This document shows, piece after piece, positions 1 through 64,000 of a DNA stretch of 64,000 bases. The DNA comes from Lepidodermella squamata (lineage: Eukaryota > Animalia > Gastrotricha). Every line of letters begins with the position of its first letter. Position 1 is the stretch's first letter. A program made the translations under genes and the position numbers. Below the pieces are notes generated by a model, which was given only the letters and a program-made list of their open reading frames with translations, was not told where the DNA came from and searched no databases. The stretch spans positions 1,736,001 through 1,800,000 of the forward strand of contig JBLDXI010000015.1 of the NCBI GenBank assembly GCA_047495785.1. Reading direction: 5' to 3'.

Positions 1-1637
1 GTAGGAATGTGTTCTGCGCAAATCTTCGTTAGAAGGGAAATTCTCCTCGTCACCAACATATAGCATTTCAACAAAATTCCAGTTGAATTCATAAGATCTC
101 AAGAAAGCTGTGTAATTTAGGCTGATTCGTCCGCCACTCTTGAGTTCATAAGTTGCGTAAACTCGTAATTTCGAAACGCTATTCGTGCAGTTGTAGCATA
201 ATCGATGGGCAAAGGCTAATCTTGGCACGAAGCCAATATTTGCCCCGCATGGTGCTGGCGTGAAATTATTACTTAAATCCAGCTCAATAAAAGAGCCAAC
301 GTTGGGAATTGAAAGATACAGCATTTCAGACTCAAGTTTGTGGCCATTTTTGACATAGTTCGGCATAAATTCATCGATATTCCTCTTGCCGGCATCCGAG
401 GAGGCATTTACCAATGCGATGTCCAACTTGTTATTTCTAGGCATGGCTGGCCGATTAACTGATAGGAAGCAATCAACAGCGGCAACCCATGTTTGCTCGT
501 AGAGAGGATTTGCTGCAAGTTTCTTCCAAGAAGCTGAAATGGCTTTATTTGCCCCATCAATCAGCAAGTCAATCGAATCAGCGCTTTCAAGTTTTCCAAT
601 GAGTCTTTGTAAAGATTTCTTGAAGTAGTGTGTAATGAAATGGGCCATGTATTTATGAACTCTTTCGTTAGGATGGTAGCCATCTTTCGCGGTGAATGCT
701 TCGGAGTAAAGATAAAGCTCGTCGTCACTCGATGCATTGCTTGATTGAAACAGGTTCATAACATGGCCCCATTGAATCGCGGGGAGTTGATAATGCTGAG
801 CAACCTCGTTGTAGAACTTGGTAACATAGCTCACATTACAAAGTAAAGCAGGACGGTAGTGTATTCTGAAGAACTGTCTCGGCAGAAGGAAATTGACTAG
901 AAGAATATGAATGAGAGGGTTAACTCTCCAAATGCTGCGGATTAATTCTTCAATACGGCCTGGCACCATGTCGTCATTTATGATGAAATCCACCAGAAGT
1001 ATGTCGTAGTTCTTAAGATTTATATGCTCTTGGATGCACATTGCGAAATAAAAGCTAGAATTTTATAGAAAATGATAGCATTGCAATATAAGGAGTTTTA
1101 TCTACCTGTTTGTAGCACCAAGAGCGACATTATGAAACTCAGTTTCGACACCGATAGATTTGAATGGCGCTGAAAGTTTTGAAGTCAGAATGGAAAAGAA
1201 ATCTGAACCTCCCTAAGAACGTTATAAATTTATCGGTACATGTTGCGCAATTCTTTGAGAAATTGTACCTGAACACCATGGCCAGCAGAAATTGAGCCGC
1301 CAGCGACTGCAATTCTAAAGGGTTGCTCTTTTGAACGATTTGAAAGTCGAATTAGCAAAGCACGCTCGAGCCTCGCCGATGATCCTTCGCTCAAGATGGA
1401 CTCATCCTCGAACTGCTTTACAGGGCTCGTTTTACTGCCCTTGCGGATGAAATCGACAAGTTTCTTCAGGGATAGTGTAATATTTTTCACCTCTTCCCTT
1501 CGGTATCTGTTCGGTATCCATCGCCATGGAATCGCAGAATGTTCAGAAGTATCAGTGTGAATCAATAAAATGATGGTCAGAAACGTGGATATCGTGGTCA
1601 GAATGATCAGGAGTTTTTTCAAGCGATTTATAGCCAT
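1..1637 (-). CDS. SGNH/GDSL hydrolase-family type II membrane protein (3' end runs off window)
   Basis: Exons 1637-1269, 1212-1106, 1054-<1 joined by 56- and 51-nt GT-AG introns. N-terminal TM anchor; SGNH blocks IAVAGGSISAGHG, NVALGATNS, DFIINDD and KDGYHPN. Confidence 0.8.
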
Positions 1638-1805
1638 TTTATTGAGTAAGGATGCATTTTCAACGTAAAATTTGCTTTATTCATAAATAATTTCGTAAAC
1701 GCATGCATATTCTATTCATAAATACTATAATGTACCTGAATGAACCATTGAGAAACGAAATGTTTTAAACATGAATGAATCAGATTAAAAGAGATGAGGT
1801 GAATG

Positions 1806-3411
1806 TTAGTAGGCATGCTCTGCTTTAACATCAAGGCGAGGCTTTACAAGAATATTCTCAAAGTAACACTTTCCTTCAATGGAAAACACACGCCGCGTCG
1901 GAGCGAGAGACGTGTAAACCGCAGTTTCGTAGAAGCTCGAATCTGGATCGTCGATAACCAACGCATTCATCTGCGTGAGGAGGTACCAATTCATGAAGTC
2001 CATCGTAGACGCAGCTTGCAGATCAATCTGGTACCATTCGATACCTCGGTGCCGCAGAAAATCATGCACTTTCGGGTTGATAAGAGATTGCTCCAAGACA
2101 TGCGACGGGCTGATGACTTTAATGGTCAAAAAGTACTTCCTTTTCGCGTAATGTTTCAACTCCTGCTCGAACTGTAGTTTGGCGTCAGAGGAGAAGCCGC
2201 TCAACAGAATGGTGACCTGAGTGAAAGCTTCAGCGTTCATCTCTACCTCGCGGAGGTTAGCCAAGAGTGACTGGACAGCAGAGATGAAACAATTCGTTCC
2301 ATTCCCTATAATTAGGAAATCACTGGAAAACGTGGAATTTCAGTGTTCATTCTTTACCTGGTTCAGCTGTGTGAATTCCGATTTTGATAGAGTTGTACCA
2401 ATACGTAAGACCGACGTTATAATCGATGATACCGTCAACTTGCTGCTTGAAAACATCAGTTGTCCTGCCGAAAATGGTTTGATAAGCCGCTGAAATCGCA
2501 AGATTGTAATCTGGCATCATAAGTTCAGGAAACAAGGTCGGCATAATTTTAGAAAATTCATGCAGAAAGGTTGTATCCTCGAAAATCTGTTGCAGCCCAG
2601 TGAAGTTCTTCGACTCGATCATAAAATTGTCGGAGGTTTTGAAATATTCCAAGTCAATTGTTTCGGGCGAGAAAGTTGCGAGTCTTGTGTCACCTGTCAT
2701 AGCTGCGACACGGTAGGTCAGGTAACTCAACTTGCCCATTCGGCTGTAAAACCGCTCGTTAATGTCGAAAAAATCTGTGAGTAACCCAGACTCTCCAACT
2801 CGGCAGTCGATGTTCAACAGCCGATTAGACGCAATAGCTAGATAGAAAGCGACGACAAGACCTCGAAGGCCATCCGTTCGCTTCTCAGTATCTCGAGTTG
2901 ACAAGTGGCAGATGGAAGTGACGAACTTGGGCTCGTAAACCATGTAGGACATTCGGTCAATGTAGTTGGCACGAATTTCTTCGACGATTCTAGCAACTTT
3001 CTCCAGACGGTTGGCGTAGAATTTCGCAGATCGAGCGTCTTCTACAGCAACAGATTCTTCAACAGCAATTATCGGGACTTGAGTCGTGATTTCTTGGGCG
3101 ACTATTTCTTGGGTGACATTCTCACCAGATGGTATATTAGGAGGATCGAGTGCTGTTAGATTGGTTGATCTCTTCTGGGCGATCCGAGTATCTTGAACAT
3201 CTGATTCGTTGCTGCTAAAATTAAGAACGGCTGAGTGCGTCAGCCATGTCGACCGTATGACGATAATTAGTACGGAGATAGCGACAAGGGATAGACCGAG
3301 AACAATCCACCAGATAAAACGGCGGTTAGATGACGGCTGGGACCCATTGATAGAGGAATAGTTTCCAGCCATGGTGGATGATCTGATATGTTTGAACGGT
3401 TGTGAATCCAT
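1806..3411 (-). CDS. Type II membrane protein, fucosyltransferase-like (GT-B fold), divergent
   Basis: Exons 3411-2358 and 2305-1806 (52-nt intron, in frame). TM FIWWIVLGLSLVAISVLIIVI; motifs DGLRGLVVAFYLAIASNRLLNID, KIGIH and NWYLL...SSF resemble alpha1,2/alpha1,6/O-FucT motifs. Alternative ATG at 3372. Confidence 0.6.
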
Positions 3412-3552
3412 GCGTTGAAATTTGTAACGAAAATGTTTAAATGTGAACAGATAGGAAACGCGTGCGCGCTGGGGCACGCGATGAAACAAAAAAACAACAA
3501 TGGTCTAGTTATAGCTGAGAAATGCATCAATTATTAGGACTCATCTGAATGC

Positions 3553-3626
3553 GCCTCCTTGGCTCAGTTGGCTAGAGCGCCAGTCTCATAATCTGGAGGT
3601 CGTGAGTTCGATCCTCACAGGGGGCA
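3553..3626 (+). tRNA. tRNA-Met(CAT), elongator
   Basis: Cloverleaf; anticodon arm CCAGT-CTCATAA-TCTGG; G1-C72; T-loop TTCGATC. Confidence 0.95.
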
Positions 3627-3711
3627 GCTTCACCTTTTGACAATTAGGATCCTGATTCCGAGTTAATTCATAACGAAAGTAACAATACCCAATTAGGTTC
3701 CAGGTTCATCC

Positions 3712-3783
3712 TCCCTGATGGTCTAGTGGTTAGGATTCCGCGTTCTCACCGCGGCGGCCCGGGTTCGATTCCCGGTCAGGGAA
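3712..3783 (+). tRNA. tRNA-Glu(CTC)
   Basis: TCCCTGA/TCAGGGA acceptor; CCGCG-TTCTCAC-CGCGG. Confidence 0.95.
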
Positions 3784-3846
3784 CTTTTACTATCGCTTGG
3801 CAGAAGATCGAGGTTTTAAACGAGTGTTTGAGCTACTTAGTATCCA

Positions 3847-3919
3847 GGTTCCGTAGTGTAGTGGTTATCACGTCTCCTTCACACGGAGAAGGTCGCGGGT
3901 TCGAACCCCGCCGGAACCT
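3847..3919 (+). tRNA. tRNA-Val(CAC)
   Basis: GGTTCCG/CGGAACC acceptor; TCTCC-TTCACAC-GGAGA. Confidence 0.95.
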
Positions 3920-3992
3920 CGTCCAACATTTTTGCTACTACGATTAGGTTCCATTGTCATTAAAAGAGGATTCGGGTTCCTCTAAATCATCA

Positions 3993-4064
3993 GGGGATGT
4001 AGCTCAGTGGTAGAGCGCTTGCTTTGCATGTAAGATGTCCCGGGTTCAAACCCCGGCATCTCCA
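3993..4064 (+). tRNA. tRNA-Ala(TGC)
   Basis: G3:U70 pair; CTTGC-TTTGCAT-GTAAG. Confidence 0.95.
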
Positions 4065-4129
4065 ATTTTTCCGACCAAGAAACCGATAGAACGGCTTCAA
4101 GGATCTGTATTTGAACTCGAGTATGAACA

Positions 4130-4202
4130 GGTTCCGTAGTGTAGTGGTTATCACGTCTCCTTCACACGGAGAAGGTCGCGGGTTCGAACCCCGCCGGAAC
4201 CT
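4130..4202 (+). tRNA. tRNA-Val(CAC) occupying the Val(TAC) slot
   Basis: Identical to the other Val(CAC) copies but has Val(TAC)-type flanks. Confidence 0.95.
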
Positions 4203-4743
4203 TCACTTGTGTTTTAATCATTTAGTTCAGTTTTTATTGTATTGAACATCCTTGAGTCGTCTTTGGCTATAATTCACTTATAGACGGATCGGAGAAAATA
4301 GGTTCGGATAGGTTCCTTATTATGGTATAGCTTCCTATTTGCAATTTAATCTTTGTTCAGCCTGTCTGACGTCTGACGCTAGAGGATAGAGGCCAAACAA
4401 AGTTGGAAACATGACAAAGATACAAAGTCTAATTATTAGATATGGTGCGCCCAGCAGTTAGCGATCATTCGCCTAGCAAAATTTTATATGCGCTCAGTCA
4501 TTCCAAAGAATCACAAAAAGAATTCGATCAAAATATTGCCATTGAAAGTACAATTCGACCGAGCTTCATCGAATTCGGCTGAAATCGGAGCAAGAGCTGG
4601 CATTTCTTGAAAAATCGATAACTTTCGATAACCTGCGAATTCGGAGAAAATCGTCACGGCTTGCTCAAGTTTGACTAGAGACTAGACCTTTTTTGGCAAT
4701 AATCCGACAGATGAATCATCACAACTAAACCACAAAATTTTAT

Positions 4744-4825
4744 CGCTGCCAGTAGGATTTGAACCTACGCGCGGAGACCGCATCTGATTTCAAGTCAGAC
4801 CCCTTAACCACTCGGGCATAGTAGC
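4744..4825 (-). tRNA. tRNA-Ser(TGA), acceptor-stem variant (A4.C69 mismatch)
   Basis: Long variable arm; TCTGA-CTTGAAA-TCAGA; 5' end GCTACTA versus GCTGCTA in other copies. Confidence 0.9.
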
Positions 4826-4851
4826 TTGGTTGTAATGTTCGGTTGTAAATA

Positions 4852-5264
4852 CCGTATTTCATCGATTAATAGCCTCCCTCGAATAAAAGCCCCTCGAATA
4901 ATAGCCCGAAATTGTCGGCTATTTTGAGCATTTGATAATAAATATTAGCCCCCCCCCCCCTCGAATAATAGCCACGCCATGCCATGTCCGAAGCAGGTGG
5001 CGCGCTCGAAGAAGGGAAAAAGCTGTCCTACTTTCGCCGCCGTACACTGCTAAGCGGATTGAAGGTGGTGGACGTAAGCCGTTGTTTGTGGATGTCGAGG
5101 ATAAATTAGCAGCGTGGGTCAGACAACAGAGAATTCAGCAGCGCAAACGACTTGCGATGATGAAATTTGCCAATAACCCCCCTCGAATAATTGCCTCATT
5201 TTTTGGACCATTTTCGGAGTTTCGGAAAAAATAGCAGCCATGGCTATTATTTGATGAAATACGG
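4852..5264 (+). mobile_element. Internally deleted pogo/Tc2-like DNA transposon
   Basis: TIRs CCGTATTTCATCGATTAATAGCC / GGCTATTATTTGATGAAATACGG, TA target duplication, subterminal CCCTCGAATAA repeats, internal peptide RIEGGGRKPLFVDVEDKLAAWVRQQR resembling a CENP-B-type HTH. Absent from the same spacer in other cassettes. Confidence 0.85.
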
Positions 5265-5404
5265 TACTAGATAGCTGCTTCGATTTTTGCAACGAGAAGA
5301 ACTTTCGACATTTTCAAAGTGATTCATTACTTGGCAATAATGAAAACGGGTGCTGATTGAAAATGTTCATTCAAATATGACTGAATCGATCAAGTTTGTA
5401 ACCC

Positions 5405-5476
5405 GGCCCAGTGGCCTAATGGTAAGGCGTCGGCCTCCGGAGCCGGAGATTGTGGGTTCGAGTCCCATCTGGGTCG
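5405..5476 (+). tRNA. tRNA-Arg(CCG)
   Basis: TCGGC-CTCCGGA-GCCGG anticodon arm; G73. Confidence 0.93.
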
Positions 5477-5546
5477 CTAACTTTTACATCTTCTTGAATA
5501 CATCGATTTAACAGGAAAAATTTATCAAAATGTTCAGCAATCAGCC

Positions 5547-5618
5547 GGCTCAGTAGCTTAGTGGTAGAGCATCTGTCTTGTAAACAGAAGGTCACGGGTT
5601 CGATCCCCGTCTAGGCCT
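5547..5618 (+). tRNA. tRNA-Thr(TGT), acceptor variant (C5.A68 mismatch)
   Basis: TCTGT-CTTGTAA-ACAGA; 3' CTAGGCC versus CTGGGCC in other copies. Confidence 0.9.
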
Positions 5619-5697
5619 CGGCTTATTTTTTACCCCTAGAATCAATCATTCGATTTTCCATTAGAAAATGAGAATAGGATCTAGAGTTACCACAAGC

Positions 5698-5771
5698 GCC
5701 TCCTTGGCTCAGTTGGCTAGAGCGCCAGTCTCATAATCTGGAGGTCGTGAGTTCGATCCTCACAGGGGGCA
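5698..5771 (+). tRNA. tRNA-Met(CAT)
   Basis: Identical to 3553-3626. Confidence 0.95.
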
Positions 5772-5844
5772 GCTACATCTTTTTTGACAAAACGATACTA
5801 ATTCCTAACGAAGGTCTCTCCCCAATTGGATTCCAATTTCATCC

Positions 5845-5916
5845 TCCCTGATGGTCTAGTGGTTAGGATTCCGCGTTCTCACCGCGGCGGCCCGGGTTCG
5901 ATTCCCGGTCAGGGAA
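5845..5916 (+). tRNA. tRNA-Glu(CTC)
   Basis: Identical to 3712-3783. Confidence 0.95.
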
Positions 5917-5993
5917 CAATTTTTCTCCTTCATTTCCGAAATTATGGATTATCTCAATTACGTAATCGTACTCGGGACCCATTCAATCATCCA

Positions 5994-6066
5994 GGTTCCG
6001 TAGTGTAGTGGTTATCACGTCTCCTTCACACGGAGAAGGTCGCGGGTTCGAACCCCGCCGGAACCT
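5994..6066 (+). tRNA. tRNA-Val(CAC)
   Basis: Identical to 3847-3919. Confidence 0.95.
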
Positions 6067-6140
6067 CGTCTAACACTTTTTCCATCTTCGATAAGGTTCC
6101 GTTGCTATTAAAAGAGGATCCATGTCTCCTGAAATCATGT

Positions 6141-6212
6141 GGGGATGTAGCTCAGTGGTAGAGCGCTTGCTTTGCATGTAAGATGTCCCGGGTTCAAACC
6201 CCGGCATCTCCA
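6141..6212 (+). tRNA. tRNA-Ala(TGC)
   Basis: Identical to 3993-4064. Confidence 0.95.
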
Positions 6213-6438
6213 ATTTTTTACACCTGACGAGGTCAGATTTTAAACAAACTAGTGACCCCAAACCATCCAGACCTTGAGTGAATTATGATTGAACCGAACA
6301 ATAATATAAACACTGACGTTGATTACTTCCGTTCGATTAAGCAATGTTTGTTAAATGAATACTTGCACTGGGATTCGAAGCAAAAATTCGATTGATTGTT
6401 ATACAAGATGTCACTCGATAAACCATCTCCTTCAAACA

Positions 6439-7428
6439 CTAGCCATCCTTCCAGTAAGGGTATCCCAAACTGAAACTGTTGACAACCAAGTTTCCGCTGT
6501 AAATTGAGGAAGACGATTATGGATTAAATTACTAAAAAGTGTAAGAAAAGATACCATGGTCCGTAGTTGCAAACGAAAATAGTCTTCATGCTAGAAGCCC
6601 CAGTCAACGAAGAGCACGTGGCACTGCCGCACCCGACATACAACGTTTTGTTCCATACGACCTGCGTGAAATGACCAACATTCGCTAGGACATTCGTCGA
6701 CGCGCCGTAGGTCCAAGCCGATATTTCATCGTACCACGATTGTATGCCGGAATCAGAATTTAATGACGTCAAACTCGTAGCGTATAAGTTCTGCCCGACA
6801 CAGGAACCCCAAGACGTCGAGAACACTTTGCGCTGATCGTAAGTGTCATGAGCAAAGTTGCACTGGGCGGCGTAGCGAATTGCCGTAGTCTCGAGATCTG
6901 CGTTCCATTGGAGAGCGGGCAGAGATGGATTCGGTGTTGGAGTAACCGATGACCTCAGCGCGTTGTGCTTTGTCAGAATCGAGGACGAAGATAACGTATT
7001 CAACGTAACCATTGCCGCAGAGTTGGTGGAAACGCAAGAACTATGCGTCCCAGAAGCTCCAGAAATGCACGTCGAAGCTGGAGATGATGACGAGGGGGAT
7101 CCAGAAGGAGATGAAGATGGTGAGCCAGATGGAGAGGAAGATCCTGAGGATGAAGAGCCCGACGATGAAGAGCCTGATGATGAAGAGCCCGATGATGAAG
7201 ATGAGCTACTGCCGACTGAGGCTGGTGCACCGGAAGGCACTGATCCTGATACAGGCGCAAGATTTGCGAAAGGCATATCTCCCCCGGTCTAAAAACATGG
7301 ATTTTCATCTGTCAAGCTATCCCTATTGAATATCTTACCGCCGTTGAGGTTGTAGTAGTCGTCGGTGTGCAGCTCAAGGCCACAGCCAAAACTGCGGAAA
7401 AAAGCACTAGTGTTGTTGTGGATTTCAT
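6439..7428 (-). CDS. Secreted CAP/SCP/PR-1 domain protein with Ser/Gly/Pro-rich linker (~293 aa)
   Basis: Exons 7428-7339, 7288-6555, 6496-6439. Signal peptide MKSTTTLVLFSAVLAVALS; CAP motifs HNALRS, GQNLY, GHFTQVVW...VGC and VCNYGPCGN. Confidence 0.9.
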
Positions 7429-7475
7429 TTTCTCAAAATGTCTGTCTGACGTGCAGCTAGCAAATACAAGAGCTG

Positions 7476-7483
7476 TATATATA
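7476..7483 (-). promoter_or_regulatory. TATA box of the CAP gene
   Basis: TATATATA about 50 nt upstream of the ATG. Confidence 0.45.
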
Positions 7484-8043
7484 GAGTCCTCATTTTTGGT
7501 TTGCGTTTTTTTCTGTTGTCAGGCGTTTGTTTGAGTTAGCCACCTCCACTGCGCGCTCTATCGCACGATGTCTCTAGCGCAATTTTTGTGAAGCACATGC
7601 GTTGAATATGTTTGCACTGGCGATTGACGCAATGCGACGACCTGGCCGCGCGCACTTTCGAGCCTTGAACTGCTCCATGTAACGGCGTAATATGTAGTTC
7701 GAAGCCTAAATTCTCCATTTTTTAGGGTCACGGATTTCAAATAAAGAAATTGACGGAAAGTTAAAGAAACCACTCATCCTGGTAATAAATTGTTTACTAG
7801 CTCTACATTTTCATATTCTAGACAATAAGCTTTCAAATACCGTTCCTATCATCACTGTTCCAACGGTAGCTACCCATGTAAACACCGTTTCTTGCAAACA
7901 TTGCAATGTTTTGAATATATGTCAATATTGCTTTCATTCGTAAAATAATTGGTACTCAAGATTCCTGTTTTATTATCACCACCTCGTTTAGAAAGTATAC
8001 AGCGTCTCATTTCAAAGATTCAGCTATTTTCAATCAAAAATTC

Positions 8044-11000
8044 CTAGATTTTTGTTCCTTTGCTCTTGATGGATAAATCAAGCGTATGTAACGTCTTCCT
8101 CCCAATTGAACCAGGCATTTCGCGAGATATGCTGGTAGGTCGTTGCACTCGAGGTGGCGCTGACGCACCCTGCTCAGCAACAGCAGATCGCTCTGCCGAT
8201 CTGCTAGATTTAGGCACATGCCCAGGTGCTGCAGTGACTTGCTCACTGAAATGAGCCCGGCGACCACGGCGACCACCCACAGCTGCTTGCGTCAACAAAC
8301 GAGGCCGAGCAGCGCCCCTCCAATTGGGCATACCTGTAGCAGTTAACGAATCGGCGGAACTGCTCTCAGCAAGGACGTATCCTATTGATGAACCAGCTGT
8401 TGATGAGAGCCCATCGTCATAAGACCTATAAGGACTGACATCAGCTGCGAAACCGCCAGATGGTCGACGGCTGTGAGTTAACGATCCAGAAGTTGTATCG
8501 CTAATCCTCGACAAATCCGACGGCCGGATGGGTTTGAGTTTCGCGTAAATTCTCTCCCCATTACTTTCATCCTCCACTGGAGAGTAGTGCGCGATTTGCC
8601 GAGAAACGCTTGGCTTCCCTGGAGGAATAGGCGGAGGTGGTAAAGGGGGAGGTAAAGGTCGAGACCTATTACTGCTAGCCGGCGAGATATCGGCCGGACT
8701 TGGACTTCCTTTGTGTCCCGTATCCTTGTGATGAGTCGAAGGACTAGTAAGAGTTTGAGGCTTACTCGCTGGAGTCTTGAAAGATCTAATCATCTCTTCT
8801 TCCTTCATAGGTGACTTTGCGGCAGAAATGTCGCCATGTAACCGCTTCTCAGTCCTCGCGTTGACATTCAGATTAATCGCGTGTAGTCTCGTTTTCTTCC
8901 CCATATCCTTGGCTTTAGTAACATGCCGCTCCACTCGCTCAAGAGCAGCTTTGATTGAGTCACGAGATGAGCTGGACAACATGCTAGCACCACTTGTCCT
9001 TCTCTGCATTGAACTTGAAGGAATCGTCAGCATATCGCTGGGCCCTGATCTCGTTGGTGTGGTCAAATGGCTCAAACTACTTCTAGGGCTCGTGGGAGGT
9101 TGTCTCGGTAAATCTTCAGTTGGGTCAGTTATATCTTCATCGTCGTAGGAAACCTGCAGCTCCTCGTTCAAATCTTCATCTTGTTCTCTTTCTGGCTCCA
9201 GTGCTTCCTCTTGAGATTCTCGCTCTGATTCGCTGTTTTCCTTAATTACCGACGATTTATCGTCATTGTCGATAGCCTTACTACCCCGCTTTGAGCCTCT
9301 TGCCGAAGAGCCAGGACGTTCTGGCGTGCCAGTTCTGGAAAACTCCTTAGCAGTGTTGCTTGATTCGTCTGACGGAGCTGTAACGAGGACAAATGCATTC
9401 CGAGATCGCATGTACCTCTCTTGTTTCTCTCGCTCTTTAGCCTTCATGCTACCAGTGCTTCCAGGGGCAGCAGATTCACTGGAAGTATTGCCGAAACTGA
9501 AGAATCGCCTGGAAAACAGAAAGCATTGAAATGGAGTGAAAGCTATGAATACATTGAATCATCTGCAACTATTGTGGATATTAGGGTAAGTTTGATGAAG
9601 TCGATAATGATTGGGGTATTTAAAACAAGCCATGAGGTCTATAAAAAAGGAACGGAGTTGATCAGTGCAGCATGTCTTAGGATAGTGCTCGGAGAGTCGC
9701 TATCTAGTGTGCAGTAGTGCGCATAGGTGAAACTTCAGAAACTTATCAAAATAATAACATTCTAATTTTTCGACGAAAGCTTTTCAAACTGAAGAGAATA
9801 AGATGAGAAATAAATGAAAAATTGTCAAGGGGCGCTAATTCTATAACGAAATGGGCAGTGTTCATCTTGAAGCCGGAATAATCTTTACCTCTTGAGGCTT
9901 CCTTTAGAGCCTTGTCTCTTCAGCCCACCGCTATCACTGGATCCGAAAACATCCTCGGTTGATCTATCCATTGGCCCTCGTTCATTCGAAATCCGACTAC
10001 GATGCTGTGACACCACAGGCACTGTCTCAGCGCCCAACTCCCCCATCAGCCCAAGCTGGCCTTGCTTTGTTGACGCAGCAACCTCCCGCATAACGGTCAT
10101 TGTGTCCCATAAGCGGGTCGAAACCGACTTACGCCGAGCTATTTTTCGACCAGCCACGGGCCGCGACATATCGCCATCGCCATGGCCCATCATTACGCTC
10201 TCGTGACGTTTCTTCAAATCATGCCTCACACTATCAGCAAAGGTATGTTCGTCGAAATCGACCTGTTCCGGTCCGCTGAATAGAGGTAGGATGAACATGA
10301 CCATAGCAGAGAACCCAGCTATGAGTTGGTGAGCAGCAGTTACCAAGTGGTCCTCTCGTTTCATTACGTAGAAGATCAGAATTGAGGAGAATGTCACGAG
10401 CGCGTTGAAGCCCATAACCATTGGGTAGTAAATCGATTCATCAGCTCGGATCATTTGCTTAATCTTCCTAGTCCGGAGAGAGTAGAGCATGGTCGCAAAC
10501 ATTATCACTCCATTGAAAGCTAAAGGAATCGCTGTAACAGGCAGCTGTAAAATTTTGAATATTATGCCGACAATTTACTTATTCTTAAACTCTTACCGTT
10601 GAACGACAGATGAGCAGAGCTACATTGAATGAGGGATAGTCTATTTTGACGTCAGCCGCTTCCCAAATGAGCATCATAACAACCACAGTGCATTGAGCTC
10701 CGATCAAGAAGCAAGTCAGCGCGATTTGACTGTTTGTTGAGATGAAACGAGGCCGCCGATCTATGATCAGCTTTCGACTCGAGTTGACTATTCTAACCAT
10801 TGCATTAGCTCGGTTGAAAATGGGCGAGAACAGAATTGATTGAGCAATAGGTGGTAAGATTCGTGAGAAGTAACATGTTAGCAGTGTTGGTCTAGCTAAT
10901 AGACTCAAAACTGTGGTGAAAGTTACCAAAATGCCGACCAAAGAGAAAGCGCGTGGGACACTAAGTCTTCTCGTGAAGTAGTATGCAAACCAAACAATCA

Positions 11001-13850
11001 GAACCCCAATCATCCCAACAGAGGCGATGGTTAGAGTAACCACGGATTCTATCTCTGAGAGGTTGCGGAATCGAATTTTCACCTTCTCACAATCCGTTAG
11101 CTGTTCGTTCGGTGCCCAGCCTTCTTTACAGGTAACGCATCTTGTCCCGTTTGAGACATAAGCCCCCGCTGGGCATGGTTGACAGTCCCAACAGCAAGGT
11201 AGTGCAACGTTAGGTATAACCTTAATTTGGTTGAAGTTGCACGGTTTCGAGCAGAATGATTCAGGAATTCCTGCAGACTCAGTACGAGCTGAAATGTTGC
11301 TCGGCCAGACAATGATTGAGTCATTTACGAATAGCTCGTTGTTTTCCCATTCACCGATAGGCATGTATCGGTAGAGAGTTGGTTTCGAAGTCCCGGCTAC
11401 GGCTTGGAAATTCCACAACTGATATTTGCCGACACCGTCCATATCTCCGTCAAATCTGACCACCTCTCCAGCGTAATTCAGGAATGAGACAGTTTTGAGG
11501 CTTTCGAAGAGCATAGAACCGTTAACAAAGGGATAAAGATGCTCACAAGAGCGAATCTATCAAAGGAAAACAAGTCGTGTGTTATAAGAATGAATGCAAC
11601 ATCACAAATTCAGCAGTACCATACCCCCCCCCCCCTTTCCTCCCCTCACTTTGCAACCCCTGCGATCCTACGTTCCCTGATCCGAAGATACTCCCATAGG
11701 GGTTCTTTATTTCGGCTCTTCTAAAGAACTTCCTTCCCTTATCTGTCAACCCAGTCATGAGGCGAGGACCCGCGTAGACCCTACCCGATTTACGGTAAAG
11801 GGGAAGGTAAAGGGAAAGCCCCCTTATGATAGGGGATTACTAACATCTCCAAGTTATCAATGGTTACCCCAAACTCTTGATGTTACTATTAACTTACATT
11901 CTTTCCCCAGCATTCTTGGAGGAGAACATTTCGTATAGCATGGGCAACAGCATAGACTGAATTGACGACGAATCCAAGCTTAGCATCCTGCTTCAACCGC
12001 TCATGCTGCGGCGTAGTCTCGTTACCCGTGCAGAACCTCAACTTCTGCATCATCGACGCCGTTGAAGTCGTCAAATTCCCATAAGGGTCTCCACGTAAAG
12101 GATAGGCAGTTGTCAACTTGGCAGATCTCGTACTAATCCGCCGGCTGAAAGGACTGGCAGTCAGGCCGAGTAACGCACTGGCAGACATGAGACAGCCATG
12201 CTTCTGCGCCCAGTACTCGGCAAACCAAGGATTTCGCTCGTGGGGTACTGTATGAGGCGTCATGGCGTAGAAACGCTCCTCGAAATCTGGGACTCGTGGC
12301 GACCAATGCGTGACGGACAGCCCTCCATTCGCTGCAGATTCAAAGCCGCGGATAATGTCTTTCCGAACGTTCCAACCATCACTTCCAACCACGACGTAGC
12401 TTCCATTCAAGTTATGCTTCGTCAGAGTTCGGAACAACGCTCTAACACCCAATCCATCACAGAAGCAAACGATAACCCGAGTATCTGGGTGTTTTGCGAA
12501 CTCGTTAATCAAATGGTTGTATTGCTCGTGGTTATCAGGCACTCTTAACAAGAATTTTCTCGAACTCGCCAGGCATACTCCGGATTTAGCCAGGACCTCA
12601 CGAAACGCTTCATACCCCTTCTCGCCGTAGTTACCTTCGGTGTAGATGCCGTGGATATACTGCCAGCCGAAGTGTTTGATGACGTCTACTAACATTTTCG
12701 CCTGTTCCTGATCACTAGGGATGACGCGGGCGAATAGGCGGAACATGGTTTTGTCGCTAAGTTGCGGTGACGTTGAGCCAAAGTCAACCTGAGGAATGTC
12801 GAACATTTGAGCAACTTCTTGCACGGCAACGCTGATTTCGCTAGATGCGGCGCCGAGAATGGCGGCCAACGGGCTTCGGTGAGTTTGACTCGTTGAACAA
12901 TGATCATCGCCAGCTTTCGATTTTATAAAATCCATTGTCCGCTCCAAAGCTACCTAAATGAGTAAAATTTCGGAAATTAAAACGATCGATTAAATTCATT
13001 TTAAAATAAAGGACAATTTATAAAAAAAAATTAAAAAATGATAAATTGGGGCCCAATTCCAGAAATGTCAAACAAAATTCCGAGGAAATTCAAAAATTTT
13101 AAAAACTGAAATTTTTTTCAAATTTTAAAATTTTGAAAAATAGTTTATATTCGAACCTGTGTTGTCCAGCATGTGTCTCGAATATCATAGCCAATCGTTA
13201 CCCCCGGTAAAATCTCTTGCTTCCTATTAATCTCCTCAATAGTCCTGAAAAATTTCGAAAAATTTCAAAAAAACTTTAAAACAAAAAAAAAGTCTTCACC
13301 ATATTAGTTGTTCCATCCTGTGCATGCCATACTCTTCCCATATGATACTACACCTAACCGGGTAAGATTTCGCTGAGGCCGGTCTGTGAATCGGCAGTAG
13401 CACGCCAATTATCACGTCGCCATCTTTAAACGCCCGTTGCCTGTAGCTGTGGAGCAAAATCTGCGCAATTTCTTCATCTGTCTCCACCGAAGCTGCTTGG
13501 TCGAGTTCAGCCATCGATTTCGGCGATGCATCCATCGAATACATGTGCTGACGAGTTGTATGCGAATATTCATTCGTCAACGGCTGGTCTTGCTCGGCAG
13601 CCATGAACTCGACGTTGTTGTAGTTGAGAATCGCATCGTCCCGTGCGGTATTTTTAATAGCGCCCTTGCCTTTCCCAGTCACGGTCAGGTTGTTTCGATG
13701 GACGAGTTTTTTCGGCCGCATTGTTGGCTTCATATCGACAGGTGTGCGCATTCGCGGAAAATCCGCCGGGGTCACGTGGGTCCGTATTGCTGCCTGGGCG
13801 ATGAGGCCAAGCCACAGAACCACCAAACAGCCCGGCAAGAAGCTAATCAT
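8044..13850 (-). CDS. Metabotropic glutamate receptor-like class C GPCR (group I-like VFT, divergent 7TM, ~600-aa C-tail)
   Basis: Exons 13850-13300, 13244-13157, 12953-11898, 11556-10597, 10544-9889, 9508-8044, all phase-compatible. Signal peptide; VFT motifs GDVIIG, GYDIRDTC, STSPQLSDK...FARVIPSD, GNYGEKG, GSDGW, DAKLGFV; Cys-rich CCWDCQPC; 7 TM segments. Confidence 0.9.
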
Positions 13851-14857
13851 TTCGGTTTAATTTAAAATAAGTTTTTCTCAGCTCATTTTTTTTCTCTGGA
13901 ATGGATGAAGATTAAAATTTTGAAAAATACGAAATCACGTCAGTACTGAGCAAAAAAACATATGGCGTGTGTTCAACAATACGGAGAATAGGTCCAAAGA
14001 AAATGGCGAAAAATTCCCAAAGGGTGTGTACAAAATCGAAACAAATTTAAGGTGGATTGTGTGTGCGCGCTTTAAATACGGCTGTGTACTACAAAAAATT
14101 GTGCGAGCGCCCTAAAAGTAAAAATATAGACGGCGAACACAAAAGGCTGATTGATGAAGGCAAATTTGTTTCGTCCATATATAGCGTGATTTTTGCGCTG
14201 AAAATGTACGGAAGCGTAAAATGCTTAATCAATAAATGCATGAGTGAAAATAAGGCAATATTTGTATTTCATGTACAAAATCAACTAATAATAGTGTTTA
14301 ATTTCTAAGCACAATAATTTTTGAAAAAAAATCGAAAAAAAACATAAATTATTTTTTTGATGTTGTGTTCATAAAATAGCCAAAGGGATATCGCTGTCAA
14401 ATTTTAGCGCTACATTATGCTATTATTTCTGCTGCTCCTCGTGTCTATCAATGGTCAATACAAATTTTTCCATTATTTATGACATGACAGCTATATCTTA
14501 CAACATCCGAAAATGTGCGCAATGGCGCTGCCTCAACTTCATATATTGCATTAGTGCCAGCCATCGGCGCGCTTGTAAAAATTATTTGCGATACATGAAA
14601 TATACAACAAATAATTTACTGTATAATAAAAATCGCGTAATAATAGGTATATTATTATAACACTCGTACGATATATGCATGATAATCAATCTGTTTACGC
14701 GCCGCCGCAAACGAGCGTGAAACAAGTCTAGCGGAAAAGCAATCACTGCATCAGTTTCAAACTATAAGGATATAGCTGAAACATGATAAGATGGTAATAG
14801 CAATATTGCGCGAAAAACATTCTGTCACTGTCACCCAACGATTTGAGGTCATTTCGG

Positions 14858-15015
14858 GGTACAGCGACAAAACAGCAACGGCGCAGAACAGCAAATACGA
14901 CAAAACAGCAAATTTTTATTTCGCGACGAAACAGCTAAAACATACTGAGTAAAAGATGCATCAAATTTCTGCTGTTATGTCGCGTTTGCTGTTTTGGGTA
15001 TTTGCTGTTATGACC
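14858..15015. repeat. Palindromic interspersed repeat built of AAAACAGCAAA units (MITE-like)
   Basis: Direct units followed by inverted GCTGTTTT units; a homologous copy lies in reverse orientation at 55737-55910. Confidence 0.65.
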
Positions 15016-15919
15016 ATTTCGGACACACTGAAAAAAATGCGTTAACTCGATAAAAATTCTTGCTTTATTTTTTGATGCTCACAGTTTTTGAATATATATT
15101 CGATCAAATTATACATATCATCGTAAATATATGAGAAGGCTATCAGCGTCAATTCATCAGTATTAACGCGTTAGAAACCAGGACATCGATCGTAAAATGG
15201 ACACGAATATTTGGACATTATTATAATACTATATCAAGAGCTAAAATTCATTCAGCTAAGCGGCGCGAGAAGAAAAAAATAAGGGATAGTATTTTTCAAC
15301 CATTTTTTCACAGCACAAAATTTCAAAGTTATAAATAATTTTTTTATCACATTCTTCAAGAACAACGATGAATATAAAAACGCAATAAAAATTGTGCGCA
15401 TGTGTATTAATTCTAGTGCGGTGTTTTCGGACTTTTGCGTCACATAGTGGGTGAGAAATGGGATATTATACCATTCGATTAAATTTTTGATCATAAACCC
15501 AGAAATTTGATACTTTTTGTCTGCTGCTGCTTTTTGACTGAGCAGTTAATTTCATCATTTCCATACAATCACAAAACTGTTGCGGCAGCAGTTTTGAACT
15601 AAACCATGAGATTTTCAGGTGGCGTCAAATAATGTCAAGGTGAAATCGGATTAGCCGCCACATTCAAGCCATAAAAATGTCAAAAGAATATATTGTCAAA
15701 AAAAGTGTAGTCAACACAGCAAAAACCTTCGTTCGAAAGGCACATCAAAAGTCAACGACCACAACATAAATAATCACGTGTGTTATGGAATATCGAACTG
15801 AGTGTCGCGAAAGAAATTTTTTTCACGAAGGTCGCTTTGATTTTTGTGCATCAATTATTATGAATAATCTCACTAAAATCGGATCCGCGCTTATGTTACT
15901 AATAAAACAGGGTCGGGTT

Positions 15920-18900
15920 TTATCGATAATTCGTGCTGGGCGGCTGGAAGCGACGACTGGCTGACGGCTGGCGAGGCTGAGGAGGCAACATAGCTGGCAT
16001 CTTTAATGAAAAAAATAAATTAAAAAATCAGAAAAAATATTTAACAAATTTCAAAATGTTAATTTCAAAAACAGCAAAAAATTGTTATTACCTGAGAAGT
16101 TTGAAAGATCGTTAGAACAGTCTGATTAGATTTTTCTAGGCTAGCGGCGGACGTAGTAATTGGTCTGTTAGACGGAGACAAACAAAGCCGCGGAATTAAT
16201 TAGTGAGCAGTTTTTTCACGAAAAAAATGTGTGTGCGATTTTAAAAGCGTTATTTCAACTATTTTTTTGAGGTAGCAGCTAAGTAGAAGCTTACATAAGC
16301 CAAAGTTGGTTGAAGCGGAGAAACTTCAGCGCCTACCACGTGGCCGTTGGCCGCGAAATTTTGCGCCTTGTTCGAAGACTGACCAGTGACTTCGAGGTCT
16401 GAAAAAGGTAAAAAAAAAGTTGAAAAATTAAAGAAAATTTAATAAAAAAAATTATTACATTGCAACCGATCGTTGATCCTATCGAGAGACTTCATAATTT
16501 GCTCCTCTTCCATCGACAAAGCCGATCGGCCTGAAAAATTAAAAAATAATTAAATTGAAATCGAAAAAATTCAGTAATAGATTTGGAATAAAGATGAAAG
16601 TGCGCGATTTTTTTCCGGAAATAAATTCGAGTAGTGCGATATATAAAGAGCTATCAACTAAATGATGCGATTCTATGTTCAAGTTCGATAGTTTTCAACA
16701 CAATTTTAAAGATGGATGTTAACCTGCTGCTTCGAGGCGCGCTTCGGCCTTACCGGTCGGAATGACGAATAATCGAACTTGCAAAACGTGAATTTTCACA
16801 ATTAAAATACGGCAGAAAGACGTTAATTAAGCTCATTCAAGGCTAATTAAAAATTTAGCGTGAAAATTCAAGTTTTTTCCGCTTACTGTAATATTCAATT
16901 TTAAAACTGGCAATATAATTTAAAATTCAAATTAAATAAGGTATCAAAATTCATTTTCTACCGCTATAAATACCGCGTTTTCTCCCTCAAAAGCACACTC
17001 AATTTTTTGTTCTCAAAATCATCTGGAAAATGAGATTCGTCACTGTTATTCCCGCTATTTTAGCGGCATTTTTGCTATTCGAGGATGCAAATGCATCTAC
17101 AGCGCTGGATCGAGGTTGGAATTTGTTGCAATTGCTTGGCGGGGCCCAAGCCAGGCCCCCAGTCTACCAACCCGCGCCGAATAATGTCATCCCAGGCCTA
17201 ATGAATCTAGGAATGCATGGGGCTTGGATGTCAGATTCTTGGAACCGCCGCGTCGGCCGGTCAGTAGAAGACCAACATAATGGTTCATTCTCAAAATCGA
17301 AAATTTTATCAAGTAATAATTTTGCTTTTTCAGTTTACCATGAGGAACAAAACGGACCAAGTGGCAGGCACCCTAGAGACATTTCGAAAGCCCGCCGTGA
17401 TTGCTGCTCTTACAACGCATGGTGCAGGTGCTGCCTAAGATGGTGTTAATTTTGCTAGCTTTAAATTCAATTCAGCAGTTGGACAGGAAACAAATTTCTA
17501 GAGATAATTTTTCCAAATATCGAATATTTTCTCCGATAAGGCGTCCTATTCTTCCTCCTATCCTTCGTCCTATCCTTCCTTTAACTCATTGATTTATCAA
17601 TAAATTATTGGAAATACAGCCCACTATGTCTTCTGGATTTGAAAATTTTTCACAATTTCGGCTTTTCAATTCCAACTGTTCTAAATTATGAAAACTGATG
17701 ATTTCTAGCGAGATTTGTGTTCCGAATTTTCGGAAAAATTAGAAGTCGGAAAATCGAGGCCACAAAACAGTAAAAACTCGAATGACATGGCAAATCGAAT
17801 AAGCTAAATCGGCCAGATATTATAAACTGCAGAGACACACATTTCTGAATTGAAAATTAAAAAATTCAAATTTTTAAATAAGTATTGAAATTTTCAAAAA
17901 TTTCAAAATTTCAAATTTCGATAATTTACATTCAAAAATCAAAATTTGAATTTTACTGATTTGCTCTACCTTTCCTGATTTTAAAAATGATAATGAACCA
18001 ATGGGTGAAATTACCATTTCCGGCCGATGTCTGGTATTGTTGTTGAGGTATCGGTTGCAGGTTGGACTGGGGCGGCAATTGTGGCGCCACAAACTGCTGG
18101 TGAATCTGCTGATGCGTCGCCTGTTGATGACCCATATTCCGCGACTGCTGCTGAATCTGATCGATCGCATCGTGAATCGCCGACTCGGACAACCCACCAG
18201 CCACCAACTGCTCAGCCGCTAAAAACGCCATCGTACTCTGCGAGACATTATCCCGGTTAGACGGCGAATTAGGAATCGCCGGGTTAACCCCGGTCGCGAC
18301 CAGCGACTTCAACGGCCCGCCGTTCGAAGCAGTTGGCGCTCGAATTTGATGAGATTGCGCTGCGTTGAATGTCGCCGCGCCTATCAGGGCCGAATTGCCC
18401 CCGGTGTACATTTGCGAGTTGATGTTGCTGCCGTCAATGTACAACTTATGGCCCTGTTGGTTGTTGGCCTGTTGGGCCGGGGCGATTCGCGCGATGCCGG
18501 TCGAAGGCGCCGAGCCGCCTCGTGGCAGGGTTGAATAGGAATTTTGTTGTTGCGGTTGTTGTTGGCCATTCAAGCGAGCCGCTGTTGCGCTTTGAGACCG
18601 GTTCAAACAGCTTCGAACCTTTGAAAAATTCAAAATGGGTCAAATGAAAAAATTATTGAAAAATTCGAAAAAATAAATAGGGTATTTTACAATTTTAAAC
18701 AAAACGAAGGTGTGAAGAACTTTATTTTTTGGGATTTTTAGATATTCTCGAGTAGAAACAATTTTTTAAAACGATAAAACCGTCATTGGTTTCGATCATG
18801 AAAAATTATTTGCCATAAATATTCAAACAAAAATCGGAATAACGAATGTCTGGTTTCTATGATTCTAAAAATAAAGAAAAAATAAAGCAACTATTAATCG

Positions 18901-21900
18901 ATATTTTAAAAAATTATCGATAATAATTTTGAATTATTCAAAATTAAAATTGAAAATTTCCAAGATTTGAAATTTTCAATTTTTCAAGGTAGAGTTTTTA
19001 ATAAGCAGGATAAATTAATCAAAATGAAAAAGCGAAGCTTCATGATACTGTAAGATTAAAAAAATATTAATTAAAAATATTTCTAGGTCAAAGAAAAAAG
19101 ATCTAAAATGAGTAGAGGTGCGAAAAAAATTCAAAGAAGGGGAAATTTATCTCGCCAATAACTTTTTGCAATACCGTAGCCTGAAGTTGAAGTAGTTGAC
19201 AACATAAGGAAAATTAACAACAACAACAATGATAATTGATCGTGCATAATAAATTAGAATAGTAAAAATTCATTTTCATGTGCTATAGGTGTTGACTAAA
19301 TTTTGAGTTCAAAAAAATGTTCGTGCTAATTTTTCCCGATAATTTTTTGTTTATCACTAACTTGCCAAGGTAACACGGTCTAAATTAACCAACAATTTAA
19401 CAATAAGAAAAATCTGAATCTTTTCGCGAACTAACCTTTTCCCAGAGCCAGTTAATTTCCGCATCACTTGGCGTGTTGTCAACCGGAACGGCCTGGTGCG
19501 ATGACCCGTCAAAAGTGGAGTGGTAACCCTGCGTCGCAGAATTCGGCCTCGCCCCAACACTCGCCTTTTGCTGCTGTTGTTGCTGCTGCTGGCCCGTAAC
19601 CGCAACAGCAGCGCCCGGGCGCTGTTGCATGCCAATAACCGGCGTCACATTATTCGACCTCGGCGTGGCCCGGCCGCCCATTTCCACCCGAATTATCTGC
19701 GAATTCGACGCAGATTTCGTCAAATTTTGCTGTTGTTGATTGAAAGCCTGATTGCTGACAATCTGGCGACCAGTCACAGGTTCCTGCTCCTGTTCGTCCA
19801 TTGTAAACAGCACTTTCCGGCGTTGCTTCGACGAATTTTCGTCCGGTTGTTTGAATTTTGTCAGCTCAATGCTATCCCGAACAGCAATCGGGCCATCTGC
19901 CGTTAGATCAGCAATGTGAACATGGCCGAATGTGACGGATTTCGAGTCTTGGTGGCCGCGTTGTAGCTGGCTATTACTACCACCCATCCGGTCGTTGTTA
20001 TGCATCGATGGCGATGACTGATGACTATGATGGCTGCTTGTTGAAATGGTTCGCTCGAGGCTTGGCGATCTTTTCAAGATCGATTTGATCACAGGAGTTT
20101 GTTTCATCATGCTGCTTGGTCCATCGATGAAATCGTTGTTTTCTGGCGCGGTTTCAGCCCTGCCGTTGCCGGCCATCGCGTGGTTCAGTTGTTGATTCGC
20201 CATGTGCTGGCTCGATTGTTGCTGATCGGCGAGGGCCGAGTCGGAGTTGTAGCGTTTCATGTTTGATAGACTCGAATTACCGCCACTTGGGTCGACGATG
20301 TTTGCGTATTTGTTCACAGGCCTGTACAGAATATAGAGAAAATGTCTTAAAAATAGAGCAAACAAATGATGTTTTAATGCTATAGATCTTTCCCAAAACT
20401 CAGCATTCGAAAGGTCTCATATTGGACGTTCTGCAAACTGCGGTTTCCCGTTCTAATCCAGAGGCAACTACATAAGAGCATTTCGAAATCAATTCAAGTA
20501 AGTGAGGAAATCCGACAGTAACCAATCGAGGGATTTAAATGAAAAATAGACCACTGTGTTGAATGAGTCAATCAGCCAAGATTATAACCCGGCCTAGTGG
20601 CCTAATGGTAAGGCGTCGGCCTCCGGAGCCGGAGATTGTGGGTTCGAGTCCCATCTGGGTCGCAAACTTTTACGTCTTCTTGAATAAATCGATTAAACAC
20701 GACAAATTTATCAAAATGTTCAGCAATCAGCCGGCTCAGTAGCTTAGTGGTAGAGCATCTGTCTTGTAAACAGAAGGTCGCGGGTTCGATCCCCGTCTGG
20801 GCCTCGGCATCTCTTTTTCCCCAGCTTTGATAAATCGATGATCAATTAAGAAATGAGGATAGGATCTAGGGTGACCACAAGCGCCTCCTTGGCTCAGTTG
20901 GCTAGAGCGCCAGTCTCATAATCTGGAGGTCGTGAGTTCGATCCTCACAGGGGACAGCTTCAACTTTTTAACAATTAGGATCCTAATTCCTAACTAATGT
21001 CACATCCAAATTAGGTTCCATCTTCATCCTCCCTGATGGTCTAGTGGTTAGGATTCCGCGTTCTCACCGCGGCGGCCCGGGTTCGATTCCCGGTCAGGGA
21101 ACTTTTGCTATAGCTTGGCAGAAGATTGAGGTTTTAAACGAGTGTTTGACGCCGGAGCTACTTAGCATCCAGGTTCCGTAGTGTAGTGGTTATCACGTCT
21201 CCTTCACACGGAGAAGGTCGCGGGTTCGAACCCCGCCGGAACCTTGTCGAAATTTTTTCCAACATCGATAAGGTTACATTGCCATTAGAAGAGGCTCCAT
21301 GTCTTCTGAAATCATGTGGGGATGTAGCTCAGTGGTAGAGCGCTTGCTTTGCATGTAAGATGTCCCGGGTTCAAACCCCGGCATCTCCAAATTTTTGAAA
21401 CTGAAATTTTTGAAAACACAAAGTTCGAAAAATTCTCTTTCTTCAAATATCTTGTCTCATTTATTAACAGGTTCCGTTGTGTAGTGGTTCATCACGTCTG
21501 CTTTACACGCAGAAGGTCGCGGGTTCGAACCCCGCCGGAACCTTGAGACTCTTTTTGGTCTATTCTACTTCCTTTGCCAGAGTTAAAGCTCGAATTCATT
21601 GCTTTTATGAGTCTTTTCATTTGCAACGCGCTATAAAACCCAACCCATAGTCCTCTGTCTTTCAACAAGAATACTTTTCATCGATCAACCAACCAAGTTC
21701 TCCATGGTTCAATTGATTTTCCAGGTGCATGAATCATTCGCGATCGATGAAGCGCCACATCCAATATTGCATCAGTCAATTTCTGCCATATAATGTCCAG
21801 CTTTGGCGTTCTCATTATATCTCAATATTTCCCACTTTACCTCAATTCGAACATTACATGCCTCGTCGCCATACCCATGCAAAACTCAATCACGAAGACC

Positions 21901-24900
21901 ATCACTGCCTCTACCAGTTCAGAGGTCAACAATTTTCTCGCAATTTTCACCGAATGCAAAACCGATGAAGACCTAGCCTTCCGCTACTTCCGTTTCCCGA
22001 GATGCATTCGACGGGCCGGTATCAAAAGAATGTTACAAATTCTCGAAGCCGGCTCACGTAATTTCAGCCTACCGAGGTTACAAGCAATTTTACGCATCGA
22101 CCAGGATCGGACCAGGGATAAATTCCTGAACCCTGTTCTGGAAAAAGCTCTCATCAAAAATAACCGTCGCTTCTCCGAGGATTTGATACATCTTGGAGCA
22201 ATTGGCTCCCTTTCCAGAGCTTTCGAAGCGGGCTGTAGTGATGATGCAATCATGAAACTTGTCGAAAATAGCGGCGATCTCGGGTTATTTGTATTCAACT
22301 ATGCCTGCAGCAACTACAGAATAGATCTCATCGAGCGACTGTTGAAGCTCGAAAAAAGCGATCGCTTCATTCGAAACCTAATTTGGTGGAAACGTGATTT
22401 CATCACAGCTAGCTGGCTGGTCAAAAGCCCTCAAACTGAAAGTATTGCCCTTTTGCTGCAAAATGATGGTCTAACAGCTCTCGATCAACTCGCTTCCATG
22501 AATTGGGATCAGTTTCCGAAGATTTGTGACGACGGCGAAACTTCTCTATTAGAATCTCTAATGCTAGCCGGAGTTCGGGCGGCTGGTTACGGGCTTCAAG
22601 TAACGGCTCTAGCTCGATTATCCACAGCTCATGAGAAGCCGCTGAATTTATTCGAAACAGATATGGTTGCCATGATGATGTCCTCTCGGGAGGACAGTTT
22701 GGTGCTGACTCATTTGAACAAAAATCTTCCAAGGCGATTTACTGAAGATTACTGCCGGGCTAAGGCTATCGCGAGTAGCGTCTTCCCAATGTCACTGCAG
22801 GTTTTATCTCGTCATGCTGTGCTAAACTGTCTGCCGAGGGGTTATGCTAGCCGGATGGGAGCTATAGACGAAGGTCTGCTGGGTCATTTACCTCAGGCAT
22901 TGCGCTCTTACCTTAAATTTAACATCGACTGATGATTGCCAAATCCTAGAATTTCCAAGGCTGGAATACTTTCTAAAATCACTAGTCAACCCCTCCGAGG
23001 TTGTGATAAACTAGTCTTGAAGAATGCTTCTATTGCTTTTCAATTGCACTTGCGACTACTTCGAATTTTGACGACAGAAAATGGAGCATGCTAAAAGAAA
23101 TAAAAAGCGATTGCGAGGCATATGATTTTACAGTCTATTGAAGTAGATCATTGAGAATCTATCATTTTTGGGTAATTATAACAAAATGTTCGCTGCCAGT
23201 AGGATTTGAACCTACGCGCGGAGACCGCATCTGATTTCAAGTCAGACCCCTTAACCACTCGGGCATAGCAGCTTGGATGCTTGTGAGCTGGTTTGATGAT
23301 TGAATCGACAAACGATCGTTGAAATCGACAAAGGAAAATTTCTCACAATTTCAAAGCGAGTCATTACTTAAAAATAATTATATCGGATGATGATTGAAAT
23401 CGATTATTATAGGGAATAACTCAATCATATACGTTTCTAACCCGGCCTAGTGGCCTAATGGTAAGGCGTCGGCCTCCGGAGCCGGAGATTGTGGGTTCGA
23501 GTCCCATCTGGGTCGCTAACTTTTTCATCCTCTTGATTAGATCGATTAAAAAACAAATATTTACCAAAATATTTCAGCATTCAGCCGGCTCAGTAGCTTA
23601 GTGGTAGAGCATCTGTCTTGTAAACAGAAGGTCACGGGTTCGATCCCCGTCTGGGCCTCGGCTTCTCTTTTTGGCCTATCAACCGATAGATTTTTAACTA
23701 GACGATTAGAATAGGATCAAGAGGTACTACAGGCGCCTCCTTGGCTCAGTTGGCTAGAGCGCCAGTCTCATAATCTGGAGGTCGTGAGTTCGATCCTCAC
23801 AGGGGGCAGCTTCAATTTTTGTTGCCGTAAGAAACCAAATTCTTGACCCAATTGCCATAGTAGGCCGTGAAGGTTATTATCCCTGATGTTCTAGTGGTTA
23901 GGATTCCACTAGGCGGCCCTGGTTCGATTCCCTTAGGCAAAAATTTGACCTCAAATTTACTCGAGTGTTTGATGCCAGAGCTACTTATCATCCAGGTTCC
24001 GTAGTGTAGTGGTTATCACGTCTCCTTCACACGGAGAAGGTCGCGGGTTCGAACCCCGCCGGAACCTCGTCCAACATTTTTCCAACTTCGATAAAGGTTT
24101 CATTGCCATTAAAAGAGGATCCATTTCCGTTGAAATCATGTGGGGATGTAGCTCAGTGGTAGAGCGCTTGCTTTGCATGTAAGATGTCCCGGGTTCAAAC
24201 CCCGGCATCTCCAAATTTTTGAAGATAGAGCTAATTTTAGGAAATTCACTATCTTCAAAGGACTGTATTCGATCGAATATGAACAGGTTCCGTTGTGTAG
24301 TGGTTCATCACGTCTGCTTTACACGCAGAAGGTCGCGGGTTCGAACCCCGCCGGAACCTTAAGACTTTTTCCTACGATCTAGCCTAAATCCAAGTCCTTA
24401 GGAAAACCGGTTTCCTATACATCGCGACTCATTTTTAATTAAACTATAAGTTGAAAAAGCTTAAAAACTTGACAATTTACCTGGTCAGGTCGGTGTAAGC
24501 AGTTTCGGGGGGTATTTGGGTTCCAACGCGGCCCGACGGCGGCCGAGCGCCAACTGGAATGTTAGAAGACGAAGTAGCAATCTGAGAAGACGGCTTGCTA
24601 TTGGCATTCACATTATTGTTATTACTGCTATTATTGGCAGGCGACACTTGGCCGAAAAGACCAGTATCGCCAGAACTAGTGGAAGAAGGCTGGGCAAATG
24701 CCACATTTGGCTTGTTATTCACAGAAATAATCTGAGTCTTCTGCTGCTGTTGGCCAGCGTTGTGGTCAGAGGTATTCGCCACCAACTCGTCACTAGCCAC
24801 TGATTTACCACTTGGAATTTGAAAATTGAGCGTTATAGCCGACGCGACTTGCTTCGTAGAGCCGAGATTTTGCGCGGCGGATTTCATTTCATTAATCTGC

Positions 24901-27900
24901 GCCATTAACGTCGCACCATCCGGGGCGGTCGCATTGAACACCCTAACAACATCCGGAACAGAAGGAACTGCGGTTAGGAACAACTTGGCAGATGCAATAT
25001 CATCATTCTGCCCGGTGGCGATCTGCTTGATTTGACCGAAATTCTGTTCATTTTTCACCGATTTCTCCGCAACTTTCCCAGAGTCTGTTGTCACATTCAA
25101 ACTGTCCTCCAACGCGATTGAATTAACAGGCTCGTTGTTTTTCACCGAAGACGCGGAGGACGGGCGAACTAGGCCAATCGGCCGTTCTTTCGGGGCTTGC
25201 GGCGTCAAAACAGCTGTTGGAACTTGCGGCTGGACAATTTGCTGCTGCGGTTGGGGCTTCACAATCGGAACAGTCTCAACATTCGTCAATTTCAGCGAAA
25301 TAGACGGCTGACTCTCAGGTTGCTGTTCAACTTTGTTACCAACTGTAACCTGCGGCTGGTTAGTCATATGCGTGATTGTTCCGAATTGGTGGTTCGAATG
25401 TTGAATTTGCGTATTCAAATTGCTATTCGCCGGCTGTTTGCTAGCGGCTGTTGATGAAATTACGCCGTTAGTTTGCAGGAATAGCACGGATTGCTGCAGG
25501 GTTTGCTGCTGAACCGGAGCCGTACTTATCGGCTTCATGCTAACCGCAGTTCGGCTACTCAGGCTGAAAGAGTTTTGCATAGCCTCTTGAACGGTTGCGG
25601 CCGTTGCGACTACAGTCGGTAGGCCGTTTAGTCCGTTATTGACTACGACGCTAGGTTTGTTGGCGTATAGATCGGAAATTATATTGGTGGTTCCGCTTGG
25701 TGGGCGGGATCCTAGTTGCGAAGATGGTTGTGAGACGTTGGCGCTATTACCGTTACTCGAAGTTCCATTCGATTTCGTAGCATCTGAATTAATGGGGAAT
25801 TATGAATTATGGAGAATTATGAATTGCAAATAATTGTAGAAACTTGAAAAAATAGGCCAAAATTTGCAATTTTCAAAAAATTAAAATTTCACAATTTTAA
25901 AAATTTTAAATTTTAAACCAATAAAATGCTGATAAATTAAAATTTTGGAATTTCTAAAAATTAATTTTTATATTTAACTTACCTATGTGAATTTTGTTTC
26001 CAGTAGCGTTCGAATTTTCAGGAGTTCTGTTGCTGTTATTGTTGCTATTGTTCGCGTAATTGTTGTTACTTCCACTGTTGTTACTGCTGTTGTCATTCAG
26101 CGCAGGTTTCAGCCCGAGTTGTTCCAGCAAGCGTTGGTGATTAGCTCGCACGGCCTGAAATTGCGTGCTGTAGGAAGATAACGCAGTCGCGTTTGGTGTA
26201 TTCGAAGCATTCGATGGCGGATTTAACGCACTCAACATCGAAGAATTCGATGGCGCCTTTTTGTATCTAGAAAAGCGGCAATCAATACAAAATGCATTAG
26301 CCATTATATTGTCGAATTTTTACGGCGAAATTATTAGGTTAATCAATTAAAAGAACTCAAATTTTCCCGCCGCACTTGAAGATCACTAGCCTAGATTGTT
26401 ATTATTTTTTCAGGCTAAAATATGTCCAGGCACGCAATATACCCGCCCGTATATTTAGATTATTTTGCTATATATCGGACGTCTAATAAAATTTGATTGT
26501 CACGAATAAGGACTTCCGAATCGTGTTGATTGTAAGCAAGCTATTTTACGAAAACGGTGTGGCGATATACTAGAAGCAATATTTATCGGTACGGGTGGGT
26601 AAAAACGGAATGCGGCGCAAAAATAGCTAGTTTTCGAGGCGGAAAAAGAAAAATAGGGCAGCGTTATGATGAAAACACGGGAAATGAATAACCCCATCGT
26701 TTTTTCTATACCCGTTAGCACTATCGTTTGTGTCGGCCTTGAGAAAAATAAGCCGAGGCGGTGTCCATGGTCGTGCTGGGTGGTTTGAGTGACATCTATA
26801 ATAATTGTGTACGTAAAACAATGGAGTAATAAAAAGAGTCCGGTAAATCGATAAACCAGAAGCCACTGGGCGTTTAAAGTGCGTTATGAAATTTTGTGAC
26901 AAATAGCACCTGAATACTATAAACCTATACGCGTCTCAAAAAGAGTATGAGTGTATATATAATATCAAGGAACATAATCGCGTGAGAGCGCTACTACACA
27001 CTGGTGTTTGGCGCCACTTATTATTTTAATTATTTGACGTAATAATAATAATAAACCTTGTATACCAAAGCGTGCCTTTTAACAGTTATCAGCGCAGCAA
27101 TATTTCATCATCAAAAGAGGATGAAGTTTTGGCGCCCTGTTGTACAATTTAAAATTTGCCGCCAAGGCTGTTTATTTAGCAGCCTTAATGCTATTAAAGG
27201 TGCGCCTGGATGTTTTTTTGCCTGTGTAATACTTCAATAAATCTTCGCTTTCCCAACATGACTTTTATACGAGCTTGCACTAAAATGACAAATAGCGCTA
27301 CTACAAGGTAATTTGTCAACGGCTTTGCTTAATCGTTATCAAAATCTTGATGATGAAAACAAACGCCGCATCCGTGCGCACTTACTCATTCAACATGCCC
27401 GCATCGCTCGTTTGAGAATGACCGTTGTTAGATGTGACAGATAAGCCTTGTTCTTGCATTCGGCTTATAATGTCAGCTGAGGTGCCACGATTCATGTCAG
27501 GCCTGCTACCATAGTGATGGCTGAGTGGAAGAGCTGAGGTTGTACCGTCGCTTCGAAAGCCAGCAGTTGAGTTCATCGAGTCATCGAATCCAGTTCCGGT
27601 TCGACTCATCAAAGGCGAAGCAGTGGCGGTGAGCAGGCGGAAACGCTTGCGACCCATCCTCTGATACTTTTCTGTTACCTCTTGCAGATGCCGCCGTCTC
27701 TCTTCGAGAATTTGCTTTCTTCGCTCCTCTTCTTTTTTCTCCTCCTGCTCTCGACGAAATTGTTGATCTCTGAATGGTAACGAATCGTGATGTAAGAAGA
27801 TAATTGCGCGTATTTAGAATTGAGAGAACTTACTTCCTACGTTTCTGAGTCTCCTGCTGTAGCTTTCGAATTTTATGAAGCACATCCCCTCTTTCGTAGT

Positions 27901-28000
27901 AAGTGTCTTGTTTCAGAATTTCTATGCCGTTCTTCTGGAGGCTTTGGAAATGATCAGAATATGCACCCGGCATAATCAATGGGGGGTTTTGTGACCCCAT
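15920..28000 (-). CDS. CEP126: Centrosomal protein CEP126/KIAA1377-like
   Basis: Phase-compatible exons 28000-27834, 27769-27386, 26266-25983, 25783-24481, 20321-19436, 18618-18015, 16530-16459, 16398-16295. Terminal exons uncertain (stop at 16141 or 15920). N-terminal KQILEERRRHLQEVTEKYQR, central DNTPSDAEINWLWEKVRSCL and C-terminal SALSMEEEQIMKSLDRINDRL match my recollection of CEP126 conserved blocks. Confidence 0.75.
16965..16972 (+). promoter_or_regulatory. TATA box of the nested peptide gene
   Basis: TATAAATA 65 nt upstream of ATG 17030; AATAAA at 17599-17604 downstream of the stop. Confidence 0.55.
17030..17449 (+). CDS. Secreted prepropeptide with C-terminal six-Cys peptide (nested antisense in CEP126 intron)
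   Basis: Signal peptide, basic cleavage sites (RRVGR, RHPR, KARR), terminal DCCSYNAWCRCCLRWC. Probable in-frame 51-nt intron 17283-17333; TATA box and polyA signal present. Confidence 0.8.
   Translation: MRFVTVIPAILAAFLLFEDANASTALDRGWNLLQLLGGAQARPPVYQPAPNNVIPGLMNLGMHGAWMSDSWNRRVGRSVEDQHNGSFSKSKILSSNNFAFSVYHEEQNGPSGRHPRDISKARRDCCSYNAWCRCCLRWC
20591..20662 (+). tRNA. tRNA-Arg(CCG), U5.G68 variant
   Basis: GGCCTAG 5' end, otherwise identical to the other copies. Confidence 0.93.
20733..20804 (+). tRNA. tRNA-Thr(TGT)
   Basis: Cloverleaf, anticodon TGT. Confidence 0.95.
20883..20956 (+). tRNA. tRNA-Met(CAT), C2.A71 mismatch variant
   Basis: 3' end AGGGGAC instead of AGGGGGC. Confidence 0.85.
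21030..21101 (+). tRNA. tRNA-Glu(CTC)
   Basis: Identical to the other copies. Confidence 0.95.
21172..21244 (+). tRNA. tRNA-Val(CAC)
   Basis: Identical to the other copies. Confidence 0.95.
21318..21389 (+). tRNA. tRNA-Ala(TGC)
   Basis: Identical to the other copies. Confidence 0.95.
21470..21543 (+). tRNA. tRNA-Val(TAC)
   Basis: TCTGC-TTTACAC-GCAGA; same acceptor and T arm as Val(CAC). Confidence 0.95.
21793..22932 (+). CDS. Intronless helical-repeat (ankyrin-like?) protein with C-terminal SOCS box
   Basis: 379-aa ORF; C-terminal SLQVLSRHAVLNCL...LPQALRSYLKF fits BC-box plus Cul5-box; TATAAAA at 21632; AATAAA near 23099. Confidence 0.7.
   Translation: MSSFGVLIISQYFPLYLNSNITCLVAIPMQNSITKTITASTSSEVNNFLAIFTECKTDEDLAFRYFRFPRCIRRAGIKRMLQILEAGSRNFSLPRLQAILRIDQDRTRDKFLNPVLEKALIKNNRRFSEDLIHLGAIGSLSRAFEAGCSDDAIMKLVENSGDLGLFVFNYACSNYRIDLIERLLKLEKSDRFIRNLIWWKRDFITASWLVKSPQTESIALLLQNDGLTALDQLASMNWDQFPKICDDGETSLLESLMLAGVRAAGYGLQVTALARLSTAHEKPLNLFETDMVAMMMSSREDSLVLTHLNKNLPRRFTEDYCRAKAIASSVFPMSLQVLSRHAVLNCLPRGYASRMGAIDEGLLGHLPQALRSYLKFNID
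23191..23272 (-). tRNA. tRNA-Ser(TGA)
   Basis: Long variable arm, anticodon TGA, G73. Confidence 0.95.
23444..23515 (+). tRNA. tRNA-Arg(CCG), U5.G68 variant
   Basis: Same as 20591-20662. Confidence 0.93.
23587..23658 (+). tRNA. tRNA-Thr(TGT)
   Basis: Cloverleaf, anticodon TGT. Confidence 0.95.
23735..23808 (+). tRNA. tRNA-Met(CAT)
   Basis: Identical to consensus. Confidence 0.95.
23880..23940 (+). pseudogene. tRNA-Glu pseudogene
   Basis: TCCCTGATGTTCTAGTGGTTAGGATTCC...GGTTCGATTCCC with the anticodon arm deleted and the acceptor 3' strand decayed. Confidence 0.85.
23995..24067 (+). tRNA. tRNA-Val(CAC)
   Basis: Identical to consensus. Confidence 0.95.
24142..24213 (+). tRNA. tRNA-Ala(TGC)
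   Basis: Identical to consensus. Confidence 0.95.
24286..24359 (+). tRNA. tRNA-Val(TAC)
   Basis: Identical to 21470-21543. Confidence 0.95.
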
Positions 28001-28963
28001 TGGAGTCCTAAGATGAAAGATCAACAATTACATAAATATTATTTAAATAAATTAGTACACGACAGGAAACTCGACTGGCCATTTCAAAACGATACAAATT
28101 GAATTATTCTTCGACTACTACTTCGGCAATTGAGCACCATCTAAGACTTTAATAGATCCTGGCGTCCAGATCGATTAAATTATGAGGATTGGAAAGAAAC
28201 CTGACATTTGCTGCATTTGGTAGTTCAGTGAGAAAGCTTGGACTTAAAAGCTTAGAAAAGAGGTCCGAACGCTGACTCAGAAAGCACGGATTTATTACTG
28301 TCTGTTACACTCAAAATTGAGTTGTCTCGAGCTTTATCCTATTATAGATTGGAGAATGGAGGGTAGACAATTTTGCTACCATGAGAAATTGACGCAGCAG
28401 TATTTTGCAGCACTCGGTTCGAGAGCTCAGAGCTCAACCTACAACATTACGAATTTTGTATATCTGACGCTTTAATAAGCCATTTGTGTGTTCTAAGTGA
28501 CCCATAAAATGCGAAAATGATATAAAATAAGCTTCTCCATTCACAGGCCCAAAAGTAGCGACAAATTATAGTCGCTTTGACTGGCATTTAGTCGAAGCTA
28601 TGTCTCATAGCTGACCCTCACTAAACAAAACAAGTTCAAGTTTGCAGCCACTGGCACATAATAAGCTGATGCTGATTCAACGACTATTCGCCAGTATAGA
28701 TAAGTTATAGTCAAAATATGGTTGCAAATACGCGTTGTAAAGGAGCTACCTGTTAGCATCGCGAAACAAAGGAATCGTAGAACAAGCAAAGAATGTTTGA
28801 GATGATATGACGTTTGGCTGTAGAAATAGCGAGCAGTCCCAGGCAAATTGGGGACAGAAATATCGAAATAACAGAACGAAACCACCACATTCTTGCCATG
28901 ATGGCCGGAGTTAACCCGCATACGTTGCGACCGAGCCATAGCAGATCGGTGTTATTTACGCGT

Positions 28964-28978
28964 GTTGCCCATAGCAAC
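28964..28978. promoter_or_regulatory. RFX X-box motif
   Basis: GTTGCC-CAT-AGCAAC fits GTNRCC(N0-3)RGYAAC; lies between divergent CEP126-like and TBC1D31 genes. Confidence 0.55.
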
Positions 28979-29519
28979 CAAAACTTATTTTTCGATTATG
29001 AATAAAAACATTTAAAGACATGAAAGTGGATAATTTTATTAATTAATTTAATTTTTTGCAAAAGCCCGGGATGTTCAAAATAAGTGAAAGCTTTAGAATG
29101 TATACAAGAAGAGTGTTTACGCAAACTTCTTGTTTGTTTTGGGCGTATAGCGGCATAGCCGTCGCCTTCGCTTCTCATTTCCAACTACGAGTAGACTAGT
29201 AAACCAGCGGCGTCGACTGATTGTTTCTTTCCAGCGTGGCTATGAAAAGTGTCCACTTTAGTGATTGTTGTTAGCTATTAGTTTCAGTACTCCTCTGTTC
29301 TCATGTCCTAACTAATTATATTTATGTCTGTGAATCTATGCCTGTGAAAATTTGTCTATTTCTACCCAGATACCTATATTTGTCAGATTTTTCTCTCTAC
29401 AATTTTCATGATTTCTATTTCTATGCCTAAATGTCCTGTGTGCGTGTGTGTGTGTCAAAAGTTGTCAACAAACTTACCGCAATAAAACTTTGAACTTTTT
29501 GAACTTTGAATGTATGTAG

Positions 29520-30140
29520 GGAAGCAAAAGCATTCCGACTAGTCTTAAGGCCAAGCTGAACGCAGCCAAATTCGTCTGCGATTTAACTAAGTGTGATAAC
29601 CAGTTAGTTCAGGATGCCTTTTCTTTTTATTGACATTCTCACCCTAAACTCGGCGTTCTCAACCCTATCCACTCCGCCAAACAATTCTTTGCGTCTTATA
29701 ATATTGAGCCAGATTTCTGGTTTCTTCGTGACTCGACCATATTTGCTAAAGTAGAACAACATGTACTAGACTGTTTTAAACTGATTTATCTATTCAATTT
29801 CACTCTAGGAACGATAATATATACCCATTAGCGACTTCATCTGAGTTCGGGATTGCTAAACGCTTCGAAGCTCTACCCTGTGATCTCAGATCCACAGCTC
29901 TGCAACTTCTTACAAATAGTATTTTTCTTAACCTAGAACATTTCATCTTCAATGTGAAAGATACAGTATGTATATTTTGTAAGGAAACTGTTACTTTTCG
30001 CCTTATGGCAAACCACCTGTCTTGTTTCTGCACAGGTATCACTAGTCATGATCCTGTCAGATTTTTAGTAATAATCAGAGCACAAAATACCCTTATTTTC
30101 TTCAAACGCGTAGCCTTACATATATCTAGAGCCACTACTA
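29520..30140 (+). mobile_element. Decayed non-LTR retrotransposon fragment (CCHC zinc-knuckle region)
   Basis: Broken coding-like sequence containing CIFC-x10-H-x4-C (CIFCKETVTFRLMANHLSCFC). Boundaries approximate. Confidence 0.35.
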
Positions 30141-30817
30141 TTGTCTAAGGATTGGCAAATTGCCTTCGGCACTAGGGCTTTTCTCTGCCCAATGATTGAA
30201 TTTGCTTCCTTGGTGGACCAGAGGTCCCCAAGGTATGAGGGCAGGCAGGAAGCAAAAGCTCCGACGCACACAGAAAACGAAGTCAACGCTGGTCGCAGTG
30301 AGCTCATTGATGTCATATTCATACTCAGCGTTAAATTTCCTATCGTTCTATGCAACCCCCATGTCACCAAACATCATAGTTTTAGCAGTATGTAACCGAT
30401 GAAATTCGTTCCCGCCGCTACATTCCAGGATATAGGGAATAGGGAAGCTCGGACGGCTCTGGTTTATTTTCCGTGTTTTTCAGTTTTACTTTAAATGGTG
30501 AAAATGGCGCCCCTAAAATCACTATTCGATTGGCGCTCTTGAACCCTTGGCACCCCCTCCACGGATTTGACATCTCCGCCACTGGGTGTAGAGTGTAGAG
30601 TGTAGTGTCTAGAGTCAATGCTAGTAATGCTGTTGTTTTGCATTTTCTCCTTTCTATCTTTACCGCTACCGCATATTAGCTATTTTGGCACAGAGCATTC
30701 ATTTTCATCCAATTTAAATTCCCGAAGGGCTACTTGCGACTTGTATCTGCTTTTACAACTTTCACTCTAGTAAATTGTTTGCATTCTTGTAGACTTTGGC
30801 ATTGTGTTTGAGACATC

Positions 30818-33800
30818 ATGCAGTCGTTGGTCGTCAACACGGAGTCAGCATCATCTGGGCATATCTGGCTGACATCAGCTTTAGGTCCTGGAAGGTATGA
30901 ACCCAAGATCACTCCATTTTTTCTGAGATGATTGAATATATGTAACATTTATGTTAGGAACAATATTGCTGTTCATGGACCAGGGCGTTTCTTGTTTGCT
31001 TCCTTTCGAAAACAACCAGTTGACAAGGTTGCGGATGATCAGTATGCGGCTTTAGATGGTCCGATGGACCCGGCTCCTAACCAACTCGTGGCTGTTGATC
31101 ACATCGGCAACGTTTTCAAGTTCGATTTTAATCGGAACAAGTTAGCAGACATGATATTTCAAATAAACGAATCTACATAAATTATTTACTTATTTAGATT
31201 CCGAAAGTTGGCGACGGTTGGAACTGCGCCAACTGCGCTTTGCTGGGAGCTTGCAGGATGCAACGGAGCCGCAGATTGCGCGATTGCTACCGCAGACGGT
31301 TGTGTTCGAGGTTTAACAACGCAGACGCGCCAAACCAACCGGATTCTAGCCGTCGAACGCGGCCATGACCCATTGCTACCAGCTAATTGGCTCAGTGCGA
31401 ATACAGGCGGAACTGTTCTGGTGTCATCCTCACTAGACGCAGCCATACTATGGGACACATCTTCAGTCGAATGGCACCGAATTCGGCGATTAGTCATGCG
31501 GCAACAAGTCGATTTAGCCGGCGCTCTTTTCGTGCCGATGAGTGACATGCTTGTCACAGCTTTCTCAGACGCTTCCGTCCTAGTCTGGCAGCCGGATACG
31601 TTGAAGCTCGCCTTCAAACTGCCTGCAGTACCAAAATCGGTTGTTGAGTCCAAGGGAAAAGTTCCATCGCCTAGTAACACTATTGCAAGACATTTCACGG
31701 CTACAATTGACGGAAGATCCCTAGTCGCCGCCGAGGCAGACGGTTGTCGCCTTATAATTTGGTCTTTAGACGCAAAAACTCCGAAATTACGCGGACCTCG
31801 TACTGTTAATATGTTGACGTGGCTCCCGTCCGGCTCATCGCCAGGTGTTGTTCAGTCGCTAACAGCTATTGAACAGCCTTTCGTCAAAAATTTGTCATTT
31901 ATGATCGCATTAGTCGATCACAGCATGCTGGTCGGTGTCGACATTGAACAGGGCCGGCCTGTTTTCGTGTCGAAACCACTGCTGCCCCTCGACATTCCAG
32001 ATTGCCACTCAATTTCACACGTTGCGATAATTTTACAGAGAACAGGATTTGAAACAAGTCAAAGCAAACTGGCGGTGCTATCCGCCCATTCCGGGTCAAT
32101 GTTTTTCGTAAATGAACCTGATCAAATGCGAGAATCACACCAGAAAAGCGCTAAACAATCAGTTGAAATGAAGCAAAAACATCCGAAAAAATCTGAACAT
32201 TTACTACAAAGATCACTAGCATTGAGTAAACATCAGGAGAAAGCGGTTGCAGATGCATGTGGCATTGAAAGATCCGCCTTAATTCAAATGTTGCGGCACT
32301 ACGGCGCGTTTCCTAATAGGTTGAGGCCGCTGATTTGGCGGCTTTTGCTTCGTTTACCTCGAAATCACGGAGCATTTGCGTCCCTGTTAGACCGGGGCGC
32401 TCATCCCTGTGTTGCGAGTCTAGCGACCCGTTACCCGGTCCGATCTGCCAAATTGTTGAGATTACTAGCTCGAGTGATGTCGGCCCTAGCTCACTGGTCG
32501 CCGATTTTTGGCGAAACCGAGTTTTTGCCCATGTTTGTTTTCCCGTTCCTACACGTTTTCGACTCTGATGCGATGGCGTCTTTCGAGCTGATCGCCACGA
32601 TTTTGATCGGTTTTTGCCAACACTGGTTCGAATACGCACCCCATCCGCCAATCGCTGTGTTGTCAGCCATCGAAAATTTGCTGGCCCATGCCGATCAGCG
32701 GTTGCTGCTTCATTTAACCGCGCATCAATTGACAGCTCAAGATTACGCCTGGCCGTTGCTTCAAACGGCTCTATCGGAGATTTTATCCGGTTCAGACTGG
32801 CTGCGGGTTTGGGATCACATTTTCGCGAATGGCCCGGCATTTTTCATTGCGTTTCCGGTTGCTTACCTCATTTCGGCACGGTCTGCCCTGCTGCGGTTGA
32901 CTGATCGCGATGAGTTCATGTTTTTCATTCGCAATCGAAATGCCGTCGATGTTGAGCGCGTGATAGCCGAGGCGCATTCGTTGTTGTCGAATGCTCCCAG
33001 CGATGTGCACCCGGCGACTTCGGCGCGGCTGCTGACGGAATTCGATTCATTCACCCTACCGGTCGGACCAGCTTATCCTGTTTTCGATCGTTACCCCAAG
33101 GTAATTAAATTGAGATTAAACACTTAACGTAAGATTGGAAGCATTCAGAAAGCAATTTTATGAAAATGCCACAAATTTGCATATTCATGGGGTTTTTTGC
33201 AGAATTTCTTTGGTAAAATACAGCGTAACGCAAGCAAAGAAAATGCACGGAAAAGGGTTCAGAAAATGAGAGACGAAATCAGAGCTCATGTCTAGAAAAA
33301 TTATAATCGTCAAGAGAATAGTAATCAAGTATGTATGTCACTTGTCAATAGATTTAGAAAAATCCGGAGAAATTAGGTCCAACTGGGTAAAATACCAAAA
33401 ATTACCGAATCAGTTACCGTCGGGGTTTTCCGGGTTTTCTCCGGTAAATTTGTTATTTCGTCGGTTAAATCGCGGATAAAATATGGAATATTCTCTCGGT
33501 AGGTTAAATTTAACAAATTAGTGAAATTTCTTAAATAAAGTTGCCAAATTAAAAATAGTTAAAAATAGTTGAATTAATAACTTCTGGGTCACGATGTATA
33601 GCGTTTCCCTTTACTCAGCCATTTTGAGTTGGCCTATATTTTTGTGGAAAATTCATATATTTTTCAAAAACAAAACCTACGAAAAACATTTCTTATGCAT
33701 TATATCCGGGATTTTATCGGAGAGAACCCGGAAAACCCGATGGTAATTGATTTTGTATTTATCGGTATTTTACGAATTTCTCCGGATTTTGTTGCTGCGA

Positions 33801-34647
33801 AAGATGAAAGCGCCGAGCATTGTCATTCAAGAGTCTCATAAATCCCCAAGTATTCAAACTGATTTTTTCGAAATTTTCTCCCAAGTGAATTTGTGGAAAA
33901 ATTGATTGGTTTGATTATTTTCTGGCTGAAATCAATTGATCATTATCATTTGGTAAAATTTCAGCTCGCACTCATTTTTGTTTGAAATTGTGATATTTGG
34001 CAATATTGTTAAAAGTGTGAGTACTGGAATGCTAAATTTAGCTCTTGTTACACCATTTTTATTAATTTGATGATGTTTTAATATTCTGTTATTTTTTGCA
34101 GTACGTTATCAACTTCAGAACCGAAGAGCGAGAACGACTACGCCGCGATTTCGCCGACCCGAAAACTGGCAACGACGACTTGAACACGTCGTCCCGTTTG
34201 TTTCAAAACCCAGAAGAGGACGAAGAGCGCCGTCTGAGATTCGCGAATGTCGAGCGCATGCACAACCGCGAGGACATGTCCCTAGCCGGCGCCCTCGGCA
34301 ATGAAGCCCTGAAACCGCTGTACCGAGGCGCGAAGCTGGAAGCCGGTCTGTCGGCCGCCCTCGAGCAAATCGAAGTCGCGCTGGATAAATTCACGACGAG
34401 CGACGACGAAGATCGAGGCAGGGCGTTGCTGCGAAATGCGGCTCAGCAGCTGCTGGAAGCTGCTGGCGAGTCGTCGAGCAATCGGGTTGAAAGGCAGAAC
34501 GAGTCGGTTTTGGCGCGCAAAATGGCGACGTTTTCGCCGAAGAAGCAAGGCGCGGCTGCGGTGGCCCGTGAAGAACTGCGCGCGTGTGTCTCTGAGCTGC
34601 GGCGGGACTTGCACAGGCGGCGGCTGATTGCTGAGCAGCCGATGTGA
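30818..34647 (+). CDS. TBC1D31: TBC1 domain family member 31 (WD40 + Rab-GAP TBC + coiled coil)
   Basis: Exons 30818-30894, 30958-31140, 31198-33100, 34102-34647. N-terminal MQS...SGHIW and VDHIGNVFKFD, WD repeats, TBC motifs YGAFPNRLRPLIWRLLLRLPRNH, ALAHWSPIF, CQHWFEYAPHPP, WLRVWDHIF, YPVFDRYPK. Confidence 0.9.
33358..33790. mobile_element. Foldback/MITE-like element in TBC1D31 intron
   Basis: Imperfect ~90-bp terminal inverted repeats (AAAATCCGGAGAAATT...GGGTTTTCCGGGTT versus AACCCGGAAAACCC...AATTTCTCCGGATTTT). Confidence 0.6.
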
Positions 34648-34974
34648 TTCATCAGATGATATTACTTTATGAATTTGATATTACACGTTTTCCGATTCGC
34701 ACGGTTTCTACCTCACGTTTTTGTATGATTTAACAGCTTTTCGCTACTGACCGTCACGTATTTAATGTTTCTAATAAAGACTGCAATTTTTTGACACAAT
34801 GTCTTCTTGTTTTCATATGTTGACAGCTTGAGTTATTTCCATTTGGTTCAGTTGAGACGTACGCCATTGAACATATTTCGAGTTATATTCGAAAAATATG
34901 TGGCTTATCCGCATTAACACATTTTTATTGGATGTCCGAAACAAAATTGAGATCGTTCTCATATTAAAAAGTCG

Positions 34975-35048
34975 AGGTTCCGGCGGGGTTCGAACCCGCG
35001 ACCTTCTGCGTGTAAAGCAGACGTGATGAACCACTACACAACGGAACC
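34975..35048 (-). tRNA. tRNA-Val(TAC)
   Basis: Reverse complement of consensus. Confidence 0.95.
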
Positions 35049-35114
35049 TGTTCATACTCGAGTTCAAATACAGATCCTTGAAGCCGTTCTATCGGTTTCT
35101 AGGTTGGAAAAAAT

Positions 35115-35186
35115 TGGAGATGCCGGGGTTTGAACCCGGGACATCTTACATGCAAAGCAAGCGCTCTACCACTGAGCTACATCCCC
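35115..35186 (-). tRNA. tRNA-Ala(TGC)
   Basis: Reverse complement of consensus. Confidence 0.95.
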
Positions 35187-35226
35187 AGATACTATCAGCA
35201 GCCAAGAATCCTCTTTTAACACTTAA

Positions 35227-35720
35227 CACTTTAACCGCCAAAAATAGACTGCGAGATCCGATATTTGGATCCAAATCCTGGGTCTGTCAAAAAGTCCTTT
35301 TTTCGGGTCAGCGCTGCGCCGTAGGGCAAAATGCCTGACGGCAAAATGTAGGCAATGATTTGGCGGTTCTTTTGACTCCGAATTCGGGACCACAAGGTCT
35401 GAGCAGGTCTTTGAAAATGACAGTGAAATAACGTCGAAATTTTGGATTAGAGCCAAAAATCAGACCCAATAATTGGACCTAATTATTAGACCCAGATTAT
35501 GGTGCAACAATCGAAATTTCAATGTTTTTCAAGTTTGATTTATGTGCGTTCCTTGATGTCTTTGGACCCAAATTTGGTGTCAAAAGAGCCGCCGGGTACA
35601 CTTTGCCGTCGGCCATTTAGCCCTACGACGCATGGTTGACCCGAAATAAAAGAAATTTTTACAGACCCAGGATTTGGATCCAAATATCGATCTCGCACTC
35701 CATTTTTGGCAGTTAAAGTG
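35227..35720. mobile_element. piggyBac-like non-autonomous element (TTAA TSD, long imperfect TIRs)
   Basis: TTAA|CACTTTAACCGCCAAAAA ... TTTTTGGCAGTTAAAGTG|TTAA; inverted similarity over about 170 bp; the empty site CTTTTAATGG is visible in the same spacer of cassettes D and G. Confidence 0.85.
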
Positions 35721-35764
35721 TTAATGGTAATGGAACCTTATCGCAGTTGGAAAAATGTTGGGCG

Positions 35765-35837
35765 AGGTTCCGGCGGGGTTCGAACCCGCGACCTTCTCCG
35801 TGTGAAGGAGACGTGATAACCACTACACTACGGAACC
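35765..35837 (-). tRNA. tRNA-Val(CAC)
   Basis: Reverse complement of consensus. Confidence 0.95.
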
Positions 35838-36019
35838 TGAGTATTAGGTGTCTCTGGCAACAAACAAATCGATAATTCTATCCAAGCAACAAATCCTCCT
35901 GAATTAGGATGCCATAGTCAAAAAAGTTACACTACACTACGGAACCTGGGTATCAGTTGCCTCTGGCACCAAACAAATGAATCATTTGAATTAGGATGCC
36001 ATAGTCATAAAATGGAAGC

Positions 36020-36093
36020 TGCCCCCTGTGAGGATCGAACTCACGACCTCCAGATTATGAGACTGGCGCTCTAGCCAACTGAGCCAAGGAGGC
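36020..36093 (-). tRNA. tRNA-Met(CAT)
   Basis: Reverse complement of consensus. Confidence 0.95.
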
Positions 36094-36172
36094 GCTTGTG
36101 GTCACCCTGGGTCCTATTCTGACTTCGTAATTGAACTATCGATTCATCAAAGCTGGGGAAAAACAGGAGCCA

Positions 36173-36244
36173 AGGCCCAGACGGGGATCGAACCCGTGAC
36201 CTTCTGTTTACAAGACAGATGCTCTACCACTAAGCTACTGAGCC
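36173..36244 (-). tRNA. tRNA-Thr(TGT)
   Basis: Reverse complement of consensus. Confidence 0.95.
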
Positions 36245-36313
36245 GGCTGATGGCTGAGTTTCATCAAGTTTTTTCTTTTGCTGAATCGAATTTCCAAATG
36301 GACAAAAAAGTAG

Positions 36314-36385
36314 CGACCCAGATGGGACTCGAACCCACAATCTCCGGCTCCGGAGGCCGACGCCTTACCATTAGGCCACTGGGCC
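36314..36385 (-). tRNA. tRNA-Arg(CCG)
   Basis: Reverse complement of consensus. Confidence 0.93.
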
Positions 36386-36539
36386 GGGTTACAAACTCAC
36401 AGGACTGAGTTATTCCCCATAATAAGCGATTTCAATCGGCATCCGATATCATTGTTCCCAAGTAATGATCGTTCTGAAGGTTTTCGTCTAAAGCTTTCGA
36501 TTCAAATATCGGACCAGCTATCAACTCGTTAGCCACCAA

Positions 36540-36621
36540 GCTGCTATGCCCGAGTGGTTAAGGGGTCTGACTTGAAATCAGATGCGGTCTCCGCGCGTAG
36601 GTTCAAATCCTACTGGCAGCG
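36540..36621 (+). tRNA. tRNA-Ser(TGA)
   Basis: GCTGCTATGCCCGAGTGG...TGGCAGCG; long variable arm. Confidence 0.95.
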
Positions 36622-36948
36622 ACTACATTTTTAGCTTTAAAAGTTGCGATCCGACATGTCAACCATGTCTACTCTCTAGTCAACGCGTGCAAGCCGTGAC
36701 GATTTTCTCCGAATTCGCCAAGTTATCGATTTTTCAAAAAATGCTCCGATTTCAGCCAAATTCGATGAAACACGGTCGAATATACTTTCAATGACAATAT
36801 TTTTGTTGAATACTTTGTCGATTCCTTCGAATGACTGAGAATTGAGAATGAATTATAGCCAAAGACGAATAAGGATGTTCACAGTAAAAACACAGTAAAA
36901 AGAACACAGTAAAAAACTAAGCTAAATGATAGATTAAAATACAAGTCA

Positions 36949-37022
36949 AGGTTCCGGCGGGGTTCGAACCTGCGACCTTCTGCGTGTAAAGCAGACGTGA
37001 TGAACCACTACACAACGGAACC
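36949..37022 (-). tRNA. tRNA-Val(TAC), T-stem mismatch variant
   Basis: GCAGG instead of GCGGG in the T stem. Confidence 0.88.
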
Positions 37023-37085
37023 TGTTGATAATACAGTTCAGACCTTTGTAGATGGAATTTCCTACAGTTTCTGGGTTTCAAAATT

Positions 37086-37157
37086 TGGAGATGCCGGGGT
37101 TTGAACCCGGGACATCTTACATGCAAAGCAAGCGCTCTACCACTGAGCTACATCCCC
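37086..37157 (-). tRNA. tRNA-Ala(TGC)
   Basis: Reverse complement of consensus. Confidence 0.95.
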
Positions 37158-37230
37158 ATATGATTTTAGGAGGCATGAATCCTACTTAGAATTGTACTCA
37201 AATCTCATCTGATTTTTAAAATGTTGGACG

Positions 37231-37303
37231 AGGTTCCGGCGGGGTTCGAACCCGCGACCTTCTCCGTGTGAAGGAGACGTGATAACCACTACACTACGGA
37301 ACC
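37231..37303 (-). tRNA. tRNA-Val(CAC)
   Basis: Reverse complement of consensus. Confidence 0.95.
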
Positions 37304-37371
37304 TGATGGGTATTAGGTGTCTCTGGTAACAAACAAATGAGCGAAACATGAATACATAGCAGTAATAAAAG

Positions 37372-37443
37372 TTCCCTGACCGGGAATCGAACCCGGGCCG
37401 CCGCGGTGAGAACGCGGAATCCTAACCACTAGACCATCAGGGA
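37372..37443 (-). tRNA. tRNA-Glu(CTC)
   Basis: Reverse complement of consensus. Confidence 0.95.
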
Positions 37444-37517
37444 GGATGAACATGAGTCTTGATTGAGATGTGACAGTCATTTGGAATTAGGATCCTGATT
37501 CTCAAAAAAGTTGAAGC

Positions 37518-37591
37518 TGCCCCCTGTGAGGATCGAACTCACGACCTCCAGATTATGAGACTGGCGCTCTAGCCAACTGAGCCAAGGAGGC
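37518..37591 (-). tRNA. tRNA-Met(CAT)
   Basis: Reverse complement of consensus. Confidence 0.95.
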
Positions 37592-37929
37592 GCTTGTGGT
37601 CACCCTAGATCTCATCCTCATTAGGCCGGGGTAAAAGGACTTCATGAGCCATTCCTCTACAATTTGTACTGGCACATTTGATACTTCGCTGGTGTCTGTC
37701 AATTTAATTAGCCGCGTTTATTTATTCCAATTTCAAGCATCTTTGCAATGTTAGCTTTTTTTAGTTAGAAATTATAAATTAGTTTACTTGAAATTACTTA
37801 CTATTTTTATTCTAACAAGGAATGAGAAATAAAAAACAATCCTGATATCGAGGTCAATATTCCCGCCGAAACCAGAAATGGGGCGACAGTTTAATCAATT
37901 GGAACCCGCAAACTTGTTCATTCCCATGC

Positions 37930-39003
37930 TCAAGATTGACGAGATGTACCAATCTTCAACGTAAATGAGAACGTTCGATACATGAGCCCGGCATACTCAG
38001 CATCTTCGTACATCGCAGAAGAAGACAACAGTTCCATTCCCGCAGTGATAGGTGCCAGTTCATCCAGGTTAGGGTTTTGCATGGCTTCCTCAAAACTGAC
38101 AGCTATCTTTGAGTTATCGTAATTCCAGGAAGCAGCTTTAATTGTGCAGTCGACGGTTAGATTAACGGATTGAGTAGACGGCATACACGGTACTTCGTGA
38201 TTTAGACGAGGCATCCAAATAACAAATCCGTCAGGGTAAACCCATACATCGGCATCCAACAAATTGTTCTTCTGATCAGCAGCTCCGCCATTGAAGCTAT
38301 TTTTAATACACTCATTAGGATCACATTTATCAGTCAAATACAGCAAACTAACTCATTGACGAATGTGATATCAGGCGTCCAAACTTTCCTGGCCGGCAGC
38401 GTGATAGAATCAACTTTTCCGAACGAAGATGGGTCCCATGTCAGAGCTGGATCATTCCACGTCATCTTTGGTCTCGATGCTATTTTTGCACGATTATTTG
38501 AATCTAAGCTGATGATTTGAACCAAATAGAGCATCAAAGTTACGTTGACAGCTTCAGAACTATACAGAGGGATCTATAGAGATAATCCTTGGGAAATTGC
38601 AAACAAATTACGCATTTGAGACAGGTCGTCCTACTGTACCCTGTTCTTCAGCTGTGCGAATCAAATACTTTGCCAGTTCACGTTCAGGTAATTCTGAAAA
38701 ATAAGATTACTTCAAATATAGGTAGAAAAGGCACCCAATTCCAGAACATTCGGTGAACTCTTGAGCGAGTTTGAAATTAATGGAGTACTCTAACTTTTAG
38801 GCAGAATGAAGTAAATATTTTGAAACCCCGTTGAAATATTACTGACGGAACTCTATACTATCAAGTTTCGCTCAAGTAAAGCGATTGATCTGGAGTATTT
38901 ATTAGGGTACCTCTCCCATCACTATTATTGTAGTAAGTGACTTACTGATTGCTAATGTTTGATAGATGATCGCTAGAAATACGGCCAGGTACAGTTTAGC
39001 CAT
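37930..39003 (-). CDS. Soluble Cys-loop receptor ligand-binding-domain protein (AChBP-like, ~237 aa)
   Basis: Exons 39003-38946, 38693-38612, 38559-38353, 38296-37930. Signal peptide; RPVSNASEAVNV, WNDPALTWDP, VWTPDI, C-x12-C loop, SWNYD; stop directly after beta10 with no TM helices. Confidence 0.85.
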
Positions 39004-40716
39004 GATGAGATATTTTCCTAGGTTTAATTATTCAATTAGTCAGGTTAAATTATCCTCGGTTAGATTGTGGCAATTGTCTAAATGGTGGACAAAATTAAAG
39101 CTTGTGGTCGGACTAAAAAGACCTAAATTCGCGAGCCTCTGGCCTTCAGATCGGGCCGGAAATGTTTCTATTAGAACAATGCCTCTAAAAAGAAATATCT
39201 TCTATCGGAATAGTAAAAGTGTCTATTTTCAAATGAAATGACTCATCATCCACTCTCAATTCTCAATCTCTTGCTCCTCGACTATATGGCGGAACGATGA
39301 AGCCCACCACGAACGGGGGCACAGCTTACATGGCTTATCTTCAGTTCTGATAACCGAACTAGAAGCTTAGCATCGGGAGATACGGCCAGTAGGAATCGAA
39401 ACAGTAAGACCTCTGCCGCGACTTTGAACCACAACTGCCTCATCGAACAGCGCTACATTCTTTGCCGAACTCGACAGGCCAAGTTGCTTCTGCCTGTTCG
39501 ATGTCGCATACTCCAAAGCTCCAATCGACCTTATTTGGCAACGAACGGGCTTGGATATCGTTCTAAACGCTAGAGGAACAGAATGATGCCGCAGATCGGT
39601 GGTGATGAATCTTTGTTAGTGGGCCAAAGTCAATGCATGGCAACAGGGCTTTGCCTTCGCTCCTTAGTAAAATGTCTTTATGACGGCGGAATGGTCACCC
39701 CAGTCTCGCTCGTAGCCAGCTAGTAGTGTAATTTCCATCGAAGTTGCTGAACAATGTTGAAAGACAACCAACGATAGTTCGCGATCGACCCTGAACAGGC
39801 ACTAACTAATGCAACAGTCGCGAATAGGCGATAAAATGACGTGCGCGTGGAAAAAAAATGCAACATAAGTCCACGAAACGACTTTTCGAGATGAAACTTG
39901 ACGAAACTTGTCTTGCAACATCGGAGTTGGCTGTAAATGATGTCGCCGATGCTTCAGTATAGGGAATCGACCCTGCTCTTTCGAATGAAGCAACCCCTTT
40001 CATGTAGGATTCGTACCTTGCCAATTATGAGGTTATCCGTGAAGTGCTAAGACCATTTACGAATGGTTTACGAAGTCGCTAGGAAGGGAATCTATGCGAC
40101 TTCTCGCTCTCGCCGTCGTTCAAACTTTCGTACGCCTCACCAACGCGAAACGGCAAAAAAATAAAACCAAGCGATGATGATGATAAATTATTCAAGATGA
40201 GAAAATGATTGCCTAATCTCACATGTCCAAATGTGGCGCTTTCATGCTAAAGTTAGCTCGTGAATAGCTCATTTTGCAGTCATGACAATAACGCAGTAGT
40301 TCCTCATCTCTGACGAACTTTCAGGACACACAGGACAGGAATCATTTGAAACATATGGAAACAACGTAATTCATATGATAACGTTTTAATATTAATAGCA
40401 ATAATCACTACGCCCGCATACGATGCGCATGCGTGGATTTGCAATGCTTGACTAGATCCATTTCACAGGAAAGCTATTGGTCCAGTAACCCCTGGGACCA
40501 ATCTTTCTATTTACCCGGTTGGTAACATTAGTTCCGTGAAGCTCGCTGCCGCATGTATTGCCTTTTGTAATTCAATCGAGTCTTGCAAGTCCCGCACTTG
40601 TGGAACCAAATGCCTTCGAGAGTTCATGAAGCGGTGTCAGCTACGTCGCCAAATACAGGTGGTAGAGCTCTACCACCTCTACACCTATCACTAAGCTACT
40701 AAAATCTGAAATCTGA

Positions 40717-40764
40717 ACCTTCCGCGTGTAAAGCAGACGTGATGAACCACTACACAACGGAACC
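40717..40764 (-). pseudogene. tRNA-Val(TAC) pseudogene, 3'-truncated
   Basis: T arm and acceptor 3' strand missing. Confidence 0.85.
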
Positions 40765-40840
40765 TGTTCATGCAGGAGATCAAATAATACAGAGCTTTGA
40801 ATATGGAGAATTCGATATCAGTTTCTATGTTTAAAAACAT

Positions 40841-40912
40841 TGGAGATGCCGGGGTTTGAACCCGGGACATCTTACATGCAAAGCAAGCGCTCTACCACTG
40901 AGCTACATCCCC
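40841..40912 (-). tRNA. tRNA-Ala(TGC)
   Basis: Reverse complement of consensus. Confidence 0.95.
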
Positions 40913-40986
40913 ACATGATTTCAACGGTTATAGATCCTCTTTTAATGGCAATGAAACCTTTATCGCAGTTGGAAAAATGTTGGACG

Positions 40987-41059
40987 AGGTTCCGGCGGGG
41001 TTCGAACCCGCGACCTTCTCCGTGTGAAGGAGACGTGATAACCACTACACTACGGAACC
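40987..41059 (-). tRNA. tRNA-Val(CAC)
   Basis: Reverse complement of consensus. Confidence 0.95.
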
Positions 41060-41129
41060 TGGATGCTAAGTAGCTCCGGCGTCAAACACTCGTTTAAAAC
41101 CTCAATCTTCTGCCAAGCTATAGCAAAAG

Positions 41130-41201
41130 TTCCCTGACCGGGAATCGAACCCGGGCCGCCGCGGTGAGAACGCGGAATCCTAACCACTAGACCATCAGGG
41201 A
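41130..41201 (-). tRNA. tRNA-Glu(CTC)
   Basis: Reverse complement of consensus. Confidence 0.95.
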
Positions 41202-41280
41202 GGATGAACATGGACTCTAATTGTGATATGACCTTCGTTTGGATAATTAGTTTGGATCCCATCGTCAAAAAAGTTGAAGC

Positions 41281-41354
41281 TGCCCCCTGTGAGGATCGAA
41301 CTCACGACCTCCAGATTATGAGACTGGCGCTCTAGCCAACTGAGCCAAGGAGGC
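41281..41354 (-). tRNA. tRNA-Met(CAT)
   Basis: Reverse complement of consensus. Confidence 0.95.
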
Positions 41355-41424
41355 GCTTGTGGCCACCTTGAGTCTCATTTCCATCTTCTAACTGAAAATC
41401 GAGCTCACAACTGAAAAAACCTCG

Positions 41425-41495
41425 AGGCTTAGACGTGAATGGAACGCGAGACCTTATTTACAACATCCCTGAGCTAATGAGCTCTTGGCTGAGCC
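41425..41495 (-). pseudogene. tRNA-Thr pseudogene, heavily decayed
   Basis: Thr slot with remnants AGGCTTAGACG...TTTACAA...CTGAGCC. Confidence 0.7.
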
Positions 41496-41561
41496 GGCAG
41501 ATAGCTTAACATTTTGATGACTCTTTTTCAATCGATTTATTCAAGAGAAAGAAAAAGTTAG

Positions 41562-41624
41562 CGACCCAGATGGGACTCGAACCCACAATCTCCGGCTCCG
41601 GCCTTACCATTAGGCCACTGGGCC
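41562..41624 (-). pseudogene. tRNA-Arg pseudogene
   Basis: 9-nt deletion removing the 5' side of the anticodon arm. Confidence 0.85.
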
Positions 41625-42199
41625 CGGATAGATGTCTGTTTTAAGTAACCTATTTCCCCGTAATTAGCATAATATGGCTAGCAATTTGGCTAGCAATCAT
41701 TACCCATTTCACTGCTTTTATTGCATCTCCATTGGCTAAATATTTATTTAATAGAGAATGTCCGAGGAAGGGACTATAACCGGGCTTCCCACGGCTTCCC
41801 CGGTAAGGCAGTTGCCTGGGTGCCCGATGAATATTATTGATACTTCGGACAAAAAGTACAGGGGGCTCTTACTATCAAAGGGCGCGCGGAAATCGTTCTC
41901 CTAAGAACAGCCAAAGACTCCCCCTTTCATTTTTTTCAATTTGATTTTTCAATTTTCGATCGGATATCATTTTCTATGTTTCAAGAAAAAGGTTATTCTG
42001 CGTTGCAGTGGCGGCAACGTGGCAAAAATGCGTGGGTGCGAGCTCAAACATTAATGCTGTTAAGAAGGAGAGTGGGATCAGAAAATCGCCGCTGTCAGTT
42101 TCTGGGGCCAATCTCCGGCACTGGCAAATCGGTTAGTGTTACAAGTTCAACATTTCGGATTTGACGGATGAATCGTCACAGCTAATTCAAAAATGTTAT

Positions 42200-42281
42200 C
42201 GCTGCCAGTAGGATTTGAACCTACGCGCGGAGACCGCATCTGATTTCAAGTCAGACCCCTTAACCACTCGGGCATAGCAGC
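42200..42281 (-). tRNA. tRNA-Ser(TGA)
   Basis: Identical to consensus. Confidence 0.95.
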
Positions 42282-42435
42282 TTGGTGGCTAACGAGTTGA
42301 TAGCTGGTCCGATATTTGAATCGAAAGCTTTAGACGAAAACCTTCAGAACGATCATTACTTGGGAACAATGATATCGGATGCCGATTGAAATCGCTTATT
42401 ATGGGGAATAACTCAGTCCTGTGAGTTTGTAACCC

Positions 42436-42507
42436 GGCCCAGTGGCCTAATGGTAAGGCGTCGGCCTCCGGAGCCGGAGATTGTGGGTTCGAGTCCCATC
42501 TGGGTCG
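42436..42507 (+). tRNA. tRNA-Arg(CCG)
   Basis: Identical to consensus. Confidence 0.93.
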
Positions 42508-42579
42508 ATAATTTTTTTATCCTCTTGGATCAACCGATTTGGCGCAGGAAAAATGTATTGAATTACTCAGCTATCAGCC

Positions 42580-42651
42580 GGCTCAGTAGCTTAGTGGTAG
42601 AGCATCTGTCTTGTAAACAGAAGGTCACGGGTTCGATCCCCGTCTGGGCCT
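42580..42651 (+). tRNA. tRNA-Thr(TGT)
   Basis: Identical to consensus. Confidence 0.95.
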
Positions 42652-42731
42652 CGGCTTCTCTTTTTCCCCTAGTATCAATAAATCGATAGTTCAATTAGGA
42701 AAAGAGAGCGGGACCCAGGGTGACCACAAGC

Positions 42732-42805
42732 GCCTCCTTGGCTCAGTTGGCTAGAGCGCCAGTCTCATAATCTGGAGGTCGTGAGTTCGATCCTCACAGG
42801 TGGCA
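42732..42805 (+). tRNA. tRNA-Met(CAT), U4.U69 mismatch variant
   Basis: 3' end AGGTGGC. Confidence 0.88.
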
Positions 42806-42901
42806 GCTTCAACTTTTTTGACTATGGCATCCTAATTCAGGAGGATTTGTTGCTTGGATAGAATTATCGATTTGTTTGTTGCCAGAGACACCTAATACCC
42901 A

Positions 42902-42974
42902 GGTTCCGTAGTGTAGTGGTTATCACGTCTCCTTCACACGGAGAAGGTCGCGGGTTCGAACCCCGCCGGAACCT
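42902..42974 (+). tRNA. tRNA-Val(CAC)
   Basis: Identical to consensus. Confidence 0.95.
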
Positions 42975-43553
42975 CGTCGATGATTTTTCCGACGTCGATC
43001 AAGTGATAGTTGCTATCCAGGGGAACTGTTCTCATCTTTTTTGGGTACAGTTTCAGTTTCTTTTGGAATTGGTGGGTAGGGAATAAGAGGAGCGCCGCAA
43101 GGTACAGTAATACCATATTTCGGTACTAGTAATGTTATTACCGACACGGATCAGCGGAAGTCTCTTTGCTTACACTTGAGAGCGAGTTCTAGTCCATATG
43201 TAAAGGCACACACACTATTTCCTTACTTGGATTGTGCGCTACGAATTCAAATAAGGAAATCCTCGATAAATCACCTTGAAAACATACAATTCCAACTCTT
43301 CCGTTTTTATTCATGTTTTTATACAATTTGTTACAATAACCAAAAGCCTTCTTGGTAGGCGACAACGCGTCATATTGCCAATTGAAGCCCTTAAACTACC
43401 ACGAAATGAAATACCACAAACTGAAGACGAAATATACTATATTAACACTGCTTTCAATTGGCATATCTGTAATGAGAGATGGAAATTCATTTGCGCAACT
43501 GCAGTATCTGCGACACAGCACGATTTGGTGAGAGCAAGTGAATCAATATGAAT

Positions 43554-44295
43554 TTAAATTTTATCAATGTCAATGCCGCCTTTTTGTTTCGTAGAAGATT
43601 TCTGGTACTGATTGTGGTAGCTAATGTCTTCTTCCTCGTCCGATTCAGAATCACTCGAGGGAAGCATACCGGCCAGCGCGTTTTGATTGCCGACTGGGAC
43701 ACCACCAGTTCGTGTCCGGCCTTCGTAGCCCGAAGTGCCTTCTCCCTCTGAGTCTGACCCAGATTCTGATTCCGAGCTACCTTCGGCTCCCTCTTCTTCG
43801 TAGTTGAAAACAATGTTATCGTCACCTCCGTCTTCCTCATTGATTTTGGCTGCAAACAAGATAAGAGCATGAGAAACCAAATTAAGAGATTATATTCAAG
43901 TTTACTTGTGTTAGGAATTTCATTCATTGACATCAGCTTGCGAGCTTCGTCGGGGGTGTATTTTAAAATAACATCGGCTTTGCCGTCTTGATACTCTCGG
44001 AGACCAATAAGGATAATATCACCGGTGTTGATCCAGACCTTTTTGCGGAGTTTGCCTCGGATGTGACAAAGCCGCTTTACGCCATCGAAACAACTGGCTT
44101 CAAGACGACCGTTGCCCAACATCTTAGAAACTTGCGCGTATTCTAAATGAATAACTTATTTAGTAAATAAGGAAGTAATAAATAAAAATACTCACGTTGT
44201 AGAGCATCGCGATAAATAAGTTCTCGCTTTAAATCCTCATTCTCGTTCTTACCACGACGACGATTTTTACCTCCCTTTCCCTTATTCTTCGGCAT
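43554..44295 (-). CDS. EIF1A: Eukaryotic translation initiation factor 1A with extended acidic C-tail (~210 aa)
   Basis: Exons 44295-44196, 44142-43906, 43849-43554. [45 protein letters not shown], terminal DIDKI. Confidence 0.95.
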
Positions 44296-46627
44296 GACGA
44301 ATGACTACTGTAATAATAAATCTATGAACACAATATAAATAAATATCAACATGGGCGATTAGAAACATTGAACATCAGATTCGTATTAGTATTTCAGATA
44401 ATTAGTAAGCAAAAATATCTCCTTCTCTCATTATCATTCACAAACATCGCGAAACAATTCCCTGTGAACACATGCTCAACGTCATATAAGGAACCAAGAT
44501 GAATCACCCAAATAAGTGATGCAATAAGTGGAATTGAGGCATGCATAGCCGACCTCCGAGCTTACAGGCTCGCAGGCAAGCATAGCATAAAAAATACTCA
44601 AATAACTGGATCTTTTTGAGAAATGTAAACAAAATGAAAGTTCAGAGCAAAATTCTCCCGGTAGCGTCGTTAAATCAGAAGAGGTATATTTTGCAATCAA
44701 ATTTTTTATCGTATCAGCATGTGGGGAATTCGACATGAGGATTTTAACAAAGTGTAAGAATAAAAAATCTGGAAAATGTATATGACCAGCTGATAGTGCC
44801 CTTGTTTCATCATTAACTAAGCTTGATCACAATTTTGAACGCAAGCGTTAATGGAGAGAGGAGAACAAGTTGACGGTAGTTTACCCCACAACCGATGAGG
44901 GAACAATGTCCATGTATTGATTAATCATGAGTAGTGAGTAAGAAGTAAGAGCATCTCTGATATGCCAAAATGCGATCAGTTAATAGAAGCAGGTATCTAA
45001 ATCGTAGAACGGGATTTAATCCGCAATTGACAGGTCAACGAATGAATAAGCTTTGAGAAATTGCGAGTCTATTCAGGAGTTCAAACGGCAGATTTCAGAT
45101 ATCTATGAATAACAGCAAATAGGAGCCAAGCAGGTAACTGGGCTGCCTTCAGTCAAAAATTAGGCCAAAAACGAGGTTCAAGACGTAGAATTTCGTCGCA
45201 ACTTCCATTCATCGGCAGGCAAACTCTGCGCCCGCTCAGATGCCGGCGCGCGAGCGCGTAACAAATCAAACCATTTTTTTATTTTCTGCGAAGACTAAAT
45301 TTTTGTGTTTAGTGCGAGAATGGTCAATTTCTTTTATGGCAAAAGTTGAAGTTCAGGTTAGCGTTAATAATTGATCACAAAGAAAAACAACGACGGCCAA
45401 CAACTCGTCCCGAACATCGACAGCCAAAAGTTTGTCCAGGTGTCAAAAGCGGTTCCTGGTATGTCTCGTGTGTCGGTATTCGGTCGTACATGCACCACAC
45501 TTTGCACTCAACACAGTTTTTCCGCAATTCTGAATGTTAGAATATTTATGTGTGCGTGTGTGCTGTATGCTGTATGCCTGTTGAGTAACATCGAGTGATA
45601 GTGATCTATCGCTGGATTTAACCTCGAAATCCTATATTCGTTGTCGTAAAGGCTGTTTGCCACCGAATTCTACCGCCATACATGCTCTGGTTTATTTTTG
45701 TAGCTATCAATTAATTAGCTGTTCCCACCAATTGCTCACTGCTCATACCTCTTGATATTTTGATTCAAATACTTGCCACTAGAACCCACGCCCTTCTCCA
45801 TAGCGGATAGCACTATGTAGTGGGACATCGCTGTGGATTGATCGTCGAAAGTCGCCGTAATTTGCATTTGGCTACCTTAGGGCATAGCGGGCGAAATTTC
45901 AGCTCATCAATTGGGTACCGTTATGCCTCCTGAAACCTGAAACCAGACAAGCGTCACGAAAATTTCTCCACACCTTGCTTCTGGCTGAGTGTCTTGTGGA
46001 GACAATCATAGTGGTTGATCCTTGATCCTTGGGATAATCTTGGACATTCAAGGATCAAACTCAATCAAAACTTGGAATTAATATCCAGATATTTATTTCC
46101 TGCTATTGTATCGCTTCCTAGGTTCAGGACCATCCGACCTCGGCGAAGATTGCAATTGAGCAAAAAATCCTCTCGGCGTGTTCTTCGAACCATAATTTAT
46201 ATCCATTTATATGAAGTATGAATTTAAGTTCAGACTAAAGGATGAGCGTTTGTAGCGGAAAATTAATTGTCTATCCCGACAACACCTTAGCTATAGTATT
46301 CTGCGCACGGCTCTAGTAGCTGACACTCAGCTTCATTTTCCTTTATCCCTTACGAACCAGCTTCTCAGATTTTAATGACAGCTAATAACAATAATTCGAA
46401 AGGTTTTATTGCGGCATTTCTCATGATTGCGGGGATATGAGAACTGGAATCAGAACCATTAACAGAAAATTCAAGAAAATCCTGCGTCCCTGAAAAATGG
46501 AGATGACTTCACGTTATGTATTTCACGTTAACAATTATTTGCCTGGGCAATTTCGTGGATTATAGATGTACCGAGATCTATCGTCATTTTTCTATGTTTT
46601 TTGCTTTGTTTTTAGATTTGATTAAAA

Positions 46628-49600
46628 ATGATAAAACGTCGAAATTTAGACTGTTCTAAAATTCGGCGTTCTTTGAAGAAGAATCGAATTATCGAGTCTT
46701 TGAATTCGAGCACAACCGCTTACTTGAAAGTCATAATTATATGGATCATTGTACTTTTTGCTAACCACCTTGCCGGTTTCCATTTTGAATACATGTGGCC
46801 TGTCTGGCTCATGGTCTGCAGTGTATACGATTCATTCAAATATCAGGGACTCGTAAGTGATGAAAAATAACCTAACCACAACTGAAATTAACAAAAAACT
46901 GTGATAGGCTTTTTCGGCATTCTTTGTCGGAGTGACCGTGACCTCAGATATGCTTTGCTACTTCCTAATACCGATTCAATGGCTGTTCTTCAGCGCAAGC
47001 ACCTTTGTATGGGTGCAATATGTCTACCAAACCGAACGCGCTATCACACTACCTACAATTGGCCTCTGGTTTATGTTTATCACATTCGAAGCATCGCTAC
47101 GGATACAAGGCATTAAAAGCTTACCATACCATATAGACCTATGTAGACCATTTGCGACTCATTGGTTTGTTTTATTTGCTTTTAATGTGTTGCAAATTTA
47201 TGAGTTTTTCTATATATATATATAGCATTGGTTATCCAATGGTGACACTCGGTTTTGGTGTGAAGAGTTACATTTCTTATAAGATTCGGCTCAGGCGGCA
47301 ACGCGAGACCGAACGTGACAATGCTTTCCTTTATGATCTGGTGGACATGGCGCTTCCCGACGAATGCAAGCAGCAAAGCAGAGGTAGTAGTAGTAAATTA
47401 TTGATTGTTTACGACAACGCTTTGTTATTCGTGTATTGTTGCAGTTTTCAACAACTTCCGTTCCATAGCTGAAGCAGCGGCGGCGGCTGCCCAGTCAGGG
47501 CCCGACTCGCTCGATGATTTGCGGCGGAATGGCCAGTTGGTGCGGGATCCGCCTCAAGATTCCGATACCAGCAGTAAAGCCAGCAGTGATACTCATGAAT
47601 CTCGTGCAGCAGCAGCAGCGGCGGCAGCAAATGATAGGTGAGTAATTCTTTTATTGCGTTTCTTGCATTATTATATCACTTCTATTACTGTGTTATCGAT
47701 CGATGCGCAATATATTTTCGTTACTCGCCCGCACATTTGCCTTGGTTACTTGCCGAGTTCAAAAATACCCCAGAAATTCGCGTGTGTAAATAGCTTGTTT
47801 TCTGATCAGCTGATACACACTGGGTGTTTTAATGAATTTTGCCTCAGACGTGATTGAAGATTATAAGAAAGCCACATGACATGGAGTGCATTTCGGCGAT
47901 TGTTTTCTATTTTGAGATTGATTCTGCTATTGTACTCAGTTGCGCCCCTCGGAATCAATTTCGTTTGGACAAAATTGAATTAAGGGAAAAATTAATTTTT
48001 TGCATTATAAGCAAAATCGCTGACGGGCATTGTATTCTTCAACTATATTGAGAATAGGGAAAATTTCGAATATTCTTGGATTTTTTAAATTTAATACAAA
48101 TGTTAAATTATCGTGTAATTGTCAAAAATTGTCGTCCAAGATTAATTAGTTCAATATTTTCAGCTCTTATAGAACACATTTTTCTAATAATTGTTCTCAT
48201 TTTATTGGCAATTTCTTATCAGCCGTCAATTTTTACGCGATAATGCCAGATTTTATCGTTGATAAAAATTCTCACGATATTTTTTGTTCTATTTTTAGTG
48301 GTGCATCTCACTTGCCAGCGACCAGTCAAAAAGGCCGGGGCGGCTTGCCACGGCCAAACAGCGGTCTTCTACAATCTTCCGGAATATTCTGCAACAACAA
48401 TAATAATTCTAGTAAAAGCCGAGGCGGCAAGGCGCAGCAGCAGGTGATCCCTCAGCAGGCTGTGCCGCCGAATAACTCGGCGCCTAGCACTAATGTCGAC
48501 AGTGTAGCGAATTCTACGTCAATAGCCCCGGCGAGTCTGGTGGCGACCGTGGCGCCGACCGTGCCTGCGCAACCTCAGCAGGCGACCGGCGGCACGGATG
48601 CGGTGCAGCGGCTCGAGGCGGAGTTGCGGCGTTTGCGCAATGAGCTGCAGACGTTTCGGTCGTTGGAGGTCGAGTTGAAGGCGCAGATTGCGGTGCATTC
48701 GACCAACGACCGTATGCTGAAGTCAGAGTTGTCTCAAGTCAAACAAGACTACGATATGCTACAACAAAAGTGAGTTTTTATTTAGAATTTTATCAATTTT
48801 TCTTCTAATTTCGAGTAAATAATTGCAAAAACCTTGTCTTTTTTTGGAGAATTTTCATTCTAAACAAATTCTAGACTGACTAGTTTTTCCACGAGCTCCA
48901 TTTTTTGCGCCAAGCCTATTGTATATCAATTTACTGCAAAACTCAGTTTTTTCCCATCTTGAAAATATTTCGAAGTTGATTTTTGGCGATTTTTAAAAAT
49001 TCACGGAAAACGGGCTAAATCGTGAAGAGTTGGTCGATTTTTGTGATGGAGGAATGTCGAATTTCGTAGTGCAGATATTTTGAGCCAAATTTTTTCAAAT
49101 TGGAGTAACACATTTTCCACTTTGAAGGCATGAAACGTGAGCAGTGTTTATTTTTTAAGTTTAAAAAATGAAAACTTGATCTCGATTGACTCCGAAATGA
49201 CAAAAAATCTTCAATTTTACTGCAGCAATCATAACGATAATTTTTCGTATTTTACACTGATGCGCCTAGATTATTTTTAGCCAGTCATTTATGCTTGTTT
49301 AATTGTGATCTTTTGATTTTTCAGGCTGCAAAATACGATAAATGCGCGAGAACAGCAGTCGCAAAAAGTGCAACTGATGGACAAGCGTTTACAAGAGGAA
49401 AAGAAACAACGGCAATTAGTCGAGCAGCAATTGGCGGCTGAACGAAAAGCAGCAGCGGCGAAAGTCAAGGCCGAACAGCAGCAAGCCGAGAAAAAGCAGG
49501 AACAACTAGCGAAGCAGGCATCGAACGGCCCCGTTGCCACTGTTACGCCGACGTCATCGCCGTCGGCGCAGCACGTCAACGGACACCAGACGGGCCAGTT

Positions 49601-50825
49601 CACGCGGTCGTCATCGACTCCGAACACGGGCGAGTGCGGCGACCAGTGCAAGGCACGTCGTCGTGAAATCGAGGCTGATTTGGCGCAATTAAAGCGAGAA
49701 CTACGTGCTAAGGACGAAATTTTGGCCAAGGTTTGTTATTTTTCAATAAAATCTATATTAACCGACATTTTGCTCCTCACAAGCAAAGGAAAAATTGGAA
49801 AAATTGTCGTCGTTTAGCTTCATAAGCGATAGCTTGATATATGAAATTTGGTTGAATTATCAAAGTTTAAAAAATAATTATTATCAAATAAATTCAAAAT
49901 TGATTTGAAATTTTAATGAATAAAGCCTCTGGTTGTCCTGAAAATTTTGGTTTACAATTTTATGCCTGTTTTATGATGACATTGTTTCTATAGAATGTAA
50001 AATATTCCCATTATCCAATAAAAGTGTATACTACAACACAATAGACCCTAACCTTGGCTCTTTATTGAGGAAATGTGAAAGGGTTTCAGAATTTCTCAAG
50101 CGTAACTGATTTTAAGGCATGTCTCGTTCCTAAAAAATGAGACATATATCTGTTTCTAAGTTGGGGCTGGATTCCTCATGTTGTTTTGGCCTGTAGGATT
50201 CCTTATACAGTGAACGGCGAATTAATTTTTTCTTAATTTTTCGAAAAATCGTCAAGTACTAAGCTTATTAAATATTCGAAATTTCTCCGCTCGCAAGCGT
50301 GTAAGGTCTTTTTAAACGTTGTACCTTTTGAATTCACTCACTCGGCTATCAAATTTTGAAATTAATCGGCCATGAATTTTTCTGGAATTATGCTATCCGA
50401 AGCGTTGAAGTTATCTAATATTTTTATGTTATTTTCAGAAGCTTGAAGTGTTCGAGTCAATGCAAAGTCAGCTCAACCTGTTGAAAGAGCGAAACGAACG
50501 TCTAGAGAGCGATTTGGACGCCGAGGCGAAGCTGAAACTGCGCCTGCTAACGGCCCTATCGGAAACGAAGAAGGTCGCCGAGCAACAGGCGAAAATGCTT
50601 GAGAACCACGAACGCGACAACCAACTGTTGCAGGAACGCATCGGCCAGCTCGTGTCGGGCCTGTACGGCTCGGCCGGACTACAGGTGCACCAGCCGCAGC
50701 AAATGGGCGCCCAGTCGCCTGTTGTCATGCAGGCGCCGCAGGGTGTCGTGCCGACGGGCCACCCGTTCATGTGGAGCGGCAACGAGGCCGAGCTGGCTGA
50801 GCAGTTCATGCTAAACACGAATTGA
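46628..50825 (+). CDS. MACO1: Macoilin (TMEM57)
   Basis: Exons 46628-46852, 46908-47164, 47226-47383, 47445-47637, 48299-48769, 49325-49730, 50439-50825. Motifs KRRNLDCSKIRR, FEYMWPVWL, VYDSFKYQGL, DLCRPFATHCIGYPMVTLGFGVKSY, and coiled coil with LE.DL.AE.KLKL.L.TAL. Confidence 0.93.
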
Positions 50826-53800
50826 ATCCACGAATGAAAAAACCGAATTGCCGGACTTGAAATCGCGCTAAAATATAAAATGGGACTGTTTCAATTTTCA
50901 CACTGATGTTAAGGTAGATTTTTTCAAATAGCCGCGCGCTTTTGTAGTCGTGCGTGTGTTTTTTTCTTCTCATCCGACATAAATTCAAACACCTCGTCGT
51001 TGTCGTCGTCATTAATTTGTTTCGTTTTGCGTGTGGATTATAAGTCGACAGAATTTAATGGCTCCCTTTATGTGTTTCTTGTTTTCGTTTGCATTTTTTG
51101 GTCTTCTCGCCATCAGATGAAATCAACAATATAAGCGCTTCGATCTTTGTGTAATTTTATTGTTTATGGCTTCTTATTTCTTTCCATCTGCAATTTTGAA
51201 TGAAGGATGAAACTACAAATCAACAGCAGCTATGATGATGATGATGAAAAATAGCCCGTTTTTTGTCCATTTGTGTTCCGCTCTCTTCTCTCACTTTTTC
51301 CTTGCATAATTTGCATGCGGTTATCTTTGAGGAAATTTCGACCATAACTGCCTGGATTTTATATCAATTAATTAAATAACTACTGAAATGATTGAACACC
51401 ATAATGCGCGCCCGGCTAAAGAAATAACAAGAACTCGTGTTTACGTCCGTGTGTGTTTTCTCGGCTTCGTTTTTTGCATCCGATAAATCAATAATTTTGA
51501 ACATCAACATGAATAATAATGCAGTGTGTGAAATCGTAATCGAAATCGTTGAAACTATGAAAAATATGACGATGATGACCGGATTTTCTTATTCTTCTTC
51601 TTACTTTTCTTGGATAAAACTACAAAACTTCTCTCTCATTTGTCGTTGTGTTCACACAATACAGTACAGTTCTACTACAAGCAAATAATTACGTTAATAA
51701 TAACAGATAAAAGTACAAATAAAGTGAAAAATTTGGCAACCGATTCGGCTTTTTTCGATTTTCTATGACAAAAAATGACTGTTAATTTTTGTTGTGTGTT
51801 GTAGAAGTTCTAGCGGAAATATTGGTTTGCAGGAAGAGGAAAAATCAATGCTCGTGCTGCGAGGTAAACTCCTACGATTTACGTTTTTACGAAGAAGGAC
51901 GCTTTTCATTGAAAATATTTGTCTCATAAGAGTCAAATTTCAGACGCCTTAGCGTGTTCCTATTCACGAGGCGGCTTTTTTGTGCGCAGAGAAAATTGAA
52001 TACTTAAGCCTGAATTGAACGCTAAAAATGTACAATTTTTTCGGTTTCATTTGCGGCATTTTCGCCTTAAAAATTCGAGTAGTTTTGGGTATCCTAATAT
52101 TTACATCGGTATATTTTTGTTACCATTAAATTCTAATTTTAGCGTTAGGTTTCACCAAGGAAATTCATTAATTAAAAGTCAGCGAAACTTCTGCGATTTG
52201 TACTCTTTCAACCACGCTATAGCCTTCTATGTTGAAAATTAATATTATCATTTCATAGGTGCTGTTTTATCTGTAGGAATAGATGAGAGGTGTGAAAGCG
52301 TTGCTCTCGCCACCTTGATGCTCAGATGTTTTCCCAGGGCAATAAAAGCCGGCTCTTGAGAAGATGTAGCCAGAAGGCGACAAAAAATGTTATCCTCTAA
52401 ATGGCCGAGATTCATGTTACTATTAGGGACTTAATGTTTTTTTGTTATGCACATAATATTTTATGTTTATCTCCGAAATCGCAAAATATAAGTACCACTA
52501 AAAATGAAACCGCTGTTTTTAGATTGTTTCTGGTGAATCTCAAATTATAGCCGCTTGATTAATCAAATCGAATAAATTATACTGGTAGCGCCTCACTGTT
52601 GATCTCAGTTTTCTCGCCAGCATCCATTGCGTAAAGACTTGGCCTTTTCAGTTTATTTGTAACTTGAAACCTAGCGGAGTATAACTGATATTAGTTTTTA
52701 TTCGAAATTACAATATTTGCATAAATTCGCCAGCTTTTAATTCTCAAGAGGAAAATACATGGTGTTGTTGCGACCTAAGTCCAGAAGCATCGTAGTATAG
52801 CTCTAGTGCTTCACCAGAGTTTTGATCAAAGGAAAAGTGTAGATTTGAATTTTTGTTACCAGCAATGAACGACCCGAGAAGGGTGTTTACCCGGCGCTGT
52901 GGTAGAAAAATTGGCCCGCCAGAATCGCGAGTTCAAATGTTTTCAAGACTCAAAGCTTGCCCATTTCTACTTTCAATCACAACCTTGTTAGCCAGGGCTT
53001 CTCAACACCTGACCCTTTGCGACCTCACTCCTACCGATTTTTTCCCAATTTTTTTCGTTTTTTGATGTAGTAAAAGATGCCTGAAATGCCGAAATTATGC
53101 GTCAAAGCTATCAAATTTTGCCCATTTACATCCGATTTTTCATCATTTCTGAAAATTTTACATTAATTATGCACTTGGCCGCATTTTCGGCCGGTTTTGT
53201 TTGGGACGCTATTTGTGAAGTATTTTCTGGAAGAGTGGCCATAAAATGAATCAAATCTTCGCAATTTTTCGGTTTCATAGCAATCATCAGGCGACCCCCG
53301 CGACCCCCCGTTTGATAAGCTGCTGTTAGCGGTTGAATTGAGATCATCCGGCCACAATTTACATGCAACTTTTAATTTTGGCAATTTCTTTACTTAACAT
53401 AGTATGCGCAATCGGGCTCTGTTTTGTGCGCGCAAAAGTGTGAGCCTGAGCGGGACAATGCACGCGCGCATCTATTATCGGTTTGGAGCCCGCTGCACCT
53501 CTTGTGAGGGATATTGTATTACTTACAAGCTGTACCTTGGTTAACACGTTGAAGCCGAAACCCGACAAAGTTGTTTGATGAGAGAGATTGTTGTCCTGTC
53601 GCATCCTGCTCGGCCAGAGCGCGACATGGAAAGCCGCTTTCGGACTGGAGCCGCAGCTCTATCTCTATTCTATTCCGCCGATGCATTGTTTGATAAAATT
53701 TCTGAACATCATAAGATGAAGCATGGAAGCATAACCCGAGGTGTGTGAAAACTAAAGGTGTTTTCAGAAAAGGTATATCATAAACTTCCTACTGATGAAT

Positions 53801-55736
53801 ATAATTATGGCTTCTGAATGGAAGGGCCATTCACCGCTCATTCACCGCACACCGCATGTTCCGCATACCCCGTACATAATAATTGTGTTTTTATATTATT
53901 TATACCTAGAATTAGATTTATTACCCGCAAAATTTATGCACTTGCATTATACAATTTTTGCGGTAATGAGCATATGGATTTCTAGATGAACCTCCTCGTT
54001 ACCGGGTTTTATGCTATTATTTTGTTCAATCATTACGCCTGATGCATTAGAGCCGTATTCTGAGTAAAACATCTGTGTTTTTACTGCATAGCTTGATCAA
54101 TACCATATATTATGTATTTATTTTTATGTAGCATCGTGGCGCTTAAATTGCCTCAAATTTTGGCTCATACCCAATATTGGTAGCCAGCGTGAAATGCAGG
54201 CTATTTTCGCGATGGACGATTCTAGAACTCTTTAGCGTGCATTTTCTCAACATCTGACGAGATAATATTCTTGTGATGTTCATAAAGTCATAATTTTTTT
54301 ATCATCCTTAGCGTAATAACACGATAAGGCTTGATGGGTATAAAAAATTGAAGCGACGGTTTTTTTCCTCATTAGAAGGCACGCTGGAGTCTTTCTTCAT
54401 AACTATGAGGGGTAATAACTTACCTCGGGCTACTTCACCAGAATTCGGCGATCCTGTGTGAGTTTTTTATAGCACTCAAGTTTCCAATCTGGACGTGGGA
54501 GAATTTATGTTTTTTACTGAAATTCAGGATCGTACAAAACTTTTACTGCGATACCTCAAGTTCCGTGCCTCATATGTAGAATGCTTGTCGCTTGCCTCGC
54601 TCAATTAATTTGCACATTTTTCCCAGGATTGCTCCCGGTAGCCTCATTATTTCGCAGAGACGCCGATTTGTAGGTTATTACCTATTTATACTTTTTTTTT
54701 TTTTTTAAGTCTAAAAAGTTATGGCGTCCATGTTTTGAGTTTGGGTCGATTTCAGTCACATTTGTTCCAAAAAAAAATTGTTTCCAAAGTGTATTGATTT
54801 TATAATATATTTTGCCTGTCGCTGAATCATAATTAACTGTAGCGAAACCAACTTTCAAAACTTGGCGCAAACGCAAGATACTATGCTATTTTCGAATATT
54901 TTTTAGATCCGATTCTGAAATTGATACCTGGCCGTATACTGAGAATTTTAAGGTAATTTTGGATTTTTTTTTAATTTATCTTGAAATTTTAAAAGATTCA
55001 GCCATTTGCAGAAAATAATTTTAAAATGTGGTTCCGCTAGAAGTAAGACTATATATTTTTACTTTTATTCAAGTGAGCTCAGGTTATTTTTGGAAAATGA
55101 CAATTGTATCTGAGTTTTTTCCTGCATTAGCTCATCTTTTGGCACGCGATCGTCTGATGACAGCGCAAAACAGGCCGTAAGAAACAACCAAGTAAAATTT
55201 ACGCTTTCTCAGCTTGGCGATATCTTTATTTTTTCTAGCCGAAACTTCACGTTTCACTCAAGTAATAACTGAAAACTTATTTGTTATTTTTTGCCCTACT
55301 CATCTGATTACATCTGTTGGTAGAAACCTCATGAATATTCCCCTCGCGGTTACAAATTAATTGAGGCAAAACTTTGACCTTCAGTACATCAGAAAAACTC
55401 CCATCGTTGAACTACTCGCATGGTTATTCCCGCATGGTTTACCCTTCTAATTGGGCTGAAATAACGTGGGTTAGATTCCAGCTGAATTAACGAATGCTTT
55501 TGCGGTTAAATAGTCGCACCTGAAAAGTTGTAGGCCGCAATGACAAATGACCTCGCACATACTTTGACCTTATTTTTACCCGAGGTTCAATGACCTCGTC
55601 GTCAACGATTCGATAGCCCAGGAACTATAGTTAATGCTGTTTTTTGCCTATTTACTATTTTCAACAATTTCACCTGTCTGGTAAGAAAAAATCCGAAAAA
55701 ATGGCAAAATTTAGGGCAAATTTAGCTAGAGCCACC

Positions 55737-55910
55737 GTCATAACAGCAAATGCCCAAAACAGCAAACGCGACAAAACAGCAAATTTTTCAACTTGCGACA
55801 TATCAGCAGAAACGCGATGCATCATTTCGCTGTTTTGTTGCGAAGGACAGAAATTTGCTGTTTTGTCGCATTCACTGTTCTGCGCTGTTGCTGTTTTGGC
55901 GCCGTACCGC
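55737..55910. repeat. Palindromic AAAACAGCAAA-unit repeat, second copy
   Basis: Reverse-orientation homologue of 14858-15015. Confidence 0.65.
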
Positions 55911-58740
55911 TCTGGCTAATTCGATTTCCGAGTTTGCAAAGTTAACTTCCATATCTCTCATAACTGCTATTGAAAACTTGCATTGAAAACTGTTCATCCT
56001 TTTTGCATATTTATTTTAAAGTCGCCAAGTACAAAATAGCTTGCGGTAAGTATATTCGCTATGAATAATTCATTTTTCGTTTGAAAAGAAGGCCCGGGCG
56101 AAAGGGCAAAGAAATGTAATTTTTTAACGTGAATCGTCATTTTTATCTTTGATCTACACACATATTATCTATACTCTAATCAAATTTTTTTTAAAATCGC
56201 CAAAAATAGTGTGCCGATTAGCCCATGGCTAACACCTACGGCGTCGATAAAGCCCCAAGTTTTCACTATTTCCACTGTTTTCCCATTCTTTCTATTCTAT
56301 ATTATTCGACCTTTCGAGATTTTCTAAGCGATATTGAGTAACTTGTACTTGAAACACTTGTTTGATATATCAGTTTTACATCAGTTATTGTTTTTCGGTA
56401 GATTTGAATTTCTGACTGATTTCGCCGCCTATCAATGAATTGCTTCATCGCCTTTGTACGGAAATGATTACCTCAAGTATTGTTAACCGCACAGTCGCGT
56501 TTCCCGCCTTTGAACCTGCCGGTGATCCGCACGCTATTCATGGGCAATAACACTATAATGATACAATTTCCGGAGTTTTCCGTCCGTCTACCGTTTAATT
56601 TGATGTTGCCGGCATAGCGCGCACTCGCTGTAGCGTTACATTCGCATCCGCGCCCGCGCTTGCGTAACTCTGCGGCAGCGGGTTGAAAAGCCGCGCTGTT
56701 TAGACGTATTAATGTCGAGGCGCTGTCAAAAATCTGACACGATAAACCACAGCACCATAACAACAAATTAATGATGGTTTTAGGCTGAAAATCAGTGCAG
56801 CGTTATCAGCAAAATCATGAAACATCCTTGTTATCCTCATTTTCTCGCTGCACCCGAGTTGTCATTATAGTGAAAAGCTAGCAATTTTAAATTATGAAAT
56901 TGACATCTTATTGTTTGCACTCAATTGTTTTCCTATCAATTTTATGAATAATTTTTTAAAATTTACATTTTAAGGAGGATTTTTTAATATTATTTTAAAA
57001 TGTCCTTATTTTATAGCCTTTTCCCTATTTTCAAACATGCGGAGATGCATTGCAATTTCGGCTGCTAATTCGTTACGAAACCAATTACCGCCTTGTAGTG
57101 AAAACCTTTTGAGGATTTAAGGATTTACGCTAATCAGTTATTGAAACGCCTAGATTTTGGCGATTACCCAATCGTCTAAGTATCGTACAAGTGCGTCGCC
57201 CCTTGCCACCTCAAGGCGTCTGTTGTGACACGTGTGCGTGATCTTGCTAGCCGGCGGCACGATTATTACGAGTGGCCGAACTCACCTGCTGTGTTATGGC
57301 GATTTTACCGCGGCTTCAACCGTTACAACATTTAACTAGCGCTGAATTGGCTATGAAATTCAAATTTTAACCCGCGCTAATACGCGCCATTATTAGTTTT
57401 TCATTGAAAATCCTTGATTTATTATCGCGCCATTAGCATTTTTAATTGCGATTGTGACTTTTGTGCGCAACAGCTGCGCAATGTTACAGCGTATTTAACG
57501 CGCGGATTACGATGCGCTTTTTCGCGGATTATTTCAAACGCGCGCGCTCTCGACATTTCGCCGCGCACTCATTATCGGTCTTGATCGCTCGTGGCCTAAT
57601 TAGCCGACTTGACTGGAGCGCTGCGCCGAATTTTTATAATTTGAGGAATTTTCCAAGGCGTTTCAAGTGGCAGCTAAATCACAGCATGGAGGAACTTCCG
57701 CTTCATATTTTCGCCTATTAAAACCCCAAAAATGCCTCTATTTATCTGCAATGAGTTTCAAGTCTACACGCGCCTTTAAATTTATTTTTCAAATTTTTTC
57801 TAGACATATTGAAATATTAGTGTTACCTTCTATATCGCTGCTCCAATAACAGAAAATGCGCTTGTTGCGGTTTGAGTAAATACAATTTTTCATCGAAATG
57901 TACCTGCATTATTTCTCAATTTTTTCTTGGGAATTTTTTCCGTACTGATTATTATTCCACTTTCTGACCAAGCTACTCGAGATATTCTTGGATCCAGATT
58001 GCCCCGGCCAAAGACGATTATTTACTATCTCTCCAGGGCGAGGCGATTCTCAGCGGCGTGGAAGTAAAATAAACATTCGATCGGAATTTGCTAGATCCGA
58101 TGATGTTTTCGTTGGCTGGAAACCGGTTCGAGCGTAACGGCAAAATTACTGTTATTATTATTTCAGGGCATATGGAATCGTCGAGAAGAACTTGTAGACA
58201 CTCAACCAGACAATTGGATTTAGCGCAATTTTTCTGCATCTCAATTGAAACTCGTTGCCCCACAAGTGAATGGCTTCAAAGCTCTTATAATTAGAATTAA
58301 ATGCTACGCGAAGATGAGCATGTTTTTAAATGCATGTTATTATTTTATCTGATACAATTGTTAATTACCTTTGAGCTCGTGCTGCGTTGAAGCTTTTGTT
58401 TTGAAGCCTTTTACCAATTATCTCTACCTTGTAGGTCACCCTGAAAGACCAACTGAGAATTTACGTTTTTTTTAAATGAGCCACTGACGTAGATTCTAAA
58501 TCCAATCCTTAGGGTGAATTTGCTTTCGCAATACTGAGCCATATTGCGCACACTCCATACAAAACTTGGAAATATGGCGCACCTCTTGTTTACCAGGTAT
58601 CACTCTGCCAACCGCTGTTACATTTCGCCTAACTTCGGTTCTAACGAAAAATCTAAATTAAATTGTAAAATTTCCTTATTTTATTTTATAGGTAAATTTT
58701 ATAGCGAAAATTGAAGTGGAACGCTGAATTGGTTTGAATC

Positions 58741-61700
58741 ATGATGATGATGGACGATATGGAGGACGTCACGCTCGATCGATTGACGCCACTGTTGATC
58801 GAACGAGAAATAACGCCGGACCTACTTTGCGCGCTCAAGGCAGCAAATGCCCCTGGCGACCTGTTATTCGCGTTATACCGCTACATGGTGCAGATAACCG
58901 ACTATAATTCCATGTTATCGAAGCGAATGCTGGCTGCGAAAAAGGAAGCGGATGAAGTGAGGCGTGACACGGCGGATATTGAACGACAGGTGAAACGCGC
59001 TCGCCTCGAGTCGGACGAACAGAACGAGGCGTTGCGCGTGCAAAATGTCGCCCTCGAACAGCGCAACACGCAGTTGATGCGGGCGAATAACGAGCATGAA
59101 AATGACCTCGAAGATGCGCATCGATTTGCTAATAGTTTGCGGGCGAAATTGAGCTACTTGAAAATGGCTCGAAAAGTATCGAAAGGTGAGAAAAAAATTC
59201 AAAATTTGATTTAATTGATTAATTTTAATTTAATTAATTTAATTTTTGATTTGATTAAAATTTGAATAATTTCAAAAATTTTGCTGACAATTTTTGAAAA
59301 TGATTCAGAAAAATTTTGAAGAAATTCGATATGCCATTTCTATTTAAAAAAAATAATTTTTTCAAATATTTTGAAATTTTACGAAGTTGAAATTTATTTT
59401 ATTCTCCAAAGTTTTAAAGAAATTTAATGATTTTTAAAGAAATTTAAATTTTTTTAAAGATTAAAATAAATCTTTAAAATCGAGTAAAAATCATCGAAAT
59501 TCAGGATTCAATTAGGACCAATCTTCAGATTTTTCGTTATTTTTCGTTCTGATTTTTCTCAGTAAAATAATATTTTAATATTTTTTTCTTGTTTCAGGGC
59601 GAGTGAGTGCTTTGAAGCGCAAAAACAGTCATTTAAAGCAAACCGTAGCCGAAACTCTCGTTCAAACCGGTGTCGTAACCAGCGAATTAAACCTCAGCCG
59701 TGAAGAATCGGCGAAAATTTCATCAGAACTCGCTGAAAAATCGAAACAACTCGAGCAGTGGCAGTCAATCTGCGCTGAACAAGCGGCTAAACTTGCTGAA
59801 AAATCGGACGAATTCGACAAGTTGAAGCAAAGCTCAGCGTGCGATATCGAACGATGCCGGCAGGATTTGGCGAAAAAAGACGCCGATCTCGCTCAACTTC
59901 AAAAGCAAATTACAGCGCTGAAAACTCAGGCTGAAAATTCGAATCGATCGATTGGCGAAATTGAAAAGCTGAAACAAGACACGGCGAAAATCAAGTTAGA
60001 TCTCGAGAAGGAAAATCGTCGTCTGAAAGAAACGCTCGAAGTTGAAAATTCGGCGAAATCGAAATTGACGGCGGATGTCGAGGCGAAAAATCTTGAATTG
60101 AAGGCGTTGGCTAAGCAATACGGCGACGAGTTGCAGAAGTTGAAATCAGCAAAAGTCAACGCTCAGGCCGATTTGAAGCAAAAAGAGCTAGAGTTAGCGA
60201 AAGCTCAGGCTGATCTCAAGAAGTTGACCGAAGATTACGACGGTGAGGTTGCGGCGTTGAAATTCGACAAAATGGACCTGCAAACGCAATTGACATCGGC
60301 TGAGGCAGAAATTGAAAAGCTGCGAGGTGAGGCGAAACAGCAAAGTGTTGAGGCGACTTCGAAGGATTCGAACGTGCTGAGCAAGTACGAAAATCTCAAG
60401 AAAATGTACATCAACCAGACGGCTCAGGTCGAAAAGTTGACGAAGGACAAAGATCGGATCGAATCGAGTATGAAGCAGGTCAGCAAAGAATTGGCTGAAT
60501 TCCGGAAAAAGCCGACAAAACCAGCTGGTTCCGAGGCTGAAACCATGACCGATCCGATTGAAGAATCGAGCGACGAAAATGCTCAGTTGAAAAACGCCCT
60601 CAAATTTTTGTCTGAAGCTGTGAAAACTGCGACGGATAAGAACGATGTGTTGTCGGCTGAACGCGATGAATTGCGGTCGAGTGTTGAAAAGCTGACGTCG
60701 GATCTTACAACTACTTACATCGAGTTGGAGAAGGTTCAAGCGGCCAATGCGAAGTTGAACTCGGATTGCGCTGAATTGAGGCTGCGGTTGGAGAAGTCTA
60801 CTGAGGCGCCGTCGAAGGCGATGTGGCAGAAAATTTTGACGATGACCGAGATGAACGAAGGCCTCAAGAAGCAGATTGAGGAGTTGGAGAAGTCGAGGAA
60901 TTTGGTTGTCGAGGAAATTACGCAGTTGAAGGAAGATCGCAAGGTGGTTGAGCAGATCTGGAAGTCGCGGCTTCAGTCGGCCAAACGGCACGTTGCTCAG
61001 GGCCAAGGCAAGCAAGTCGAGAAAATACGGAATACCAAGTGAGTTTTTTGAATTTTCAAAAAAATTTAAATTTTAAATTAATTTTTAAAATTTCGAAAAT
61101 TCCTCCTTATTAATTCCAAAAATAATTTTTGAAAATTTTAAATTGGAAAAATTTTCTTGAAAAATATTCTGAAAAATTCTATTTCAAGGCTAAAATTCTG
61201 TGATTTTTTGAATTTTGAAATGAAATCGTGACCAGCGTTAATGCTTGATTTTTTAATTCCAGGCTCAGTCTAATCCATCGATCGAGTCGCCTTCGCCAGC
61301 GATTATTCAAGCTTCTCAAGGAGAAAAACGGCGGCCTGCAGCAGATCATTCTCAAAAAAGAAGTTAACGACCGTAAAGACAAAATGATCGCATGGTTGAA
61401 GGCCTCTCTCGCCACTTCCGCCAGACGCTTCGAAGAAATTGAGAACCGCAAAAATTCCCAGGCTGATTACATCGATTCAGAACTTGAAAAAGCCAAGGTA
61501 TGAAAATTTATTGAAATTATTTAAAATTTATTTATTTTTGCTATTTTTTTAGAACTCGCTGTTCATTAGTAAAGAAACTCGTGTTGAAACTGCGCCGACC
61601 CCAGCTCAGGTCGATAACACAGCCCAGCGGCCGAATAAAGTGTCGATGAAAATAATGAAAAAGCCGCCAGTTGGCCTCAAACGCCCGATCCCACCCTCGT

Positions 61701-61876
61701 TGGCGCTTTACGACACCAGCATTTCGCCCCTACCTCCCTCGCCATCCCCCTCGCCGTCGCCTAAAGAGGACTACTCTCACTTCCGAAATCCTAGTCGAGT
61801 GCCGGCTAACCTACGGCAAACTGCCTCCTCGAATCATCCTTCATCGTCGAATTCACACCATTCCTTTTTCCACTGA
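58741..61876 (+). CDS. Long coiled-coil protein with Pro/Ser-rich C-terminus, family unassigned
   Basis: Phase-compatible exons 58741-59185, 59598-61038, 61263-61497, 61553-61876; heptad-rich K/E/L/A composition. Confidence 0.8.
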
Positions 61877-62917
61877 ATTTTCGTTGGGAAAAATGTTTAA
61901 AAAATATTGAGGTGGACTTTTTTCTATCAAAACTCCGGTTTCATAATATTTCGTCAGACATTGACCGTATTTTTTTTGCAAACATTTTTGCTTCTTCATT
62001 CTTGTTGTTGTTCGATTGCCTGCCCTTGCCAATTTTCTGAAACTTGCGATGTATATTTATAACGCTTTGACGATGAGTGATTCATGAATGAGCAGATATT
62101 AATTGAAAAAACTAGTGTAAACATTTTTTTGCTCATTTTTTTTAATTAAAAAAAGAAACATCATATTATCTTACATTGTTGTTGCAAATACAAACGTTGA
62201 TATATTATAATATGTACTTATGTGTTAACGAGAATGCTTCGATTGCTATGCAAATAACTAATTGAACGTCTATATTCGTAAGGTTAACTGGTCGAGTGCT
62301 TTTTACGCTTGATCTTTATTGATTGATTGATTGATGGATAAATTGATCGGCTTGAAATCAGTATGCACGCAGTTGAGATTGATCTAAAATAAAAACTGAA
62401 AAACTGCGAAATGAATGGGGTTTTTTCCATGCGTTGGAAGCGCGTTAGCCAAGAGTTTGCACCTGATGGGAAAAGATTTATTTTGATCAGGTTTTGATCA
62501 GTCGGCGATAGCACTTTCTCCCCGAGACCGAGAAAATATTATAAATTTTTATAAATTTATTAAAATTTTATTGATCCGACGCCGAAAAATGGCGCCAATT
62601 ATTTCAGGAAGAGAAAACAAAGAACAAGCAAAGAAAATGTTCAAAACGAGGCTTCCTAAATTTCCTTTACTGGTTGGATCCCACCGACCCGACAGTGGCG
62701 GGGTGTGGTCAGCTAGTAAGCGAAACGAAACGCTGTATAATCTGTACTTGAATTCGCAAAACTCATCACAGGCCGCTAATAAAAGGAAAAATTCAATGTT
62801 ATAGAAAATGTTATCGAACTTGCCTTATAGCCGAATTTAACGTTAAATTTTGCCCAAGTCGGCTAATGCAGTGACTTCAAAATCAAAGAAGAATTCTGAA
62901 TTTTTGGTGAAAAAAGG

Positions 62918-62991
62918 AGGTTCCGGCGGGGTTCGAACCCGCGACCTTCTGCGTGTAAAGCAGACGTGATGAACCACTACACAACGGAACC
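62918..62991 (-). tRNA. tRNA-Val(TAC)
   Basis: Reverse complement of consensus. Confidence 0.95.
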
Positions 62992-63057
62992 TGTTGATAC
63001 CGAGGATCGAATGCACAGCTTTGAAGATTCGTTAAAATTAGTTCTAGTTTCAAAAAT

Positions 63058-63129
63058 TGGAGATGCCGGGGTTTGAACCCGGGACATCTTACATGCAAAG
63101 CAAGCGCTCTACCACTGAGCTACATCCCC
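63058..63129 (-). tRNA. tRNA-Ala(TGC)
   Basis: Reverse complement of consensus. Confidence 0.95.
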
Positions 63130-63205
63130 ATGTGATTTCAAGAGATATATGAATCCTACTTTAAACGGTAGCCAAGTCTTACTAGATTTTGAAAAATGTT
63201 GGACG

Positions 63206-63278
63206 AGGTTCCGGCGGGGTTCGAACCCGCGACCTTCTCCGTGTGAAGGAGACGTGATAACCACTACACTACGGAACC
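63206..63278 (-). tRNA. tRNA-Val(CAC)
   Basis: Reverse complement of consensus. Confidence 0.95.
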
Positions 63279-63347
63279 TGGATACTAGTAACTCTGATGG
63301 CAAACACTCGAGAGAAACCTGCATGCTCTGCGAAGCAACAGTAAAAA

Positions 63348-63419
63348 TTCCCTGACCGGGAATCGAACCCGGGCCGCCGCGGTGAGAACGCGGAATCCTA
63401 ACCACTAGACCATCAGGGA
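63348..63419 (-). tRNA. tRNA-Glu(CTC)
   Basis: Reverse complement of consensus. Confidence 0.95.
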
Positions 63420-63489
63420 GGATGAACATGGACTCTAAGTGAGACGGGACTATCCTTGAGAATTAGGTCCCCGTTGATAAAAATAAAGC

Positions 63490-63563
63490 TGCCCCCTGTG
63501 AGGATCGAACTCACGACCTCCAGATTATGAGACTGGCGCTCTAGCCAACTGAGCCAAGGAGGC
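63490..63563 (-). tRNA. tRNA-Met(CAT)
   Basis: Reverse complement of consensus. Confidence 0.95.
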
Positions 63564-63642
63564 GCTTGTGGTCACCCTGGATATTATGCTCATTTCCTAA
63601 TTGAACGCCGAATGGTTGATGTTAGGGAAAAAAGAGGTGCCG

Positions 63643-63714
63643 AGGCCCAGACGGGGATCGAACCCGCGACCTTCTGTTTACAAGACAGATGCTCTACCAC
63701 TAAGCTACTGAGCC
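63643..63714 (-). tRNA. tRNA-Thr(TGT)
   Basis: Reverse complement of consensus (G49 variant, as in copy C). Confidence 0.95.
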
Positions 63715-63784
63715 GGCTGATGGCTGAGAAGCTCGATCAATTTTCCAATCTGAGGCAAGATGTTCAGAGGAATAAAAAAGTTAG

Positions 63785-63856
63785 CGACCCAGATGGGACT
63801 CGAACCCACAATCTCCGGCTCCGGAGGCCGACGCCTTACCATTAGGCCACTGGGCC
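63785..63856 (-). tRNA. tRNA-Arg(CCG)
   Basis: Reverse complement of consensus. Confidence 0.93.
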
Positions 63857-64000
63857 GGGTTAGAAACTCACAGGACTGAGTTACTCCCCATAATAAACGA
63901 TTTCAATCAGCATCCGATATCAATGTTCCCAAGTAATGATCGAAATGAAGTTTTTCGTCTAAAGCTTTCGATTCAAATATCGAACCAGCTATCAATTCGT

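What the first reader, a model, noticed from the sequence alone, without database searches (positions are those of the whole stretch)
3553..63856. Fixed-order eight-tRNA cassette dispersed nine times among and inside single-copy genes
Seen: Ser(UGA, divergent)-Arg(CCG)-Thr(UGU)-Met(CAU)-Glu(CUC)-Val(CAC)-Ala(UGC)-Val(UAC), about 1.2 kb with ~70-nt spacers, occurs as copies A-I in both orientations, giving 54 full-length tRNA genes in 64 kb. The tRNA bodies are almost invariant while the spacers diverge, and each gene is followed by a T-run terminator, so these look like functional Pol III units rather than SINEs. No TIRs, TSDs or polyA bound the cassette. Known: multi-isotype tRNA repeats exist as pure tandem arrays (Xenopus, human 1q23, Entamoeba). 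Inference: here the unit has become an interspersed genome-organising module (boundary, recombination node or dosage unit). This is the best candidate for an undescribed system in the window.
Basis: partly seen in the sequence, partly recalled or inferred. Interest (0 to 1): 0.88.

Follow-up and report, generated by a model that had tools for sequence, protein, structure and literature searches.

The report
Scattered eight-tRNA gene cassette field
An unidentified small animal genome carries about a hundred whole or partial copies of an eight-tRNA gene block scattered among protein genes over more than a megabase. They were spread by ordinary block duplication and kept alike by copy-to-copy exchange, so this is a striking but conventional tRNA gene cluster and not a new kind of system.

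Summary
The window holds 54 intact tRNA genes in nine whole or partial copies of Ser(UGA, opposite strand)/Arg(CCG)-Thr(UGU)-Met-Glu(CUC)-Val(CAC)-Ala(UGC)-Val(UAC). Gene bodies are 97.6-99.7% identical and spacers 54-70%. T-runs follow 127 of 130 genes in the surrounding 260 kb. I found no terminal inverted repeats.

Three points need correcting:
- No copy is complete inside the window.
- No cassette is shown to lie inside a gene.
- The family is regional: contig C15 at about 1.0-2.4 Mb, plus C18 and C75.

The cassettes were spread by segmental duplication.
- With cassettes masked, their flanks are paralogous. One ion-channel gene plus cassette occurs twice at 78% identity.
- Tandem gene-plus-cassette units and conserved Val|Ser junctions point to an ancestral tandem repeat of about 1.5-1.7 kb.
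- In a related species TBC1D31 and eIF1A are adjacent without tRNAs; here 8.9 kb with four copies lies between them.

Spacer similarity is uncorrelated from one spacer to the next, which indicates frequent gene conversion.

This is a new member of a known kind, the heterogeneous tRNA gene cluster. The "genome-organising module" reading is unsupported. The scan had already noted tRNA arrays and tRNA-carrying transposons elsewhere in this genome, and the mosaicism in this window. Expression and long-read checks could not be run.

The parts
3551..4276 (+). Copy A: Met, Glu(CUC), Val(CAC), Ala(UGC), then a Val whose body is CAC-type in UAC-type flanks. The left edge lies 2 nt before Met.
4205..4743 (+). 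Tandem-junction spacer Val|Ser between copies A and B. It is homologous to the F|E junction and to junctions at C15 1.711 and 1.719 Mb.
4744..6227 (+). Copy B: Ser(UGA) on the minus strand, a 579-nt Ser-Arg spacer (elsewhere 153-171 nt), then Arg, Thr, Met, Glu, Val(CAC), Ala. Val(UAC) is missing.
20561..21554 (+). Copy C: Arg, Thr, Met, Glu, Val(CAC), Ala, Val(UAC). Ser is missing.
23183..24370 (+). Copy D: Ser (minus strand), Arg, Thr, Met, a broken Glu remnant at 23880-23932, Val(CAC), Ala, Val(UAC).
34966..36632 (-). Copy E: Val(UAC), Ala, a 576-nt self-complementary insert at 35188-35763, Val(CAC), Met, Thr, Arg, and Ser on the plus strand. Glu is deleted.
36849..37622 (-). Copy F: Val(UAC), Ala, Val(CAC), Glu, Met. 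It is joined in tandem to E. Its Met-side edge is a deletion junction.
37619..39059 (-). Cys-loop ligand-gated ion-channel gene block between F and G. It is paralogous, at 77.7% over 1474 nt, to C15 1694617-1696014, which also abuts a cassette.
40717..41632 (-). Copy G: truncated Val(UAC) at 40717-40765, Ala, Val(CAC), Glu, Met, Thr lost, and a decayed Arg at 41561-41624.
42189..43004 (+). Copy H: Ser (minus strand), Arg, Thr, Met, Val(CAC). It is an inverted partner of E, with 329 nt 99% complementary.
62911..64000 (-). Copy I: Val(UAC), Ala, Val(CAC), Glu, Met, Thr, Arg. Its Ser lies just beyond the window end. It is the only complete unit in 260 kb.
30815..34647 (+). TBC1D31, single copy in the genome. 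In a related species it is the direct neighbour of eIF1A.
43487..44301 (-). eIF1A, single copy in the genome. Here it is separated from TBC1D31 by 8.9 kb holding copies E-H and the ion-channel gene.

Best explanation
This is one stretch of a regional field of nuclear, Pol III-transcribed tRNA genes.

Origin. The ancestor was a tandem repeat of about 1.5-1.7 kb. It had Ser(UGA) on one strand and Arg-Thr-Met-Glu-Val-Ala-Val on the other, followed by a Val|Ser junction spacer.

Spread. Copies were scattered over more than a megabase of one chromosome region by repeated tandem, inverted and displaced duplication of multi-kilobase blocks. These blocks carried a cassette together with neighbouring genes, notably receptor and ion-channel genes. 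Deletions and small insertions then trimmed the copies into 2-12-gene pieces.

Maintenance. Purifying selection keeps the gene bodies the same. Frequent gene conversion between copies also does so, switching partner within the identical tRNA bodies.

Function. The most likely role is bulk supply of eight tRNA species.

Shown here: the genes and their terminators, the contrast between bodies and spacers, the paralogous flanks, the mosaicism, and the insertion relative to a related species.

Inferred: transcription, the selective reason, and the order of events.
For: Genes:
- 54 canonical tRNAs in the window and 130 in 260 kb.
- T-runs after 127 of 130.
- Bodies 97.6-99.7% identical against 54-70% for spacers.
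- The 35 nt upstream of each gene type are better conserved than the rest of the spacer (weak evidence, ungapped comparison).

Ancestral tandem repeat:
- The Val(UAC)|Ser junction occurs 8 times in 260 kb.
- Its spacer is homologous between loci, and a trace lies beyond the Ser of copy I.

Block duplication:
- Window 37619-39059 matches C15 1696014-1694617 at 77.7%, running right up to the cassette edge.
- Tandem gene-plus-cassette units lie at 1635.8-1650.5 kb and at 1670.0-1680.1 kb (the latter 82.5% identical).
- 1700408-1702406 matches 1800918-1802907 at 81.6%.
- Orientation comes in runs: 7 runs over 21 loci, P=0.034.

Insertion into conserved gene order:
- Four contigs of one related species have macoilin-eIF1A-TBC1D31 adjacent with no tRNA.
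- Both genes are single-copy here.
- The paralogous block (78% DNA identity) is more alike than the orthologous coding DNA (68-72%). This favours insertion in this lineage.

Gene conversion:
- Pairwise identity is uncorrelated between neighbouring spacers (r from -0.22 to 0.30) and does not depend on distance (rho -0.05).
- Copies C and G are 0.99 alike in the Glu-Val spacer but 0.75 and 0.79 in the spacers beside it.
- Copies E and H are 0.99 alike in the Ser-Arg spacer but 0.71 in the next one.
- A Val(CAC) body sits in Val(UAC) flanks in copy A.

Birth and death:
- 15 truncated remnants, not counting Met.

Literature:
- tRNA gene clusters arise repeatedly, with local duplication suspected (PMC2888827).
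- tRNA families evolve in concert and spawn local and non-local copies (PMC4981973).
- Arrays grow by unequal crossing-over (PMC9584435).
Against:
- Inside the window most DNA between cassettes has no detectable paralogue, so block duplication is demonstrated for only some loci.
- Flanks at 55-70% identity are at the limit of what BLAST detects, so the true share of copies spread with their flanks is unknown.
- Some near-identical spacer pairs have flanks that differ immediately outside the outermost gene. Conversion explains this, but so could another copying mechanism.
- Only one related species was available, so insertion versus loss rests on a rate argument.
- Only 260 kb of the field could be read.
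Confidence: 0.72

Rival explanations
1. The cassette is itself mobile. It would move as a transposase-less DNA transposon, or as circles excised from a tandem array that re-insert at breaks or at solitary tRNA-Met genes.
For: - Earlier notes of the scan report TIR-bounded elements of 1.2-1.4 kb with 7-8 tRNA genes elsewhere in this genome.
- Many pieces are circular permutations that span the Val|Ser junction and begin or end at Met. Met is the commonest gene, with 25 of 130.
- Repeat homology usually stops within about 60 nt of the outermost gene.
Against: - No terminal inverted repeats were found at any copy examined.
- Break points vary and sometimes fall inside genes.
- Flanks are paralogous where they can be detected.
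- Orientation is locally coherent, not random.
- Homology ending at the outermost gene is expected anyway. Spacers at 55-70% identity align only when anchored between identical tRNA bodies.
Confidence: 0.1
2. The cassettes are kept for an architectural role. They would act as TFIIIC/Pol III-bound barriers or insulators that partition receptor genes into separate chromatin domains, which is the first reader's 'genome-organising module'.
For: - tRNA genes have barrier and enhancer-blocking activity in yeasts and mammals, and the 1q23 tRNA repeat lies at a domain boundary (PMC4041453).
- Cassettes here lie between genes about every 12 kb, often beside receptor or ion-channel genes.
Against: - Nothing in the sequence requires this.
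- Spacing is irregular, from 2 to 40 kb.
- Copies are of very different completeness, and many are broken.
- Their positions follow from block duplication.
- No test of chromatin was possible.
Confidence: 0.1
3. The interleaving is an assembly artefact: unique contigs joined wrongly through a collapsed tandem array.
For: - Repeats are a classic cause of misjoins.
- The long-read check could not be run.
- The best DNA holder, run X1, holds only 0.66 of the sampled words and may be the source sample itself.
Against: - Copies differ by 12-25% overall and each has private deletions and insertions, so they are not confusable near-identical repeats.
- The genes on either side of block E-H are direct neighbours in a related species, so the path through the block rejoins the correct flank.
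- The ion-channel-plus-cassette adjacency exists twice, as diverged paralogues.
- The contig is 5.2 Mb long.
Confidence: 0.03
4. Most copies are silent leftovers of a decaying array, and their bodies look intact only because gene conversion from a few active copies keeps overwriting them.
For: - Conversion is pervasive.
- About one gene in ten is visibly broken.
- Clustered tRNA genes can be partly heterochromatic, as discussed for 1q23 in PMC4041453.
- Identical Ser(UGA) genes exist in other regions.
Against: - 126 of about 141 cassette genes in 260 kb are intact and have terminators.
- Proximal upstream sequence is conserved for each gene type.
- Arg(CCG) was found almost only in this family, so some of these copies must be the working genes.
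Confidence: 0.12

Closest known systems
Heterogeneous nuclear tRNA gene clusters interspersed with protein genes (human 6p22, 2.7 Mb with six clusters among butyrophilin and ZSCAN genes; zebrafish chromosome 4 long arm)
   Same: Many tRNA genes of several isotypes are concentrated in a megabase-scale region and interleaved with protein-coding genes, including tandemly duplicated gene families. The region is dynamic and prone to duplication (PMC4041453, PMC11075544, PMC2888827).
   Different: Here one fixed-order eight-gene unit with a divergent Ser accounts for almost all genes of the field: 126 of 130 in 260 kb. The genome is small (121 Mb) and the density very high, about one tRNA gene per 2 kb.
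Tandem multi-isotype tRNA arrays (Entamoeba arrays; human/mouse 1q23.3 repeat of 7.3 kb with five tRNA genes; Arabidopsis Ser-Tyr-Tyr array; Phytophthora di- and trimeric arrays)
   Same: A repeat unit holds several different tRNA genes in fixed order and orientation. Only the tRNA bodies are conserved between copies. Growth is by unequal exchange (PMC4041453, PMC2886086, PMC9584435).
   Different: The window holds at most two units head to tail. Only the Val|Ser junction remnants show the tandem past, and the copies are now separated by unique genes.
Concerted evolution and turnover of tRNA multigene families
   Same: Bodies are kept identical within a genome, there is birth and death of copies, anticodon change arises by conversion or point change, and copies are both local and non-local (PMC4981973, PMC2997554).
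   Different: The fixed neighbours let the conversion tracts be seen directly, as spacer-by-spacer mosaics.
tRNA-cargo DNA transposons noted elsewhere in this genome by the scan (unchecked notes)
   Same: Similar size (1.2-1.4 kb) and number of tRNA genes (7-8).
   Different: Those are described as bounded by inverted repeats and inserted in introns. The copies here have no such ends. Whether the gene content is the same could not be checked.

Membership tests
Eukaryotic Pol III type-2 tRNA genes | Canonical cloverleaf that scores above the tRNA family threshold | tested here: met
   54 of 54 score 57.7-73.9 bits against a gathering score of 29. ARAGORN agrees.
Eukaryotic Pol III type-2 tRNA genes | Run of four or more T just downstream as terminator | tested here: met
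   127 of 130 within 25 nt, median offset 6 nt, against a background of 18%.
Eukaryotic Pol III type-2 tRNA genes | Transcription by Pol III and mature tRNA produced | not testable with these tools
Heterogeneous tDNA cluster (PMC2888827 definition) | Adjacent tRNA genes less than 1000 nt apart, from more than one isoacceptor family | tested here: met
   Spacers are mostly 60-85 nt, and there are eight anticodons for seven amino acids.
Tandem tRNA array (Entamoeba / 1q23 type) | Many units head to tail with a uniform period | tested here: not met
   At most two adjoining units (A|B, F|E). There are 31 units in 22 separate loci over 260 kb.
tRNA-derived SINE | tRNA-like head fused to an unrelated body with an A-rich or simple-repeat tail, and decayed tRNA structure | tested here: not met
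   The genes are full-length canonical tRNAs, each ending in its own T-run, with no tails.
Non-autonomous DNA transposon with tRNA cargo | Terminal inverted repeats at constant ends | tested here: not met
   No bounding inverted repeats. The ends vary and coincide with gene edges or fall inside genes.
Non-autonomous DNA transposon with tRNA cargo | Target-site duplications and empty sites | tested here: inconclusive
   The one orthologous 'empty' site is too diverged to place the ends to the base.
Segmentally duplicated multigene region under concerted evolution | Paralogy extends into the flanks of the repeated genes | tested here: met
   At least five block pairs at 64-85% identity abut cassettes.
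Segmentally duplicated multigene region under concerted evolution | Mosaic similarity between copies (conversion tracts) | tested here: met
   The nearest neighbour changes from spacer to spacer, and the correlation between neighbouring spacers is about zero.
tDNA insulator / boundary element | TFIIIC/Pol III-dependent barrier activity or position at a domain boundary | not testable with these tools
   No chromatin data.

The most novel reading that the evidence does not exclude
The identical tRNA bodies may act as portable homology that drives non-allelic recombination. The cassette field would then be the engine that duplicates and shuffles the neighbouring receptor and ion-channel genes, and possibly also insulates them from one another. 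On this reading it would be a self-reinforcing tRNA-and-receptor co-amplification system in a genome that may hold on the order of ten thousand tRNA genes.
Probability: 0.15. Interest if true: 0.6.

Novelty: new member of a known kind. Interest (0 to 1): 0.36.

Why it matters
It gives a clear natural example of how a multi-gene tRNA unit passes from a tandem repeat to an interspersed field. Because the neighbours are fixed, gene-conversion tracts between dispersed tRNA genes can be read directly from the spacers.

It also flags this small animal genome as unusually rich in tRNA genes. A rough first look gave about 14,660 tRNA-like candidates in 121 Mb. That is worth a proper genome-wide census and a test of which copies are used.

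It does not reveal a new kind of genetic system.

Tried and rejected
Read-level check.
- Two kinds of in-session analysis did cover them. A within-window repeat scan by reference included them. Local scripts on sequence already held included them, except, where Met was left out on purpose.

Genome DNA.
Only C15 1.60-1.86 Mb could be mapped, and C18 and C75 could not be read.

Homology searches.
- The open reading frames beside copies C and D (21793-22932 and 24477-25580) gave no homologues.
- 2347-3489 gave only weak hits without a family.
- 8044-9447 gave nothing usable in the Atlas.
- These are therefore unconfirmed as genes and gave no further synteny tests.

Searches for the cassette elsewhere.
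- Two scans of JGI metagenome contigs for the Arg-Thr and Val-Ala adjacencies found nothing.
- A distant TBC1D31 contig (L022) was uninformative.

Ideas rejected.
- The transposon reading, for lack of inverted repeats and constant ends.
- The idea that integration happens at solitary Met genes. Break points are of several kinds, and the syntenic site in the relative has no Met gene.
- The idea that duplicated blocks end at cassettes. Masking the cassettes creates such ends by itself.

The organism could not be identified. Run and organism names are coded.

Full report
**1. The observation**

Rfam's tRNA model finds the same 54 at 57.7-73.9 bits, plus a weak 55th at 41562-41624.

They form nine whole or partial copies of one unit. 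Ser(UGA) lies on one strand. On the other, starting 153-171 nt away, lie Arg(CCG), Thr(UGU), elongator Met(CAU), Glu(CUC), Val(CAC), Ala(UGC) and Val(UAC), with 60-85-nt spacers. A complete unit measures 1.17 kb.

No copy is complete inside the window. Copy I is complete only with a Ser just past the window end. The others have 4-7 genes, and four truncated remnants lie among them.

**2. The genes look functional**

I joined the window to 196 kb of neighbouring contig (C15 1,600,001-1,860,000). This stretch holds 130 tRNA genes in 22 loci, and all but four belong to this unit.

- Gene bodies are 97.6-99.7% identical pairwise, while the spacers between them are only 54-70% identical.
- A run of at least four T follows 127 of 130 genes within 25 nt, against 18% of random 25-mers.
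- The 35 nt before each gene type are better conserved than the rest of the spacer. This comparison is ungapped, so it is weak evidence.

These are the marks of Pol III tRNA genes under constraint, not of SINEs. Transcription itself could not be tested.

**3. Where the family lies**

The window is C15:1,736,001-1,800,000 of a 121-Mb assembly in 151 contigs.

- Cassette matches lie almost wholly on C15 between about 1.0 and 2.4 Mb, with one on C75.
- Arg(CCG) genes also occur on C18 at 0.23-0.31 Mb, followed by Thr at the usual spacing, and on C75, C32 and C3.
- Identical Ser(UGA) genes are scattered over other regions, such as C29 at 0.76-1.14 Mb.

A rough first look gave about 14,660 tRNA-like candidates in the genome. 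Another tRNA type is scattered in the same way on C1, C3 and C19. Earlier notes of the scan report tandem arrays of a 20-tRNA unit, and tRNA-carrying transposons, on other pieces of this genome.

The cassette field is therefore regional. It is one of several forms of heavy tRNA gene amplification in this genome.

**4. The genes between the copies**

Pfam identifies the following:
- a CAP-domain gene at 6.5-7.3 kb
- a family-3 GPCR at about 9.9-13.9 kb
- TBC1D31 at 30.8-34.6 kb
- a Cys-loop ion-channel gene at 37.7-39.1 kb
- eIF1A at 43.5-44.3 kb
- macoilin at 46.6-48.8 kb

TBC1D31 and eIF1A are single-copy in the genome. The open reading frames next to copies A, C and D have no or only weak homologues, so they are unconfirmed as genes. 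No cassette interrupts a gene whose extent can be fixed.

**5. Not a transposon**

Repeat homology ends at the terminator T-runs of the outermost genes, or inside a gene, and the ends differ from copy to copy. No inverted repeats bound copies C, D or I.

**6. How the copies spread**

Inside the window only the cassettes repeat. When the cassettes are masked in the 260-kb stretch, however, their flanks prove to be paralogous.

- The ion-channel block between F and G (37619-39059) matches C15 1696014-1694617 at 77.7% over 1474 nt. It runs right up to a cassette at both places. The edge of copy F is a deletion junction that joins the first 8 nt of an Arg gene to 28 nt before Met.
- Two tandem duplications have a gene-plus-cassette period. 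One lies at 1635.8-1650.5 kb with a period of about 8.4 kb. The other lies at 1670.0-1680.1 kb with a period of about 5.7 kb and 82.5% identity.
- A 2-kb block beside a cassette at 1.700 Mb recurs beside copy I at 1.801 Mb, at 81.6% identity.
- Cassette orientation comes in runs: 7 runs over 21 loci, permutation P=0.034.
- The Val(UAC)|Ser junction occurs eight times. Its spacer is homologous between loci, with a trace beyond the Ser of copy I.

This points to an ancestral tandem repeat of about 1.5-1.7 kb.

Spacers at 55-70% identity align only because they are anchored between identical tRNA bodies. An equally old flank beyond the last gene would go undetected, so "unique flanks" is weak evidence against block duplication.

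**7. Comparison with a relative**

Four contigs from ENA metagenomes are 99.5-99.9% identical to one another, so they come from one species. Its TBC1D31 is 69% identical in protein to ours.

These contigs carry macoilin, eIF1A and TBC1D31 as direct neighbours, and ARAGORN finds no tRNA gene on any of them. The window is collinear with them, except that 8.9 kb holding copies E-H and the ion-channel gene lies between TBC1D31 and eIF1A.

The inserted block's paralogue is more similar (78% DNA identity) than the orthologous coding DNA (68-72%). This favours insertion in this lineage after the split, though it rests on a rate argument.

Upstream of TBC1D31 the gene order is broken. The relative has ALG11 there, whereas here ALG11 lies on C32 and C7.

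The restored gene order across E-H also argues strongly against a misjoin.

**8. Exchange between copies**

The nearest relative of a copy changes from one spacer to the next.
- C and G are 0.99 alike in the Glu-Val spacer but 0.75 and 0.79 in the spacers beside it.
- E and H are 0.99 alike in the Ser-Arg spacer but 0.71 in the next.
- One copy at 1.620 Mb matches a copy at 1.703 Mb in one spacer, and a copy at 1.720 Mb two spacers on.

Over all pairs, identity in one spacer does not predict identity in the next (r from -0.22 to 0.30), nor does physical distance (rho -0.05). In copy A a whole Val(CAC) body sits in Val(UAC) flanks. Two copies 185 kb apart share the same two-base change that makes Glu(UUC).

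This is gene conversion, with the identical tRNA bodies as the switch points.

**9. Comparison with what is known**

- Heterogeneous tRNA gene clusters arise repeatedly in eukaryotes and are regarded as dynamic products of local duplication (PMC2888827).
- The human 6p22 region has six tRNA clusters spread over 2.7 Mb among butyrophilin and ZSCAN gene families. The 1q23 repeat has five tRNA genes per unit, with only the tRNA bodies conserved between human and mouse (PMC4041453).
- Zebrafish chromosome 4 concentrates tRNA genes among protein genes (PMC11075544).
- Phytophthora has thousands of tRNA genes in arrays, thought to have grown by unequal crossing-over (PMC9584435).
- tRNA families are known to evolve in concert and to spawn local and non-local copies (PMC4981973).

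What is unusual here is the length and fidelity of the eight-gene order, and the density in a small genome. The mechanism is ordinary.

**10. What could not be done**

After that I sent none of those letters to any search tool. They were covered only by a within-window repeat scan by reference and by local scripts.
- No RNA run is on record.
- Only 260 kb of the field could be read.
- The organism stayed unidentified.

**11. Verdict**

The functional-gene and recombination parts of the interpretation are supported. The "undescribed genome-organising module" is not supported. This is a new member of a known kind, of moderate interest.

Noticed in passing
window 33127-34081 (inverted arms about 33359-33448 and 33713-33790): TBC1D31 has about 950 extra bases here where the related species has an unbroken reading frame. 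The extra stretch holds a roughly 430-nt palindromic, MITE-like element. A 68.6% similar copy lies at C15 1666144-1666502.
   Followed up: partly
window 35188-35763: A 576-nt insert inside copy E, between Ala and Val(CAC). It is self-complementary: positions 29-543 match their own reverse complement at 73%.
   Followed up: partly
window 4129-4204: The last Val of copy A has a complete Val(CAC) body in the flanks typical of Val(UAC). This is an isoacceptor switch by gene conversion.
   Followed up: yes
C15 1657860 and 1843176 (L007 and L020): Two cassette copies 185 kb apart carry Glu(UUC) in place of Glu(CUC), through the same two-base change in the anticodon loop.
   Followed up: partly
C15 1.704-1.733 Mb (L012-L015), e.g. 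L012:4387-5646: A cluster of at least six paralogous Cys-loop ion-channel genes of about 1.2 kb, 63-78% identical, alternates with cassette pieces.
   Followed up: partly
whole genome G000 (C1 1.04-1.33 Mb, C3 1.52-1.87 Mb, C19, C29 0.76-1.14 Mb): A rough first look gave about 14,660 tRNA-like candidates in 121 Mb. Other identical tRNA genes are scattered at kb-to-tens-of-kb spacing in both orientations on other contigs, so interspersed tRNA fields seem to be a genome-wide habit.
   Followed up: no
G000 C32:381175-382563 and C7:1967052-1968440: ALG11, which neighbours TBC1D31 in the related species, lies elsewhere here. It is present twice, and both copies are 60% identical to the relative's. 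TBC1D31 and eIF1A are single-copy.
   Followed up: no
C15 1688511-1688744 (L010) and 1692731, 1718608: The only tRNA genes in 260 kb that do not belong to the cassette are an identical convergent pair of Leu(UAG) genes 70 nt apart and two Trp(CCA) genes.
   Followed up: no
window 14857-15021 and 55730-55909: A short repeat of about 160 nt, inverted between two AT-rich stretches. It is the only repeat in the window outside the cassettes. Its nature is unknown.
   Followed up: no
window 21793-22932, 24477-25580, 19397-20365, 8044-9447: Long open reading frames (322-467 aa) beside the cassettes have no Pfam family, and two of them have no homologue in a search of 5.8 billion proteins. They are either lineage-specific genes or not genes.
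   Followed up: partly
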